A stretch of DNA of 64,000 nucleotides from Raillietiella orientalis. Its lineage: Eukaryota. The notes beneath the pieces were generated by a model. It did not search any database and was not told where the DNA came from. It saw only the letters and a program-made list of their open reading frames with translations. Made by a program: the position numbers and the translations under genes. This document shows positions 1-64,000 of the stretch, piece after piece (the first letter of the stretch is position 1; each line of letters opens with the position of its first letter). The stretch lies in contig JAYWIR010000048.1 of the NCBI GenBank assembly GCA_036172245.1, positions 1 to 64,000 of the forward strand. Direction: 5' to 3'.

Positions 1-1515
1 ATGAGATCGAACGGATCTCCTGAGGGCGGCAATGGTACAGGTGTGGAAGAGCGAAAAGTTGCGCTGTCGCCTACCTGCTTCGGCCGGCCGTCGAGGCCGC
101 AGCTCGGGGCGTGCAGTTCGACGATCACGGTCGTGTGGGCCAGCTGACTCTCAGGTGGTCCGATGCGATCGATCTAATCGTCACAAACGTGTACGCACCG
201 AGCGGCGCAAACCTGATGACTAGGAGGGCGAGGAAAGAGTTTTTCCTTGCCCTCCGCCGAGTCTGGCTGACCGAAACAGGCGTGCAAAATGCCCATTTGG
301 TTGCAGGCGATTTCAACGTTCGCCTGAAACCAGATGGGCAGAATCCCGAGCGTGACCTGGTCAACGAGGTGTGCATAGCGGTGCACACCTGTAATTTGTT
401 GGTTAGTGCATTGGAGATGGAAGACTGCATTGACCACGTGTTTCTTGACGAGCACCTGTGCCCTTGCGTGGGCATGCGTGGCAAGTTACCGTGCGAGTTG
501 TCCGACCATCGACCAATCGTGATTGAAATCCTTCCATGCGACAAGGGCCCACCCTTGTCAGCGTGCCGTTTGCCAGGGGACTGGCTGAAGCTCCCGGACA
601 CGACGGAACATCTCCGCACGTTTATACGGAGCTCCAGGATGCAGACACTCCAGGATTGCGACCGCTTCAAACGGTCGGTCTAGGATTTCTGCAACCAGTT
701 TCCTATGCACCGCCTACCTGCGAAATTTGGGACCGGGGTTCGTAACGAACGAGCCTACCTGCAGGCCCGTCCTTACGCCAGGACCCCCGACATCCGCAGG
801 CTGGCGCAATACAGAGCGGGAGCCGAGAGACAAGCCTGGCAGTCCGGATCGGCCAGCTTGCTGGACGATCAGGGCCTGCTGCGGAGTTACTGCTCCTCCC
901 TGTATGCCAGGGCACCTTTGGAGAGGAACGTCTCACGACTCCTGCTTCCGGAAGGCGCTCCTGCGATCGGGGAGGAGCAGAGAAAGACCCTCGACGAGTT
1001 TTTCACGACGGACGAGATCCTCTTAGCCATCGGAAAGCTCAAGAGGCGAAAGGCTCCAGAAAAGGACGGCCTGCCCGCGAAGTTTTATCAAACTTTCGCG
1101 GCTGAGCTTACCCCCCTGGTACAGCAACTCACCTTGCTGATACGCGAAACAGGTGTCGTTCCCGCCTCGTTTCGTTCGGCAAAGGTGCGGCTCCTTTCTA
1201 AGGGAGGAGATCTGAGGAGCATGAACAACTGGCGTCTCATCACAATCGTGAATGCGGACGCCAAGTTGCTGGCTAACCTTTGGGCAGAGCGGTTGAAACG
1301 GGTTGCCAACATCTTCGTCAGCCCGGAACAGACATATGCTGTTTTGGGCGAAGCATGGAGGCGAACCTGTTCCACGCTTCCACCTGGCTAGAGCTCCAAC
1401 AAAAAGCAGCTTGGTGCGCAGCCGGAATTCCGCTGCGTGCGCCGGCAAGGAGATGGCTTGTCGGGTGGGGGTGGAAGCCCTTACAATCGGAATCGACTTG
1501 CGGAAAGCATTCGAT
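1..1515 (+). mobile_element. LINE family A, ORF2 fragment (EN + N-half RT), decayed, cut at DLRKAFD; runs off window start
   Basis: ORFs 111-683 (NVYAP, GDFN, IDHV, SDH) and 705-1391 (KAPEKDG, WRLITIVNADAK, PEQTYA); ends at GIDLRKAFD (~1490-1515). Confidence 0.9.
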
Positions 1516-3327
1516 TTTCACCCGGATTTCGCCGGGGCGTTGATTATAAAACAAACATTTACAAAGACGTGCAGTGGCTGGACCGTTGCACCAGCTACGC
1601 ACAAAGAAACACAGAGCCTGCCGGGTCACCGTTTCGCAGACCGGTACGGTCCATCACGGCAGCAGGGGGAAGGGGGAAAAACAAAAAACAAAACAAAAAA
1701 GAAAATAAAAGTTGGGAGGGTAAGGGAAGGGATCCCTGTTGCTGGTGGGGCCGTTGCATCCTTTGCGGGATGCCGGCAAGCGCCTTCTGTATTCCTGGTC
1801 CTAGGTGGGGCCATCGGGACGCCCTCCTCAGGAACTGGGAGGCTGGCTGGATGGCACCCTGGTCGCGTTGTCCTCCCGTAGCCTTGCTCCAAGCGGTGAC
1901 GATCCCGCGTAGGCAGCACAAAGCTGCTAACGAGGCCGCTGGCCGAAGGGCGTCAGCAGCGAAGAGGGCTTTCAGTGCGTCCCTGGGGTTGCCGCAGGGG
2001 ATTTCGATGACTGCGGCAAAGCGAAACCAAAGGGGCCGAAGGGCAACACAATCCACTAGCAGGTGGGGCAGGGACTTCCTCCCTTCGGGAGGAGCCGCAC
2101 CTTTGCCCAACGAAACGAGGCGGGAACGTAACTCGTTTCGCGTATCAGCAAGGTGAGTTCATGAGCCAGAGGGGTAAGCTCAGCTTCGAAAGTTTGGTTT
2201 AACTCCGCGGGCAGGCCGTCCTCCCCTGCAGCCTTGCGCCTCTTGAGCTTTCCGATGGCCGAGAGGATCTCGTCCATCGTGAAAGGCTCGTCGAGGGTCT
2301 TTCTCAGCTCCTCCCCGATCGCTGGAGCACCAATCGGAAGCAAGAGTCGTGACACGTTCCTCTCCAAAGGTGCCCTGGCATACAGGGAGGAGCAGTAACT
2401 CCGCAGCAGGCCGCGGATTTGGGCGGGTGCCGAGTGCTCCTGGCCCTGATCCTCCAGCAAGCTGGCCGATCCGGACTGCCAGGCTTGCCTCTGGGATCAT
2501 GCTTTGTGTTCCGACAGCCTGCGGATGTCGGGGGTCCTGGCGTAACGACGGGCCTGCAGGTAGGCTCCTTCGTTACGGACCTTGGTCCCAAAACCCGTAG
2601 GTAGGCGGTGCAGAGGGAGCTGGTCGCAGAACTCCTGGACCGACCGTTTGAAGCGGTCGCAATCCTGGAGTGCCTGCATCCTGAAGCTCCGCATAAACGT
2701 GCGGAGATGTTCCGTCGCGTCCGGGAGCTTTAGCCAGTCCCCTGGCAAACGCCACGCTAACGAGAGAAGGCCCCTTACCCGCGGATGGATTTCAATCACG
2801 ATTGGTCGATGGTCGGACAACTCGCACGGTAACTTGCCGCGCTTGCCCACGCGAGGGCACAGGTGCTCGTCAAGAAACACGTGGTCAATGCTGTGTTCCA
2901 TCCCCGGTGCACTAACCAAAAAATTACAGGTGTGCATCGCCATACACACCTCGTTGACCAGGCCACGCTCGGGATTCTGCCCATCTGGTTTCAGGCGAAC
3001 GTTGAAATCGCCTGCAACCAGATGGGCATTCCGCACGCCTGCTTCGGTCAGCCAGTCTCGCCGGAGGGCAAGGAAAAACTCTTTCCTCGCCCTCCTGGTC
3101 ACCAGGTCCGCGCCGCTCGGTGCGTACACGTTTGTGACGATTAGATCGATCGCATCGGACCACCTGAGATTCAGCTGGCCGACACGACCGTCATCGTCGA
3201 ACCGCACGCCCCGAGCCGCGGCCTCGACGGCTGGCCGAAGCAGGTAGGCGACTCCGCAACTTTTCGCTCTCCCACACCTGTACCACAGTTGCCCTCTGCA
3301 TATCTGTTCGATCTCTTGCGCTCGTAC
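1516..3327 (-). mobile_element. LINE family A, 3' part: EN C-half, RT N-part, internal deletion (~2085), C-terminal domain, 3'UTR and terminus
   Basis: ORFs 2497-3207 (EN), 2056-2460 (RT start) and 1595-2110 (SLPHLLVDC); terminal hairpin motif 1515-1545; closely similar to 1-1200 in inverted orientation. Confidence 0.9.
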
Positions 3328-3520
3328 AGTGCAGACGTGTTTCCGCGTCTATCCGCGCCAACGATCGGGCAACCTTGTGCCTGCGTTTTCGCTCGCACTT
3401 GTGTGTTCCTGTGCAATCTGCCAAGTAGCATAGTGCAACAAGGCCAGTACACTGGATTGTGTGGAGTAGCAAGCCACTGGATGCACTTCAGCTACACTTG
3501 AAGCGGCCGCATCCTCCGTA

Positions 3521-4684
3521 ATGGTTTCCTCGCCTACGGTGAGGAGTTACGCCGCAGTTACCTCCCAAAGACCAGGACCCTGCGATGCGGAGTTCCAGGC
3601 ATATGTGTCATCAGGATACATGCCTGCACTCCGTTATAAGGTCAGTGGGCCCCTTAACGGGAGAATCGGTCGTGAGCTTAATGATGAGCTCGTCCGGATC
3701 GGCGTTCGCGAGGAGGAACTCCTTGCCATAATGCCTGCTGGCAGGATGGAATATACGAAGATTCGGTGCAGGAACGCAGCACTTGTGCAGCGCCTTCTCC
3801 GTACGCCGTTGACCATCAGTGGCAAGGAAGTCCTACTTACCGCGATGGACGACTCTTTTGTCGTTCAATTGTCCGACATCGAACCGGAAATCTCCGACCG
3901 CGATGTCGTAAGTGTGCTGGCGAAGTTCGCCACCGTGCACGCTCTGTGGAGGAGGCCAAATCCTCTAAAGGATTTCCCCTCTGTCCACATTGGACAAGCC
4001 TCCGCGCAGATCACCATCGCGAACAAGCGTGTAGTGCCTGAGCAGCTGCAGGTGAACGGCACGGTCGTTCACCTGTGGTTCATAGGCCAGACTCGCGCGT
4101 GCGAGCAGTGCGGCAAGGAGGGGCACCGAATTAAAGAGTGTCCCTCTCCAAGATGCCGCTATTGCAAAGATTCCGGGCACGAAATCAAAAAGTGCCTGGT
4201 ACTTGCAAGAAAAAGAGCTGCAGCGGAAATTCGTCGGGTTCAAGAGACCACTGCACGAAAAGCCGCAGCGGCAAATAAAAAACGTCGTCCGCAAAAACTC
4301 GCAAAAAACCACGAGCGATCCGCGGATGAAAAGAAAGCATCCCCGCCCGCAACGCCCCGAAAGGGGAAAGTCACGGCGGGGAAGCCAATTAAAAAGGAGC
4401 GCGAGGGTTTGACGCGTGCCGTGCCTTCCCTCTCTGCCGAACTCGCAGGCACCTTTCCGAACCTGGAACCAGGAAATCTCCGTAACACCCTGGAGGGAAA
4501 GGTAGGAAAACAGGAAGATCGCAACAGTGCGAAGACTTCTTGCCCCGTTCCGTTGTCCCTTCCGAGTTCCGGACAGCCCCACTGCAGCGCAGGCCCCACT
4601 GCAAAGGCTACGAAAGCCGTAAAAAGCAGCGTCGCGACGAGCAAAAGCACGCTGCATGCAGTCGCCCCATCGCCGACTCGGCAG
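3521..4684 (+). pseudogene. Family E ORF1 N-part (gag-like, two CCHC knuckles)
   Basis: CEQCGKEGHRIKEC and CRYCKDSGHEIKKC; frame resumes after the duplicated SPTRQ at 10328. Confidence 0.85.
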
Positions 4685-4811
4685 TTTTCCCCAAGTCCCA
4701 CGAGGGGTGGGGTAAATTTATTTTTCTAAAATTTTTCTATAAAAACATTCACACTACAATCTCATCCATACCATTAGCACTTTTCTTTACCACTATGAAG
4801 TCCTTGGGTTC

Positions 4812-7800
4812 TCACAAGTTCTGCACACATGGTGGGTTTGCTGCTGTTTGGTCCCGGGCGTCGTCTTCTATCCTCTTCAGGATGAATCGGTACGTCCAGG
4901 CTTGCATTTTTCCACAGTTTTTAATGCCGATTTCCCTCTTCAGGAGCCCTTGTAGGATCTCCATCGGTGGTGCGGCTCTTCTCGCTTTTTTCATTTTCCA
5001 CCACCGCACAAGTATGGCGGTGATGAAGAGGGCGATGGTCGTCCTCACGATGGGATTGTAACAGGGAACATTACCATTCCCCTGAAACATCCCGGCGAGG
5101 ATCTCCATTACGGACCTGGTGGTGAGTCCGATGATTTTTTTCAGGATCAGCCAGTCATGCAGCAGTGTGGGACACGTCAAGACGTGAAGTCTCGTGTCGT
5201 CGTCGCCACATGCTGCGCAGTCTCGGTCTTCCCGTCTTCCTGTGAAGTGCTGCAATCGGGACCCACTCTGGATTCCTCCGTGATAAAACATCAGGAGGTC
5301 ATCCTGGGTGCCCGGCGGAAGGTCACTCCTCCAGAGCGTCGTGCCAATCGCTAACAGGTTGATCCGATCACTCCCGTAGCGATCGGCGGCTTCCTGGAGG
5401 GCACTAATATCACTGTGTTCTTCCTGAATTAGTCTTCGGAGGTTTGTTTTGGTTACCCTGGACCACGCAAAGTCGTTGTGATTGAACCACACTTCGCGAG
5501 TCATGAGGGCAAACCTTCCTAACATCATCTCTATATACCTAAGTATACGAGTGTGATGTAGGTACCCTCCTCGTTTCCATTCCTGGATTCGTTGAAGGGT
5601 AACTCTGGACCGCTGGTGGATCCAGCTTCTCGTGTCCGGCGGGACAGGAAGCATCCAAGGGATCACCAGGATGGACTCGTCCTGCCAGAGTACCCTACTT
5701 CTCGGCACGATCTTGATTTTGTGCTTTCGCACCAGCCGTTGCTTAATCGTCCAGGTTGGGTCGATTTTTTTCCATTCGCCTCCTCGGCCTAGCAGCGCAG
5801 TCATCAGTCCTTTCGAGTTGTTCAACAACAACGCGTAGGCCCTATGCGCCGCATACGGCCAGTCATCCCAGTGAGTGGCAATGTCCAGGATGTGTCGCGT
5901 ATCCATGATTTCTATGGAGTGTGCAAGCGACTTCATCCCGGAACCGCCTTCTTCCCTGGGACGACACAGGGGTTTCAGTCTTACTCTTGGGCGATAGTGG
6001 CCCCAGAGTGTTTTTCTTTGCAGCTTGTCGAACTCCCTAGTAGTGTCCTTGTTTATCCTCGCGAAGGCCGCCCCGAAGAGCACTTTTGGAAGGAGTACTT
6101 CGTTCCATATGTTGGCCTTTCGCTTCATTCCAAGGTCCGTTCGGGTGTACTTGGCTGCTTCCTTGGGCGTTTTCCCTAGGATCTCGGTCCACAATAGCTT
6201 CGACGCGGAGACGTCGCCAATGTAGACACCCAGGTACTTGGCCTTGTCCACCGTTCGGAATCCTCTCCCCGCTATAGTGGAGAGATCGAGGATTCCAACG
6301 GGCAAGAGCTGGCTTTTCTGGGCGTTGATCTTTAGACCGAGGCCTTGATCCATCAGGTCTACCACATCCAGAAACGCTCGCTGATTTCTCTCTCCCTTGA
6401 TAAAGAAGAGTAGATCATCAGCGTATGCCAGATGGGTTAGAGGCTGGTTATCGATTGTAATGTTTTGCAGTCGTAAGCTCTTCTCGATAAAGGACCACAA
6501 CGCCTCCATATAGATGACGAACAGCATCGGACTTAGCGAATCGCCCTGCCGGACTTCCCGTTCCATCCGGATTGCTGCCGTCTCCTGGCCGTTGATCTTG
6601 ATCCGGCAGTACTGCCTCTGGAGAACCGCCCTCACGAAGTTGCTGAAGTGTTCCGGAAGCCCTAGATTCTCCAGAACCTTCAGCAGCATCCCGTGGTCGA
6701 TGGAGTCGAAAGCCTTCTCCATGTCAGTGAACACAAGCGCCAGATTCTCGCCGACGTATCGGCTGAGTCCGACGGTGGCCTAGGCGCACTTGACATTGTC
6801 CGACATGTGACGTCCAGGGACTGCACACGTTTGGATCTGAGAGATGAGTCTCGACATGACCTTGCCTAAGCGGTTGGACCAGATCTTCGCCGACCACTTG
6901 GCATCCGAGTTCAGGATCGAGATTGGCCTCCATTGAGCGACCTGCGTGAGGTCGCCTCCTTTTAGCAACAATCTCATCCGACTCTCGTAGAAGGAATGTG
7001 GAAGTCTTCCTTCTTCATGGATGCAGAGGGTCAACTGGTGGAACACACGCAGGTAGGCATGCAAGTACCGCTGATAGTGAGTGATGGGTACGCTATCAGG
7101 GCCCGCTGCCACGTCCTTGCGTAGTTGACCAAACGCAGTCTTCACCTCGTCTTCGGAGAATTCCTCCTCCAGTCTGTTCCGCTGGAGATCGTCGGTCCTC
7201 TTCTCGAGGTAGCTCAGAAAGGCCTGTTGACTAGAGCGACAGAGATGTTGTCGCCTAAAGTGTTTCGTGTAATGCCTTTGAAAGGCATCCACGATGTCCT
7301 CAGACGACTGTCGCTTTTGAACGTCGTACTGGATGCAGAAGATATCTGTTGCCAGATTTCTCTTCTCCAGCACTCCCACTTCCCCTTTTATGTTCTTCAA
7401 GACGTACCGACTCTCGTACTGATCGAAGTACTTTGAGTGTGAGCGATCTTGGATGTTCAGCTCCCGCTACGCCTCCTGCCTTAAGCACCTATCTCCGAAC
7501 TGCATGTTTGCAAACAGGTGTATCCTGTGTTTCAGGCTGTCCCAGTCGGCGACTCTTCGGATTGTTGTTGCCCTCAGAATCGCCTCCAGGACAGCCTGAT
7601 GTCGGGATGGGTTTCGAACCAGGCGGGCATGCTAATGAGCGCCGCCCTGGTGCCTTGCCTCCGCGGAGAATTCTCCGTTCTTAGGGAAAACCGCACCAGG
7701 CGGTGATCGGACACCGTGGTCATAATGTCTCGAAACCCCTGGATGCGATTCCCAAGTTCGGTGCTGTGCAGGACGTGATCGATCGGCTTGTGACTTGCAG

Positions 7801-8344
7801 TTCGCCACACCAGTCTGAACTCGGCGGATAACCGCTGATACGCCGTCCTTCCTCTGGCGTCCTCGGAGTGAGTGATCTCTTTTAATATGTTGAGATCCGC
7901 AGCAACAATCACGACGTCCTTGGGAGCAACCTTTTTACAAAGTGCTGCATGCAGCGCCTCCGCACAACGATGTTTTAGCCTGTGCGGTCCGTACACGTTC
8001 ACCAGGATGAGGTGAACAGTAGCGGACCAGGCGAGTCGCACGCCGATGATTCGTCCGGGTTGGGGACAGAACACTTCCAGAATAGTGGGGGCCAAGTTGT
8101 TCTTGATTAGGACCGCCACTCCCTGCGTGTTCCGTTCTCCCTCGCTGACGAAAATCTGCCCGTTGAATCGCCGTTCCATTTGCTGACTAATCTCGAGACC
8201 CATCTTGTGGGTCTCCTGCAGGCACACTATGTCTTGTTGTGCGATGGTCCGCACAATCCTTCTTCTTTTTCCCTGGTCGACCATACCGTTTACATTCCAG
8301 GAGGCGATGTTCAGCCTCCTGGCGGTCGATAGGGAAGAGGCCAT
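4812..8344 (-). pseudogene. Family F ORF2 (APE endonuclease-RT-Zn finger), broken into 3-4 pieces
   Basis: SWNVNG, CLQET, NVYGP, ADLN, IDHV, SDH; WRPISILNSDAK; DMEKAFD, RQGDSLSP, YADD, KYLG; CAAC..HVLTC. Stops at 7574 and 6780. Confidence 0.9.
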
Positions 8345-8357
8345 AAAAGGGGAAGAC

Positions 8358-10124
8358 CTATTTCTTGGCCTTCCTGAGCTTCTTCTGTCTGAGAGAGCGT
8401 GCTCTTCCAGACAATGAAGAAGCAGCGGGCTTCTCGCTGCCGGCGTCACTCTCTGTTCCGGTGAGGTCGGTTACTTCCGCCTCCTCCGTCGAGTGTTCGG
8501 CCCGCTCGATCAGTTTTCGAGATAGCGTCTCTATCTGGACCTTGGCGCAGAAGTTCGCCTTTACGTCGAGAAGCTGTTCCTCTAGCTTTTCGCGCTCGGT
8601 GACCTCCACAACCTGGTTGACCTTCTCCTGTGCATTGCAGATCTTCTGCAAGATTTTCTCTTGCTGGGGACCGCTCTGCACCTCTAGGACTACATTAGCC
8701 AGTGATGCCAACTCCTCCGTAGATTGCAGGGCCTCCTGTGACACCGGAGTGGCTTCGGCTTTTTCTTCTTCCGCGCCTTCCTGCGCTACCTCCATCTTCT
8801 CGCCTTCTTGCTCTTCACCTTCCAGGATAAGAGGGGTTTCTTGCTCCTTGACGAGCATCCTTCTCTTTCCTTTCTTCCCTACCTGTACAAAGCCGTCTTC
8901 CGATACCGGGACGGCTTCTTTCACCTTCTTCGGCCTTCCTGCCTTCTGAGGCTGTTCCGCCTCCTTGGTGTTTCTCTCTCTCACGGGAGAGAGACCACGA
9001 ATCCTTCTGCAGTTTGCAAACTCCGGACAGCTCCATTTGGCATGTCCGTGTTTCTTGCAGAAGGAGCACACCTCTCGCTGCGGGCAGTTTCGGACTTGAT
9101 GTCCTACTTTGCCGCAGCGGAAACAACGACACGTTGGGCAAGCGCCGGCCCTGTGGCCGAACTGCTTGCACCCGGTACACAATATCGGCTGTTGCCGGTA
9201 AAGCACGTTCACTCCCTGGGATTGTTCGTCAAGAACGGCTAATCCAGGGATCACAGCTCCCTCTTTCAACTTCATTTTGGCGATCATGTCGCCAGAAAAT
9301 ATTTTTTTAGAGAAGTTCTGAAAATCAAGGTCCAGAACTTCCCCAAACTGCTCCAAGTAATTCCACACCGCTAGTTGCGGTGTGAGGATGGAGATGCCGT
9401 TTAAAAAGACGGTTGTGTATGGCATCTCGCCAATACCACAAACCATCCGTCCTTGTATATTGATCCCCTTCTGGATCAATCGCTCTCTAATGTTTTCACA
9501 GTCTGTAAAGACTGTGAACCCGTTGTTCGATGGAATGATCGCCTGAATGCGATCAAATTCTATGTCCGTCTTGTCGAGGGACAAATAGACCTCCCTGATG
9601 TTATTAAATTTTATTAGCCCCGTCTTGAAGATAATGGGCTTCACGTTGGGGCCTATTTCCACTATTGGTCGGTCCACTTTTAGTACTTTTCCGCTAAGCG
9701 GCTTACCGAATTTCCTAGGTGGGTGGACACTCGCCTGTCCAGCCGCCACCGACGCATAAGAAAAGGGCTGCGACGCCGCAGCCGAACAAGATGGCGTCGC
9801 TCCCTGCACCGCGTGGACGCCCGCGGGTCCCGCCTGGGACGCCACCGCCGCGGGCGCAAACCTCGACGTTGCCGCCGTTACCGCCGCGGGCGGCACCCTC
9901 GGCATCGCCGCCGCAGGCGCGACCTTCCCCGCCGCGGGCACGATCCTCGGCATCGCCGCCGCGGGCACGACCTCCGCCGTCGTCGCGGTGGGCACGACCC
10001 TTGGCATCGGCGCCGCCGGCGCAGCATAGCCCGCCGCGGGCGCGATCCTCGGCATGCCTGCCACCACCTCGCCGTTGCCGCACGTTACCTCCATGGCTTC
10101 CATGGGGGACGACGGTCTCTCCAC
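8358..10124 (-). CDS. Family F ORF1, 588 aa, three CCHC knuckles, Ala/Pro repeats, acidic coiled-coil tail
   Basis: CTGCKQFGHRAGAC, CFRCGKVGHQVRNC, CSFCKKHGHAKWSC; uninterrupted ORF. Confidence 0.85.
   Translation of the reverse strand: MERPSSPMEAMEVTCGNGEVVAGMPRIAPAAGYAAPAAPMPRVVPTATTAEVVPAAAMPRIVPAAGKVAPAAAMPRVPPAAVTAATSRFAPAAVASQAGPAGVHAVQGATPSCSAAASQPFSYASVAAGQASVHPPRKFGKPLSGKVLKVDRPIVEIGPNVKPIIFKTGLIKFNNIREVYLSLDKTDIEFDRIQAIIPSNNGFTVFTDCENIRERLIQKGINIQGRMVCGIGEMPYTTVFLNGISILTPQLAVWNYLEQFGEVLDLDFQNFSKKIFSGDMIAKMKLKEGAVIPGLAVLDEQSQGVNVLYRQQPILCTGCKQFGHRAGACPTCRCFRCGKVGHQVRNCPQREVCSFCKKHGHAKWSCPEFANCRRIRGLSPVRERNTKEAEQPQKAGRPKKVKEAVPVSEDGFVQVGKKGKRRMLVKEQETPLILEGEEQEGEKMEVAQEGAEEEKAEATPVSQEALQSTEELASLANVVLEVQSGPQQEKILQKICNAQEKVNQVVEVTEREKLEEQLLDVKANFCAKVQIETLSRKLIERAEHSTEEAEVTDLTGTESDAGSEKPAASSLSGRARSLRQKKLRKAKK
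9860..10060 (-). repeat. 48-54 bp tandem coding repeats (MPR[IV][AVP]P[AT]A, 4 units) in family F ORF1
   Basis: MPRIAPAA / MPRVVPTA / MPRIVPAA / MPRVPPAA in the translation. Confidence 0.8.
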
Positions 10125-10327
10125 TCCTCTTCTAGGTGCCTGGATCCTGGCAGCTGGTCTTGCTGCACGGGACCACTGCAGGTCTTCCGCCGCGATCTCC
10201 TCGGCGCTTCTTTTCTAGTTTCGTTTGGAAAACTTCCCCTCTCCGGGCACACACGAGCACAATGAACTGATTAAGTTGTCGAGCGCACAATACTTTGAGC
10301 CGCGAAAAAAGTTCACCGACTCGGCAG

Positions 10328-10988
10328 GAGAGGAGCAATCTCCCGACTGTCAGAAAGGTGACTCCGTTGCCACCTTTTAAAGGCGTCCCCAAAGCAACGC
10401 CTCCAGAGAACGCAGCGAAAATCCCGGAAATTTCCGCAACTACTGTCGCGGAAGCCTCCGAAAATCGCGGAAGCGAAAGAAAGGTTGTGAAGAGAAGGAA
10501 AGAAAAATCTCCAAAAACAGCTTCGTAACATCCATCCCTGAGCTCTTCCAAAGGAAAAAGCAGTCGCACGAATACGAAAACACGCGCGGCTTGTGCCTCT
10601 TTCTAGGAAAAAGCCAGCGCCTTCAACGCGTGCAAGTCCGCTTCTGTGACCACCGAGAAGACCATTCCGGTGCAATCGGACGGATGCAAGCGCACGTCGA
10701 TCGTGCGAGCATCAGACTCCGCAAAGGAGTCCGATAGCGCCGCTGAACGACGCGTTACTCGCGCGGGAGCAAGCGCCCGCAGGGCTGGAGCCCTGAGGCG
10801 TGACACACTCGCCGCGGAACGGCGAGTGCTCACCCCGGAACCCACAGGTTCTGCACCCGGGGAGGAAAACCCGATTACGTGCAGCACAGTTGAGACCGGT
10901 GGCGACCCCGCCCTCCAGCCCGTCGTGCTGCTTACTGCCCGCTCGTCGGGTGAATGCGAGCACCACGGCCTCGCTTTCCCAGCCGTGA
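10328..10988 (+). pseudogene. Family E ORF1 C-part
   Basis: In frame with 3521-4684 across the TSD; ends near GGDPALQPVVLL (homologous to family D ORF1 tail); TGATG at 10986-10990. Confidence 0.7.
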
Positions 10989-13900
10989 TGAGAGCAATCG
11001 CGTCTTCTCGTCGTGTTGCCGTAACGTCTTGGAACGTCAACGGGCTCCAACACGGGGAGAAGAGGCGACTAGTGGCTGACGCTCTGCGCGCCTTCGACTT
11101 GACGCTCCTGCAGGAGATTCCACAGCATCTCCGAAGAGCAGGCTGCCGAAATCGAACGGCGCGCGGGCGGAACGCTACTTTATAGGTGCGGCGTTGCACG
11201 TACGTGCGGCGTTGCTTTCCTCGTGCGAGGAACTTTGGCGGGAGCGGTGCGCAGCGTTCGTTTCGACACGGAAGACCGAGTGGGACAGCTTGTACTCAAG
11301 TGGTCCGACTCGATCGACCTTGTCGTAACCAACGTGTAAGCGCCGAGCGGTGCTGGGCAATAAGCCGAGAGGATTGAGTTCTTCGGTACCCTTCAAAGCC
11401 AGTGGCTCACTCGATCTCACCCTACTGTGGCCCATCTCATTGCGGGGGAATTTAACGTCCACCTGCTTTCCGAGAATAGATCCCACAAAAGGGAAAAGTT
11501 GCTAGCGGAAGAGATGTGCGCGTCCGTGCACGCGTGCAACTTGTTCGCTAGCGACCCTGTTATGGCAGCAACGCCGGACCACGTATACCTTGATGAACAC
11601 TTGCTCTCTCGAGTGGGTCGGAGAGGTCCCGTGCCGTCCGTGCTTTCAGATTACAACATGCTCGAGTTCGAGTTGCTCCCGCCAGGCAAGGGGCCTCCAA
11701 ACCGTTTTTGGAGGATTCGGGCAGACTGGCTAAGCCACCCGGAGGCGGCTGAGCATCTTCGCCAGTACCTCCTCGGCTTTGCCATAAGTGAGCTCGAGGA
11801 CTGGGACGATCTGAAAAGATCGGTCCGCGAGTTCTGCTGCCGGTTTCCCTTGCACCAGCTTCCGCGCGGCTACGGAGAGGGCGTAGCCAAGAGCAGAGAT
11901 TTTTTGCAGGCCCGTTACTTTTCCAGGCGCGAGGACGTTGGTCGATTATCCGAATACAAGTCCAAGGCCGAGCGCCAGGTCTGGCAGTCAGGGGCGACAG
12001 TTCTGCTCGACGACCAGGACCGGGAATGCTCGGCTCCAGCCGACGTGCGACAGATAGTCAGGCGCTATTACTCTTCTCTGTATGCAGAGGCACCGACGGA
12101 ATGCAGCCTCTTCCGGCTGCTTCTGCCGATTGATGCACCTGTTGTAGACGAAGAGGAACGCGAGCGTCTTTATGAGCCCTTCACGGCAGAGGAAATTTCC
12201 TCGGCCATCTCGGGGCTCAAGAGACGAAAAGCGCCAGGCGAAAATGGGCTCTTCGCGGAATTCTTCCAGTGTTTTGCGGCGGAGCTCATCCCTCTGGTGC
12301 TCCAACTCTCGTCACTGATGCGAGACTCGGGCGATGTCCCCGCCTCGTTTCGCTCAGCGAAGGTGCGTCTACTGCCGAAAGGCGGAGATTTGCGCCAACT
12401 GAACAACTGGCGTCCGATCACATTAGTGAATTCGGACGTCAAGTTGTTCTCGAAACTTTGGGTGGCGCGGATGGGTAGGATCGCGGAATCCTTGGTAAGT
12501 CCGGAGCAGACGTACGCTGTTCCTGGGCGGTCCATGGACGCAAATCTCTTGTTCATCCGCACATGGCTGCAATTGCAGCATCGTGTGGCGGTGGATCGTC
12601 GTGCGGAAGCGACGCCTTCGATCTCTCACCTACGGAGGCGCAAGACGCAAAGGGAGACACCGGGAGCCTTGGCGGTTGCAGTCGATCTGCACAAAGCTTT
12701 CGATTGAGTGAACCAAAAGCTTCTTCTTGAACTTTTGGAACGTCTGGGTCTTCCGGAATCCCTGTTGGCGTACTTGCGCTCCTGCTGGCGCCACGCGATT
12801 ACATCCATGGTTTTCAGTGTCTGTCGCGTGTACGGCGTGCCGGTACGACGAGGAATTAGGAAGGGTGATAGATTAAGCCCGCTGCTCTTCAGCATCTATT
12901 TTGAATTGGTACTGGAGGCTTACAAGCTAACGCTAGCCAACCTGCCGAGCTCCTTTCCAGGTACGCCGGTCGTGGCAGCCTATGCCGACGATCTGCTTCT
13001 CCTGTTGCCCATGTCCATCCCGGCGACATCGCTTGAAGACTTCTTTGAGTTGATTCGTCGCGGTGCGGGCGTGAGCGTTAACAGGAGTAAGTGTATGGTT
13101 GTTCCGGTGGGTGCGACGTGGTAGGGGCAGTCCGAATGGATCGACCTGGGGATCCCCACGGGCAGGTACCTCAGGTACCTTGGCGTGCCGTTGGGCGACT
13201 TCTGCATCTCAGAAGCGTGGTCGGACTGCCTTCGGAAGGCAGAGCGTGCACTTGGCCCGTTTTCAGGAGGCGAGTTCGTCTTGCCGGAACGGGTCTGCAT
13301 CTGGAACTCCTTCGTTGCCTCCCTCCTCCGCCCCCTGTTTTTTGTTTGTCCGCCCCCTCAGGAAGTCAAAGTCTGGGCGCAGCGCCTTCTACGCAAAGCG
13401 TTGTGGGGCGCTGCAAGATCCCGTGTTAGACTTAGAGACTTGGTGGCGCCGCGTCAGGATGCAGGCTTTGGCATCCTCGACTTAAACAGCATCGAACTGC
13501 AGGTGCAGTTTCGCATGCTGCGGCTTTGTGCCAAGCTGTGGTGTACGCAGTGGTGCTCACCCGCACGCCTTATACTGAGGCGCTGCACGGGAAGCGAGCG
13601 ACTGCTTTCGTTGCTACTTCACTTTCGGCACACCAGAATAGGGTTTGTCTTCCCGCTCAGGCAGCTGTCCTCACTGCTGGAAGCCCAAAGCTTGATCTCC
13701 TGCCGCCTCATGAACATAAATGCATGACGGCAGGAATCTTTTTCATCGTGGGCAGCTTCCGAAGGAACGCGCCCGGAAGATCTTCGACGCCTGCGACTTC
13801 TCCTCAGTCATCAAATGGAAGTCATGCAGGACAAGAAGTTGTCGGATCGTCTGGCCGCCACACCACTCGCCGAAGCGCTGTCTGCCCTCAGGGCAAGCAA

Positions 13901-14558
13901 CGACGGTTGCCTACCGGCGGAATGGGAGTTCTTCTGCAAAATAGCAAGAGTCAGTAAGCTTTTCGGCAGCTGGATGACAAAGGAGCTGGTGCAAGCCGCC
14001 ACACCTCGGAATCGGGCGAAGGTCCTGCTTCGGTGGAGTGAACATTTAAGTGTAACCATCGAAGAGATAGTGGTTCCCCCCGTTTGTTTGGACAGCTCCG
14101 TGTTCCCCCTTAAGTGGAAACAAGATGTGCTGCTCTTTTTACATTGTGCATTACACTGTAATAGGCAGCGAAGCATCGTTTCCGGGGGAGCTGCTTTGCC
14201 AAACTGTTTAAGGTGCGGAGAGATCGAGTCTTTTCCGCACCTTTTGCTTGACTGCGGTGACCTCCGGGAACTGTGGCGAAGGCTCACTTCGGCCATCATG
14301 CCACAAAGAGGCACTGCTATTGATGTGCTGCGGCGCTTCTTCAGCAAAAATGGACTTTCGGTTGGTGCGATCGTCGCAACCATGTGTTCCGTTCGCGCCA
14401 CCGTGAAGGCCCGATACGCCCTGGAGTTGTCAGCGCAGCGAAGGGTTGCTCACTTGCTTGCAGCTCAATTCATGGAGAAGGCATCAAGGTGGTCTCATCT
14501 TCGTGACAAGGTGAATGAGGACATCACCGGCATACATCGCATTCATACAGACCTTTGA
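10988..14558 (+). pseudogene. Family E ORF2 (EN-RT-Zn finger) with several stops/frameshift
   Basis: SWNVNG, LLQE, GEFN, DLHKAFD, RKGDRLSP, YADD, YLG, CLRCGEIESFPHLLLDC; stops at ~11339, 12707, 13124, 13727. Confidence 0.9.
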
Positions 14559-14880
14559 GAACGGCGTAATCCGGTGACCCCTGCGACCTCTTCCCCACCC
14601 ATACCCCGTCCCCGTTCGCTCGGTAAAATTTCCGGTGCCCATGCTTTTATCCCCGTGTCTTCCAGAGCGATCCCAAAGACCCTTATCCCGTCCTCCTTAT
14701 TCATTGTTTTTATTTTATTTTGGTTTCTTTGTGTTCCCCGCCCCCCCACACCGTTCACAAAACTGTTATTCTGGCCTGCGTCCCAGCAATATTCTCTTTA
14801 TTCTTTTTCAGTCGTCGGATGGGAGTTTGGTTCCCAACTGGTTTATTTTGTATAATTGCTTTTTTGTTTTTGTTATATGG

Positions 14881-14910
14881 AATAAACGCCCCGGCGTGAC
14901 CGAGTGAGAA
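14881..14910 (+). terminator. Element 3' terminus: AATAAA + GC hairpin + GTGAnAAA (representative of 9 sites)
   Basis: Directly abuts the TSD; homologues at 1515, 15456, 19911, 32183, 36479, 38559, 50002, and an analogue at 4685. Confidence 0.75.
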
Positions 14911-15455
14911 ATCTCTTGCGCTTGTTCTGCAGAGTTCACGTGGATCTTCTGCAGCAGTGCAAGGTCGTAGGACTCCATAAGGGCGGCCATGTCTCGTCTC
15001 CTGCCGGCGTATGTCAAGCCGTTCACGTTCCAAACGGCGATGCGCAGACGGCGGCGGTAGGAGATTATTGGCATTACTGCTGGGAAGATTAAGGTGTTGG
15101 GGAGGCCGCCTCTTGCGAAGCGGGAGGGATGTCGATAGGGGTTTCGGCCTTCTCAGGAACCTGATGCACCTGTTCGGCCTCCACCCCCTCCATCCCCAGG
15201 TGTCCGCGCGTGGGAGTCCCTCGGACGACGGGTCCCGAGAGTTACCCACGCTCATTGCACCCTCGCTTGCGGAAGCCATCTCTTCCCCTTCGACGGGGGA
15301 GACGAGCTTCCTTGGCTTTGTGGACTAACGTCCAGCCTTCTTGCGCGGTGCAGTGGAAACGGATGCTGCGCTTCCGGCCTCCACATCGGGGTCGGAAGTG
15401 GGGGCCTCCTGAGGGGAGGACGGACGCCTTACGGCCTTCTTGCCAGCATTGGAGG
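14911..15455 (-). mobile_element. LINE family A middle part: ORF1 C-terminus and EN N-terminus
   Basis: VWNVNG...DLALLQKIHVNSAEQAQEI joins EQICRGQLWYRCG at <3310; TAATG at 15072-15076. Confidence 0.85.
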
Positions 15456-15715
15456 TTTACACCCGGGTACGCCCGGGGCGTTTATTGCTAAAACTCTACA
15501 TCCGCGGTACAAGGCCCCGCTCACGGCCATATGCACTGGACCTGCCGGGACGCCGAAACGCAGCCCAGCGTAGCGTTTCTCAGCAGCGGAGGGGGATGGG
15601 GATAAAACAAAAAGAAAAATAAAAAATAAACAGACAAAAAGAAGTTGGAGGGCAGGGAAGGGATCACTAGACGCTGTGAGGAGGGCCCATCCGTTGAAGG
15701 AAGCCCTCGAGGTCT
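15456..15715 (-). mobile_element. LINE 3' end attributed to family B
   Basis: DLEGFLQRMGPPHS and UTR match 38559-38815; terminal motif 15456-15486. The family link to B ORF1 is inferred from nest geometry. Confidence 0.75.
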
Positions 15716-17901
15716 TAAAGTACCCGCAGTGGGGATCCCCAGGCGGATCCAGTCGGACTGCACCTCCCACGACGTACCCACAGGAATGACCACGCTCTTC
15801 TCTCTGTTCACGCTCATGCCCGCTCCCCGACGAATCAGGTCGAAGAAATTCTCGAAACTGGACGCCGGGGTGGACATGGGGAGCAGAAGAAGCAGGTCAT
15901 TACGTAGGCGGCCACGACAGGCGTTCCCGGGCAGGAGCTTGGCATGTGAGACAGCGTCAGCCTGTATGCTCTTAGCACCAACTCAAAGAAGATGCTGAAG
16001 AGCAACGGGCTTAAGCTGTCGCCCTGTCGGATGCCCCAACGAACGGGAATACCATACACGCGGCAGCCGCTGAAAGTAATGCAGGTTAGCGCGTGGCGCC
16101 AGCACGCGCGCAAATACAGCAGGAGTTGCGCCGGGAACCCAAGGCGTTCCATAAGCTCCAAAAGCAGCTTCTGGTTTACGCAGTCGAACGCCTTGTGGAG
16201 ATCGACCACGACCGCCAAGGCACCTGGCGTTCCCTCCTGCCGTCGGCGCCTGTTCTTCTTGCCTGTGGCAGTGACTTTCGCAGCAGCCTGGCTTTGCTGC
16301 GCCACAACTTCCTGCAGCTGCATCCATGTACGCGCGAAAAGGATGTTCGCCTCCATGGATCGTCCCGGAACCGCGTAGGTTTGTTCCGGGCTCACCACAG
16401 ATTCCGCGATTCTTCCTAACCGCACGACCCACAGCTTGGAAAACAACTTGACGTCCGAGTTCACCAAGGTGATCGGACGCCAGTTGTTAAGTTGGCGCAA
16501 GTCTCCGCCTTTCGGCAGGAGACTCACCTTCGCTGAGCGGAAGGAATCCGGGACATTCCCGGATTCACTCATCAGCGTCGCGAGTTTCAGCATCAAGGGA
16601 ATGAGCTCCACTGCAAAGCACTGATAAAACTCTGCAGGGAGCCCATCCTCGCCTGGCGCCTTTCTTCTCTTCAGCCCAGCGATGGCGGACGAAAATTCAT
16701 CCGCCGTGAAGGGCTCGTCGAGACGTTCGCGTTCCTCCTCGCCGACAACACGAGCATCCTGAGACAGGAGTATCTCAGAAAGAATATCCTCCGTCGGGGA
16801 TTCCGCGTAGAGCGAGGAGTAGTAGCGTCTCACAATGCGGCGTACTTCGGCTGGGGCCGAGCATTCCTGGCCCTTGTCGTCCAACAGGCATGCTGCTCCG
16901 GACTGCCAGACCTGGCGCTCGGCCCTCGCCTTGTACTCTGCGAAACGCCCGACATCCGCGCGTCTCGAAAACGTGCGGGCCTGCAGAAAGTCTCTACTGT
17001 TGGCCACGCCCTCTCCGAAACCGCGTGGAAGCCGGTGCAAGGGGAATTGGCAGCAGAACTCGCGGACAGATCTTTTGAGATCGTCCCAGTCCGCAAGTTC
17101 TTGAATGGCAAAGCCTCGGAGGTATCCACGTAGATGCTCCGCAGCCTCCGGTTGGCTAAGCCAATCAGCCTGCATCCTCCAGCTTTGCAACGGAGACCCC
17201 CTGCCTGGCGGAAGGATCTCAAACTCCAACCTGTGGTGGTCAGAAAGCTCAGTCAACAATCTTCCTCTCCTACCCACACGCGAATGCAGGTTTTCATCGA
17301 GGAAAACGTGATCGAGCGATCTTTCCATTCCAGGTTCGCTGACCATCAAGTTGGCGGCGTGCACGGACGCGCACATCTCGATGGGCAGCGCGCGTTCCCT
17401 CGGGCGGCTCCAATCGTCGGAGAGCAGGCGGACGTTGAAGTCCCCAGCGACGAGGTGCGCCACTTGGAAACCGGAGTTGTTGAGCCAGTGGCTCTGCACC
17501 TCACCAAGGAAAGCTACTCTTTCTTCGAGGTAGCGAGAGCCACTCGGCGCGTAGACGTTCGTAACGACGAGATCGATGGACTCGGACCACTTGATGACAA
17601 GCTGGCCTATCCGTCCGTCGTCATCGAAACGAACACTACGCACCGCTTCCGCCATTTTTCCTCTTACAAGGAACGCGACGCCGCACGTGTGTGCGCCGCC
17701 GCACCGCCAATGTAGCGTTCCGCCTGCGCGCTCCTCGATTTCGGCTGCCTGCTCGTCGGAGATTACGTGAATCTCCTGCAGGAGCGCGAGGTCGAAGGGG
17801 CGAAGGGCGTTGGCTACTAATCGCCTCTTCTCGTCGTTCTGCAGTCCGTTCACGTTCCAACACGTTACGGACAGACGACGAGAAGACGCGATTCCCCGCA
17901 T
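15716..17901 (-). pseudogene. Family D ORF2 EN-RT, truncated; frameshift at YADD
   Basis: 688-aa ORF with CWNVNG, GDFN, SDH, DLHKAFD, RQGDSLSP. Confidence 0.9.
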
Positions 17902-19824
17902 TACTGCTGGGAAGGTGGCGGCTTTTTGCTCTCTTTATCCGGCGAGCAGACGGCGAGCAGCACGACTGGCTGGAGGGGACGGTCGCCACCGTCCTCTGTC
18001 GTGCTGCATGCATGTAATGCCTCCACGCCAGGCTTATCCCCGTCGGGTTTCGTGGAGACTTCGCGTGGCTTCGCGGCTACAGTTGCCTGGCTGCCTACTT
18101 TTGATCGGCGCGCACACGCTTTCGAACGAGTTGTCCTCGTCTCGGTGATCGGAACGGCATCCATTTCGGAGTCCGACCGGCGCATGTTCGATCGGGTTTC
18201 GGCCTTCCGCGAAGCAGTGACAGGTTCTGCTGGATTGACAGCTGTCCTGTTGTCGTTTTCCGTCACCAGAGCATCGCTTTTGGTGACGGCTGCTTTCCCG
18301 GCTCGCGCGTTTTCAGCGTGCTCACGCGCAGCTGCACGAGGGACCTTTGCTGAAGTCTTCTTTACTTCATTACGGTTCCTCACTTCGCGTGGCGCCGTAA
18401 ATGGAGATTGTGCTCCATTGCCATCTTTGAAGCCATCCGCGTCTTTGGACGGGAGCACTTTGGATGGCTTCGACACGCTCGTCATGGACGCTGCCTTCGG
18501 AAGGGATTTTAATCCCTTCGTTGGCATGGCATCCGCGCCAGTCGAGAGCTTCCTCTCCGATTGCGACGGCGTGAGATTTTACTCCGCTTTCGCGGTGTTG
18601 GATCGCGACGCGGATTTTTTTTTTGCTGACTTTCGAAGTCGAAACGGCACAACCCTTCTTACCCGATTTGGGCTTCTCAGCCACTGCAGGAGGTGAAGGA
18701 ATGGATCTGACGGTACTGGAAGTGTCCTTACCGCCGTTGTCCATTGGCGTCCCCGCCGGTTGCTCGAACTCTGAGAGAGCCGGGCGTGCTTGGGAAGGAC
18801 AGCTATTGCGCCTAGGGGGACTTACCATTGCCCCGGATTCCCCGCACCCTTTCTTTTGCGGCTCCCCTGCCGCGAGAGGGGGCGCGCAGGGCTTCGCGTG
18901 CGAGGTTTCCTGCTGCTTTGGGGCGACATTCTGCCTCGCGATTTTTCGGAATTTCTGCCGTGGGGTCTCCAGGTTTTTCGCAGATTTTTTCTTTTTATCC
19001 GCGCTTTGTTTTTTAAAATGGAGCTCCGCGGCTGCCTTTTTTCGCAAAAGATCCGGGCAATTTTTTAATTGGTGCCCGGATAGTTTGCAATAACGGCATT
19101 TTCCAGAGGGGCATTTATCCAAACAATGCCCCTCCTTCCCGCATTGCTCGCACGTTCTTACTTTGCCCACGAACCACAGGTGAACGACCGTGTCTTTCAC
19201 CTGTAGTTTCGTGGGCAGCAGACGGCGGTACGGCATTGTAAGCCGGACTCCAGCGACTCCGCTATGTATGGACGGGAAGTCCTTGAGGTTGCTACGCATC
19301 CTCCACAGCGCATGGACCGTGGCGAATTTTGCCAACGCGTTCCGAATATCAATATCGGAGATTTCCGACTCGATGTCGAAAATCTCCGCCACAAATGAGT
19401 CGTACATGGCGGCCGGGAAGACCTTCTGGCCACGGATCGACAACGGGGTGCGCAGCAAGCGTTGCACAAGTGCAGCGTCTTTGCAACGCACCTTGAAATA
19501 GCCCATGTCTTTTACGGGCATAATGGCGAGAAGGTCATCCTCCCGCACGCCAACACGGGTCAGTTCATCGTTGAACTGATTTCCGTCGCGCGCAGAAAGA
19601 AAGCCACTCACCTTATATCGGAGAGCAGGTCTATAGCCTTGGGCTACGTATGCCCGCAACTCCGACTCGTCGAGTGGTTTCCCTTTGACGGCTGCTGTGG
19701 CAGCAACGTCAGCAAAACTCCTCTCCATTGGCGAGAAAGACGAAGTGGAGGCGGCCGTCGGTTCCGCGATTGCAGATCCGGATGCTGTTCCTCCAACTTC
19801 AGTAGCTTCAAGTTGGGTCGCCAT
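17901..19824 (-). pseudogene. Family D ORF1, one frameshift in an A-run (~18615-18624)
   Basis: CEQCGKEGHCLDKC, CRYCKLSGHQLKNC; the A-run is 10 nt here versus 9 nt in the sister copy. Confidence 0.85.
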
Positions 19825-20224
19825 CGTCGTCAAAATCTACGACGCCAACATGAAGCGGATGAAAGCACGGAGACGAGAGCGAAGAAAAGCACGTCCGCAC
19901 TCGATTGAAATTTATCACCCGGTCACGCCGGGGCGTTTATCAATAATAATAAACTGGTCAGGGACAATGTCCTTAACCAACAGAACGACAGAGAACATAG
20001 AAAAATTACCGGCACGCAGGCCTGGTAAACAAACCGCTCGCAGCGTGGAGGGAATGAGGGGAAACAAACAAAAATCAAAAACTGGAGGGAAGGGTAACGG
20101 GTTTTTCGTTAGGCTCCGTACTCACGGGGATTTATACGATGAGCACCTAAAATGTTCCGGAGCCTATGGGGATGCGGGTGTAAAAAGAAAATACAAATTT
20201 AGTTTATGGAGGGTAGGGCAATGA

Positions 20225-23200
20225 TCACCGGGTTGGCCGCTGATGAGGGTGTGTAAACCGGCGGTGTATTGCGGCGAGATTCCTCTTTGTCTCCTCTGTC
20301 AAATGAGGCCATCTAGCGGATGCTCCCATGTAGAAGGATGCTTTGCTGATTACCTCTTGGTGCTGTCCGTTGATTACCAACGCCTGGCGGACGGAAACTA
20401 TCGCGCGTATGCAACCGATGGTTGCAATCCTTGCGCTTAGTGAAAGCCTGCTCGGCGTGAAGAATCGTCGCAGCAAGTCTCTTGCGGTGTCCACGGGATG
20501 CAATAGTGCTGTTGCTGCCTACGCCACAGTCCTTGTAGGACACCGCAGTCCAGAAGTAGGTACGGAATCGACTCCGTGGATCCGCACCGAACGCAGTTCG
20601 CAGACGCAAGTCCCCCGGAGTCACGATGCCAACGCTCGTTGCACTGTAAACCCCAGGGAACGAAAAGCAGCACGGATTGTTTTCAAGCAAGGGGTAGCAG
20701 CGAACTGTCAATACACTGTGGAGGGAGTACAAGTTCTTCGGGGGTGACAGCAAGTTCTTCTGCCCACCGGAGGAGTCCCTTTGCAGTAACACGAGGAGTG
20801 GCGGCGTCCGCCAACTCACTCGTCTTCCAGGCGTCAAGGAGTTTGGTTTTTCCCGCTATCGTGCAGGAAACTTCCCACCTCGCCGGTTGGTAACTGTCGT
20901 TTCCTGCCCTCAGGGCAGACAGCGCTGCGGCAAGAGGCGTGGCAGCCAGGGTAGAAAACTTCACCTCGTCCTGCAGTACTTCTTCCAAGGATCGTGGAAA
21001 AAATTGGCGCATGGGGCGAAGATCTTCAGGGCGTATTCCTTGGAATGCCGCCCAAGATTCAACAGACTCCTGCCGTCAAGCTTCAAAGTTCATTGGGCGG
21101 CAGGAGATCCAAGAGTGTGCTTCCAGAAGTGCGGTCAACTGCCGCAATGGAAACCCGAAACCCCGCTTCCTGTATTGAGTGCCCGGCAAAAGCGAGAGAA
21201 ATCCTCCGCTGCCATCGCATCTCCGCAGGAGAATGCGAGCTGGCACACACAGGAAGGATGTCCATAGCTGGGCACACAGTGCCAGCAGTCGGAACTGCAC
21301 CTGCAGTCCGATTCGCTTCATTGTCAGGATACCCAAACCAGCATCCCGACGCGGAGCTGACAAATCTTTAAGGCGGATCCTGGATCTCGCCGGACCCCAG
21401 AGAGCGTTCCTCAGCAGGCGCTTAGCCCGCTGTTTTGCCGCATAGGGGGGGTCCAAAACAAAAAACAGGGGACGGAGGAGGGGGGCCACAAAGGTGTTCC
21501 AAATAGTCGCCCGTTCCTGCAAGGTAATCTTGCCGTTAAAGAACGGGCTGATGGCCAACTCTGCTTTCTGAAGACAGTTCGCCCACGCTTCGGCTGCGCC
21601 GAAAGCGCCCAACGGAACGCCAAGGTACTTAAAGTACTCGCCCGTGGGGATCCCCAGGCGGATCCAGTCGGACTGCCCCTCCCACGACGTACCCACAGGA
21701 ACGACCACGCTCTTCTTTCTGTTCACGCTCACGCCCGCTCCCCGACGAATCAGGTCGAAGAAATCCTCGACACTGGACGCCGGGGTGGAGATGGGGAGCA
21801 GAAGAAGCAGGTCATCAGCGTAGGCGGCCACGGCAGGCGTTCCCGGGCAGGAGCTTGGCAAGTGAGACAGCGTCAGCCTGTATGCTCTTAGCACCAACTC
21901 AAAGAAGATGCTGAAGAGCAACGGGCTTAAGCTGTCGCCCTGTCGGATGCCTATACGAACGGGAATACCATACACGCGGCAGCCGCTAAAAGTGATGCAG
22001 GTTAGCGCGTGGAGCCAGCACGCGCGCAAATACAGCAGGAGTTGCGCCGGGAACCCAAGGCGTTCAATAAGCTCCAAAAGCAGCTTCTGGTATACGCAGT
22101 CGAACGCCTTGTGGAGATCGACCGCGACCGCCAAGGCACCTGGCGTTCCCTCCTGCCGTCGGCGCCTGTTCTTCTTGCCTGTGGCAGTGACTTTCGCAGC
22201 AGCCTGGCTTTGCTGCGCCACAACTTCCTGCAGCTGCATCCATGTACGCGCGAAAAGGATGTTCGCCTCCATGGATGGTCCCGGAACCGCGTAGGTTTGT
22301 TCCGGGCTCACCACAGATTCCGCGATTCTTCCTAACCGCACGACCCACAGCTTGGAAAACAACTTGACGTCCGAGTTCACCAAGGTGATCGGACGCCAGT
22401 TGTTAAGTTGGCGCAAGTCTCCGCCTTTCGGCAGGAGACGCACCTTCGCTGAGCGGAAGGAATCCGGGACATTCCCGGATTCACTCATCAGCGTCGCGAG
22501 TTTCAGCATCAAGGGAATGAGCTCCACTGCAAAGCACTGATAAAACTCTGCAGGGAGCCCATCCTCGCCTGGCGCCTTGCGTCTCTTCAGCCCAGCGATG
22601 GCGGACGAAAATTCATGCGCCCCGAAGGGCTCGTCGAGACGTTCGCGTTCCTCCTCGCCGACAACCCGAGCATCCTGAGACAGCAGTATCTCAGAAAGAA
22701 TATCCTCCGTCGGGGATTCCGCGTAGAGCGAGGAGTTGTAGCGTCTCACAATGCGGCGAACTTCGGCTGGAGCCGAACATTCCTGGCCCTTGTCGTCCAA
22801 CAGGCATGCTGCTCCGGACTGCCAGACCTGGCGCTCGGCCCTCGCCTTGTACTCTGCGAAACGCCCGACATCCGCGCGTCTCGAAAACGTGCGGGCCTGC
22901 AGAAAGTCTCTACTGTTGGCCACGCCCTCTCCGAAACCGCGTGGAAGCCGGTGCAAGGGGAATTGGCAGCAGAACTCGCGGACAGATCTTTTGAGATCGT
23001 CCCAGTCCGCAAGTTCTTGAATGGCAAAGCCTCGGAGGTATCCACGTAGATGCTCCGCAGCCTCCGGTTGGCTAAGCCAATCCGCCTGCATCCTCCAGCT
23101 TTGCAACGGAGGCCCCCTGCCTGGCGGAAGGATCTCAAACTCCAGCCTGTGGTGGTCAGAAAGCTCAGTCAACAATCTTCCTCTCCTACCCACACGCGAA

Positions 23201-23817
23201 TGCAGGTTTTCATCGAGGAAAACGTGATCGAGCGATCTTTCCATTCCAGGTTCGCTGACCATCAAGTTGGTGGCGTGCACGGACGCGCACATCTCGATGG
23301 GCAGCGCGCGCTCCCTCGGGCGGCTCCAATCGTCAGAGAGCAGGCGGACGTTGAAGTCCCCAGCGACGAGGTGCGCCACTTGGAAGCCGGAGTTGTTGAG
23401 CCACTGGCTCTGCACCTCACCAAAGAAAGCTACTCTTTCTTCGAGGTAGCGAGAGCCACTCGGCGCGTAGACGTTCGTAACGACGAGATCGATGGACTCG
23501 GACCACTTGATGACAAGCTGGCCTATCCGTCCGTTGTCATCGAAACGAACACTATGCACCGCTTCCGCCATTTTTCCTCTTACGAGGAACGCGACGCCGC
23601 ACGTGTGTGCGCCGCCGCACCGCCAATGTAGCGTTCCGCCTGCGCGCTCCTCGATTTCGGCTGCCTGCTCGTCGGAGATTACGTGAATCTCCTGCAGCAG
23701 CGCGAGGTCGAAGGGGCGCAGGGCGTTGGCTACTAATCGCCTCTTCTCGTCGTTCTGCAGTCCGTTCACGTTCCAACACGGTACGGACAGATGACGAGAA
23801 GACGCGATTCCCCGCAT
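20225..23817 (-). pseudogene. Family D ORF2: 913-aa open EN-RT, then stop-interrupted C-terminal domain
   Basis: YADD, KYLG; TGA at 21076 and 20683; CVRCGSTESIPYLLLDC in 20437-20673. Confidence 0.9.
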
Positions 23818-25739
23818 TACTGCTGGGAAGGTGGCAGCTTTTTGCTCGCTTTATCCGGCGAGCAGACGGCGAGCAGCACGACTGGCTGGAGGGGACGGTC
23901 GCCACCGTCCTCTGTCGTGCTGCATGCATGTAATGCCTCCACGCCAGGCTTAACCCCGTCGGGTTTCGTGGAGACTTCACGTTGCTTCGCGGCGAGCGTT
24001 GCCTGGCTGCCTACTTTTGATCGGCGCACACACGCTTTTGAACGAGTTGTCCTCGTCTCGGTGATCGGAACGGCATCCATTTCGGAGTCCGACCGGCGCA
24101 TGTTCGATAGGGTTTCGGCCTTCCGCGAAGCAGTGACAGGTTCTGCTGGATTGACAGCTGTCCTGTTTTCGTTTTCCGTCACCAGAGCATAGCTTTTGGT
24201 GACGGCTGCTTTCCCGGCGCGCGCGTTTTCAGCGTGCTCACGCGCAGTTGCACGAGGGACCTTTGCTGAAGTCTTCTTTATTTCATTACGGTTCCTCACT
24301 CCGCGTGGCACCGTAAATGGAGATTGTGCTCCATGGCCATCTTTGAAGCCATCCGCGTCTTTGGACGGGAGCACTTTCGATGGCTCCGACACGCTCGTCA
24401 TGGACGCTGCTTTCGGAAGGGCTTTTAATCCCTTCGTTGGCATGGCATCCGCGCCAGTCGAGAGCTTGCTCTCCGACTGCGACGGCGTGAGGTTTTTCTC
24501 CGCTTTCGCGGTGTTGGATCGCGACGCGGATTTTTTTTTGCCGACTTTCGAAGTCGAAACAACACAACCCTTTTTACCCTATTTGGGCTTCTCAGCAACT
24601 GCAGGAGGTGAAGGAATGGATCTGACGGTACTGGAAGTGTCCTTACCGCCGTTGTCCATTGGCGTCCCCGCCGGTTGCTCGAACTCTGAGAGAGCCGGGC
24701 GTGCTTGGGAAGGACAGCTAATGCGCCTAGGGGGACTTACCATTGCCCCGGATTCCCCGCACCCTTTCTTTTGCGGCTCCCCTGCCGCGCGAGGGGGTGC
24801 GCAGGGCTTCGCGTGCGAGGTTTCCTGCTGCTTTGGGGCGACATTCCGCCTCGCGTTTTTACCGAATTTCTGCCGTGGGGTCTCCAGGTTTTTCGCAGAT
24901 TTTTTCTTTTTATCCGCGCTTTGTTTTCTAGGATGGAGCTTCGCCGCTGACTTTTTTCGCAAAAGATCCGGGCAATTTTTCAATTGGTGCCCGGATAGTT
25001 TGCAATAACGGCATTTTCCAGAGGGGCATTTATCCAAACAATGCCCCTCCTTCCCGCATTGCTCGCACGTTTTTACTTTGCCCACGAACCACAGGTGAAC
25101 GACCGTGTCTTTCACCTGTAGTTTGGTGGGCAGCAGACGGCGGTCCGGCATTGTAAGCCGGACTCCAGCGACTCCGCTGTGTATGGACGGGAAGTCCTTG
25201 AGGTTGCTACGCGCCCTCCACAGCGCCTAGACCGTGGCGAATTTCGCCAACGCGTTCCGAATATCAATATCGGAGATTTCCGGCTCGATGTCGAAAATCT
25301 CCGCCACAAATGAGTCGTCCATGGCGGCCGGGAAGACCTTCTGGCCACGGATCGACAACGGGGTGCGCAGCAAGCGTTGCACAAGTGCAGCGTCTTTGCA
25401 ACGCACCTTGAAATAGCCCATGTCTTTTACGGGCATAATGGCGAGAAGGTCCTCCTCCCGCACGCCAACACGGGTCAGTTCATCGTTGAACTGATTCCCG
25501 TCGCGCGCAGAAAGAAAACCACTCACCTTATATCGGAGAGCAGGTCTATAGCCTTGGGCTACGTATGCCCGCAACTCCGACTCGTCGAGAGGTTTCCCTT
25601 TGACGGCTGCTGTGGCAGCAACGTCAGCAAAACTCCTCTCCATTGGCGAGAAAGACGAAGTGGAGGCGGCCGTCGGTTCCGCGATTGCAGATCCGGATGC
25701 TGTTCCTCCAACTTCAGTAGCTTCAAGTTGGGTCGACAT
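23817..25739 (-). pseudogene. Family D ORF1 with in-frame stops
   Basis: Pieces 25227-25763, 24579-25151 and 23817-24443 are colinear with copy 1. Confidence 0.85.
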
Positions 25740-25818
25740 CGTCGTCAAAATGTACGACGCCAAGATGAAGCGGATGAAAGCACGGAGACGAGAGCGAAGA
25801 AAAACACGTCCGCACTCG

Positions 25819-26450
25819 ATTGAAATCTCCCGCTATCAGGTGAGCCTTCCGCACGCTCGTGTTAGCCAGCCAGTCGCGCTTCAGGGATGCAAGCAGCCTG
25901 GTACGGTTGCTGTATCCCTTTTGACCGGTTGTGGCGTACACATTCGTGACGATCAGATCGATCGAGTCGGACCAGCCGAGAGTCAGCTGACCGACCCGAC
26001 CGTCGTCATCGAAGCGCACGCCCTTCACGGCAGCGTCGATGGCCGGCTTCACGAAGAACGCGACCCCGCAGGTGTTGCGGATGCCGCATTGCCAGAACAG
26101 GCGACCCCCCGCGATCGTCTCGATCTCCTGGACGTCTGCCGCGGTGATCACGTGGATCTCCTGCAACAGGGCCAGGTCGAACTCTCGCAGGGTGTCGGCT
26201 GTATCTCGCCTGTTACCGTCGTCGCGCAGCCCGTTGACATTCCAACAGGCGGCGCGAATCCGACGGCGACTGGCGAGCCCAGGTGTACTCCTGGGAAGAT
26301 GGCAGTGCGGCGTCCGCCACCTGCTGGAGCGGGACGCTAGGTGGAGGAGAGGGGTCAGGTGCTGAAGGCAACTGGTCCCCCTCCTCCATAGGAAACTGTA
26401 CGTCGAGCGGGTCACACACAGGTGGGGTCGCGCCTACCTGATCGCCCTCT
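25819..26450 (-). mobile_element. LINE family B fragment: ORF1 tail + EN up to GDFN
   Basis: ACWNVNG...LLQEIH...NVYA...HLIAGDFN in ORF 25723-26415. Confidence 0.88.
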
Positions 26451-26478
26451 CCTCCACCTAGCGTCCCGCTCCAGCAGG
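26320..26478. repeat. Perfect 34-bp inverted repeat (26320-26353 / 26445-26478)
   Basis: cctgctggagcgggacgctaggtggaggagaggg and its exact reverse complement. Confidence 0.9.
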
Positions 26479-26481
26479 AAA

Positions 26482-28419
26482 ATGAAGCCAGTGCCCGCAG
26501 AAATGGAGGTGGAGGAATTCCCCTGCGTCGCAGGACCTTCTTCGGGAGGAGCGGAAGCCTCCACCGATCGTCCCTCGCCTCCAGCGAGAAGTTTTGCCGC
26601 CGTTGCTAAGGCAGCGGCGGCTCACGGAACCCCACCCGACGAGGCAGAGCTGCGGGCGTACGCCGCGAGCGGCTACAACCCCCCTCTGGCCTACAAGGTC
26701 AGTGCCGCGTACCGGGATGGGACGGGCAACCAGCTCTGGAGCGAGCTGGAACGCGTAGGGGTCCGAGAGGACGATCTCCTGGCAATTATGCCAGTGAGCG
26801 CGGTAGGCCATTGGGAGGTGCACTGCAAGGATGCAGCCCTCGTCCAGCGCCTACTGCGAACCCCCCTGGAAATCAGGGGTAAGGAGGTCGTCCCCTCGGC
26901 CCTGGATCAATCGTTCGTGGTCCAGCTCTTGGGCATTAGGCCGAGAATAACGGACCGCGACATCATTGTTGCACTCGAGGCGTTCGCCACAGTGCACGCG
27001 ATGTGGAGGCGCGCGAACCCGATCGATAAAGTCGCGCGCCTCTCTTGCGGACTCGCGACGGCGCGCGTCACCATGGACGACCGGAGGCTCATGCCTTCGC
27101 AGATCCTCCTCGGTGACGTCGTCGTCTATCTCCGGTTTGCCGGGCAAACCCCCGCTTGCGGCAACTGCGGGAAGGAGGGCCACCGTCCGCGGAAGTGCCC
27201 AACACGCAGTTGCCGATACTGTAAGCTGCTCGGCCACTCGATTAACGAGTGCGCCGAGCTGAAACGAAAGAGGAGGGCGAGAAACCCCCCCGCAACATCG
27301 CCGTCCGCGCCGACTCCATCCGCCCCGTCGTCGGGGAAGAAATCAGGCGCGAACGAGCATTCTCAGCGGAGAAGTGAAAAGTCCGCTTGCGCGGGCGATT
27401 CTCGGAGCAATGCTCCACAAAAACCCGCGCGAAAGGACAAGAAGCTCCTCCAGGCTGCTTCAGTAAAGCCCCGAGCGACCCAGCTCGCCGATAACATCGG
27501 GCAGGCTGCAAAAATACCACCGCCGCTTCCGTCCGCTCTCGCTCCGGAGCGAAATAGCGGTGGCACGCCCGGGAAGACCACCGGAGCGTCGAAAAAGGGG
27601 TCGCGCGCCCCTTTGCCCGCGACAGGCAAGCCGGCCACGGCGGGCCGAACGCTAGCAAAGGCTGAAAAGCCTCGCGCGACACCCGAGAATCCCGCCACTG
27701 TGCCCGCACCTCCCGGTAAGGAGGTGCAGAAGGCAGACGTGGCGAAGGAGACACTGGCCTCCATCGCCGTATCCGAGGCCTTGGAAAGGATGCGAAGGAC
27801 CCTGGAAGCCCTCGCGCCCAACCGGGGCAAACAGGAAGGCGGCGAGGATGGCTGGACCTTCGTCGGGGGAAAGAAGGAGCGCAAACCGCGCGATCCTTCC
27901 CGCTTCCCGATCCAAAAGGTAGGCGGGGTGAAGAGGCAACCCCGCGCGCCCAGAAAGGCGCAAGGAAAAGCCTCTGCTGCCGCCGCGCGCGCCGCCGCAA
28001 ACACCCGCGGCGAGAGGGGAGCTGCCGAAGCCGTGACCCCGAAAGGGGGATCGGCGACGAAGGCACCCTCTAAGAGTGCTGGACCTGCTCCGGGCTGCCA
28101 GCAAACAAAGAGGCAGGCGAAACGCCCGCCGCCGCGCGCGCGCAATTCGGACTCCGAGGTGGAGTCCGAGGGCAGCGCTAAGGCTCGCCAAGCCCCGGTC
28201 AAGGCCAGGGCTGCGCGCAAGCCAAAACTTGCCAGGCAAGAGCCTGATGCCGGGAACGGTTCCCGATGCTCCTCGGAGCCCGAGGCAATGGTCCTCGACT
28301 CCACCGAGCCGGCCGCGAGCGGCGCGGCGGGGACAGGAAGCGCTTGCGCTACCTCATCCGCCGTGCTCCCGGCTGATGCCTCGCCGGACGGGGCGAGGAA
28401 CGCACCTCCATGTCCGTAG
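26482..28419 (+). CDS. Family C ORF1 (two CCHC knuckles, long basic disordered tail)
   Basis: CGNCGKEGHRPRKC, CRYCKLLGHSINEC; open frame; first ATG at 26482 (start uncertain). Confidence 0.85.
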   Translation: MKPVPAEMEVEEFPCVAGPSSGGAEASTDRPSPPARSFAAVAKAAAAHGTPPDEAELRAYAASGYNPPLAYKVSAAYRDGTGNQLWSELERVGVREDDLLAIMPVSAVGHWEVHCKDAALVQRLLRTPLEIRGKEVVPSALDQSFVVQLLGIRPRITDRDIIVALEAFATVHAMWRRANPIDKVARLSCGLATARVTMDDRRLMPSQILLGDVVVYLRFAGQTPACGNCGKEGHRPRKCPTRSCRYCKLLGHSINECAELKRKRRARNPPATSPSAPTPSAPSSGKKSGANEHSQRRSEKSACAGDSRSNAPQKPARKDKKLLQAASVKPRATQLADNIGQAAKIPPPLPSALAPERNSGGTPGKTTGASKKGSRAPLPATGKPATAGRTLAKAEKPRATPENPATVPAPPGKEVQKADVAKETLASIAVSEALERMRRTLEALAPNRGKQEGGEDGWTFVGGKKERKPRDPSRFPIQKVGGVKRQPRAPRKAQGKASAAAARAAANTRGERGAAEAVTPKGGSATKAPSKSAGPAPGCQQTKRQAKRPPPRARNSDSEVESEGSAKARQAPVKARAARKPKLARQEPDAGNGSRCSSEPEAMVLDSTEPAASGAAGTGSACATSSAVLPADASPDGARNAPPCP

Positions 28420-31400
28420 CAGCAATGCGCGGTCTCGCTTCTTCCCGTCGCGTCCGAGTGGCCTGTTGGAACGTCAACGGGCTGCAGGACAACGAGAAGA
28501 GGCGATTGGTTGCCAACGTCTTGCGTGACTTCGATCTGGCCCTGCTGCAGGAGATTCACGCACTCTCCGAGCAGCAAGCGGCCGATCTGCAAGTTCGCGC
28601 AGGCGGGACGCTCCATTGGAGGTCAGGCTCCCAGAATACCTGCGGAGTCGCATTCCTTGTCCGGGGCAGGGTGGCGGGAGCGGTGCGGAGCGTTTGTTTC
28701 GACGAGGAAGGTCGTGTGGGCCAACTTGTTCTCAAGTGGTCCGAATCGATCAACCTTGTCGTCACGAACGTGTACGCGCCGAGCGGCTTCGCGCGTCACA
28801 CCGAGAAACTGGAGTTTTTTGAGAGACTGCGCGACCGCTGGCTCAGCAACTCCGGCCCCGACGTGGTTCACCTCGTAGCCGGGGACTTCAACGTCCACGC
28901 GCTATCGGAGGAGTCTCACCGTCGCCGGAAGAAACGGCTGGTGAACGAGGTGTGCGCGTCGGTGCACGCCTCGAATTTGCTGGCCGACGATCCCGGAATG
29001 CGTGCTTTGCCGGACCATGTGTTCCTCGACGATCACCTGCATTGTCGGGTGGGTCGAAGAGGTCCCGTGCCGTCCGAGCTTTCCGACCACTACAGGCTGG
29101 AGTTTGAGCTACTCCCGCCTGGCAAGGGCCCTGCGACGCACGTCTGGAGGTTGCCGGCCGACTGGTTGAGAAATCCGGTGGCTGCGGAGCACCTCCGCCA
29201 GCATCTGCGGACCTTTGCCGTTCGAGAGCTCGTGGACTGGGACGATCTGAAAAGATCGGTCCGCGAGTTCTGCAGCCGGTTCCCCTTGCGCTTCCCCGTG
29301 GCTTCGGGGAAGGCGTGGCCAACAGCAGAGAGTTTCTGCAGGCCCGCCAATTCTTTCGATGCCCGGACGTCCGGTACCTTGCGGAGTACAAGGCCAAGGC
29401 CGAGCGCCAGGTCTGGCAGTCAGGAGCAGCTTGTCTGCTCGACGACCAGGGCCTGGAGTGCTCGGGCGCGGCCGAAGTTCGCCGCCTCCTAAAGCGCTAT
29501 TACTCCTTGTTGTACGCTAGGGAGCCGACGGAACGCAGTCTCTCGGAGCTGCTTCTGCCGGCGGATTCCCCGGCGGTCGACGAGGAGGAACGCGCCACTC
29601 TTGACTTGCCCTTCACGGCGGGAGAAGTGTCTTCCGCCATAGCGGGCCTCAAGAAGCGCAAGGCGCCAGGTGAGGATGGTCTGCCTGCGGAGTTCTTCCA
29701 GTGCTTCGCGGCGGAACTCATCCCCCTGGTGCTGAGGCTTTCTGCGCTGATGCGAGAGACGGGCAATGTGCCGGCCTCGTTTCGCTCAGCAAGGGTGCGT
29801 CTGTTGCCGAAAGGCGGAGACATGCGCCATTTAAGCAACTGGCGTCCCATCACCTTGGTGAATGCGGACGTCAAGTTGTTCTCCAGGCTGTGGGTCGCGC
29901 GCCTGGGCAGGATCGCTGGATCCGTGGTAAGTCCGGAGCAGTCTTACGCTGTTCCCGGGCGGTCCATGGAGGCGAACCTGTTCTTCGCGCGCACGTGGCT
30001 CGAGCTGCAACGCTGCGTGGCGCACGACAGCCAGGCACCCGCGTCTGCGGCTGCCGAGGCTAGGCGTCGCTGCATTCGGCCTGGGGAAGCGCCGGGTGCC
30101 TTGGCGGTCGCGGTCGATCTCCGCAAGGCGTTCGATTGCGTAAATCAGGATCTCCTGCGGGAGCTCCTGGAACGCCTCGGTCTCCCGGTGCACCTCGTGG
30201 CGTATTTGCGCGCTTGCTGGCGCCACGCGCTCATTTCCATCTCTTTTAGCGGCTGCCACGTGTACGGCGTGCCGGTGCGGCGGGGCATCAGGCAGGGCGA
30301 CAGCTTAAGCCCGTTGCTCTTCAGCATCTTCTTTGAGTTGGTGCTGAGGGCGTACAGGCTGACGGTGGCCAACCTGCCGAGCTCTTGTCCAGGAACGCCG
30401 TCCGTGGCGGCCTATGCTGACGACCTGCTCCTCCTCTTACCCATGACCACCCCGGCATCCAGTCTCGAGGATTTCTTCGAGCTGATTCGCCGGGGGGCGG
30501 GCATGAGCGTAAACCGGAGCAAGAGCGTGGTCGTACCTATTGGTGCGGCGTGGGAGGGGCAGTCCGACTGGATCCGCCTGGGGATCCCGACCGCTTCCTC
30601 CGTGCAATATCTGGGCGTTCCGCTGGGGAACATCAGCCCAATGGAAGTGTGGTCGGACTGCCTTCGGAAGGCTTCGAATGCCCTGAGCCCGTTCCACCAT
30701 GGCAGGTTCGTCCTGCCGGAGCGGGCCACGATATGGAACACCTTCGTTGCCCCTCTCTTGCGCCCCCTGCTTTTTGTTTGCCCGCCCCCCTACTCGGCCA
30801 AGCTCCAGGCGCACAGCCTGTTGAGGAACGCTCTGTGGAGACCTGCGAGGTCCAGGATCCGCCTCAAAGACTTGGCGGCTCCGCTACGGGATGCTGGCTT
30901 AGGCATCCTGACGCTGGAGAGAATCGAGCTGCAGGTGCAGCTTCGGATGTTGGCCCTGTGCGCCAACCTTTGGTCCACTCCGTGGTGCGCTCCCGCGCGC
31001 CTGCTTCTGCGGCGCTGCACAGGCAGCGATGGACTTCTGTCGCTGCGGCCGCACACGGAGCGCGCCACGAGAAGCTTCGGTTTCCCCTTGAAACCGCTGT
31101 ATCGGCTCCTGGAAGCCCAGGGATGGATCTCCTGCCGCCCAACGAACTTTCAAGCCTGGCGGCAGGAACCGTTGCATGGCTGGGCAAAGCACCAGGATGT
31201 TTCCCTCCTGGAACTCCGTTGCGCTCACCTCTCCCCGTATTGCACGGTGGATGAGGTGTGCAACAGCCAGGAGAAGTGGACCCGCCTGGCCGTCACCCCC
31301 CTCGAAGACGCACTGTCAGCCCTTAGGGCAAGAGATGACAGTTGCGAACCGGCGAGATGGGAGGTCGCCTGCACCATCGCAGGAACAACGCGACCTATTG

Positions 31401-31984
31401 GCGGCTGGAAGACTTGCGAGCTGGCGGACGCCGCCACGCCTCGCCACGTTTCGAAGGGACTCCTTCGGTGGAGCGAACACTTGAGTGTGCCCCTTGAAGA
31501 ACTTGTGGTTCCTCCCTCGTGTCTGAACACTTCTGTGTTCCCCCTTTCGTGGAAGCAGGACGTGATTATGCTGGTGCATTGGGGTTTTCACTCCAGCCAG
31601 CGCACGAACCTTGTTTCCGGAAGAGTCGTCTCCCCAAACTGTAAGCGGTGCGGGGAAGTGGAAACGCTCCCGCACCTGCTCCTGGACTGCGGTGCCCTTC
31701 TAGGACTCTGGCGGAGGCTGGCCTCAGCTCTCCTGCACCAGGGGGACACCGCGAGGGAGTTGATGCGCCGCTTCTTCTCGCCAGGCGGCCTGTCATTGGG
31801 TGCTGTCGTTGCAACCGTGTGTTGCACCCGCGCCATCGACAAGGCCCACCGAGAGTTGGAGAAGCTGGCCATCCTTCGTCAGCCCACCGGATTAGCCAGC
31901 GCAAACATGTCGTCGGCTGCCCAGTGGGCCCATCTGCCACAGGGCGTAAGGAGAGAGATCGCCGGCATCCATCGCCCGTTTTGA
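28410..31984 (+). pseudogene. Family C ORF2 EN-RT-Zn finger, one frameshift near 29290
   Basis: ORFs 28410-29492 and 29315-31984; all EN and RT motifs present; CKRCGEVETLPHLLLDC. Confidence 0.92.
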
Positions 31985-32401
31985 AAGGAAGGAACGGATT
32001 TACCAAAGACCCCTGTCCCCTGCCCTCCATATTTTTCTTTTATTTTTTTATATAGTAGTGTGTTTGTGGTCCCTTCCCTCCCGTTCCGGACTTTCGGCAT
32101 ACCGACCTGCGTGTCGGGGATCCCACCCCCTTCGTCTCTTGTTTTCCCCTTTGTCCGGGAACCCTGTTCCCGGATAGTTTATAATAAACGTCCCGGCGCA
32201 CCAGGGTGACAAACAGCCAACCCCCCGCGTTCGTCTCGATCTCCTGGACGTCTGCCGCGGTGATCACGTGGATCTCCTGCAACAGGGCCAGGTCGAACTC
32301 CCGCATGGTGTCGGCTGTATCTCGCCTGTTACCGTCGTCGCGCAGCCCGTTGACATTCCAACAGGCCGCGCGAATGCGACGGCGACTGGCGAGCCCAGGT
32401 G

Positions 32402-34153
32402 TTACTCCTGGGAAGATGGCAGTGCGGCGTCCGCCATCTGCTGGGGCGGGACGCTAGGTGGACGAGGGGGGTCAGGTGCTGAAGGCACCTGGTCCCCCTC
32501 CTTTATCGGTGCCGGCGCGTCGGCCGGATCACCCGCAGGTGGAGTCGCGCCTACCTGTTCGCCCTCCTCCATGGGGGCGGGATGTTCAGGGTCGGCGCCT
32601 GCAGGGGGGACTTCACCCCCCTGTTCACCCTCCGCCATGGGGGTGGCCGGATCGACGGCTTCCGAGTGTGGGAATTCCTCCTCCGAATTTCCCACGCTGG
32701 CGACGGTTTCCGTCTTCTCCTCCTCGCTGGTGGAGGGGAGGCGCCTCCTGGGCTTCTGGGACTTGCGACCAGACTTCCTGGGGGGTGCCTCCGAGGAGGA
32801 GGATGTACTTCCGGCCCCCATGTCTAACTCACCTGTGGGGGCCTTCTTCGCCGGAGCCGGCCTTCGCACGGCCTTGCGCGAGGGGTTCTCACGCTCGGCC
32901 AGCGTGACCGCGAGCTCCTCCGCCACCTGCGCGAACGCGGCGTCCGCGGCTTCGTCCGCCGCTATGTCGCGCGGCTCACCCTCTGTGTAAACAGAGGGTT
33001 CGCCGTCGCGAGCCTCGGGCGCAGCGGAAACGGCAAGGGGAGGATCGACGCGCCGGGTGGCCATCTCGGGAACGACGATTCGTTCCAGTGCCACCGTGCA
33101 CCTGCGCAGAGTTTTCGAGCGCGGACCGGGTTTTTTCGGCTTACCGGCCGTTTTGCGCTCTTCGCTCTCCGCGGGTGGGAGTTTCCTTGGCTTTCTGGCC
33201 TCTACAAGCTGCCATCCCTCTTCGCCTTCCACCGTTTCAGAAGGTTTATCCTCCGGCTTACGCGCCGGAGGTTGAGGTGTTGGCAGCTTGTGCTGGCCCT
33301 TTTCTACTTTAGGTCTAGAGACCTTTGAAGCACGTTTCCCCTGCGCTTTTTTCGCGGCAGGGGGAACCAAGGTGGGGCGTTTGGGGCACACGCGCCGAAC
33401 GTGGCCCCGCTCCCCGCACAAATGGCATTGTATATTGGGACACCTTTTAGGTAGGTGACCCACGGTATCACAATGCCCGCAATACCGGGGCTTCCCTACA
33501 TACCACAGGTCGACGTTTTCTTGCGCCACCTGTAGTTTGTGGGGAAGCCCACAATTCTCCCTTACGGTAACCCACGCTGCAGCCTGCCCACCAAAAAGGC
33601 TATCGAAGCCGTCGAAAATGGAGGGTTTCGGCCACAGTGCGTGCACCTCACCGTACTTCCGTAATTCCTCACCAACCGCTGACCGCGTCATGCGGCTGGT
33701 GATGCCAGTCATGTGGACCACCACGGAGCGGTCCATTGATACTGGCAGGATCTTGCGGCCGTCTACGTTCAGCGGCGCATGGATTAGGCGGTGAGTTAAG
33801 GTGACATCTTTGCAGACCACCTCGACCCGCTGCCCGCCGCTGAGGACGGAGAGGCCGTCCAGATCCTTCTCATTAACATTCGCGTCCTTCAACGCTTTGC
33901 TGAAGGCGCGCGCTGTCCGGCCTTCGAACAAGTTGCCTACCTGGTAGACAAGCGATGGCTTGTACCCGGAGGCCTTGCATGCTGCCATCTCCGCCATGGC
34001 TTCTGCGCTGGGCGCGGCCACCATGGCGCTCCATGTCCTCTGCGTGTCCGGGGATGATTCCGGGGCGGCTGCCCCTGCTCCAGTAGGCTGTGGGGGCGAA
34101 CTAGCCTTGCCCACTCCCACCTCCATCGCGGTGTCCTCTGGCGTCGTGGCCAT
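32402..34153 (-). CDS. Family B ORF1, intact
   Basis: MATTPEDTAMEV start; CGHCDTVGHLPKRC, CHLCGERGHVRRVC. Confidence 0.85.
   Translation of the reverse strand: MATTPEDTAMEVGVGKASSPPQPTGAGAAAPESSPDTQRTWSAMVAAPSAEAMAEMAACKASGYKPSLVYQVGNLFEGRTARAFSKALKDANVNEKDLDGLSVLSGGQRVEVVCKDVTLTHRLIHAPLNVDGRKILPVSMDRSVVVHMTGITSRMTRSAVGEELRKYGEVHALWPKPSIFDGFDSLFGGQAAAWVTVRENCGLPHKLQVAQENVDLWYVGKPRYCGHCDTVGHLPKRCPNIQCHLCGERGHVRRVCPKRPTLVPPAAKKAQGKRASKVSRPKVEKGQHKLPTPQPPARKPEDKPSETVEGEEGWQLVEARKPRKLPPAESEERKTAGKPKKPGPRSKTLRRCTVALERIVVPEMATRRVDPPLAVSAAPEARDGEPSVYTEGEPRDIAADEAADAAFAQVAEELAVTLAERENPSRKAVRRPAPAKKAPTGELDMGAGSTSSSSEAPPRKSGRKSQKPRRRLPSTSEEEKTETVASVGNSEEEFPHSEAVDPATPMAEGEQGGEVPPAGADPEHPAPMEEGEQVGATPPAGDPADAPAPIKEGDQVPSAPDPPRPPSVPPQQMADAALPSSQE
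32485..32655 (-). repeat. 66-bp (22-aa) PMxEGxQ repeats in family B ORF1 tail
   Basis: PMAEGEQ..., PMEEGEQ..., PIKEGDQ spaced 22 aa apart. Confidence 0.75.
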
Positions 34154-34240
34154 TGGACACCGACGATGTACACAAAACACCACACACATTAAAGCGCTTT
34201 CCTACTACTCTTGAGGAGTGAAGGAAAAACACGTCCTCCA

Positions 34241-35590
34241 ACTGGCCGTGGAGGGCGCTGGCTGCACGAGGCTGCTAGCTCCTCCGCGGCACGCGCGAAG
34301 GCTACGTCATCGATGTTGGTGTCGATGACGGACGCCGCCGCCGGCTCCCTATCCTCGCTGTTGACAGAGTCAACAGAGGGGTTGTCGTCGGTAGCGGGGA
34401 GTTCTTTTTCGCAGCGGTCGGGAATGCGCTCCACGACAACGCTGCATTCTTTAATTTGCTCGCTTGCCTGCTGTTTTTTCTAGCGGTACGCGAGCTTTTT
34501 CTCCATCCTCCTCTCCTTCTTTGATTTTCTGGCCGTAGCCACCTGCCACCCAGGCTCCTGGCTATTTCCCTCGACTTGTTCGGCGTTGTTCACCAGGGTC
34601 TCGAGTGCGGCCTGGGCCTTGGGCGCGGGTGGCACAGCCTTCGCGGCAGCTTTCGCCGCCAGCCTTTTCTGCAGAAGCCGGGCGCGTTTTTTAATGTTTC
34701 TCTTGGAAACCACCCGCACTGCTGCTTTTGGGCACACCTTTCTCCTGTGGCCCATTGTGCCGCATACTTGGCACTGCACGTTGAGACACCTCTTTTTGAG
34801 GTGGCCCGACGTATTGCAAAAGCCACAGTATTTCGGCTTCCCCACATACCAGAGGTCGACGGTTTCGCCTTCGACCACTGGTTTGTGGGGAAGAGTGCAG
34901 TTCTCCCGAACGGTCACGCGCGCAGCAGTGATGCCGTGTTGCAGCCCCGTGTAGTCCTCGAAAGGACTAACTTTCGTCCACTGCGCGTGGACCGTTCCGT
35001 ATTCCTCCAGCGCGGCGCAAACCTGTGCCTTGCGCATCCGCGCGTTAACACCTAACAGGTGGACCACCATGCTGCGGTCCGCCGTAATAGGGAGGAGCCT
35101 GCGCGTCTTCATCACCACGGGGGTTTTAAGGAGTCGTTGGGCCATCTCTGCTTGTTTGCAGATGACCTCAACGTACTGACCCCCGCTGCGGATGGTCATA
35201 GCGCTGAGCTCCTCCTCTTTCACATCGAGAGCGCGCATGCCCTTCGAGAAGGCGCGCGCGCTCTCTAAAGAATATAAATTGCCTACCTTGTAGAACTATG
35301 AGGGGTTGTACCCCTCCTCTATATAGGCCGACAATTCCGCCGCGGCTGCAGGTGATGGCGCCGACACAACGGCGCTCCACGCTTGCGCTGCAGCGGGGAC
35401 CGATTCTGTGGGGGCGCATGCCCCACCTCCTTCGCCTCCGGGGGCTACGTTGCCGCTGCCCCCTGGCCATCCCTGGTGGTCGCGTCAGGCATCGCTGCCT
35501 GATCGACCACCGAACCACACGACGCTTGCACTGGGGGAGACTTCCTGGCACGAGGAGCACCGAGAAAACACGTCCACCCTGGAGCACGCC
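34241..35590 (-). mobile_element. LINE family A 5' part (5' end + ORF1 N-two-thirds)
   Basis: 5' motif 35564-35575; ORF 34480-35238 with CGFCNTSGHLKKRC, CQVCGTMGHRRKVC; FARAAEELAA at 34189-34434. Confidence 0.85.
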
Positions 35591-36509
35591 AGGCGGTCGA
35601 TTGCGTAAATCAGGATCTCCTGCTGGAGCCTTTAGAACGTCTCGGTCTCCCGGTGCACCTCGTGGCGTGTTTGCGCGCTTGCTGGCGCCACGCGCAAATT
35701 CTTATCTCTTTTAGAGGCTGCCACGTGTACGGCGTGCCGATGCGGCGGGGCATCAGGCAGGGCGGCAGCTTAAGCCCGTTGCTCTTCAGCATCTTCTTTG
35801 AGTTGGTGCTGAGGGCGTACAGGCTGACGCTGGCCAACCTGCCGAGCTCCTTTCCAGGAACGCCGTCCGTGGCAGCCTATGCTGACGACCTGCTTCTCTT
35901 CTTACTAATGACCACCCGGTGGAGATGTCTCCCTAAACTGTGAGCGGTACGGGGAAGTGGAAACGCTCCCGCACCTGCTTTTCGACTGCGGTGCCCTCCT
36001 AGGACTGTGGCGGAGGCTGGCCTTAGCTCTCCTGCACCAGGGGGACACCGCGAGGGATTTGATGCGCCGCTTCTTCACGCCAGGCGGCCTGTCCTTAGGT
36101 GCTGTTGTTGCAACCGTGTGTTGCACCCGCGTCATCGACAAGGCCCACCGACAACTGGAGAAGTTGGCCATCCTCCGTCAGCCCACCGGCTTAGCCAGCG
36201 CCAGCATGTCGTCGGGTGCCGAATGGGCGCATCTTCCAGAGAGCGTGAGGAACGAGATCGCCGGCATCCATCGCCCGTTCTGAAAGGAAGGAACGGCAGA
36301 ACCAAAGACCCCTGTCCCCTGCCCTCCATATCTTTATTTTTATTTTTTCTATTCGGTGTATTTGTGGTCCCCTCCCTCCCGTTCCGGACTTTCGGCATAC
36401 CGACCCGCGTGTCGGGGATCCCACCCCCTTCTTTACTCTATGTGCTTTGTCCGGGAACTTTGCTCCCGGATTGTTTGTTATAAACGCCTCGGCGCACCTG
36501 GGTGATAAA
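35591..36509 (+). mobile_element. LINE family C 3' fragment from KAFD, internally deleted (~35920)
   Basis: Matches 30126-30450 and then 31625-32213; YADD; terminus 36479-36509. Confidence 0.9.
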
Positions 36510-38545
36510 CAGTCAACCCCCCGCGATCGTTTCGATCTCCTGGACGTCTGCCGCAGAGATCACGTGGATCTTCTGCAGCAGGGCCAGGTCGAACTCACGC
36601 AAGGTGTAGGCCGTATCTCGTCTGTTGCCGTCGTTGCGCAGCCCGTTGACGTTCAAACTGGCCACGCGGATTCGACGGTGACAGGCGAGCCCAGGTGTTA
36701 TTCCTGGGAGATCGGCTCTGCGGCGTCCGCCACCTGTTGGGGCGGGACGCAAGGTGGAGGAGGAGGGGGACAGGTGCTGAAGGCACCTGGTCCTCCTCCT
36801 CCATGGGTACCGTAGCGTCGCGCGGCTCCCTCTCCGGTGGGGTCGCGCCTACCTGTTGGCCCTCCTCCATAGGGGTGGGCTGTTCAGGGTCCGCGACGGC
36901 AAGGGGGACTTCGCCCCCTGCTCACCCTCCGCCATGGAGGTGGCCGACTCGACGACTTCCGCGCGTGGGAGTTCCCCCTCCGGGATTTTCACGCTGCCGT
37001 CGGCTTCCTGCTTCTCCTCCTCGCTCGTGGAAGGGAGGCGCCTCCTAGGCTTTTGGGAATTGAGTCCCGTCTTCCGGGCAGGTGCCTCCGACGAGGAGGA
37101 TGCACTTCCGGCCCCCAGGTCGCACTCACCTGCGGGGGTTTTTTTCGCGGGAGCCGGCCTTCGCACGGCCTTGTGTGAGGGGTTCTCACGCTCGGCCAGC
37201 GTGGCCGCGAGCTCCTCCGCCGCCTGCGCGAACGCGGCGTCCTTGGCTTCGACCGTCACTATGTCGCGCGGCTCACCCTCTGTGCAAACAGATGGTTCGC
37301 CGTCGCGAACCTCTGGCGCGGCGGAAACGGCGAGGGGAGGCTCGTCGCCCCGGGTGGCAGCCTCGGGAACGCTGATGCGCTCCAGTGCTACCGAGCACTC
37401 GCGTATATTTTTCGAGCGCGGCCCAGGTTTTTTCGCCTTTTTGGCCGGCTTTGCCACCGCTTTCTCTGGTGAACGCTTTTTCGGTTCTTTTTTGGCCTTA
37501 ACCAGCGTCCATCTCTCTTCCTCTCCTGCGTCTTCCGCGGGTTTTTCCTCCGACGCCTGGGTGGGAGGAACAGGAGATGGCGGCTGGGGCCGGCCAGTAT
37601 CGCGCGCTGGTCTTTCCCTTAGCTTTTCTTGTTTGCCCTGTGCCTTTTTGGCCTCAAGGGGAACCGGGGTGGGGCGTTTCGGGCACACGCGCCGAACGTG
37701 GCCCCGCTCCCCGCACAGGTGGCACTGGATGTTAGGACATAGTCTGCGAACGTGTCCTACGGCATCACTGTAGTTGCAATACCGGGGCTTCCCCACTTAC
37801 TAGAGGTCGACCGTTTCTCTGGCAACCTCCAGTTTGTGGGGGAGGCCACAATCCTCCTTGACGGTGACACGCGCCGCAGCCTGGCCCCCGAAAAGGCTAC
37901 TGTAGCCTTCAAAGATCGTGGGTTTAGGCCACAGCGCATGCACATCGCCGTGTTTTTTCAATTCCCCACTCACCGCAGTGCGAGTCATGCGGTTCGTGAT
38001 TCCGGTTAAATGGACCACAACGGAGCGGTCCATTGTAACCGGATAGATCTTGCGGCCTTCTGCCGTCAGTGGGTTATTTATCAAGCGCTGTGCCAAGGTG
38101 ATGTCTTTGCACACCACCTCGACGCGCTGAACCCCTCTGAGGACGGAGAGGCCGTCAAGATCTTCTTCCCTGACATTCGCTGACTGCAGCGCCCTCGTGA
38201 AGGCACGTGCAGTCTTCCCATCGAACAGGTTGCCTACCTTGTATACAAGCGATGGATTGTACCCGGCGGCCCTGTACGCTGCTTGTTCAGCCAACGTTTC
38301 CGCGCTAGGCGCGGAAACCATGGCGCTCCAGCTCCTCGTCTTGGGCGACGAGGGCGATTCCAAGGCCTTTGATTCTGTGAGTCGTGGGGGGGGCTAGCCT
38401 GCCTCACTCCTACCTCCATCGTGGTGTCCTCTGGCAGCGATGTTATCGGACACCAACGATGTGAAACAGCACACACTTAACCAAAAAAAACCGCTTTCCG
38501 GTACTCGTACGCGGAGCGCCGGAAAAACACGTCCGCTCTCGAGGA
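36510..38545 (-). mobile_element. LINE family B (second subfamily) 5' part: ORF1 with stop/frameshift, EN start
   Basis: 5' motif 38522-38536; ORFs 37800-38363, 36849-37796, 36513-36752. Confidence 0.88.
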
Positions 38546-38558
38546 GAGGGAGTTGGGG

Positions 38559-41500
38559 TCATCACTCGGGTACGCCCGGGGCGTTTATTAATGAACTCTG
38601 CATGCGTGTTACAAGGCCCCACCACGGCCGTAAACACAGGACTTGTCGGGACAACGCAGCCCGGCGTGTCACTCTCCGACAGCGAAAGGGGATGAGGGGA
38701 AAAAACCAAAAAGAAAAATAAAGAAATAAAAAAAAAAAAACAGTTTGGAGGGCAGGGTAGGAATCACTGGTCGCTGTGAGGAGGGCCCATCCTTTGAAGG
38801 AAGCCCTCGAGGTCTCTCCGCATATCTCCCAGCTGGGGCCATCCGGCAGCTCTCCGCAAGAAGCGTTGCGCGTATGGGATGACATCCCTCTCGTGTGGAC
38901 CCACTCCTTCGTTGTTGGCGTCGCTCCATGCCGCCACGATGCCACGGACGCAGCACAAGGCTGCGATGGCTGCGGCTGGCTGCAGTGCGTCCATCACGAA
39001 GAGGGGCCGAAGAACGTCTCTGGGGGTGCTGCCCGTAGGAAGCCCGAGGGTCGTCCCGAACCATTTCCAAAGGGGTGGGAGGGCAGCGCAATCCACAATA
39101 AGGTGAGGGAGCGACTCCCGCTCCCCGCACCTGGCACACGCAAAATCCACAGCTCCCCTCGTCGAGTGGAAGCGGCGCCCGTTGCAGGGTGGACCCCAGT
39201 GCAACAAAAGCAACGCCGACTCTTGCCACTTAGGAGGCAGGATCCTGGATTCCTTCATCACCGGGGGCCACTTCAGCTCATCTCTGGGGATGGCGACCAG
39301 CTCGCTCATCTTAATAATCCTCGCGGCTGGATGCTCGGTGTCGTGGCGTCTGCCAGTTCTCCTGTTGTCCAGCCGCTTATCAACTTCTGCATTTTATCAA
39401 CATCTGTCTCCTGCTGCATCGAGGGACAAGACTTCTATTGTCCCAAGATGCCGCAGGAGACTTGCCACCTTGGCGTCCGGCTGCTGTGAAGTGCCCTTCT
39501 CAGGAAGGGCAGCGCCGTAGCTAGGACGGTCGTCTCCGCCCACATGCATCTTGCTGAACTCTCCAAGAGATTCCGCAGCGTGCAACGGGCGTAAGAACCG
39601 CATCGGAGACGATTCCACGTCTCGTGGCTTCTCTGGTTGACCACTGCCCACGTTCCAATATTCTCCTCCAGCCAGGCGGGGGAGTTGGCGGGGCAGCAAA
39701 CCATCCAGCTGTTCTCCTTGGCCAATGTCGCCATGCGCCCGAGCAGTAGGCCGCATCTTCGCATCTTCCGGCCAGGGCTTAGAAGAAAAGATGCGAGTCC
39801 ATCGCTCCGGGACACACAGCTGGCCAAGAGGCGGGCCGGAGTGCACCAAGGGGTGCTCCACATCTTCGCTGCGATGGCGAGAGTTCGCCACCGCAGCTGC
39901 TTCTCCACGCGCTCCAGCGTCAGGAGGCCAAGACCGCCGTCCCGACGCGGAGTGCACAAGTCCTTCAGAGGTTCTCGGGGCCTCCCCTTGCCCAAAAGGG
40001 CGATATGGAGGAGGTCCTTCGTCCTCTTCTTCGATTCCACGGTGGGGGGGCAAACAAAAACCAAGGGACGGAGGATAGGGGCCGCAAAAGCGTTCCAAAC
40101 CGCGGTCCGTTCCGGAGAGTGAAACTTGCCTTCCAGGAACGGGCCGATCGCCGTCTCGACTTTTCAGAGGCAGCTGGACCACGCTTCCGCAGGGGAGTAG
40201 TTCCCCAACGGCACACCAAGGTACTTGAAGCACCTCGCCCTGGGGATCCCCAGACGGACCCAGTCCTGCTGCCCTGTCCACGCCGCACCTATTGGCACCA
40301 CCGACGACTTCGCCCTGTTAACCTGCAGTCCGGTTCCGCTGACGAGCAGATCGAAGAAGTCTCCGACCGCCTTTGCCGGGGTGGACATTGCCAACAAAAG
40401 CAGAAGATCGTCGGCGTATGCTGCTACGGCGGCCGTGCCGGGTCACGAGCTCGGCATGGAAGCCAGAGTCACCCTGCACGCTCTCAGCACCAACTCAAAG
40501 TAGGTGCTGAAGAGCAGGAGGCTGAGGCTATCTCCCTGCCTTATGCCCCGCAGCACCGGCACGCCATACACCTTCTGACTGCTGAAAGAGACGGTAATTA
40601 TCGCATTTCGCCAGCAACAGCGCAGGGAGGAAATCAGGGAGAGTTGGAAGCCCATGCGACCCAGGAGCTCCAAGAGAAGTTCCTGGTCTACACAGTCGAA
40701 CGCCTTGTGGAGATCGACTGCGAGCGCTAGGGCCCCCTTCCCCGCCCGGGGTTCCCTTCTTAGCCCGGCTGGCGGCCCCAATGTGGGGTTGCCGACTTTC
40801 CCTATCCCTTTCTTCTCTCTTCTCTGCAGGTGCACCCATGTGCTTGCGAAGAAGAGGTTGGCATCCATACTTCGCCCGGGAACAGCATAAGTCTGCTCCG
40901 GGCTAATTACGGATTCTGCCACCTGCTTCAGACGCGAAGCCCATAGCCCTGCTATTAACTTGGCGTCCGTATTCACGATCGTGATCGGACGCCAGTTTTT
41001 TAAGTCTCTGAGGTCTCCCCCTTCCGGAAAAAGCCTCTCTCTGGCTGACCGAAACGAGGCGGGAACATCGCCTTCATCTCGGATAAGCCTTATAGACTCA
41101 AGCAACAGGGGTGCCAGCTCTTCCGCGAAGCTCTGAAAGAACTCCGCGGGCAAGCCATCTTCCCCTGGAGCTTTACGCGTCTTGAGCCTTTTGATACCGG
41201 CAAGAATTTCGCCGGTGGTAAAAGGCTCGTCGAGGCTTTCCATCTCCTCCTTTTCTATTGCCGGGGCGCCATCCGGAAGCAAGCGCCGAGAGGCGTCTCG
41301 ATTTGGGGGCTCTCTGGCGTAAAGGGAGGAATGAAAACTCCGCACGAGATGCCGTACCGACGCCGGGGACGAACATTCCTGGCCCTGGTCGTCCAGCAAG
41401 CTGGCCGACCCGCATTGTCAGGCTTGGCGTTCGGCCCCGGCTCAACACTCGGCCAGGCGACGGACATTAGGGGTTCTTTCGTACCTACGGACCTGTAAAT

Positions 41501-41620
41501 AGGTCCGATGGTTGCAAGGACCCTCTCCAAATCCGAGGGGCAGGCGGTCCTGGGGGAACTGCTCGCAGAACTCCCGGACCGAGGCCTCAAAACGGTCCCA
41601 ATCCGCAAGACTCTGGAGCG
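38559..41620 (-). mobile_element. LINE ORF2 3' two-thirds + terminus (attributed to family B), decayed
   Basis: KAPGEDG, DLHKAFD, RQGD, YADD, KYLG, CARCGERESLPHLIVDC; terminus 38559-38589. Confidence 0.88.
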
Positions 41621-42949
41621 TCGAGCGGACGTGTCTTTTCGCTGCCCCTGAGTTTCATTTCCGTTGGTGCTTGTGCGTGGTGTGGGTGAAGGATTAGGCA
41701 GCAATGCCTGATACCACCATCGGTGAGGATCCGGGGGCGATGACCTCATTGCCCCCGGAGGAGATGGAGGTGGGGGCTCCCGCATCAGTGGAGGCTCCCG
41801 CCAGCACGGATGCGCCCCCGGCCCTACCCAGGGCTTGGAACGCCGTGGCTGCGGCACCTACGGCAGCGGCTATGACGAAAATGCGCGCTTACCTGGAGAA
41901 GGGGTATAACCCACCCCTTCTATATAAGGTAGACGGTCTTTATTCTCCTGAGAACGCGCGCGCCTTCTCTCAGGCGATGCGCGTTCTCGGCGTACAAAAA
42001 GAGAAGCTTCTGGCTATGTCCGTCAGAAGCGGGGGTCAATTTGTGGAAGTTATCTGCAAAGAGGCAACTCTTGCGCAGAGACTTTTGCGAACCCCCGTAG
42101 TTATGGGCAGCCGGAGGCTTCTCCCAATTACTGAAGACCGGTCGGTGATCATTCACCTGACCGGTATCGCGTTCCGGATGACGAAGGAGGCCGTCCGGAA
42201 CGAATTAGAAAAATTCGCAACTGTCCACGCGCTGTGGGGAAAGCCTACTCCTTTTGTCGATTACGACGGGGTGCTTGGCAGCCTGGGTGCAGCGCGAGTG
42301 ACGGTTCGCGAAGGGTGTGAGTTTCCCCACAAACTGACCGTTAACGGTAAATCCGTTGACGTGTGGTGCGTTGGGAAACCCAAGTTCTGCGGCTGCTGCA
42401 GCAGCTTTGGTCACCTTAAAATGAGGTGTCCGAGCGTGCAGTGCCAGCAATGCAAACAAGCGGGGCACACCGGTCTGGTGTGCCCGCAAAAAACGCGAGA
42501 GAGCGCGCGGCTAAAAAGAAGAATAAGCTGGCAGCTCGTGCTGCTGCTAAGGAGGTCACTTCCGCCACCAAGGCGAAGGCCAGCCCTGAGACCCCGGCGA
42601 AAAACGCCGAAAAGGTCGAGGGCGAGGATCAAGAGCCAGGGTGGCAGAAGGTCGATCCCAAGAAAAACTCCCATAAGAAGGGAAAGAACGTGGCGAAACG
42701 GAGCGAAACCGCTCCGCGCCGCGAAAAAACCAAAACCTGCTCGTCGTCGTAGAGCGGATTCCCGCCATCGACAAATGCGGCGCTAGAAAACTCGCTGCTG
42801 CCCCTGCTCAACCCTCCGTTGACAAAGTCAACAAGGAGGGGAGCGAGGCGGCGGCGTCCGTCATCGAGCCCAAGCTCGATGACGTCGTCTTCGAGCGCGC
42901 CGCGGAGGAACTGGCTGTCATGTTGTAGCCCACCGCCCCCAGGTCCAGT
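41621..42949 (+). mobile_element. LINE family A-type 5' part (ORF1 41704-, frameshifted)
   Basis: 5' motif gcggacgtgtcttttc 41625-41640; CGCCSSFGHLKMRC, CQQCKQAGHTGLVC; FERAAEELA at ~42890. Confidence 0.85.
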
Positions 42950-43597
42950 TAGAGGACGTGTTTTTCCTTCACTCCTCAAAGAGTAGTAGGAAAGCGCTTT
43001 CTTGTGTGTGGTTTTTTTTTGTACATCGTTGGTGTCCAATGGCCACGATGCCAGAGGGCACCGCAATGGAGGTAGGAGTGGTGGAGGCTAGTTCGCCCCC
43101 ACAGCCTACTGGAGCAGGGGCAGCCGCCCCGGAATCATCCCTGGCCACGCCGAGGACATCGAGCGCTATGGTGGCCGCGCCCAGCGCAGAAGCCATGGCG
43201 GAGATGGCCGCATACAAGGCCTCCGGGTACAAGCCATCGCTTGTCTACCAGGTAGACAACTTGTTCGACGGCCGCACAGCGCGCGCCTTCAGTAAAGCGT
43301 TGAAAGACGCGAACGTAACGGAGAAGGATCTGGACGGCCTCTCCGTCCTCAGCGGCGGGCAGCGGGTCGAAGTGGTCTGCAAAGACGTCACCTTGGCTCA
43401 CCGTTTAATCCATGTGCCGCTGAACGTAGACGGCCTCAAGATCCTGCCAGTGTCAATGGACAGCTCCGTGGTGGTCCACATGACTGGCATCACCAACCGC
43501 ATGACTCGGTAAGCGGTTGGTGAAGAACTGCGAAAGTACGGTGAGGTGCACGCAATGTTGCCGAAACCCACCATTTTCGACGGCTTCGATAGCCCCT
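42950..43597 (+). mobile_element. LINE family B 5' fragment
   Basis: 5' motif 42954-42966; ORF1 N-terminus very similar to 34153-33600. Confidence 0.88.
42954..42966 (+). promoter_or_regulatory. Conserved 5'-terminal motif GGACGTGTTTTTC, putative internal promoter (representative of 11 sites)
   Basis: Lies within ~5-30 nt of the inferred 5' end of families A, B, B', D and E; function is inferred. Confidence 0.6.
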
Positions 43598-45326
43598 CTT
43601 CCTGTTGACCCTCCTCTATGGAGGCGGGCTGTCCAGGGTCGGCGACTGCAGGGGGAACTTCACCCCCCTGCTCACCCTCCTCCATGGGGTTTGCCGGCTC
43701 GACGGCTTTCGAGCGTGGGAATTCCTCCTCCGATGTTCCCACGCTGGCGACGGCTTCCGTCTTCTCCTCTTCGCTGGTGGAGGGGAGGTGCCTCCTGGGC
43801 TTCTGGGACTTGCGTCCCGATTTCCTGGGGGGTGCCTCCGAGGAGGAGGATGTACTTCCGGCCCCCAGGTCCAACTCACCTGTTGGGGTCTTTTTCGCCG
43901 GAGCCGGCCTTCGCACGGCCTTGCGTGAGGGGTTCTCACGCTCGGCCAGCGTGGCCGCGAGCTCCTCCGCCGCCTGCGCGAACGCGGCGTCCTCGGCTTC
44001 GACCGGCGCGTCGCGCCGCTCACCCTCTATGTAAACAGAGGGTTCGCCGGCGCGCACCTCGGGCGCGGCGAAAACGGCGAGGGGAGGCTCGTCGCCCTGG
44101 GTGGCAGCCTCGGGAACGCTGACCAGCTCCAGTGCTACCGTGCACTCGCGGACGGTTTTTGAGAGCGGTCCGGGTTTTTTCGCCTTCCCGGCCGTCCTTT
44201 TTTCCGCCTTTTTCTCCTTTCTCTCTTGAGGCCCTTTTTTGGGCTCTTTCCTGGCCTTAACCAGCTTCCATCCCTCCTCCATTCCTGCGTCCTCTAGAGT
44301 TTTTTTCCTCCGATGCCTGTTTGGTAGGAAGAGGAGATGGCGGCTGGGGCCTGCCAGTTTCACGTTGCGGTCTTTCGATCCTCTTGGCTTTCTTTGCCTG
44401 CGCTTTTTTGGCAGCGGGCGGCACCGGGATGGGCGTTTAGGGCACACACGACGAACGTGTCCCTTAACCCCGCACAAGTGGCACACAATATTCGGTCACC
44501 GCTTGCGCAAGTGTCCTACTGCATTGCAGGAGCCACAAAAGCGGGTTTCCCCACGTACCAGAGGTCTACGACATCGTTATTGACCTCTAATTTGTGGGGT
44601 AAGCCACCACCCTCTTTGACGGTTACACGCGCTGCAGCCTGGCCACCGGAAAGACCATTATAGCCTTCGAAAATCGTTGCCTTCGGCCACAACGCGTGCA
44701 CTTCTGCATGCTTTTCTAACTCATTACCAACCGCTGACCGCGTCAAGCGGCTGGTTATTTTCCGTGAGATAGACCACTACAGAGCGGTCCATCGTCACCG
44801 GCAAGATCTTGCGACTATCCACGTTCAGCGGGTCGATGATCAGGTGTTAAGCCAAGGTGATATCTTTACATACCACCTCGACCCGCTGACCGCCGCTGTG
44901 GACGGAGAGTTCGTCAAGATCTTCCTCCAATATGTTGTCAGACCGCAGTGCCTTCGTCAAGGCACGTGCAGTCTTGCCATCGAACAGATTGCCTACCTGA
45001 TAGACAAGCGATGGCTTGTATCCGGCGGCCCTGTAAGCGGCTTGTTCATCCAGAGTTGCCGCGCTAGGCGCGGCAACCATGGCGCTCCAGCTCGTCGCCT
45101 TGGGCGGCGAGGGTGATTCCGGGGCGGACGCCCCTGACTCTGTAGGCTGTGGAGGTGGACAAGCCTCCCCCACACCTACCTCCATCGTGGTGTTCTCAGG
45201 CAAGGTTGCCATCGGACACCAACGATGTGCAGTATGCACCACACACAATAGAAATCCGCTTCCTACGACTCACGCAAGAGCGAAAGAAAAACACGTCCGC
45301 CCGGCGGCGGAAGGGAGAGGCAATGT
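43598..45326 (-). mobile_element. LINE family B 5' end + ORF1, decayed, truncated in the PMEEG repeats
   Basis: 5' motif 45286-45300; ORFs 44847-45248, 44516-44746, 43398-44486. Confidence 0.85.
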
Positions 45327-47158
45327 CCTACCTGATCCCCCTCCTCCATGGGGGTGGCCAGCTGCTCGATAGCGGAGGGTGGGAAAATCGCTCCCTCCGT
45401 TCCCACGCTGCCGGATTCCCCCTCGGCTGATGGTGCGTCCCCCTCCTTCTTTGTCGGGATGCGCCTCTCTGGATTTTTGGACTTCCGCCCAGTCTTCTTC
45501 GGTGGCGCCTCCGCGGAGGAGGACGCACTTCCGGCATCCGGTTCGTGGTCACCTGTCGGAGGTGCCTTGCTCGCGGCCGGCCTTCGCAAGTCCTTTCGGG
45601 CGCCGTTCTCACGTTCCGCGAGTTCGGCCGCGAGCTCTTCCGCCGCCTGTTGGAAGGCGGCGTCCTCGATTACGGCGAGCGCGTCGCTCGGCTCTGCCTC
45701 TGTTTGCACAGAGGGTTTGCCTTCCGCGATCGCGGCTTCGGCGTCAACGAGGCGGGGGATATCTCACCCAGTGGAGGTCTCGGGGATCTCCACTCGCTCC
45801 AAAGCGACCGAACATTCGCGGAGCAAAGCGCGGCGTTGCCTTCTATTTAAAGAAGTTGTCGCAGGTTCCGCTGTCGGTTCTCCGGTTTTTCGAATTTTTT
45901 TACTTTTCGGCTTTGCTGTCCGCCAGTCCTCGTTGTCACCAGTGTCGTCGGGAGTTTTCTCGACCGCCGTTTGCTGGGAGCATTCGGACTCTGTCTTTTT
46001 GCTTCGCCTTTCCTTTGCTTCTGTGGGCTTGCTTGTTTTCTCCAAGCGTTTCCCTTTACCTTTTTTCAAGGCAGAAGGCGCTGGAGGTTCCCGCTTTGGG
46101 CACACTTTCCGGAGGTGGCCCTTCTCTCCGCAGTGGAAACACTGGATGTGAGGGCACCGTTTTTTCAGGTGCCCTGTTGTATCACAGTGCCCACAGTACT
46201 TGGGCTTGCCCACGTACCAGACATCGACGACCTCGTTGCCGACGTCGAGTTTGTGGGGCAGCCCACCGTTTTCGTGGACCGTCACACGCGCTGCAATCAT
46301 GCCACTGAACAGTCTTCCGTATGTTTGGAAGACGTTGGGCTTGGTCCAGAGCGCGTGCACCGTACCATGTTTTTGCAACTCTTCCTGCACGCCAGCTTTG
46401 GTCATGCGAAGAGTTACACCGGTTAGGTTTGCAACAATGGAGCGATCCTCGGTTACCGGGAAGACCTTTCGGCCTTCCAGTGTGATGGGAGTGTTCAGCA
46501 GGCGCTGAGCCAGGCTTGCATCTTTGCAAGTCAGCTCCACCCGCTGGCCTTCACTCATCACGAAGAGACCTTCCAGGTCTTCCTCATTCCCATTCAACCG
46601 CTGTAACTCTCTCTCAAAGTTACGAGCGGTGTTCCCCACAAGAAGGTTGCCTACCTTATAAATCAAGGATGGTTTATACCCTTGATCCCGGTAGGCACAC
46701 TGTTCGGCAATGGCTTCAGGAGATGGTGCTGCAGCCACTGCGCTCCAGGTTTCCGTCGTTGCCGAGGAAGGATCCAAGGATGCGGTTGCCCCCTTTTTCA
46801 AGGGGAGGGTTGCTCCTTTTTCCGGGGTGGCGTTTGTCCCCATTTTCAAGGGGAAGGTTGCACCCTTTTGCACGGGGGCAGTTGCTCCCTTTTTCAAGGG
46901 GATGGTAGCCCTCGTTTCCGACGGGACGGTTGCCCCCTTTCCCAAGGGGGAGGTTGCTTTCGTCTCCGTGGGGACCGTTGCCCCCACCTCTATGGGTTGG
47001 GGAGAGGAACAAGCCTCTCCCCCTCCGATCTCCATTGCGGTGTCCTCAGGCATTTCTGCCATTGGACACCGCAGATGCACAACACACAAACACTAACGCA
47101 ACGGAAGCCTTTACAACAGGCGCAGAGGACCGCGGAAAAAACACGTCTGCACGCCCAT
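45327..47158 (-). mobile_element. LINE family B-related (B') 5' end + ORF1
   Basis: 5' motif 47135-47150; ORF 45764-47089 (CGHCDTTGHLKKRC, CFHCGEKGHLRKVC) plus 45263-45709. Confidence 0.87.
46783..46990 (-). repeat. 24-bp (8-aa) tandem repeat KGATxPLK, ~9 units, in B' ORF1
   Basis: KGATVPSE TRATIPLK KGATAPVQ KGATFPLK MGTNATPE KGATLPLK KGATAS. Confidence 0.85.
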
Positions 47159-49190
47159 TTGATAGCTAAGGTTTGGGCAGAGCGGTTGCGACGGGTTGCC
47201 AACATCTTCATCAGCCCGGAACAGACATATGCTGTTCCCGGGCGAAGCATGGAGGCGAACCTGTTCCACGCTTCCACCTGGCTAGAGCTCCAACAAGGAA
47301 GGAGCTTGGTGCGCAGCCGGAATTCCGGTGCGTGCGCCGGCGAAGGGTCAGATGGTCGGGTGGGGGAGGAAGCCCTTGCGGTCTCAGTCGACTTGCGCAA
47401 AGCATTTGATTGCGTCGACCAGAATCTCCTTCTGGAGCTTCTGAGATGCTTGGGCTTCCCGGCCTCATTAGTGGCCTATCTGCGCTCCAGCTGGCGCTAC
47501 GCGCTCATCAACGTTTCTTCCAGCGGGCAGACAGTGCACGGCGTGTCGGTGCGGCGTAGGATCCGGCAGGGAGACAGCCTGAGACCCTTGCTCTTCAGTA
47601 CCTACTTTGAGTTGGTACTGAGAGCGTACAGGGGAACTCTGGCGCACCTGCCGCACGACTGTGCCGGTAACCCGGCCGTTTCAGCGTACGCGGACGACCT
47701 TCTGCTGCTGCTCCCTATGTCCACCCCGGCTTCGACGGTCGAGTTCTTCGACCTGCTGCATCGGGGAACCGGACTTACGGTGAACAGGACGAAGTCGCCC
47801 GTGATGTCAGTTGGTGCGGCGTGGGCAGGGCAGCAGGACTGGATCCGTTTGGGGATCCTCACGGTGAGGTACTTCAAGTACCTTGGTGTGCCGTTGGGGG
47901 ACTACTCCCCTGCTGAAGCGTGGTCCGGCTGCCTCCAGAAAGTAGAGACGGCGATCGGCCCGTTCCTAAACGGCAGGTTTTTCCTTCCTGAACGGGCCGC
48001 GGTTTAGAACACGTTCGCGGCTCCTCTCCTCCGCCCCCTGCTTTTTGTTTGCCCTCCACAGAGAAAATTAAAAAGCGGACAAAGGACCTCCTCCGTATCG
48101 CCCTTCGGGGCAACGGGAGGGTCCGTTTCCGCTTAAAGTGCTTGTGCGCTCCGCGTCGGGACGGTGGTCTCGGCCTCCTGACATTGGTGCGGCTGGAGCT
48201 TCAGCTCCAGTTCCGCTTGTCGGCACTCGTTCCAGAGTTGTGGTGCACCTGCTAATGCGTCCCTGCACGTCTCCTTCTCCAGCAAGCCACCGGTAAGACG
48301 GGACTCACGTCGTTTCTTGCACTCCGTCGCCTCGTCAACCAATGCGGACTTCAGCTACGGAGGGTGGCTGCGCTGACACGGAAAAACCAAGGATTGATCA
48401 CCTGTCGCCCTGCGAACGGTAGTGTCTGGTTGCAGAAAACCGTTCGCACGTGGGGACAGTTCGGCGTGCAACGCCCCCAACAGGAACGACGGTTCCTGTT
48501 TGGGGGTTACAGAAGCTGCACGCTTCGTGAGATCCTGTAGGATCCAAAGAAGAGAGCGTGGGCAGGAAGAACCTCCCTCGCTGCTGCGCTGCCCTCCCTG
48601 ATGGAACATCTGGACAGCGATGTTGAGGCGAAGTGGGAGGTTACAGTTACAATCTTCGGGAAGGAGAAGGAGATAGGAGAGTAGAAGACGGGTCAGCTGA
48701 CTGACGCTGCCACCCCGAGTATGCCTCCCCATGGACTTTTACGCTAAGGCGCGCTGCTCGACGTTCCCATTGAACGTTTGAAGTGGCTCCCAATACTATT
48801 GAACACCTCCACCTTCCCCTTAAAATGGCAGGAGTCGGCTCTCCTGTTGCAGCACTGGGGACTTTCTTGCAACGCCCGCCGACACCACTGGACCTGGGGA
48901 GCGGTGAACCCCAATTGCGTCAGGTGTGGGGAACGGGAGTCCCTGCCCCACCTGCTTGTGGATTGTGTTGCCCTTCGGCCCCTTTGATTCTTCTTTGCCG
49001 CTGCCTTCGGAATCCCCTGCGGCAACCCCAGGGACGCTCTGAAAGCCCTCTTCGTTGCTGACGTTCTTCGGCCAGCGGCCTCGTTATCAGCCCTGTTCTG
49101 CCTACGCGGGATCGTCGCCGCCTGGAGCAAGGCTACCGGAGGACCACACGACCAGTGTGCCATCTAGCCAGCCTCCGAATTCATGAGGAG
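47159..49190 (+). mobile_element. LINE family A ORF2 (RT to C-terminal domain), decayed
   Basis: WAERLRRVANIF (matches 1280-1515), DLRKAFD, RQGD, YADD, KYLG, CVRCGERESLPHLLVDC (matches 1850-2080). Confidence 0.9.
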
Positions 49191-49207
49191 CAGCAATACA
49201 GATTAAT

Positions 49208-49428
49208 TCTTCGCCAGCAACTTGGCGTCCGCGTTTATCACGGTAATCAGCCGAGAGTTGCTCATGCTCCGAAGGTCTCCTCCCTTATGGAGGAGACGCA
49301 CCTTTGCCGAACGAAACGAGGCGAGGACGTCTCCCATTTCGCGGATCAGCAAGGTAAGTTTCTTTACCAGGGGGGCGAGCTCTGCCGCCAAACATTGAAA
49401 AAATTCTGCTGGCAGGCCGTCCTTCCCT
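49208..49428 (-). mobile_element. Short family A RT fragment
   Basis: DGLPAEFF...SFRSAKVRLLHKGGD...NADAKLLAK. Confidence 0.8.
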
Positions 49429-50023
49429 CCACCTCTTCATCGAGTGTATCGCCCTTCGACCCATGTGGGATCGACAGTCAGCGATCTTGAACATTCCTAG
49501 GGGCGACTCGGAGGACATTTTCCGTCGCTTTTCATGGAGGACGTCCTGCCAGCAGCCGCGTGTATGGCAGTTTTCTGCTGGATACGTGGGATCTTGGGAA
49601 AATGGACTGTGTCGAGGAGATGACATAAGAGCAGGAACGCCATTCTCTGGGCGACTCAACATTGAGAAAGCTTCCCTATGGTCCCGGCTGAGAGCATTAC
49701 TTCCGGCGCTTGTCCGCATCCTAAACAGGATGCAGAGGACCACTCGGGGCGAACGATGTTCCCTTCCCAGCCCTCCCTTTTCCTAAAACATTTCTCTCCT
49801 ATTGGTTTTTGTTTGGTTTTTCTGTTTTCCTTTGAGGTTTTTCCTTCCCCATTGCCTCCAGAGGGGATCTCAGGGGTCTGCGAATTGGCAGCGGCAAGTG
49901 TGTCAAGATAGGCGGAACCACGTGTTCTTCCTGCACATATTTATAACTACAAGACTTTACTGTGAAATTTTTTTCTATTAAAAAATGTGAAAAAAAATTC
50001 TCCCGGCATATCCGGGTGGTAAA
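49429..50023 (+). mobile_element. LINE 3' fragment of another family (G)
   Basis: HLFIECIALRPMW homologous to HLLVDCVALRPLW; T-rich UTR; cccggcatatccgggtggtaaa terminus at 50002-50023. Confidence 0.65.
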
Positions 50024-50169
50024 TTTCCGCTAAGAGGCGGTAAAATCACGTCATCCAAGTATGCAGAGGTGGGGTCACGCCCCATAACTCAATAGTCCCC
50101 CGCCTTTCCGGCGAGGGCATGGAGCGTGGGGCGGTGCAGCGGCAGAAATTCCAGATGTCACCGTCGAAG

Positions 50170-50790
50170 TTGTTGCCTACATCCGGGAGGGCTATAATCC
50201 CGCCCTCCTTCACAGGGTAGGTAATTTGTATTCGCCTCTCCGGATGCGAAAATTCGAGAATGCCATCCTTAGGATGGGCATTAAGGAAGAGGAGATTGCG
50301 TGCCTCTCCGTGCGCAGCTGTGGCCACTGCGCCGAGTTAACCTGCAAAGCTCTAACTCTCAGACCGCTGTTCACGTCCCTACAGATGGAGGGACGCAACA
50401 TCCTCCCCCACACGGTGGACCGATCGATCCTGATCCATGCAACGGGAAGAACGGTGCGAATGGACGAAACGGCCATTCGCAGCGAAATTGAAAAATGCGC
50501 CGTGATTCATGTGTAGTGGAGGAAGCCCAACCTTTTCGGGGTCAGGGCCGCTTTCAGTGGGCGTGTCGCTAAACGCGTGACCTTGCGCAAGGGTTTTGAA
50601 CTTCCCCACAAACTCCAGCTCGGAGGCGAGTTCGTCGACGTCGGGTGAGTGGGTAAGCCAAAGTTTTGCGGAATTTGTAAGACGTTCGGGCATCTCAAAA
50701 AGAGATGCCTGGACGCACTATGCCCAACTTGTGGCGAGAAGGGTCATACCAAAGTGGTGTGCCCAAAGAACATCGCTTCGCCACCGTCGA
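50170..50790 (+). pseudogene. Degenerate ORF1 relic (A-like)
   Basis: GYNPAL..VGNLYSP, DRSILIH, GKPKFCGICKTFGHLKKRC, CPTCGEKGHTKVVC. Confidence 0.8.
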
Positions 50791-53099
50791 AATCTCCCCT
50801 AGAAAATAAGGAATTCTTACTTTACCCTAAAGTTGACATTGAAGAATGTTCAAAAGAAAGAAATGAATGAAAGTTTCCTTTACAGAATGGATTTGAGCAT
50901 TGCAAGGTAAAATGCATCTTTTATTTTTGCAAGGATACCCAGAAATTCAGACTCCTGTTCTCCTGGATAAATCTACCTGAAATTTTGACTTTGCAGCGCA
51001 GTGTGTTCATGTCTATGTGAAGATTGGTGAAAGGGTTATCGGTGGTGCTGAGAAAGTAAGTGAAGTTACCGGTGGCCTGGTTCTGGTTGCGAGGATGAAA
51101 AATAAACAGTTGGTGTATTGATATCAAACGCATTTTTGTACATGAAGAGGTTTGGGTAGGAAAGCTGTAAGCTTGAATAAGTCCTACAGTTACTTCCATG
51201 GCAACAAGTGGAAATTAGGGTATGAGGATGATGGGACCATTTTAGAATGCCAAGGCGAGAATTTTTACCGTGGTGGTGATGATGAAACCATGTGGGTTGA
51301 ATTTTGAGATTTGTGCTTCTATGAGTGAAGGGAGAGAAAATGATGTGTTTCGTTTCCACGTTGCGTGCATTGGATTAGCCAGATTGAAGAAATGTGATAA
51401 ATGGAGATAGTTGTATGGAAGGTCGCAATGGGATGGTGAATCAGGAAGGTTCGGAGAGGAGAGTAGCTGCCGAGAATGTTTATGGTGCAGGTGACTGGAG
51501 ACAAGAGGGTCAAAAACAGAGCAACGAAGACATTGGGAGATACTTCAGAGAAGTCATCGGAAAGAAGAATCTCTAACAGATTGCCTCTGCTCACCTGAGT
51601 GGTGTACGCAGGGCGCACGAAAACTTGCCATAGCCCCTGGAATCCCGAGATGGCAATAACTTGGTGAGAAGGAGTGGGTTTATGCCGTCGTGATCCATCA
51701 AAAATTTTTCCCAACTACTTCCTCCAGAAACACATTCGTTGCGAGAATTCTTTCAATTCACCGTGAAGACGCCTACGATGCATCATCTGTGGGAAGTATG
51801 GAAGCTCGAGCAGACATGCTTGCGATGTTTTACCTGCATGATCTGCAGGAAAGCTCGCACGTTTCAAGTGGAAACTCGAATTGGGAGCATATCATTGCAA
51901 GAACTGAGGTGCCTGCTGCAGAAGCCTGGCTCAGCAGTCGTCATTTCCCGAGTGTTGTCTTCAAACTTGGCTCGGAACGGAAGAGATTACGTCTCCAGAG
52001 ACGCATCCTGAAGTTTATATCCACGCACACTTCTGAGAGTAGTGCACGTACGGCTCAAACGTCTGGCTCATCTCAAGTTTGCAATTCTGAGAAGGCGGGC
52101 TCAATACTTTACAGAGACACATAACTTTGGTTGTTTTCAAGTGATAGAGAATCTCAAGCATGCTTGCACTTATGATTTAATTTCGCAGATGCAATTCCAG
52201 ATTGCATACAAAAAAGCAGGAGAAGGTCCCAAGTGCTCATCTTAGCTTCATCTGAAACTCACGGAATTTGAAAGCAACTCCATTATTCTCAAATTTTCTG
52301 TGCAGATTATTATCACCATTCGAATAGAAGTGCCTCAAGGTGCAACATTCGCGTTTCTCGTATCAATTCACGTATTTTCGGAGATGCTCGGCAGCAGTGT
52401 AGGGCCGTGACTGCTTCTGCATCGCGGATGTTATCCTAGCTGGTCAGCTTCGTTCCCTCCCGTCCATTCATTCATCGCTATTGGGCTGCTTGCCGCAGGC
52501 TGCAGATTCTGGAAACCCACCCATCGCCGCATGTGCTTTCCAACGGCGAAGCTGCGAGTTCGCTCCCCATTGATCGAGCAACACGCTGTGCTTCTGCCGA
52601 GAAATATCATCGTAGGGAGCCATCAGCTAAGCCCATCGCATAGCTTTCAGTGACAGTACTGAATTCTGTGCACGAACAGGTCAGATGATCAGATGACCTT
52701 TGACTCTTACGCACCGCGCTTGCGACCTGGATTTAATGCGTGCATTGCTGTTCGTGGGAACTCGAAACGAAAGACACGTTCCTGGTGGTTTAACGTTCAA
52801 ACGCACTGCAGATTGATGGCCTTCTTCGATCATTCCGCTGTATTCGGAAATGAGAATAAATGAGAACCATAAACTGTCAATTTTTTCAGTACAAGGCAAA
52901 AAATGACATGTTCTTCTCTCATTATCAGTTCTTTTCTTCGTATTCTGCGGGATCCTGTGGACCATGCCAACCATTTCCTAGCGCGAATTCCAGCGTGCAT
53001 GGGGAATCTGAAGGAAACTCGCACTCTACACCGAACGGAGTTGTTAATGTCAGGATGTAATGCAACTTTGCCTTTTTACTGAAATAAATAAAGTTTCGG

Positions 53100-53964
53100 T
53101 TAAAAAAGAAGACATCTTCTTTGAAAGAGTATGCTGTCTATCAATAGTGGTATATGTACTTTTATGCCGTGAATTCTGTGAACGTCATGGATGATTCTGA
53201 TAAGAAGTTTGGATTGGGACGTTGGTATTTGCATCTCAAAAATTATATTGAGATCAGGAAAAATCGTAATTTGAACTTTGCCACCCCGAGCCACGCAGTC
53301 AAGTTGATAACCGTTGCGAGGATCCATTGCCTTGCAAGTTTATCAAAGGTGATAGAAAAACTACGAAAAGACAGCATCGCTGATCAGCGGCATGCTGTCT
53401 TGCCTTTCATAATGCCGAAGATGGAAAGCACCGAGTTGCGCGTTCATCCTGTGATGAAAATCGCATCCAGACGCAGGACAGAAGTCCCCATTTGGATTGC
53501 ATCTCGTATTTGTGAGGAAATATCAATGCAAATGGGGTAAAGCAAAGTCCATGTTTCGATGCTGAAATGGAGAGGTCTCTTACCCATTTTGAGGTGAGAA
53601 TATGCAATGAAGCTTACAGGGACCTTCAACGAGGAAGACGGTTACATACTCCGGAAGCCCGCTGTCAGTCTGACAAAACCGATATGGCAATCCTCAAGGC
53701 GTACTGTCATCTTACCGTGACATCGACAGAGCATCGTTCTTTACGTTTTGTTGGCAATACATCGGGTCCCCATCCTATCCAGCAAACATCCATAGACGCA
53801 CCCAGGTCATTTGGAATTTCGAGAAAAAATGAACAGTTTCCATTGTAATTCCGAAATCTTAAGTTATCCCAATGATGGCGGAGCTTCATAGAGTTTGCGG
53901 CAGACATGCTGATTGCCAAGAAAAGAACTACGGCCAGCAGTAGCAGCTGAAACGTGTGAGTCAT
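53100..53964 (-). other. Possible host gene/pseudogene for a secreted protein (fragmented)
   Basis: MTHTFQLLLLAVVLFLAISMSAA resembles a signal peptide; further same-strand short ORFs 53444-53629 and 53100-53327. No recognisable domain. Confidence 0.25.
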
Positions 53965-56229
53965 CTCCTTGCAAAATTTTTCAACGTCGTGCATGATCCA
54001 TTAAAGGATCGACGATTCGGGGTAGCAAAAGAACCCCATTGCCATGCACCCACCTCGATTCCCCATGCGCGTGGGAGTCTTCGACGGAGGCGAAAAGTCT
54101 TTGTCGGCATTGCAGCGCAGCGGTTGCACTTTCGCAACGCAAGGATTTCAGCTAAGACGTCCACTTTTGCGTCCCTGCGCTTCCAAGACTCCTGCGACCC
54201 CATCCCGAGATGCACCTTCATCTCAGAAACCTTCCGAAGTTTTGCGTTTCACCGGTAAGGCATCCCAAGCATCGGACCGCTTTGCTATGAGTCTGCTGCC
54301 CGTGATGGCTTACTTGATGACGTGATGGCTTCTTTAGCATTGGTCCCGCAAGCGCACCTTCCGCATTAGCCACAGAGTTCAACAAGAAACGCCCTTAAAC
54401 ACACTTCTAGCTCATGGTGATGCAAGGGAGGAACAAAGATGAGTTCAGCCCGCATCTCATGGAGCTATCTCTGAGTAGTGGCAACGCGCGTGCCGCGGTT
54501 CGAGAAGCGGTTTGGAGTCCCAATCCACAAATCAGGAGCGAGCTGTCACCTGTCGCGAATCGCCGTTGGCAGCCCTGAGAGTAGGAGCCTCGGACTGCGC
54601 AAGCATCCTAAGATGCAGGCCGAGGAGAATTGATTTATTCTGTCCTGAAGGAGGAGAAAAGGAGGAAAACAAGTCGACCAGTCGATCCTGCGCTCCTGTC
54701 CGCAGGTTCGTATGAAGAGTGGCTAGTCAGGCTTTTCCAGACTGAAGAGAAAGGAATGCAAAAGTCTCTCACCATGTGCATCCTCGAAAGAATCATTTCT
54801 CTTGAATTTTTGTGGATTGCCTACTGATGCCTACTGGAGACTCCGATGCAGCAACAAGACGCCAGGTAAACTGGAAGGGTGAACTGCGAGGTGAGCGCTC
54901 TTTCTTGAGAATAAATGAAGATTCCGCCGATGTACAAGTGTTTCCGGCTATCTCATATGCAGTTATCGCGAAATGCATAAACCTGGACGCAAGTGCTGGA
55001 AAAGAAAACCGGCGTCATCTTCACAGATGTCAATCACATTTTCTAAGATGTGTTTCTTGCTTGTTGGAGAGAATTCTCGCAAATGTTTCAGGTCCACAGC
55101 TGCATTTTACTGCGCAGTTGGTCAACTTTTATCTTAGCGTGGTCTATGCACAGCACTGTTCTCACACGTTCCGTGAAAGCAGCAGCTCATCCACAGCACC
55201 CCCAAATAGAAGGTGAGCAGCGGACGAGGGGATTTCTCCCTTACGTAGAGAGAACATATGTTTGCCAGATATGCGTATTTCGTGGTGCATCACATAGATT
55301 TTGAAGATCCCACTGTTTCGGAATTACTTTAGCAGATTTGCTTCGCTGAATGAGGTTGCGGGGAAAGAAGCGAATCACCCCGTATTGGGATCCGCTTCCT
55401 TTGTGCCCTCATGCAGTTTCTTCAAAGACATCGAAATGTTCTTCAAAGCATACAGTGTAACAAGCAAGTCAATCTACTGTGAGGCCTTACGTTCAAAGGA
55501 GTCCTTCGTACTTCTAGCTCTTGCTGAGCCAGGTCTTCTCCTTTTAACAGGATCAGACCAAACACTGCGCAGACCGAAGTGATAAACAGCTTCTCCGTCG
55601 GGACTTCCGTCGATGGATTGATGATTCTTCTCGATGACCAGCAACCTCTCGAGTTTGTTTGTTTTTTCTTCCACCACTTAGGCAAAAGCTTTTCACAGCC
55701 CGGCCTGCGCTAAGAGGAAGACGTTCAGCCGGTGGGGTAGTGGTTCTTCCGAATGATAGGAGGTGCGGAAGCAGCCCAGGGCCGAGGAGCGAGCGAGCTG
55801 GCGAACGCTGCAACTCCACATTCTCGGGCAATGGGATCCGCTGTGATGGTTGGGAATGTTGGGTCGTGCCCTCTAAGGAGCGCCTTTTCACCAGGTTGTG
55901 CCCGAGCCTCCAGCGTGTTTCTCGCCCTCCCTGTGGCCGATACCACAGGGTGAGCAACGGCTTTTAATTCCAAGAGTGACCTCGATGTCGGGGAGAGGTT
56001 TCACATTACGGATGACCCTTGAACGTGAATTGACTCTCCTGCAAATTTCAAAAGTTGGGCCTGGCGAATTCCCTGTGGCAAAAGTCGAATCGGAGACCTC
56101 TCCGGAGGCAGCGGTTGCCTCAACGAGCAGGGATAAAACCATGAGCTTGCTGACCAGGACTTTTTTTTTCCATGGGTGCAACAGTTGCCCTTAAATGCAA
56201 GTAGATCTGATATGAAATTTTTTTTTATT

Positions 56230-56720
56230 CCGTTCCTTCAGGAAATTCAACGTTTCCGAGTGCGCTCGACGAGTGCTGGTAACGCCTGCAAGCGGCAGCT
56301 GGGGAGAGCTATGAAGTACAAATGTAGTCTTGGGCCACCGCCTACTAAAGTCGACAATGTGTGTAGGAAGCAGGGATGTGACCCTTCCTATCCCCAAGGG
56401 CCAATCTGTGTTCATCCATTCAAGGGGGGTTGCTGCCGATGTGCACAAGGATGCGGTGTTGACCGAACTATCAAAGTGTGGTGCTGTTTATGCTGTTTGG
56501 CGCAAAACAGGTGCTATACTAGCCTTTCACCACATTCAGTGGGCTGGAAGAAACGCGCATTCGTGCATAAGATAGGTCGCTCATCTTACAAGAACTATGC
56601 ATCAACGACGAAATCGAAGAGATGCGGTATGTGGTTAGGCCTAAAGTTCTACACTCTGCAAGGTCACCGAAAGCAAACATGAGGCGCACTCGCTGCGCTT
56701 AATCTGCGATAATCTGGCAA
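56230..56720 (+). pseudogene. Highly degenerate ORF1 relic
   Basis: QSVFIHSRGVAADVHKDAVLTELSKCGAVYAVW aligns to RSVVVHMTGI..AVGEELRKYGEVHALW. Confidence 0.55.
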
Positions 56721-57572
56721 TTCCAGGCAACGTGGCAAACTATTTCAATTGAAAAGGGTGCACGACAGGCACAATTTTCCGAAAAAGGAACGCGGGCACA
56801 AAGAAGGTAGTGGCGCTCAAATCGCCTAAAGTGGAGGATGCAATGGATGTTTCCGGTTTACCTGGGAGCTAAACAAACTTTGGCAGGTGAACTGCCTGAA
56901 GAAAATGACGCACCAAATTCAGAAAGACAGAAGCCTTCCAGAAAGAGCATTGCATACGAAGAAAATGGTACCGCGAAGGAGACAGAGGAGGAAAGCGCAC
57001 GACGTGCAATGCGAGCAGAATTGACCAAGACGATGCCTAGGGAGGAAAGCGGCTGGTGGCAAATAACGACACTACTGATATATTTCTCCTTGCACGCGAC
57101 CTTCTGGGAGCTGGCTCTGCCGAAGGGAGAAACATCCCATCGAAAAGGCCCCTACGGGCTCTGGAGCATCAAATAGCCTCGCGCGACTCCGAAATGAAAT
57201 ACTTCAGCGCGACAAAATCGCTTGGACCGGACCGGGGAGGGCACCTCAAAGCTCCTAGGGGGAAAGTGGTTTTCAGTGAGCTCCTCCTCGTTGTTGCAGG
57301 CAACAAGGATGCGTTCCTCCAAAGAAGCGTGTGTCCCCGGGAAACCCATGCTCCACGGACTGCTGCCGTGTTGAAGAAAAGATTCGACGCCAGCCGCGTC
57401 ATTTCCGATTCGCGCAACTCGCGTGTGCTGCGTTTCAGAATGCGTGCGCTCACGCTGACGGTGGTGCGGGGGTTCACGCGTGCACAGGTACGATGGTCAT
57501 GCGCATCCTTCACGGAAAAGGAACACGCACGCCTTCGATGGCGCGTGTGACCACCTCCGTTAGCAGCGTACA

Positions 57573-58106
57573 TCATCGTACAAACGCGGATAGACGAAAC
57601 CGTGAAGCAGCAAGATAACCAAGGGGGTCAATTCTCTGCGAGAATCGGGAAAAAGGGAACGAAGCAAAGAGACTTTCGATGAAGGGCCCGGTTGGGTTCT
57701 TTCGCAGGTTTGTGTGCACCACTGTGCACACCACCAGGATGAACCTACAGCCGCCAAACGTGTTTCTTGATTGCGTGCTCAGTCGATTGTGTGACATCAG
57801 CACATCTGTGTTCAGCAGCCATTCTGGTTGCTTAGCAAAAGAGATTTTTCCTGAAACGCGTGCTGATTGTGAATTCGGTTCTCGGAGCGACTCGTGGATT
57901 TCGTGGAACAGATCGCAAATCGCAGCATCGTACTCATTATGAATCCATTCCTCATCTATTTGGCCGCTGTTTGTGAGTTCGGAACATCGTAGCAGATAGC
58001 GAATATCATCCAGATGGAATTCGGATCTCTGCGAATCGACCACCTCGGATTCGCTCTCTAAGCAAAGCGGAAAGCGATTCTCATCGCTCGCTACTTTGAA
58101 ACACAT
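57573..58106 (-). CDS. Hypothetical 177-aa ORF, unknown
   Basis: Length and protein-like acidic composition only. Confidence 0.2.
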   Translation of the reverse strand: MCFKVASDENRFPLCLESESEVVDSQRSEFHLDDIRYLLRCSELTNSGQIDEEWIHNEYDAAICDLFHEIHESLREPNSQSARVSGKISFAKQPEWLLNTDVLMSHNRLSTQSRNTFGGCRFILVVCTVVHTNLRKNPTGPFIESLFASFPFSRFSQRIDPLGYLAASRFRLSAFVR

Positions 58107-61100
58107 CTCGTGTGTTTTGCCCTAGGGGTATTCCCGAAGAAATTCCCTATTGTCGACTTGAGAACACGCTTACCTTGAGAAAGCAGGAAAGCGGATCGAC
58201 AAGCAGAGCTGAGAATCGGTAAGATGAAGGCAATGTTCTTGAAACTGTGCACTACTTGCGATGCAGATGGTGATTCAGGAATTGTGCATGACTTCCAGGT
58301 CGTGTACGTCCTGTTTGAAAATTGCGCTCAGCTTGCAACATCGTGTCGTCCAGGATAATGTCCTTGTGGTTGGGCAGAGAAAGCGAGGACACTCTGTCTT
58401 TTGAGGAAACTCCCCCGAAGCCCCGCAAAAGCACGTGGCTGTTCAAGAAAAAGCTCAGTGCGTCAGAGGAGGAGAGCCTAAGATTGAAAAAGAGGGATGA
58501 AGAATCCATCCGATGTGGAAGGGGGGATAAAAGGAAGATGAATGCTAAGCTGAAGAAGCAGAAAAAGGAGGAAGAAAAACAGATTGCGAAACGTAGAAAG
58601 GAGGTGGACAAGGAGGTCCAGAAGCAACGCAAGCAGGATAGCGTGGAAAAGCCAAAAGTTGAGGTCGAGCAGAACACGAAGGAAGAGAAAAGCGAGATTG
58701 TTGCGGGTGAACAGAAAGAAGCTTGAGGAACCACCACCAGTGCTTTGAGAAGGAATATCATGGTGTACACTGCAAGGCCCTGAACAAGAAAGTTGCATCA
58801 CGGACAAACGCAACTTGCTTTCCAATCTGCAAGCACAAGAGAACGGTGGAAGACGTAGCATTGCCCTTCTTAGCAAGCAAGCGACAAATGAACTCCGAGG
58901 ATTCGTCCAAAATGCAAAAATGAAACTCAACCTGGAATGGAAAACGAGAGAAGGAATTTCCCGATCTGGCTCAGATTTACGGGAAGGGATCCCAGGAAAG
59001 TGGGGAGAACGACCCCGATATTTGGAGGGTGGCAGTCGATTCACCGGAAATCACACCCTGTCGGGGAAATGGAGACATCGGCAGAGGAGACGTCCTCGAA
59101 CCCCTAAGAGAAAGACCGTCTGCAGAGGCATTCTTCATCAGTCGAGGCGTGCAGTGCAGTGCAGTGCGGAATCGTTCCATCAGTCCGCAGAAGGTTGGTC
59201 AAATCGGTTCGGGTTTGCCTTTCTCTAGGGCATTTTTCACGGATGCGGAAATTCCATGTCCCGCGTGTCGCTCATTTGAACCCGTTGACCCATGGAAGGT
59301 GTTGTTTCTTTCCATTGCACAGAAAAAGTGGAAAACGTTTTTCAAGGCATTGGAATCCATCGTGGGACGATTTGAAAATGCAGCTATGAAGCTGGAGGCT
59401 GCTTTAACAACGGCGGCTCAGCCTGGAGAGAAAGAGTCCGAGAGCTTCGGTAATTTCCCCTGAGTGCTTGCCTTCTACTTCCAAAAAAGTGAGAACGTGT
59501 ACATCCGTTCTCCTAGAAGTTGCCCAACCCACGCATTCGCATAAACGTTTCGATCATTGGGGTTCGAGGACAAGTTCGTGTTGTTGCCGAGTTGTTCGCC
59601 CCAGCATTCCTTGGCTTCCTTCCGTCACCAGCAAGTGCGAGGCATGTGGGTAGCAGCTCGGGTTTCCGGAATGGGAAACTGTGTTTGAAATTTTTGCAAT
59701 TTTGATTCATCGTATCTCTTTTTAGAGAAGGACGCGTATTGGCTGCTGGACTTTGACCAAATTCGTTGGGGTCTTTCGCAGTGTTCCACATCCGGTCCAG
59801 GAGCATCTCGGAGTAAGTTCGGCGGCAGGCGCTGCTGTTGGTGAAAGCATTCGGTAAGAGCTCGGTATTTTCTAAGAACCATCGTTCGGCGTTGCCTTCT
59901 CTCAATTCCGAGAACGTTAGAACAAGTGCTTGCGAACAACTCTCTCCTCCTTTCCAGAATCCAGCTAGAATTTCTCCATGTGGTTTTTCGGTGCAAGAAA
60001 CCTGACCACCGTACGGTGCTCACATTGCTTGAGTTTCTCTCGGAATGTCTTCGACAGATCGAGGCATTCAAAGAGTGCAACACTGCATGTGCGACCTACG
60101 CTCATCTTTGCTTCGTCAGCGAGAGCGTTGCGGACCTCGCCTTGCTGACGAGGGTAAGTTGAATTGCGCGTAATTCGAAAGTATCCTTTGCCTGGAGCCT
60201 GAATCCTGCAACAACTGGCAATCATACGATGGACGTGGCGCAGTTGCTTGCTGTTCGCGTCCTCGAGGAATCCAAAGCAGAGAAAGTGTTTGGGACAGAA
60301 GGGAAACGAAAATGCTGTTTGTTGCTTTCAGGAATGTCACGTGGGTCGATTCGTGGATGGGAGTCCTATCGAACCTGCACGCATTTGTGCAAACACATCA
60401 CCCAACAGGTGTGATCTGGAACGCTGAGGGCGGTAGAGTTCACGAGCGCCTGACGGCACCCCCACTGGGACCCATGAGGAACTGTTCCTACCCTTCCAGA
60501 GTCATATCAGCTTCCAAGCCGCATTCCATTCCGATTGGAATCCGAGCAAAGCAGTAGGAAGAGGTGGGATTTTCGCTGCTTCTCGAGTTCTTTTACTGTG
60601 GCTCGCTAGGCTTCGGGCATGTGACTGATAAGAGAGAAGCAGTGAGCTCAGCAGTATCACCTGAAGAAGCAGGATACAAAGTGCATGGGGCGATAACATG
60701 ACACGAGCAATCCTTTTCCTTGACGCCACTTTCGCCTTTTGTTTTCCGTTCTGTCGCGAAGTTCCCATTTCGCACGCACGAACGTTTACACCCCCCGTTG
60801 AGTGCCCATCCTCGCGGCAAATCCGATGGACTCGCAATGATCCCTGTGCTTTTCTTTCCTGTTAATCCGTTCAAGAAATCTTTCTTGCACTCCAGTGCCC
60901 GGAGAGTGCGAACACACACCAAACGTTGACCGTTTCCTCGAGAAGAGAGTATGCAAATTCCGCCGCTATTTGATCTTTCTATCACATTCTCTCTCAGCAG
61001 CAACAAAAAACGAAGTACTCGAAGGGAAATCCATAGTCAGGAAAAGGTGGTGCCTTTGAATTGCAGAGGTGTTGCACGCATTACCGTTTGCACTTTTGCA

Positions 61101-62199
61101 AAATGCATTGCAATGCCAAAAACACAACACTTGATCGATGCCGCTAAAAGAAAGAACGATTAAAGTTTTTTGCTGGTGCCTACTACACACAAGATAAAGC
61201 CCCGGCAAAGGACGTGTCCCTGCAATCTCGCATTGGCAGTCTCACCGAAACACAAACAAGACACATCGCTTGCTCCATTCTAATGTCATCTCATCCTTCG
61301 GCATCGCACTTTACTCACAATCCCGTCGAGATTTCAGGACTTTGTCATCCCGAGTCGATCACCTCTGAAAAGAAGCTGGATGGCTGACGTGCTGCAAGTG
61401 GCCGTTCTACCCGCGTCAGCGAACCACCTTCCGCACACGAACATACATTCAGGCTCTTCACGCGAATTGTTGACGCTGACCCCACTCCTATTTCAGTCTG
61501 TCGTCAACGTATCGAAAAGGCATCCTCTCATCTGTGAGGGCGTTTCATCTCTTTCGTTCGCTCCCCGTTTTCGTCACGTCCAAATTTCCATTGCCACACT
61601 CTCCAATCGGAGAACGTCCTTCGTTACGATTGCGAATATCAGCACTCAGAGTGACACCTCCATACACAGATGTGTGACTTCATCCGAATGTCCGTTTGCA
61701 CGCTTGGAATCACGAATTGATGAATAATTCAGAAAATTGCCTGCCATCATGTTGAAATGAGTCGGACAAATCGGACTGCCAGGTATTGCCTCCACAATCG
61801 CGTTAGGAAACAATTTGCAGTACCTGGAATGACGGAATTGGAATTGAACTGGAATTGTAACCTGGAATTGACGTGTTCTTTCACTTTCCAAGTAGATGGT
61901 TGCATAGGTACGGAGCTCAATCTGCAATCATTCAGTAGGAAGGAAACAATCAGTTCGACGACTCTTCTTCCAGATGTGCACGGAAACGTTGCTGTGACAG
62001 CTTTATGAACACAATTCACACACCGAAAACCTGCTCGAAACTGAAGTGTCAGGTTTGGTTGTGCACGAATTTGTTTTGTAGCAATTGCAGATGCTTTTCG
62101 TGGGGCACTAGCTCAGCGTTTTACTGAGGACACCGTGTACGTCACCTGAGAGCCGATGAAAGTGGGGCGACCGCACCCCGAGAAGCGTCCTTAGGACGC

Positions 62200-62650
62200 T
62201 TCGTGGCAGGTCGGGCATGGACTTCCGTGGCTGAGGCTCCAGCAGCTGCGGCCGCAGCTGAAATGAAGTCCCACCTGGTAGTGGGGTACAACCCACCCCT
62301 GTCATGCACGGTAGACAATCTCTAGTCTCCTGAGAGCGCGCGCGCTTTTTCGAAAGCACTGTGCTCAATAACTGTTTCTCAGGATGAACATCAGAAGCAG
62401 CGGGCAGTGCGTGAAGGTGATTAGCAGGGAAGCTCAACGTCTGCATTGCACCCTCAACGTCTGCATTGCACCCATGTTCCTATAGGCAACTGCCGGTTCT
62501 TCCCCATTAGAAAGGAGAAGTACTTCGTGGTCCACCTCCTCAGAATCACTTTTCGGATGTCCAAAGAGGCTGTCTGAAGAGAACTTGAAAAGTTCGGCAC
62601 GATCCACGCGTTCTGAAGAAAACCTTTATCGGAGCACGACTTCTCCCACG
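62200..62650 (+). pseudogene. Degenerate A-type ORF1 N-terminal relic with a 20-bp tandem duplication (62433-62472)
   Basis: GYNPPL..VDNL*SPESARAF matches 41900-41970; ctcaacgtctgcattgcacc occurs twice. Confidence 0.75.
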
Positions 62651-62664
62651 CAGTCTCGCCGCCT

Positions 62665-63942
62665 CCAGCACGGCTCACCCTCTGTCCAAACAGAGGGTTC
62701 TCCTTCGCAAACCTCAGGCACGGCAGAAGCGGCGAGGGGAGGATCTTCGCCCCGGGTGGCAGCCTCGGGAACAGCGACACGCTCCAGTGCCACCGAGCAC
62801 TGACGGAGGGTGTCGGGACGCGGATTCTTTTTTTTAATCGCGCCGGTAGCGACCTTCTCCGCTTTCTTTTCCATCTTTCTGAGAGGTTTTTCTTTTCTGG
62901 CTTTAACCAGCTGTCATCCTTCTTCAACTTCCGCGTCTTCGGAAGTTTTTTCCTCCGATGCCTGTGTGGGAGGAAGGGGAGATGACGGCTGCTGCCGGCC
63001 ATTGGCACTCTTTGGTCTTTCGACTTGCTTACCACCCTTCGCCTGCTCCTATTTGGCGGCAGGGGCACCGGGGTGGGGCGTATAGAGCACACGCGCCGAA
63101 CGTGGCCCTGCTTCCCGCACAAGTGGCACTCAATGTTCGGGCACCTCTTGCGGAGGTGCCCTACTGCATTGCAGTAGCCATAGTACCTGGGCTTCCCCAC
63201 GGACCAGAGGTCGATCGACTCTTTTGCGACCTCCAGCTTGTGGGAGAGCCCACCATCCTCTTTAACAGTGATACGTTTTGCAGTCTGGCACCCGAAAAGG
63301 CTATTATAGCCCTCAAATAACGTGGGCTAGGTCCACAACGCGTGCACCTCTCCGTATGTTTGCAGTTCATCACTAACCACTGACCGCGTCATGCGCTTAG
63401 TGATGCCGATAGGGTGGACCACGACGGAGGGCTTCATGGATACCGGGTAGATATTGTGGCCATCTACGATCAGTGGGGTATTAATCAAGCGCTGGGTCAA
63501 GGTGATGTCTTTACACACTACCTCGAAGCGCTGACCCCCTCTGAGGACGGAGATGCTATCAAGATCTTCTTCCCTTATATTCATATTCTACAGTGCCTTA
63601 GTGAAAACGCGCGCCGTGTGACCATCAAACTGAGGACCCACCTTGTACACAAGCGAAGGCTTGTATCCAGTGGCCCTGTAGACAGCTTGTTTTGCCAGGG
63701 CTTCGGGTGACGGCGCGGTCACCATGGCACTCCACGTCCTCGCCGGCGGCGGGAATGATCCTGGGGCAGATGCCCCATCTCTGTAGACTGAGAGGGTGAG
63801 TTTGCCTCCCCCACACCTACATCCATCGCGGTGTCCTGTGGCAACGTCTCTATCGGACACCGACGATGTGAACTCACACACAACACTGGAAAAACGCTTT
63901 TCGAACCTCACTGGTGAAGCGCAGGAAAAACACGTCCGCTCA
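62665..63942 (-). mobile_element. LINE family B 5' end + decayed ORF1
   Basis: 5' motif 63925-63939; RTWSAMVTAPS, GYKPSLVYKVG, CHLCGKQGHVRRVC. Confidence 0.87.
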
Positions 63943-64000
63943 CGACGAGCAAGATTTGGGGTTGCCAACCGGGTGATAATTGACGTTGTGGTCTCTTTTA

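Follow-up and report, generated by a model that had tools for sequence, protein, structure and literature searches.

A nested island of at least eight L1-clade LINE lineages: a multi-lineage variant of the Zepp-type cluster

This locus raises the question of how LINEs of several lineages came to lie inside one another, and whether, as the initial annotation proposed, each family uses a single favoured site in another family, with B entering A, A entering C and C entering B in a closed cycle. In the window (the whole 64-kb stretch of DNA that was analysed), LINEs with mutual insertions are piled up from position 1 to ~49.5 kb, at a GC content of 55-65% against 45-51% in the flank, and ~12 kb of non-LINE DNA of lower GC separates this island from a further copy, B5 (62450-63943). 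Thirteen guest-host relations among at least eight lineages were found within ~50 kb.

The island LINEs encode a CCHC ORF1, an APE endonuclease (EN) and a reverse transcriptase (RT), the N-terminal APE-type endonuclease preceding RT in ORF2; in D1 and D2, Exo_endo_phos and RVT_1 are read in a single frame, in C and F in neighbouring frames. Against solved structures, the best match of D2 ORF2 is human L1 ORF2p (E 1e-44), with R2 proteins at ~1e-14. Database relatives combine PF00078, PF03372 and PF13966, and the nearest database protein is a metagenome ORF (61% identity), followed by matches of at most 34%. By these sequence comparisons the elements classify as L1-clade non-LTR retrotransposons, their RT appearing nearer to L1 than to other LINE clades. 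Insertion with target-site duplications (TSDs) agrees with that clade; its poly(A) or simple-repeat 3′ tail was not found, the elements ending in a hairpin motif and then just 2-4 A. All island copies are interrupted somewhere by stops or frameshifts. Growth by insertion into existing copies, the mark of Zepp and ZeppL clusters, is evident within 50 kb, and the best description of the island is a known structure, the nested LINE cluster of the Zepp type, in a multi-lineage variant. A nested LINE pile as such is already known from green-algal Zepp clusters; what is unusual here is the number of diverged lineages in one island and the repeated use of identical insertion points. The pieces are as follows (window positions, strand in brackets).

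1-1516 (+): A0, an EN-to-RT fragment of the A lineage, truncated at the window start; flanks A as host on the left
1517-3327 (-): 3′ piece of A, with EN part, 3′ UTR and 3′ hairpin end at 1517
3328-4684 (+): 5′ piece of E, starting with GCAGACGTG; ORF1 with CCHC knuckle
4685-10315 (-): F, full-length, of a highly divergent lineage; 3′ hairpin of its own and a perfect 12-bp TSD
10316-14910 (+): 3′ piece of E, with EN, RT and 3′ end at 14910
14911-15455 (-): middle piece of A, ORF1 end and EN start, between the E and B inserts
15456-15715 (-): 3′ end of B, the final 260 bp with 3′ hairpin end; 81.6% identity to the 3′ end of B″
15716-19903 (-): D1, full 5′ end; lacks the 3′ 1.7 kb through a deletion common to D1 and the ORF2 of B
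19904-25826 (-): D2 and targets; D2 (19912-25818) is full length and lies between two 8-bp targets
25827-26478 (-): B-left, B-type, ORF1 end to EN start; GDFN codons at the D joint
26479-32213 (+): C, lacking ~80 bp of its 5′ end; 3′ end at 32213
32214-34240 (-): 5′ 2 kb of B, with open ORF1 of 599 aa; 5′ end at 34240, sense within A
34241-35590 (-): 5′ piece of A, the 5′ 1350 bp including the 5′ end
35591-36509 (+): C′, RT fragment of the C lineage, from the KAFD codons on, and 3′ end; right host flank of A
36510-38545 (-): B′, B-type, 5′ 2 kb; hosts C′ at the nucleotide of the C|B junction
38560-41626 (-): B″, B-type, RT to 3′ end; its other end adjoins the 5′ end of A′
41627-42950 (+): A′, 5′ 1.3 kb from a lineage with 63% identity to A; interrupted by B‴
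42951-43594 (+): B‴, 5′ 644 bp of a B copy with 92% identity to B
43598-45301 (-): B⁗, 5′ 1.7 kb of a further B-type copy; 5′ end inside G
45302-47152 (-): G, 5′ part of another lineage, with CCHC ORF1; 5′ end (GCAGACGTG) adjoins H
47153-49190 (+): H, A-lineage RT-to-3′-UTR piece, 87-89% identical to A0 and A
62450-63943 (-): B5, 5′ part of a B-type copy

The elements share their ends, GGACGTG at the 5′ side and ATAAACG, a hairpin and A2-4 at the 3′ side. GGACGTG occurs 17 times against 8.9 expected, a count reached in 2 of 100 shuffles; nine of these matches are element 5′ ends and carry the longer form GGACGTGTYTTTYC, and the variant noted above opens E and G. Complete 5′ ends are kept by 12 copies (A, A′, B, B′, B‴, B⁗, B5, D1, D2, E, F and G). 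The loose 3′ motif matched 22 times, and true 3′ ends number seven (1517-, 14910+, 15456-, 19912-, 32213+, 36509+ and 38560-); the hairpins are only 5 bp (z-scores -2.6 to +0.4), and F ends at 4685 in a different one. The boundaries drawn in the initial annotation at 1516, 3327/3328, 4684/4685, 10315/10316, 14910, 15455/15456, 15715/15716, 25818, 26478/26479, 32213, 34240, 35590, 36509 and ~38545 all fall on element ends.

TSDs of 8-17 bp were found at F, E, D2, B and A, and their decay tracks the nest order: the duplication is identical at F in E (12/12, CCGACTCGGCAG) and at D2 (8/8, ATTGAAAT, at 19904-19911 and 25819-25826), nearly so at E in A (15/17) and degenerate at B in A, where the initial 6 nt are identical, and at A, whose two copies differ in a lineage-specific manner. 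C in B, which by its degree of decay falls between E and B, has a duplication of ~360 bp at ~90% identity in place of a short TSD. The nesting drawn in the initial annotation is largely borne out: for F in E, E in A and B in A, ends, TSDs and rejoined reading frames agree. E lies antisense within A, 9 codons past A's LQKIH; split frames do rejoin over inserts: the E ORF1 (475 aa) reads through the F joint, A's two joints are spanned by ORFs of 150 and 280 aa, and the A pieces abut collinearly on B coordinates.

The proposed insertions of C and of two D copies into B are supported by the same kinds of evidence, but neither is a simple nest. C, with an open ORF1 and a frameshifted ORF2, has its 3′ end antisense within B, 17 codons past LQEIH, and in the accompanying duplication 26096-~26460 repeats 32214-~32575 (340 of 377 aligned bases identical), with an empty copy of the C insertion site at 26095/26096 in the duplicated stretch of B-left. 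The D copies are 97.1% identical (15710-19911 against 21623-25826), and the EN and RT frame of D2 is open over 924 aa; B lacks all sequence from the GDFN codons to its final 260 bp, and the D1/B joint is a large deletion spanning both elements rather than clean nesting. Farther right, B‴ ends at a non-retrotransposition breakpoint, the inverted joint 43594/43598, and G carries a 24-bp tandem repeat.

The flanks of A belong to different lineages. To its right, 35591-36509 is of the C lineage (88-92% identity; C′ has an internal deletion of 1.16 kb). To its left, 1-1516 is 87.6-89.7% identical to the EN part of A and ~58-69% to C: A0 3-1208 matches A 3315-2077, inverted, at 87.6%, and the A0 EN segment is closer to A (89.7% identity) than to C (58.4%). 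A0 stops directly past its own KAFD codons (KAFD at 1504), and A itself has an internal deletion of ~1.9 kb at ~2077. Since just the right flank is C, the claim that C hosts A is half supported.

That several diverged lineages co-exist and insert into one another is borne out by the guest-host relations together with the ORF1 distances. ORF1-segment identity is 63% between A and A′, 71-76% within B types and 57-66% among C, D and E, with F below 42% to all others. B‴ enters A′ at the nucleotide that corresponds by homology to 34240/34241, where B enters A. The two inserts are 92.4% identical (594/643) and their hosts 64.4% (841/1305), identity stepping sharply at the joint. Differences between A and A′ number 75/63/116 of 232 at codon positions 1/2/3 (p 1e-4), with 57% protein identity, and this codon-position bias at such a distance indicates that they diverged as working lineages. 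Judged from these comparisons, B and B‴ entered the same nucleotide of A-type hosts independently. D2 lies in the 8-bp target copy directly upstream of D1, a tandem re-use of D1's target. Outside the window, run X1, possibly from the same organism, has two short contigs in which a D-type 3′ end (97.5% identity to D2) is attached at E's nucleotide in A, with a flank matching A's at 27 of 30 bases (counted by hand); D-type and E-type inserts, ~70-74% alike, share one nucleotide in A-type hosts. This re-use of particular nucleotides means that the island makes its own landing pads, as had been proposed.

Where the sites lie was drawn from 13 junctions in one window and a few contig ends of one run. 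By a motif reading made post hoc, on data already seen, three of the six ORF2 sites rank among the top 3% of 15-nt windows by conservation (GDFN, KAFD and an RT motif); the remaining three, at the 20th, 41st and 49th percentiles, fall outside conserved windows, and the ORF1 sites of B in A, F in E and B⁗ in G are all three in variable linker sequence. No common sequence was found at the nick among the joints compared; C/G-A-A-T/C, seen by eye without a shuffle test, stands four bases in at 6 of 8 3′ joints (5 of 7 with C and C′ as one).

The observed anatomy, ends, TSDs, lineage distances and re-used sites are probably best explained by a Zepp-type island in which at least eight L1-clade lineages with like ends take part in nested growth biased to fellow elements and to favoured nucleotides. 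New copies would enter resident copies by target-primed reverse transcription, and the island would grow, A having arrived first, B and E next, and C, D and F last; later remodelling would have deleted sequence, inverted one joint and copied at least one segment. Integration would be biased to fellow elements and, within them, to certain nucleotides, several of which lie in must-keep codons: GDFN of the EN, KAFD and K-L-x-x-K-x-W of the RT, and the post-LQEIH stretch. Because such sites are in codons that each lineage must keep, each new copy would add landing pads, and the island would be self-feeding. Re-use of sites may reflect recognition by the element machinery, and the island may be centromere-like. 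A bolder version, in which the machinery of this community of at least eight lineages reads the coding sequence of these four stretches at nucleotide precision and maintains a self-renewing island, possibly a centromere, is put forward tentatively, the odds being against it; if true, purifying selection on the residents' enzymes would preserve landing pads for all lineages.

The alternative that survives best, although unlikely, is blind to sequence: the whole island attracts insertions (e.g., through chromatin), and junctions are repeated via segmental duplication, gene conversion or unequal exchange. The C|B and C′|B′ junctions, read initially as B hosting C twice, both exist and resemble such a copied segment: insert identity is 88% and that of the adjoining 800 bp of host 84-90%, then 67-77%, and with host and insert equally diverged the two are probably a single event, copied. 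Copying of one ancestral junction, which the initial annotation had named as counting against its scheme, thus describes the C|B pair but not B and B‴, where a 92% insert meets a 64% host at a sharp step and the hosts diverged under coding constraint. Deletions, the inverted breakpoint, the hybrid flanks of A (a hybrid that requires one extra event), a nick without clear consensus, guests lying both ways (6 antisense and 6 sense, C and C′ as one) and the link of CENH3 chromatin to Chlamydomonas ZeppL in the account of bioRxiv 10.1101/2025.03.28.645958 would all suit an attraction of this kind; D-type and E-type inserts at one nucleotide of A-type hosts, and the three ORF2 sites in the most conserved windows, would not.

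The rock-paper-scissors scheme, in which each endonuclease prefers one site in another family and B→A→C→B closes as a cycle, is improbable. Its adjacencies are present (B in A, A beside C′, C and C′ in B and B′), B stands independently at the same nucleotide of two A-type hosts, and C, D and E types entered A and B types in four window events including C′, with more such cases in run X1 contig ends and one weak joint. As targeting, however, the cycle loses its A→C link on one flank, where A's left neighbour is of the A lineage and the TSD copies are lineage-specific, and its C→B link was seen in a probably copied pair, with the C site empty in a third B copy. Nor does each family keep to one site in a different family. 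D uses two sites, sitting at GDFN codons of a B-type EN within the window and at the post-LQxIH site of an A-type host in run X1; B-type 5′ ends lie inside A, A′ and G and beside B′; A′ lies in B″ and G in the A-lineage H; and A in A0, B″ head-to-tail on B′ (its 3′ end 17 nt upstream of the B′ 5′ end) and D2 on D1's target are insertions into or next to their own kind. One target per lineage, as in strictly site-specific elements of the Tx1/R1/R2 type, was not found. A second loop, B‴→A′→B″, was seen, and 13 guest-host relations among at least eight lineages within 50 kb should yield loops by chance; given own-kind and multi-site insertion, the B→A→C→B loop would be a side effect of a niche common to many lineages, not a designed cycle.

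An assembly artefact, suggested by the 34-kb-wide split of A with flanks from different lineages, by closely spaced 2-4 kb repeats of 80-97% identity and by the fact that none of the run X1 contigs listed spans a key joint by 31 letters or more, is very improbable, since TSDs, collinear rejoining and joint-crossing frames at six insertions are not the product of random misjoins and TSD decay mirrors the nest order.

Several green algae have Zepp-type LINE islands as their presumed centromeres, and we know of no account of how Zepp-type elements find their island. With nested growth biased to favoured nucleotides as the preferred reading, the window offers testable candidates, namely defined nucleotides in conserved codons that different lineages use repeatedly. 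If this holds genome-wide, it would explain the self-renewal of LINE islands, their sharing by many lineages and their compactness, and would indicate L1-type elements with real sequence targeting.

The first comparison is with Zepp of Coccomyxa subellipsoidea C-169, the Chlorella vulgaris C-169 of the first Zepp description. As described, Zepp shares with the present island L1-type LINEs in nested clusters that target existing copies, and GC-rich islands in a lower-GC genome (61% GC against 53% in Coccomyxa; PMC3446292), and is thought to be centromeric (PMC3446292; PMC8226300). It differs in its (A)n 3′ end (PMC3472496, Table 1), where a hairpin and 2-4 A are found here, although 5 of 15 green-algal L1 families in the Ohshima table (PMC3472496) also lack a 3′ repeat. 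Zepp arrays are reported as mostly 5′-truncated 3′ ends (PMC8226300), in contrast to the 12 full 5′ ends here, and even C lacks just ~80 bp. The centromeres of C-169 are portrayed as made of essentially one element (PMC11005252), which, going by the descriptions, sets them apart from an island of at least eight lineages. ZeppL-1_cRei of Chlamydomonas is likewise a clustered L1 LINE, reported as confined to one cluster per chromosome, CENH3-bound and still mobile (PMC8226300; bioRxiv 10.1101/2025.03.28.645958), with a poly(A) 3′ end (PMC3472496) unlike the ends found here. Two ZeppL families are listed for C. schloesseri and E. debaryana (PMC8226300). Chlamydomonas, as described, has a single ZeppL family, in contrast to the lineages counted here, and its descriptions do not mention re-use of sites at the nucleotide level.

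Site-specific LINEs such as R1/R2 in rDNA and Tx1L in Tx1D form tandem arrays at one strict target, which for Tx1L is inside another mobile element. Similar to these, a target regenerated by the TSD yields head-to-tail copies here (D2-D1 and B″-B′); unlike them, a lineage here uses several sites, and the hosts are its own relatives. The HeT-A, TART and TAHRE elements of Drosophila telomeres, as generally described, resemble the present community in that several LINE lineages occupy one self-built chromosomal niche, which in that case is extended by head-to-tail additions to the chromosome end and here by internal nested insertions, with TSDs and in both orientations.

The tests described here draw on the 64-kb window, one public DNA sequencing run (run X1) and the literature. 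GC content is 55–65% from position 1 to ∼49.5 kb, compared with 45–51% in the adjoining 12 kb, and both strands of the GC-rich part carry dense reading frames with CCHC knuckles, an APE-type endonuclease (EN) and a reverse transcriptase (RT). Among solved structures, the open EN and RT frame (924 aa) of D2, one of the two D copies, best matches human LINE-1 ORF2p (E = 1e-44), compared with about 1e-14 for R2 proteins; the elements are L1-clade LINEs. A protein search with the RT frame of lineage C returned 102 matches, the top one unnamed (61% identity); neither a named algal protein nor a named Zepp was among the 102. The region 50000–62400 (GC 45–51%) lacks LINE similarity and is probably unique DNA, in which an intron-rich gene is perhaps present; the sole Pfam match among 27 frames of 49–62 kb was a weak one to CAP_N (60174–60557).

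The lineages or pieces are denoted A to H, with further copies related to A, B and C marked by primes or a number, and can be told apart by nucleotide identity in the conserved ORF1 segment:

D1 and D2: 97.6%
Four B-type copies, pairwise: 71–76%
C, D and E, pairwise: 57–66%
A and A': 63%
G and each other copy: at most 64%
F and all others: below 42%

These identities define at least eight lineages within 50 kb. The initial annotation had described them as a Russian-doll nest, an arrangement that holds for F in E, E in A, B in A, D+D in B and C in B and has to be amended for the segment 1–1516, which is not of lineage C, for a duplication at C and for a deletion affecting D1 and B. F is flanked by a perfect 12-bp target-site duplication (TSD), the ORF1 of E reads 475 aa through the joint, and the distance across it is 1049 bp versus 1044 bp in the D reference. 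Where E lies in A, the TSD agrees at 15 of 17 bases, a 280-aa frame spans the joint and the A pieces join at C-coordinates about 2094–2110. The pieces of A on either side of B are collinear and joined by a 150-aa frame, the 1350-bp 5' piece ending at B-coordinate about 1350–1364 and the following one beginning at about 1349–1354; the TSD here is degenerate and identical over its first 6 nt. D2 (19912–25818) has an identical copy of ATTGAAAT on either side, the lower one adjoining the 5' end of D1. The 3' end of C in B is at 32213, and the joint between C' and B' falls at the corresponding nucleotide. The decay of the TSDs parallels the nest order: they are perfect for the inner F and D, nearly so for E, 90% for the C duplication and degenerate for the outer B and A.

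In the C-in-B duplication, 26096–∼26460 repeats 32214–∼32575 (340 of 377 aligned bases identical) and the left copy runs past the C site unbroken, the geometry of a target duplication of unusual length. The unoccupied C site at 26096–26103 reads CAGGCGAC and the occupied ones read CAGCCAAC (32214–32221) and CAGTCAAC (36510–36517). D1 lacks its 3' 1.7 kb and B lacks everything between the GDFN codons of its EN and its last 260 bp, losses for which a single deletion of ∼4.7 kb would account; internal deletions are also found in A (∼1.9 kb of RT) and C' (1.16 kb).

The proposal that C hosts A applies to one flank only, since the two flanks of A differ in lineage. The right flank (35591–36509) is of C lineage (92%, 88%) and the left of A lineage: the segment 1–1516 (A0) matches the EN part of A in inverted orientation (87.6%), the identity of its EN segment is 89.7% to A versus 58.4% to C, and it is 87.5% identical to H, an A-lineage piece. 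The flanks are collinear and both terminate at the KAFD codons of RT, and the TSD copies differ in a lineage-specific manner, the left resembling A0 and H and the right C. Such a hybrid calls for a further event, either a subsequent exchange or a joint that arose between two elements.

Pieces of the same kinds extend from 38.5 to 49.5 kb: B'' and B' are arranged head-to-tail, 17 nt apart, the 5' end of A' lies against the EN–RT linker of B'', B''' is inside A', the 5' end of B'''' is inside G, and the 5' end of G lies against the RT of H. A further B-type 5' part, B5, occupies 62.4–63.9 kb. At 43594–43598 the 5' parts of two B-type copies, 73% alike and from different sub-lineages, meet in an inverted joint without an element end, which is a rearrangement breakpoint and not a retrotransposition joint. 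Tandem repeats are present in the 5' part of G (46784–46985; 24/48-bp units, about 7 and 4 copies, 69–75% matches, making G about 190 bp longer here than A), in the F ORF1 near its N terminus (9844–10055; 27-, 36- and 48-bp units encoding a proline- and alanine-rich repeat) and in the 3' UTR of A (1678–1710; a 12-bp A-rich unit, 2.8 copies).

The heptamer GGACGTG occurs 17 times in the window versus 8.9 expected, a number reached in 2 of 100 shuffles. Nine of the 17 have the longer common start GGACGTGTYTTTYC (D1, D2, B, A, B', A', B''', B'''' and B5), at the positions where similarity between copies starts, and E and G have the variant GCAGACGTG, the 5' end forms of the elements being GGACGTGT and GCAGACGTG. 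The 3' end form is ATAAACG, a hairpin and two to four A, with a different hairpin at the 3' end of F. Relaxed matching to the 3' motif yielded 22 sites, seven of them true element ends, which read (A/T)ATAAACGCCCCGG-loop-CCGGGTGA followed by 2–4 A. Since the stems are only 5 bp long and folding z-scores range from −2.6 to +0.4, a strongly stable structure was dropped as an explanation, and it is the sequence motif, not exceptional stability, that marks the 3' end. In metagenomes the 3'-end pattern was detected at 27 loci, about the chance number by a rough estimate, none of which resembled the window (blastn 1e-5; tblastx 1e-8). Some 35 bp directly beside the 5' end of B5 (63945–63979) are 3'-end-like (hairpin and GGGTGATAA) and may represent an extremely truncated insertion.

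Several insertion points have been used more than once. B and B''' join A and A', respectively, at one aligned nucleotide, and identity changes abruptly there, from 92.4% between the inserts to 64.4% between the hosts. The hosts diverged while coding, because they differ at 75/63/116 of 232 for codon positions 1/2/3 (p 1e-4) and their proteins are 57% identical. Divergence of this kind would not have been open to an element whose ORF1 was interrupted by B, and the two B insertions are therefore separate hits. D2, in turn, was inserted at the copy of the 8-bp target that arose with D1.

One DNA run, X1, matches the window (0.15 share of words); among the runs listed there was no RNA match. From it 300 contig pieces were aligned, in likeness classes of 20/53/79/148. 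In two contigs a 3' end of D type (over 1029 bp, 97.5% identical to D2) is joined to sequence resembling the E flank in A (27 of 30 bases by our own count) at the same nucleotide; this is a separate event, because D and E are only about 70–74% alike. Two others carry a D-type 3' end, the 8-bp target and an EN-like reading, D-F-N-L-R-L-L-S-V-D, and represent the D site of a B-type EN, its downstream side preserved. Among the run X1 contigs listed, none bridges a key joint by at least 31 letters: record 3 extends only 21 letters beyond the 5' end of D2, the joint of a C-type 3' end with A-type sequence at 32212→34433 is weak, with a side of 34 at 85% likeness, and the remaining joints look like cross-alignment among repeat copies. 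The D-type contigs are 97.5–98.4% identical to D2, and summed contig depth, a poor measure, is 15–27 over the D-type segment 19668–26337 compared with 1–16 over most other parts; D looks to be the youngest and most abundant lineage in the run.

Two further pairs were considered. At C|B and C'|B' the inserts are 88.0% identical, the adjoining 800 bp of host 84–90% and the host 5' 1.2 kb 67–77%; host and insert are thus equally diverged, the pattern that the initial annotation had itself named as evidence against targeting, and the pair is probably one junction copied. F in E and B in A (element coordinates 1357 and 1350, in ORF1) are at best a tentative case of one homologous position, lying 14 columns apart in the protein alignment within an unalignable linker.

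Relative to catalytic-motif codons and to LQ(E/K)IH, insertions map as follows:

D: within the GDFN codons of EN
A: directly after the KAFD codons of RT
G: against H, before the K-L-x-x-K-x-W stretch of RT (mapping approximate, within 5 nt)
E: 9 codons past LQ(E/K)IH
C: 17 codons past LQ(E/K)IH

The six ORF2 sites rank at the 97.3, 97.9, 97.9, 49, 41 and 20th percentiles of 15-nt conservation in a C/D/E/F alignment. Three of the six are therefore in the top 3% of windows, with a chance probability of ∼5e-4 by our own binomial estimate for a test chosen after seeing the data; the three ORF1 sites are variable linker sequence. No common nick-site consensus or tail-target microhomology was seen at the joints in the window. 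At six of eight 3' joints, C/G-A-A-T/C was read by eye four bases inward.

It had been proposed that B, A and C target one another in a B→A→C→B "rock-paper-scissors" cycle. The loop is present as adjacency (B in A, A beside C', C' in B'). As targeting, its A→C link is half supported and its C→B link is probably the copied junction. A second loop is also present (B''' in A', A' against B''), insertions into the own lineage and into several hosts are common, and with 13 guest–host relations among at least eight lineages, loops should arise even if no special rule operates, all of which weakens the loop as a sign of targeting. The accompanying idea, that the cluster makes its own landing pads and that insertion shows site preference, is upheld by the re-used nucleotides (B/B''', D2/D1 and D at the E site). 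The observation is thus partly confirmed and its interpretation partly supported, with the rock-paper-scissors cycle itself unsupported.

Nested, GC-rich Zepp clusters, one per chromosome, have been described in Coccomyxa C-169 (PMC3446292), and the window resembles them in being a nested, GC-rich LINE island. An (A)n 3' end is listed for Zepp and L1-1_CR (PMC3472496), whereas the elements in the window lack poly(A) and have hairpin 3' ends. According to PMC11005252, the centromeres of C-169 are single-element, in contrast to the at least eight lineages here; a single ZeppL family occupies the CENH3-bound centromeres of Chlamydomonas (bioRxiv 10.1101/2025.03.28.645958), and some of its relatives have two (PMC8226300). 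Multi-lineage cross-insertion at catalytic-motif codons was not described in the portions available of the literature searched, which does not prove its absence. The available portions of the Zepp and ZeppL accounts likewise lack several features of the window: its lineage count, its mainly full-length copies, the poly(A)-free hairpin ends and the re-use of sites at the nucleotide level. The kind of structure is already known, and the window is a multi-lineage variant of this LINE island.

Follow-up and report, generated by a model that had tools for sequence, protein, structure and literature searches.

The LINE nest and its elements

The window (the whole 64-kb stretch of Raillietiella orientalis DNA analyzed here) contains a eukaryotic nest of APE- and RT-encoding LINEs that occupies some 50 kb, with a GC content of 55-65% across the nest (about 1-50 kb) versus 45-51% beyond it. 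The domains PF03372 and PF00078 were both found in the open reading frames at 15835-17934(-) and 21076-23850(-), and RVT_1 in five further ones. Among solved structures the best match was the human LINE-1 ORF2p (E 1.1e-44), R2 giving 3.5e-14, and the database relatives carry PF13966 (zf-RVT). The closest protein relative, on a 2.9-kb contig, was 57% identical, the others about 25%; a metagenome scan with the E22 ORF2 matched 39 stretches, only 2 of which were confirmed, at 38-40% identity and on contigs under 1.8 kb.

The hallmarks of LINEs are present—target-site duplications (12/12, 13/14, and 8/8 positions), constant 3' ends, and 5' truncation in E30, c40, and c47—and a common 3' motif is found in 7 elements and a common 5' start in 10. 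A poly(A) tail at the 3' end is typical of the L1 clade; an A tract is absent from all 7 of the 3' ends in the window, each of which finishes in ...CCGGGTGA(N)AA. A terminal 3' hairpin of 7 pairs is predicted, with compensatory changes in 0/7 pairs and without covariation support. The features on which the analysis turns are the following:

1..1516, plus strand: left host flank (L), an A-type ORF2 fragment from APE residue ~65 to RT motif A
1501..1516, plus strand: left copy of the 16-bp overlap, CGGAAAGCATTCGATT, with A-type bases at diagnostic positions 6 and 9
1517..2076, minus strand: H piece b, the ORF2 C-terminus, 3' UTR, and conserved terminal motif ...AACGCCCCGGCGAAATCCGGGTGAA
2077..3324, minus strand: H piece c, from APE residue 62 to RT residue 477
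3325..14910, plus strand: E12full, a nested full-length C-type element (5' start 3334, 3' end 14910) with ORF1 at 3443-4729 and ORF2 at 10958-14540
4685..10315, minus strand: element B, interrupting E12full
14911..15457, minus strand: H piece g, the C-terminal part of ORF1 and APE residues 8-68
15458..34244, minus strand: nested D-type element (3' end 15458-15715, j 25819-26456, l 32212-34244), carrying E16 (15710-19903), E22 (19912-25818), and E30 (26457-32211)
34245..35583, minus strand: H piece m, the 5' terminus (core GACGTGTTTTC at 35574), 5' UTR, and N-terminal part of ORF1
35584..35586: 3 filler bases at the H 5' junction, matching neither the 5' leader consensus nor E30
35587..36507, plus strand: right host flank (R), C1-type ORF2 from RT motif A onward and a C-type 3' UTR
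35587..35602, plus strand: right copy of the 16-bp overlap, CGCCAGGCGGTCGATT, the first 16 bp of R
36508..38542, minus strand: p, the D-type element that hosts R's element, whose insertion lies antisense in the APE gene at residue ~72
47148..49198, plus strand: c47, an A-type ORF2 fragment whose motif-A site (47405) is uninterrupted

The element that we call H corresponds to family A of the original prediction and runs on the minus strand from 35583 to 1517 in four pieces split by two nested insertions, across both of which the pieces fit exactly. The ORF1 halves m and g are contiguous in all three of the reference proteins tried, covering residues 101-494 and 496-569 of u, 31-437 and 439-516 of D_l, and 1-203 and 205-281 of p. 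Pieces g and c, for their part, overlap at APE residues 62-68 and share the duplication around E12full (ATCTCTTGCGCT(C/T)G at 3311-3324, the right end of piece c, and at 14911-14924; 13/14), and the contiguity of m and g, together with that shared duplication, bears out the proposal of a single family-A element spanning 1517-35583 with other elements nested within. The 10-bp duplication flanking the nested D agrees at 8/10 positions (15446-15455 vs 34245-34254), and that of element B (CCGACTCGGCAG at 4673-4684 and 10316-10327) at 12/12. Pieces c and b are joined by an internal deletion at a GGGAG microhomology; piece b is 89% identical to c47 (48935-49190), and its 3' terminus aligns with the end of c40 and with that at 15458. 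H is one L1-like LINE, comprising ORF1, an APE-RT ORF2, and a conserved 3' stem-loop motif without poly(A), and is the sole member of its family with ends in the window (n=1; 3' junctions, n=1).

L is cut on its 5' side by the window start, its stretch 3-1349 mapping to residues 65-524 of the E22 ORF2 (tblastn), and R contains an internal deletion joint at 35917/35918 and has its 3' end at 36507. Rearrangement joints are also seen at 15710, 35917/8, 43594/8, and 49198/49205, and E16 and E22 are 97% identical over 4.2 kb.

Two junctions at one RT motif

At the left junction the plus strand reads GAC TTG CGG AAA GCA TTC GAT T (D-L-R-K-A-F-D), ending at 1516 with TTCGATT, so that the 3' end of H abuts ...AAAGCATTCGATT in the RT motif A of an A-type RT gene. 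From 1517 onward follows the reverse complement of a LINE 3' end, whose terminus is genuine, given its base-for-base alignment to the corresponding ends of six more elements in the window. At the right junction the conserved 5' start at 35574, with the usual 9-nt leader, places the terminus of H at 35583, and RT-gene homology begins at 35587 (CGCCAGGCGGTCGATT GCG TAA AT, or R-Q-A-V-D-C-V-N). The original prediction had rightly put this junction at the RT motif, although the boundary that it gave, 35590/35591, was off by a few bases. Both junctions, then, read at that motif, and H lies antisense within it as had been claimed; the two flanking 12-mers are indeed 9/12 identical, which identity is merely the homology of the same RT motif.

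The left flank ends and the right one starts at a common RT position, where the two overlap by 16 bp (1501-1516 vs 35587-35602, 11/16 identical); with the C-type RT gene beginning 16 bp before the point at which the A-type one stops, the arrangement has the geometry of a target-site duplication. In the uninterrupted c47 the part resembling L runs directly into the one resembling R (47151-47411, then 47408-47726). A rough calculation puts the probability that a randomly placed junction in the nest would fit in this way at about 0.25% (~8 copies x 31 positions / 100,000 strand-positions). An A-type 5' end at 41619-41628 lies, as had been conceded, at a different site, abutting the c40 ORF2 at about residue 264.

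That the outer flanks come from different families holds right up to the junctions, since identities switch across the site and diagnostic bases differ within the overlap. On the left (260 bp), L shares 87% identity with c47 and 55-61% with E30, E12, E16, and E22 (60% with E30), whereas on the right (315 bp) R shares 93% with E30 and 69-70% with c47 and c40; over 331 and 590 bp the identity of R to E30 is 92.4 and 88.0%. The other six copies lack such a switch across the motif-A site, their mutual relations being kept. At positions 6 and 9 of the overlap the diagnostic bases are those of the respective family, A-type in the left copy and C1-type in the right one. A chimeric A/C host that predated the insertion was rejected, since a single 16-bp target should have yielded identical copies, and the two copies differ at 5/16 positions, both family-diagnostic ones included (rough binomial, 1-2%).

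Homing of H to the KAFD codons is, in consequence of the one element available, something at which these junctions only hint, so that of the proposed pair of KAFD insertions joined by recombination the difference between flanks stands and a general KAFD landing does not follow; the accompanying idea that such insertions disable competitors is speculation. Of the 8 RT copies with a homologous site, 6 have no insertion at the 11-mer around it; an exact match to the 11-mer is confined to E30, itself younger than H, with 1 mismatch in E12, E16, E22, and c47, and 2 in c40. The nick contexts of six insertions from different families share only about S/AWY (the slash marking the nick), with no extended conservation found around it across those six, and this consensus is too loose to explain the re-use of sites by the endonuclease alone. 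The related 3' ends of c40 and D lie elsewhere, these being of other families and about 70% identical in the 3' UTR. That the antisense KAFD region mimics a LINE 3' end was also rejected, the similarity being nonsignificant in 35 comparisons (best uncorrected p 0.04-0.08), as was twin priming for the head-to-head joints, whose geometry does not fit.

Site re-use and the origin of the mismatched flanks

Other families in the window appear to return to their own sites. R and E30, which have about 90% identity, both terminate at one nucleotide position (CCAG/AACAG) in two D-type APE genes, the site of R in p being that of E30 in l. The hosts group as ((j,l),p), with identities of 92.2, 85.5, and 86.1% and site patterns of 32 versus 8 and 10, which grouping implies that the R-p junction was not copied from the E30-l junction; and the high identity near the R-p junction is not a conversion tract, because it is common to all D pairs. 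Copying of R+p from E30+l, by conversion or by segmental duplication, is accordingly ruled out, and 3' transduction or composite retrotransposition was rejected, given that both l and p terminate in canonical 5' ends and show just 56-78% identity between their 5' halves. The two C1 copies at the same nucleotide would thus, judging by the order of sequence divergence, have arisen independently. The end of E12full lies 26 bp from the C1 site, in the APE gene of H. Two copies of D, l and s (about 92% identity), share their starting point within ORF1 genes whose own identity is just 55-70%; a further copy, t, lies at another ORF1 position, and E22 occupies exactly the site of E16. Same-site counts in the window are 2/2 for the C1 3' junctions, 2/3 for the assessable D-type 5' junctions, and 2/2 for the E22 type; the H family contributes a single 3' junction at motif A and a 5' junction at the same site of a second host. 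That three other families re-use a site suggests better odds for the idea of targeting put forward in the original prediction.

The account that we tentatively prefer, while giving it slightly less than an even chance, is that the machinery of the H family cut a pair of RT genes at one and the same motif-A site, and that the LINE families of the nest prefer specific sites inside each other's ORFs. In this account H integrated antisense into the RT gene of another LINE by target-primed reverse transcription; the left junction shows that the sense strand of the host RT was nicked directly behind ...TTCGATT (codons K-A-F-D), its 3'-OH adjoining the exact 3' end of H. Two H copies would have landed in neighboring hosts and later recombined, deleting the intervening DNA, or, alternatively, a single integration may have bridged two cut RT copies; E12full, D, E30, E22/E16, and B would have been nested inside H afterwards. 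Inserts at the same site of neighboring target copies, such as R1 and R2 in rDNA units, are good substrates for unequal crossing-over, which recombination would leave one insert between the flanks of two target copies; here, unlike in the rDNA, the target copies are different LINE families rather than identical units, and the crossover is one that we infer.

We think it rather unlikely that H instead inserted only once, the recipient being a C1-type RT gene whose right half would survive as R, and that one flank was then replaced. A break at the 3' junction followed by fold-back (inverted-repeat) copying, primed at a few conserved motif-A bases, would have exchanged the C-type left flank for L, an inverted copy of the RT of H; in the mirror version, a C1 element would have been the template from which R was copied in. 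The antisense position of H in an RT gene makes an inverted repeat of the left host flank and the RT of H itself; its arms, L and piece c, are mutual nearest relatives among the available copies (90.0% over 1206 bp in inverted orientation; over a shared 147 bp, L-c 86.4%, L-w 83.0%, and c-w 76.9%) and are separated only by the 3' terminal 560 bp of H. This route would explain the coincidence of breakpoints without site specificity, and the other rearrangement joints in the window speak in its favor; but at most 7 bases of the original flank (AATCGAA) would have served as guide, the A-type bases starting at the 8th base from the junction, and ordinary homologous conversion is unlikely at an A/C identity of 55-70%. 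For the mirror version the guide would have been at most 5 bases, and the grouping ((j,l),p) excludes E30+l as donor. Flank replacement leaves, in addition, the other same-site pairs in the window unexplained.

Coincidence we regard as improbable, namely that an unrelated C1 fragment, R, was moved beside the 5' end of H by a rearrangement and that its start at motif A is due to chance. The nest has about 17 ORF2 breakpoints, with loose clusters at residues 62-74, 495-500, and 1070-1078, and the original pair of flanks was picked after the sequence had been seen; against these considerations, the orientation, the order, and the 16-bp overlap are as for a target-site duplication, which a random neighbor would match at the low rate estimated above, and the 5' terminus of H is complete with only 3 filler bases, like an original integration joint.

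Equally poor in prospect is a merger by the assembly of two nests inside H or its nested repeats, such that the L-H and H-R junctions belong to two loci: the near-identical E16/E22 repeats (97%, 4.2 kb) lie inside, and some repeat borders, 3324 and 19911 among them, coincide with contig breaks in sequencing run X1, but those repeats lie inside D, away from the outer flanks, no chimera was seen at the nested joints, where the flanks match across every insertion (m with g, and the 13/14, 12/12, and 8/8 duplications), and a merger, even if true, would mean that H had inserted twice at one motif and so support targeting. Run X1 contained 0.06 of the sampled words, its contigs over 1-20000 covering 30/30 bins at 85-99% likeness, from which we draw no conclusion.

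Related systems and the growth of the nest

The targets known for target-specific LINEs comprise rRNA, snRNA, tRNA, telomeric, microsatellite, and DNA-transposon sequences, and the published targets of the Tx1 type are DNA transposons, RNA genes, and microsatellites, with hundreds of copies. Some LINEs of the Tx1 clade insert at particular sites within other transposons, namely Tx1 in Tx1D piggyBac, Tx1-Mar in Mariner-N4_AMi, and Tx1-9_AMi in Harbinger transposons (PMC4494074), and "transposons" are listed among LINE targets elsewhere (PMC4640811). The elements here resemble those as L1-like APE LINEs with a putative defined place of insertion inside another transposon family, but differ in that their putative targets are LINE coding motifs (RT motif A, the APE N-terminus, and ORF1), with 1-2 events each. 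For Celine of poplar, a centromere-colonizing LINE, 52 of 58 full-length copies lie inside other retrotransposons (PMC11288735), a preference like that seen here; each Celine copy has a unique target-site duplication and no common site, whereas several junctions in our window coincide to the nucleotide.

The clusters of Zepp-like (ZeppL) elements measure 1.5-42 kb, with 61% GC in the elements versus 53% in the genome (PMC3446292). Compared by description, the L1-type Zepp and ZeppL of the green algae Coccomyxa and Chlamydomonas are like the present nest in being GC-rich and self-nested with flanks of lower GC; unlike them, the elements of the window carry at their 3' ends a stem-loop motif followed by 2-3 A instead of a poly(A) tail, and belong to several distinct families, each appearing to re-use its own site.

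A broader proposal, which we consider doubtful, is that the nest was built by a guild of L1-like LINE families, each homing to its own short site in the coding sequence of another: H to RT motif A (KAFD), antisense; C1 to the APE N-terminal region of the D type, antisense; D to a fixed point of the H-type ORF1; and the E22 type to the APE GDFN codons. The conserved catalytic motifs of rivals would then constitute stable, harmless, and ever-renewed landing pads, and the nest would grow by mutual nesting.

If the mismatched flanks arose by fold-back on the inverted RT repeat, antisense LINE-in-LINE insertions would seed rearrangements. If, alternatively, homing to motif A is true, the target would be one held constant by purifying selection in every active competitor, which circumstance would provide a sequence-level mechanism for the self-nesting growth of Zepp-like clusters—candidate centromeres in green algae—and a testable case of transposon-versus-transposon interference.

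Composition of the nest and element termini

The first ~50,000 positions of the window (1–50,000) had a GC content of 55–65% and consisted almost throughout of LINE sequence, whose long frames contained the ORF2 domains Exo_endo_phos and RVT_1 and whose ORF1 frames carried weak CCHC knuckles. The closest solved structure was that of the human LINE-1 ORF2p (E 1.1e-44), with the A-V-D-L-H-K-A-F-D of the window RT being aligned to the S-I-D-A-E-K-A-F-D of L1; we take this segment to be the RT motif A, its first aspartate being the catalytic one. The relatives present in the protein database were far off, with one at 57% identity and the others at about 25%. Beyond ~50,000 the GC content drops to 45–51%: the nest stops near 50 kb, and the next 12 kb (49500–62400) lack long open frames and contain decayed ORF1-like traces alone (50154–50768, 56216–56536, and 62161–62625).

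All the families except one have their termini in common: a 5' start, (CGAGNGCG)GACGTGTTTTTC, with 10 occurrences in the window plus an eleventh, slightly divergent, at 3334; and a 3' end, AAACGCCCCGGCG..CCGGGTGA(N)AA, with seven occurrences, which shared motifs enabled us to place the element ends to the base. No compensatory changes were found in the predicted terminal hairpin. Element B (4685–10315), situated inside a C-type element and flanked by a perfect 12-bp duplication, constitutes a separate LINE family whose RT is only ~29% identical in protein and whose AT-rich 3' end lacks the shared terminal motif. At 63937–63976, some 40 bp of the plus strand that adjoin the last D-type copy at its 5' end and finish in the shared 3' motif may be an extremely 5'-truncated insertion.

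Architecture of H and its junctions at RT motif A

The original prediction of a single family-A element with others nested inside it was right, as could be demonstrated piece by piece. This element, H, is a minus-strand LINE running from 35583 to 1517.

Pieces of H and elements nested within it
1517–2076, minus strand: H piece b, ORF2 C-terminus and 3' UTR, 89% identical to the A-type ORF2 copy c47
2077–3324, minus strand: H piece c, APE residue 62 to RT residue 477
3325–14910: full-length C-type element between g and c (the host of element B), flanked by ATCTCTTGCGCT(C/T)G, 13/14
14911–15457, minus strand: H piece g, part of ORF1 and APE residues 8–68
15458–34244: D-type element (D) between m and g, 10-bp flanking duplication, 8/10
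26457–32211: E30, inside D
34245–35583, minus strand: H piece m, 5' piece, part of ORF1

The pieces m and g are exactly contiguous halves of ORF1 in all three of the reference proteins tried (residues 101–494 and 496–569, 31–437 and 439–516, 1–203 and 205–281). An internal deletion, with a GGGAG microhomology at the joint, connects c to b. Because the flanks match across every nested insertion, the nested joints gave no hint of the feared chimeric assembly in the 15–35 kb interval, although a mis-join within a piece could escape this comparison; among the rows listed for the contigs of the one related sequencing run, none bore on the junctions.

D also contains the head-to-tail tandem of E22 and E16, which elements are 97% identical and share one site: E22 is bounded by a perfect 8-bp duplication (19904–19911 and 25819–25826) at the G-D-F-N codons of the host APE, and the 3' copy of that duplication directly abuts the 5' end of E16. 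At 15698–15715, where E16 breaks off at residue 746 of ORF2, a 255-bp fragment of a 3' terminus follows, 82% identical to that of the related copy c40, a joint that reads as one deletion taking the 3' part of E16 along with the middle of the host D. The host sequence on the two sides of E30 is directly duplicated over 360 bp (26096–26456 and 32212–32571; 92.2% identical), which length far exceeds the 8–16 bp of the other elements. The 3' end of c40 lies only 18 bp (38543–38560) from the 5' end of the D-type copy p on the same strand, the two forming a second head-to-tail pair. Four full-length 5' ends stand head to head with opposite-strand 5'-truncated ORF2 fragments (3324–3340, 35574–35590, 41619–41645, and 47147–47151), for which joints twin priming was rejected, the geometry being unfit. 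At 47148–47175 the N-A-D-A-K motif of the A-type RT fragment c47 is met by the 5' end of a further element, u. Another A-type fragment, w, which stops ~24 bp beyond that position, is found in inverted orientation at the other end of c47, with TTAATT at the joint (49198–49230); the arrangement resembles an overlap of the duplication type that was later inverted.

At 1516|1517, the RT frame D-L-R-K-A-F-D of the A-type left flank, L (1–1516, plus strand), ends and gives way to a genuine LINE 3' terminus in reverse complement; at the opposite side, the minus-strand 5' terminus of H at 35583 (core at 35574) is followed by 3 filler bases, and RT homology begins at 35587 in the C1-type right flank, R (35587–36507, plus strand). 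L breaks off and R sets in at one and the same point of the RT, the two overlapping by 16 bp, and the parts matching L and R are contiguous in the uninterrupted copy c47; we estimated the chance of such a fit with a random neighbour at ~0.25%. The 12-mers at the two ends of H had been correctly reported as 9/12 identical, yet that identity reflects RT homology only.

That the outer flanks come from different families was borne out by the identities on either side of the site. The last 260 bp of L before the site are 87% identical to c47 and 55–61% to the C-type copies, and the first 315 bp of R past the site are 93% identical to E30, 77–78% to other C types, and 69–70% to c47 and c40, R being C-type along its whole length, the 3' UTR included. 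Such a switch of partner across the site was seen in no other RT copy compared. The two copies of the overlap are identical at 11 of the 16 positions, each having its own family's bases at both diagnostic positions; a single chimeric A/C host is accordingly very unlikely, because the copies of a duplication would begin identical.

Origin of the L, H, and R arrangement

Provided that the two junctions of H both date from its integration, one motif-A site was cut in RT genes of two different families, as originally concluded; we hold this reading tentatively, at slightly under an even chance. Had two same-orientation H copies settled in neighbouring hosts, the pair would have offered excellent substrates for crossing over, and a later exchange between them would have left L|H|R.

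The main rival, a single H insertion with the subsequent replacement of one flank, we consider unlikely. Since H occupies its host RT gene in antisense, its own RT forms an inverted repeat with the host flank; the nearest relative of L is the H piece c (90.0% over 1206 bp), to which piece L is also nearer than to w in the 147 bp shared; and a fold-back from the conserved motif would yield L without any site preference. That fold-back, however, would have at most 7 bases available as a guide, and the A and C types, at only 55–70% identity, are poor material for ordinary conversion. A coincidence of breakpoints is improbable, and we give just as little credence to an assembly merge of two nests joining L|H to H|R, which merge would imply the same two H insertions and thus would not refute targeting.

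With respect to the proposal that the KAFD codons are an antisense landing site, the two-family same-site geometry at H stands, and homing is plausible, with one element in evidence. Several observations speak against a strict site: H is the sole member of its family with ends in the window (n=1); the related 3' ends of c40 and D are at other places, their 3' UTRs being only ~70% identical to that of H, so that these belong to other families. Three related 5' ends adjoin ORF2 fragments at residues 264 and 495 and at APE residue 62, and six motif-A sites are empty, the exact 11-mer match occurring in E30 alone, which is younger than H. The nick contexts have only about S|AWY in common; the guess that the antisense motif-A site mimics a LINE 3' end failed.

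Re-use of sites by other families

The green-algal Zepp and ZeppL form GC-rich clusters of nested LINEs that "target existing copies" (PMC3446292; 10.1101/2020.06.13.149070), a likeness to the present nest at the level of cluster description; in the Tx1 clade, APE LINEs use defined sites within other transposons (PMC4494074); LINE targets include transposons (PMC4640811); and Celine exhibits nesting without a common site (PMC11288735). A limited literature search found, among the papers listed, no case of a LINE homing into the coding motif of another LINE.

The 3' ends of R and E30, which are ~90% identical, fall at the identical nucleotide, CCAG|AACAG, in two D-type APE genes.

C1 same-nucleotide ends
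32200–32230, 36495–36525, and 26085–26110: antisense to the D-type APE

The copies of that APE segment in p and in j and l (the D pieces flanking E30) group as ((j,l),p), with identities of 92.2, 85.5, and 86.1% and site patterns of 32 versus 8 and 10; since j and l flank E30, this grouping excludes E30|l as the source of the R|p joint, and on these sequence comparisons the two joints are independent. A conversion tract at R|p was rejected, the higher identity near the joint being common to all D pairs, the D-type copy t included. In the APE gene of H, the end of a third C-type element lies 26 bp away. Moreover, l and the D-type copy s (~92% identical) share their starting point in H-like host ORF1 genes that are only 55–70% identical, the step in identity coinciding with the element end (34225–34260 and 42930–42960); t occupies another ORF1 position. 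E22, in turn, lies exactly at the site of E16, in the APE GDFN codons.

These same-site cases of C1, the D type, and E22 raise the odds that the families prefer particular sites in one another; and, if homing is true, the 3' ends of C1 elements would be expected at AACAGGCGACC of the D-type APE, in antisense.

Follow-up and report, generated by a model that had tools for sequence, protein, structure and literature searches.

The window, by which we mean the whole 64,000-nt stretch of DNA that was analysed, consists from position 1 to ~49500 of L1-like LINEs nested in one another, of eukaryotic type, with an ORF1 bearing two CCHC knuckles and an ORF2 with APE and RT domains. The GC content is 55–65% in this LINE part versus 45–51% in the flank, and no Pfam family was found in the 12 ORFs of the low-GC part (49285-60095). 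The ORF2 at 21076-23850 matches Exo_endo_phos (E 1.4e-12) and RVT_1 (E 8.8e-19) in Pfam, and RVT_1 is also found in the ORF2 of the C lineage. The closest solved structure to the ORF2 is human LINE-1 ORF2p (E 1.1e-44), followed by weaker matches to R2 proteins (3.5e-14 or weaker) and L1 endonuclease chains (1.5e-4). Translations reveal two CX2CX4HX4C knuckles in every ORF1, with a Pfam zf-CCHC match in two of them, and a Cys/His motif near the C-terminal end of ORF2 (CLRCGEIESFPHLLLDC and CKRCGEVETLPHLLLDC); a comparison of one ORF1, that of B1, with the PDB gave a weak knuckle match and nothing else. This pattern of a C-terminal Cys/His motif in ORF2 and CCHC knuckles in ORF1 is typical of L1/Tx1. 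Judged by their predicted proteins, the elements are APE-type LINEs of the L1 group (L1/Tx1-like), with an ORF2 nearer to L1 ORF2p than to R2. Their 3' ends share a conserved hairpin followed by GTGA(N)AAA. An atlas search with the window LINEs returned generic APE+RT clusters of mixed taxa. The nest also contains other rearrangements.

Two 5' junctions in ORF1

At two places within the nest, the ORF1 of one LINE (A1, A2) is interrupted by the 5' end of another (B1, B5).

34241..35578, minus strand: host A1, comprising its own 5' end with the motif GGACGTGTTTTC at 35575, the 5' UTR and the first two thirds of ORF1, cut after AAEELAASCSQRPPRPV
32212..34240, minus strand: insert B1, with a complete 5' end, 5' UTR, an intact 599-aa ORF1 (32402-34201) and ORF2 codons 1-74
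41625..42950, plus strand: host A2, with its own 5' end (GGACGTGTCTTT at 41627) and ORF1 up to the junction
42951..43594, plus strand: insert B5, with a complete 5' end and ORF1 codons 1-200, including one in-frame stop

The 5' flank of A1 is an antisense C-like ORF2, entered at the DLRKAFD codons, and that of A2 is the antisense ORF2 of element H, at the LQSLADWD codons (translated by hand). At their other ends, B1 is cut beyond ORF2 codon 74 by the 3' end of a C-type LINE, and B5 breaks off against B3, an inverted copy.

On the minus strand, the A1/B1 junction reads GCGGAGGAGCT...CCTCCACGGCCAGTT in the host and GGAGGACGTGTTTTTCCTTCACTCCTC in the insert, B1 beginning at 34240; the end of A1 may instead be 34245, if CAGTT is part of B1. 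The A2/B5 junction reads, on the plus strand, GCGGAGGAACT...CCCCCAGGTCCAGTT and then AGAGGACGTGTTTTTCCTTCACTCCTC, B5 beginning at 42951. Measured from the first AEEL base, the junction comes after 48 nt in A1 and after 49 nt in A2, on an alignment in which MAFFT had gapped the A ORF1 tails artificially and this stretch was re-aligned by hand. Both inserts are thus in sense orientation to the host ORF1 and at the homologous nucleotide within 1 nt. The same B start motif occurs in other flanks, in four further copies of the B/F clade (alignment), and the motif GGACGTGTTTTT is found at 10 places in the window with at most one mismatch; the junction end of B1 and B5 can be taken as the true 5' terminus of the element. 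The initial annotation had placed both 5' junctions at one ORF1 site, and the nearly equal spacing and the complete B 5' ends bear this out. By our own estimate, two independent same-orientation 5' junctions no more than 1 nt apart in a roughly 6-kb element would occur by chance with a probability of ~3/12000, or near 0.01 when corrected for 45 pairs among 10 5' ends. The sample amounts to three junctions, two at 5' ends and one at a 3' end, and no copy among the three has both ends.

Divergence of hosts and inserts

Pairwise divergence of hosts versus inserts, a comparison proposed in the initial annotation, gives a clear difference, with a step at the junction. The inserts B1 and B5 are identical at 593/645 nt (92%) and the hosts A1 and A2 at 888/1385 nt (64%). 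At the protein level, the values are 86.9% over 199 aa for B1 ORF1 versus B5 and 57.3% over 232 aa for A2 versus A1, close to the ~88% and ~60% that had been estimated by eye. In the 60 nt on each side of the junction, the A parts match at 45/63 positions versus 56/61 for the B parts, and in sliding 100-column windows identity rises from 43-76 to 89-96 at the junction. The last 100-150 nt of A before the junction are 73-77% alike versus 64% for the whole of A, which we read as a conserved coding block and which narrows the contrast near the site.

In an ORF1 tree of 14 rows, from which HSPs of fewer than 120 query residues were left out and in which the B5 row has only 125 aa, B1 and B5 pair closely (support 96/94, branches 0.03 and 0.06). 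With branches of 0.31 and 0.35, A1 and A2 stand in a polytomy with F and the copy at 50166; they are diverged hosts, as had been claimed, but a "family A" does not emerge as a resolved clade.

Over 203 codons of ungapped cores, A1 and A2 differ with pS 0.626 and pN 0.271 (binomial p 4.9e-9), third codon positions being 51% identical, first 69% and second 73%. B1 and B5 differ over 184 codons by 21.5 synonymous and 20.5 nonsynonymous changes (pS 0.159, pN 0.049, p 9e-5). The differences within both pairs are under purifying selection, and both pairs diverged as active lineages, before insertion. Selection could not have acted on a host ORF1 once B had cut it, so each host-insert pair arose in an event of its own. 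A1 and A2 are also separate host insertions, because each has a canonical 5' terminus in a different flank. The identity step, the selection and the separate 5' ends together support the proposal of a sense-orientation target in the ORF1 of diverged hosts.

Other B copies and other lineages

A third copy of the B1 subfamily lies elsewhere in the window.

25827..26456, minus strand: B-like copy, with the ORF1 tail from about codon 546 and codons 1-167 of ORF2

It is identical to B1 at 331/362 positions, with very few differences over the 66 codons available for dN/dS, and probably belongs with B1 and B5 in one young subfamily. We rejected the idea that C had split a single element into B1 and this copy, with 360 bp duplicated; the repeats match at 331/362 while C is nearly intact. 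At the GDFN codons of the copy sits the D2/D1 tandem, which sandwiches the TSD ATTTCAAT.

B1-type and B2-type elements are about 75–80% identical. The 5' flanks of B2, B3, B4 and F lie elsewhere: B2 and B4 adjoin antisense ORF2, and B3 adjoins another ORF1-tail position. Any specificity is hence a property of the B1 subfamily; of the "family B" target proposed earlier, one site for B1 and B5 stands, but a target shared by the whole family does not, with B2, B3 and B4 elsewhere.

Three further lineages in the window reuse fixed sites in the genes of sibling LINEs. The 3' ends of C and C-like elements fall at the same nucleotide of an antisense ORF2 in B1 and B2, the inserts being 91–92% identical versus 75–85% for the hosts. 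Insertions into ORF1 are in sense orientation in 4/4 cases; those into ORF2 are mostly antisense, with the exception of D2/D1 at GDFN.

A third junction on the 3' side

The third junction joins the 3' end of a LINE to an ORF1 tail, and its reading involves element H.

15457..15712, minus strand: X, a LINE 3' UTR alone, ending in the hairpin CCCGGGCGTACCCGGG and then TGTAA(A)
14910..15456, minus strand: host A3, with the ORF1 tail from SNAGKKAVRRP (to about 15214) and then the ORF2 start, 15086-14904
38563..41642, minus strand: H, with ORF2 from about codon 264 and the 3' UTR

A3 is cut at about 14909 by the 3' end of another LINE. The X/A3 junction (15456/15457) reads AATAAACGCCCCGGGCGTACCCGGGTGTAA(A) and then CCTCCAATGCTGGCAAGAAGGCCGTAAGGCGTCCG on the minus strand, the latter translating as SNAGKKAVRRP. 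By tblastn, 15214-15450 falls on aa 439-516 of B1 ORF1 (44%, E 1.4e-8), and the ORF2 start follows at 14904-15086; the initial annotation's observation that an ORF1 continues with KKAVRRP there holds. The junction is in sense orientation, 17 nt before the KAV codons of this third ORF1 tail. Because AEEL and KAV are 48 nt apart in uninterrupted copies, it lies 11–17 nt upstream of the point homologous to the 5' junctions. A3 matches CCTCCACGGCCAGT at 9/14 positions, a likeness that is weak alone, with a probability of ~0.01 at a fixed offset by our binomial estimate and more with offsets allowed.

The 255-nt X is 81.6% identical to the H 3' UTR (38563-38815), H being its sole relative in the window, where no B copy with its own 3' end was found. 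X is not part of the D-type body upstream of it; it is joined to a truncated D1 ORF2 at the microhomology ACCTCG.GGG, and one microhomology-mediated deletion explains this joint. The B1-type copy at 25827-26456, with its D2/D1 tandem, precedes X on the same strand, and X is probably its 3' end. H lies in tandem about 20–25 nt upstream of the B2 5' end, at a site also occupied by B4; we assign it to the B2-type lineage as the ORF2/3' portion, this tandem position being its one tie to the B clade. B1 and B2 themselves are about 80% identical, next to the 81.6% between X and the H 3' UTR. Of the earlier description of a B-type 3' end at 15456, the LINE 3' end and the 9/14 match hold, and the B type we infer from parsimony and the 81.6% match to H.

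Proposed target site and its duplication

Candidate target sequences, and the corresponding site in a B element, are located as follows.

34245..34254, minus strand: candidate target/TSD 10-mer CCTCCACGGC, at the end of A1
42936..42945, plus strand: candidate target/TSD 10-mer CCCCCAGGTC, at the end of A2
15446..15455, minus strand: candidate target/TSD 10-mer CCTCCAATGC, at the start of A3, right after the X 3' end
32800..32945, minus strand: homologous ORF1 site in B1, uninterrupted (AEELAVTLAERENPSRKAVRRP; alignment)

The 10-mers of A1 and A3 match at 8/10 positions; a tandem scenario, in which A1 and A3 would be one host, expects near-identical 10-mers, and 2/10 differ. The last 5–6 nt before the junction, (C)CAGTT, are identical in both copies and may be part of B's own 5' end; the D family begins with CGAGT... 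immediately after its own TSD. The TSD would come to 10 nt if (C)CAGTT is counted as B 5' end, and the spacing to the conserved flanking codons would permit 11–17 nt. Our best guess, made across hosts, is a TSD of ~10 nt in preference to 14, within a range of 9–17. The ~14-bp TSD of the initial annotation is not established, since the junctions compared there stem from different hosts and from separate insertions.

The same site is also uninterrupted in B2 (about 37220), B3 (about 43970) and F (about 45643), and the target DNA of these empty paralogous sites, B1 included, is unlike that of A1 and A2. No uninterrupted A-type ORF1 was found in the window, in the contigs of one sequencing run or in a protein collection. 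The run contains a small share of the sequence words of the window. Its contigs (Logan assemblies) are 90–95% identical to A2 and B5, and none of them spans 42940-43008; one tracks A2 to 42917 and continues for 57 letters, of which the 30 visible ones are a diverged A2-like tail that stops 3 nt short of the junction. The A2 ORF1 (362 aa) had no match at E <= 1e-10 among the proteins of 199-634 aa in the collection. Among metagenome contigs, the 24-nt B 5' motif was met at one locus (L001), which has 42% GC and no LINE ORF and has no more than 25 nt in common with the window.

Interpretation and alternatives

We think, with a probability of roughly 0.7, that a B1-type subfamily of autonomous L1-like LINEs has a specific insertion site in related A-type LINEs, within the stretch of ORF1 that encodes the protein tail, and enters it in sense orientation. 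The junctions have the positions and the orientation described, hosts and inserts are independent, and the enzyme set is L1-like; the sequence specificity belongs, by inference, to the predicted endonuclease. The most likely route would be target-primed reverse transcription. The APE endonuclease of ORF2 would nick the antisense strand at a short sequence, about CCYCCANKKC on the sense strand, some 31 nt past the AEEL codons, with the KAVRRP codons 17 nt further on. Synthesis of cDNA would be primed at the nick, starting from the conserved 3' hairpin of the element RNA, and a second-strand cut about 10 nt (range 9–17) downstream would yield the short TSD, while the full-length cDNA would stop at the fixed 5' terminus (CAGTT)RGAGGACGTGTTTTTCC.

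The unlikely possibility of a regional or structural hot spot supposes that B prefers LINE islands and that some local feature of ORF1-tail DNA draws breaks, by fragility and not by recognition. Unrelated breakpoints do cluster in ORF1 tails, at about B1 32551-32620, namely the B3 5' end in F (45301/45302), the left end of B3 (43598) and the right end of the B-like copy (26456). However, the two 5' junctions match within 1 nt and not just in one region, B1, B2, B3 and F each carry the paralogous site uninterrupted and empty, with a sequence unlike that of A1 and A2, and other lineages in the window reuse exact sites with TSDs. Quite unlikely, in our opinion, is that the A-ORF1/B fusion arose once, by a composite element or an ancient duplication, and was then multiplied, whether by retrotransposition of the whole unit or through a segmental or inverted duplication. 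Gene conversion from young B copies would afterwards have made the B parts alike, in tracts that stop at the limit of homology. A single alignment does span both parts (33598-35518 versus 41677-43594, 73.5%), and a nest with other rearrangements would accommodate such a history. Yet the differences between A1 and A2 are mostly synonymous, which is impossible after B broke the ORF1, and those between B1 and B5 are likewise selected; A1 and A2 have separate 5' termini, in flanks that differ, identity steps at the junction without gradual decay away from it, and A3 shows that A-like elements have an ORF1 tail and an ORF2 of their own. One multi-copy fusion, which the initial annotation had named as the outcome contrary to its reading, therefore does not fit the identity step, the selection and the separate 5' ends.

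Very unlikely is an RNA chimera, in which the reverse transcriptase reached the 5' end of the B RNA and jumped to an A transcript that ended or paused at the ORF1 point concerned, A being a 5' extension and not a target. The complete B 5' end, joined in sense to an internal position of A, has the geometry of a template jump, and template switching is discussed for Tx1-mobilised SINEs in the account of PMC4494074. Such a jump would nevertheless have to land at one and the same acceptor position in two A RNAs of 64% identity. It predicts no 3' junction, yet a LINE 3' end lies 11–17 nt from the same ORF1 point, and it expects A 5' ends at the target of B, whose machinery would place the chimera, whereas A1 and A2 have theirs at two different sites in antisense ORF2.

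Comparison with known systems

R1, R2 and other target-specific LINEs return again and again to a single exact target, and their full-length 5' ends are precise. Their targets are host multicopy RNA genes or microsatellites, and R2 has a restriction-like endonuclease. The elements described here are like R1 and R2 in the exact site, the complete 5' ends and the reuse of the site, and unlike R2 in that their ORF2 matches L1 ORF2p far better than R2. Target-specific LINEs, including R1 and R2 of rDNA, are the subject of PMC5035012 and PMC4640811.

Parallels are also offered, by description, by the Tx1 clade. Tx1L of Xenopus and other Tx1-clade LINEs target transposons, with Tx1 in the piggyBac-type Tx1D, Tx1-Mar in Mariner-N4_AMi, Tx1-8_Crp and Tx1-4_AMi in LTR retrotransposons, and Tx1-9_AMi in Harbinger; Mariner-N4_AMi has one site that is used in sense and another in antisense, each with a single orientation (as described in PMC4494074). 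Both systems thus consist of APE-type L1-group LINEs at fixed places in other mobile elements with one orientation per site, and in both, tandem copies sandwich a TSD, as D2/D1 do here. The Tx1 clade, as described, targets DNA transposons and LTR elements, whereas here a sibling LINE from the same superfamily is hit, in the sequence that encodes its ORF1 tail.

In layout and GC content, the nest resembles the clusters of Zepp in green algae, an element of 61% GC in a genome of 53% (PMC3446292), and the Zepp-like clusters; nesting, with a single cluster on each chromosome, is what these accounts describe (PMC3446292; bioRxiv 10.1101/2025.03.28.645958). All are GC-rich islands of nested L1-type LINEs. 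In what these accounts describe, the likeness does not extend to the fixed nucleotide targets in ORF1 and ORF2 seen here, nor to several lineages with different targets. A search of the literature did not find an ORF1 target of such a kind described.

Implications

The B1 lineage probably uses the ORF1 of a sibling as a landing pad. The safe havens of target-specific LINEs are rRNA and snRNA genes, microsatellites, telomeres, and a few DNA or LTR transposons. If the reading is true, the coding sequence of sibling LINEs is a further kind of safe haven, and the B1 lineage is one of several with different sites. Insertion in sense into ORF1 could let the insert be co-transcribed from the host promoter.

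More tentatively, and with the odds slightly against it, the lineages may form a guild in which the endonuclease of each recognises a short codon block in the genes of its siblings, so that they spread almost only inside each other and build LINE-only islands. In such a guild specificity would retarget fast; B1-type elements already differ from B2-type ones in gene and orientation, the former using the ORF1 tail in sense and the latter the N-terminal region of the RT in antisense. Homing of a LINE to sibling coding sequence could explain the building of LINE-only GC-rich islands, which are possibly centromere-like. It would also mean direct competition between retrotransposon lineages, with each insertion inactivating a rival, and would provide a natural series of related APE endonucleases with different short DNA specificities, useful for studying how specificity evolves.

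Composition of the Window

Nested non-LTR retrotransposons fill positions 1 to ~49500 and 62100-64000 of the window. Their ORF2s, for which human LINE-1 ORF2p is the best solved relative (E 1.1e-44; R2, 3.5e-14), contain Exo_endo_phos and RVT_1 domains, and their ORF1s have two CCHC knuckles. The elements were mapped by comparing the window with itself.

Elements mapped by self tblastn/blastn
15713-19911, minus: D1, LINE copy
about 19913-25826, minus: D2, 97% identical to D1
25827-26456, minus: B-type fragment
about 26460-32211, plus: C, LINE copy
32212-34240, minus: B1, insert in A1
34241-35578, minus: A1, host with interrupted ORF1
about 35581-36507, plus: C-like fragment
36508-38537, minus: B2
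38563-41642, minus: H, LINE copy
41625-42950, plus: A2, host with interrupted ORF1
42951-43594, plus: B5, insert in A2
43598-45301, minus: B3
45331-47147, minus: F, copy of the B/F clade
62668-63943, minus: B4

All of the lineages share a 5' terminus with GGACGTGTTTTT, which is present at 10 places in the window with at most one mismatch, while the mutual identity of the ORF1s that follow it is only 30-50%. The 3' terminus is also common to all lineages, AATAAACGCCCCGG(G)CG..CC.GGTGA(N)AAA, which includes a short hairpin and lacks poly(A). Scanning the window for this motif gave nine matches, seven of them at element ends and two, at 6349 and 59541, elsewhere.

Element 3' ends found by the 3'-motif scan
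1544, 14882, 15485, 19940, 32184, 36480, 38588: 3' ends with the common terminus

Within 1-3324, part of the ORF2 of one more lineage, K, is present as a large inverted repeat (3-1208 against 2077-3315, 88-91%); its 3' part, at 1824-2079, matches 48935-49190 with 89% identity. F ORF1 contains, at 46775-46990 in its N-terminal part, tandem copies of a 24-nt unit (about nine starts; family D13) that translate into repeated KGAT.P..-like octapeptides.

Two Inserts at One Site of ORF1

The initial annotation had read B elements as inserted at the same point of ORF1 in two diverged A hosts, and both junction readings are confirmed on the sequence. In the alignment, with this stretch aligned by hand, the junction follows the conserved AEEL codons by 48 nt in A1 and by 49 nt in A2, and in both cases insert and host are on the same strand. 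The B start at the junction is a real element end, since the same motif opens B2, B3, B4, and F in four other flanks. B1 and B5 agree at 593/645 nt (86.9% aa), and A1 and A2, from their own 5' ends up to the junction, at 888/1385 nt (57-59% aa). In 100-column windows, identity values of 43-76 across A give way to 89-96 from the junction on; the final 100-150 nt of A reach 73-77%, which is above A overall and well below the 89-92% of B. The shared insertion site is real, beyond chance.

Independence of the Insertions

Selection was assessed on ungapped ORF1 cores, 203 codons for A1/A2 and 184 for B1/B5. Between A1 and A2, pS is 0.626 against a pN of 0.271 (binomial p 4.9e-9), and identity is 51% at third, 69% at first, and 73% at second codon positions. 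This is the substitution pattern of functioning genes, and an ORF1 cut by B is non-functioning, so the A1/A2 split is older than both insertions. The B1/B5 pair shows 21.5 synonymous against 20.5 nonsynonymous changes (pS 0.159, pN 0.049, p 9e-5); the two inserts thus derive from different active source copies and did not arise when a single insertion was duplicated as DNA. Both A1 and A2 begin with a canonical 5' terminus, in differing surroundings: A1 is preceded by C-like ORF2 in antisense, at the DLRKAFD codons, and A2 by H ORF2 in antisense, at LQSLADWD (the latter flank translated by hand). The maximum-likelihood tree built on the ORF1 core (14 rows, from HSPs of at least 120 query residues) joins B1 and B5 as a tight pair (96/94), and F and the copy at 50166 share an unresolved polytomy with the long-branched A1 and A2. 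Family A is therefore two deep lineages with common tail sequence around the site.

A 3' Junction Close to the Site

At 15457/15456, a LINE 3' end adjoins CCTCCAATGCTGGCAAGAAGGCCGTA..., translated as SNAGKKAVRRP. This belongs to a third host copy, made up of an ORF1 tail (44% to B1 aa 439-516) and then an ORF2 start.

Features at the 3' junction
14910..15456, minus: A3, ORF1 tail and ORF2 start
15457-15712, minus: LINE 3' UTR piece

The junction is 17 nt ahead of the KAV codons. As AEEL and KAV are 48 nt apart in four uninterrupted relatives (B1, B2, B3, and F), it lies, with unchanged orientation, 11-17 nt upstream of the A1/A2 cut point. The 255 nt ahead of the junction are 3' UTR only, 81.6% identical to the H 3' UTR, and are fused to a truncated D1 ORF2 at a 9-10 nt microhomology, ACCTCG.GGG; either a microhomology-mediated deletion or template switching may have made this joint. 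The D1 ORF2 break is at the GIPT..YFK codons (15700-15740, minus; compared with 38800-38830). D1 and D2 interrupt the B-type fragment 25827-26456, identical to B1 at 331/362 positions, at its GDFN codons. Taking this together with the microhomology joint, the simplest account is one deletion, from D1 into the 3' UTR of that B copy. H stands in tandem before B2, with a spacer of ~20-25 nt homologous to the B4 5' flank (30/42, own count). The arrangement matches that of the D2/D1 tandem, so H probably represents the ORF2/3' part of a B2-type element; with similar probability, the deletion would make the 3' end at 15457 that of a third B1-type insertion.

The initial annotation also proposed a target site duplication (TSD) of ~14 bp, for which the match is weak, as the 14-mers agree at 9/14. 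The (C)CAGTT ahead of GGAGGACG and AGAGGACG is identical in B1 and B5 and may be B's own start, because the D start CGAGTGCGGACG directly follows D's TSD. With CAGTT given to B, A1 ends in CCTCCACGGC, A2 ends in CCCCCAGGTC, and A3 starts with CCTCCAATGC; the A1 and A3 10-mers are identical at 8/10, ungapped. We therefore consider a TSD near 10 nt the more likely, within a range of 9-17 nt.

Reuse of Other Fixed Sites

Three other lineages in the window, D-type, C-type, and B2-type, also reuse fixed sites.

Junctions at the reused sites
19890-19960 and 25800-25860, minus: D2/D1 tandem junctions
32184-32215, 36480-36511, 14882-14912, plus: 3' ends of C, C-like, and related elements
38534-38590, 63937-64000, 47148-47240, minus: B2-type site junctions

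D2 and D1 lie head to tail, in sense, at the GDFN codons. ATTTCAAT precedes D2 and occurs again between the two copies, in the order D2 3' end (...GGGTGATAA), ATTTCAAT, D1 5' end; it encodes the D-F-N of AGDFN, an endonuclease motif of the B-type ORF2. The layout points to insertion in sense, to a TSD of about 8 nt, and to a regenerated site that was used repeatedly. The C 3' end in B1 and the C-like 3' end in B2 adjoin the same nucleotide of antisense ORF2 (~codon 74), the inserts being 91-92% identical and their hosts 75-85%; a related element (10880-14909) ends about 30 nt from this site, in A3. B2 and B4, by their 5' junctions, and H, by its 3' junction, use one place of antisense ORF2, the RxGxxA codons before SPEQTY in the RT N-terminal region. 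The F 5' end is ~25 nt from it, in another ORF2, and the H-B2 spacing is that of a tandem with a long TSD. The ORF1 site is not shared by all B-clade copies; as a target, it belongs to the B1 subfamily.

On the 5' side of C (26433-26484), ~30 nt before the ORF1 start codon are an inverted repeat of part of the B-type ORF1 tail next to it (CCACCTAGCGTCCCGCTCCAGCAG), so that this junction is not that of a simple insertion; the canonical 5' motif is absent from C. Three unrelated breakpoints (43594-43598, 45301-45331, and 26456) fall within ~70 nt in ORF1-tail coordinates (~B1 32551-32620). One is the 5' end of B3, in sense in the F tail, and the cluster may be a further target region.

Interpretation and Outside Data

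Neither a single composite element nor an old duplication in which B was converted later agrees with the selection signatures or with the separate flanks of A1 and A2. A template jump that led from the 5' end of B onto a transcript of A has the right geometry, but it leaves unaccounted for the same position in hosts that are 64% identical, as well as the 3' junction at the same point of ORF1. The breakpoints clustered further down the ORF1 tail would suit a fragile region, yet the 5' junctions agree to 1 nt, and the paralogous sites, of different sequence, are empty. The best reading, to which we give a probability of roughly 0.7, is that the B1 subfamily homes specifically, and in sense, to the ORF1 tail of its sibling LINEs and does so through target-primed reverse transcription.

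One sequencing run (X1) gave diverged contigs only, with 0 spanning the junction, and a search of the protein collection, among proteins of 199-634 aa, gave no ORF1 relative at E <= 1e-10. The metagenome scan returned a single unrelated contig (L001; 2.3 kb, 42% GC), whose likeness is limited to the 25-nt 5' motif (GCGGACGTGTTTTTCCTTCGCTCCTC, at 164-188), without a LINE ORF or other likeness to the window. According to PMC4494074, Tx1-clade LINEs target DNA transposons and LTR elements, at orientation-specific sites and with tandem copies around the TSD; Zepp clusters are described as nested and GC-rich in PMC3446292. A full-text literature search found no report of a LINE with a fixed target in another LINE's ORF1, which is not proof of absence. 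Homing into the ORF1 of a sibling LINE would be a novel form among the known target-specific LINEs.
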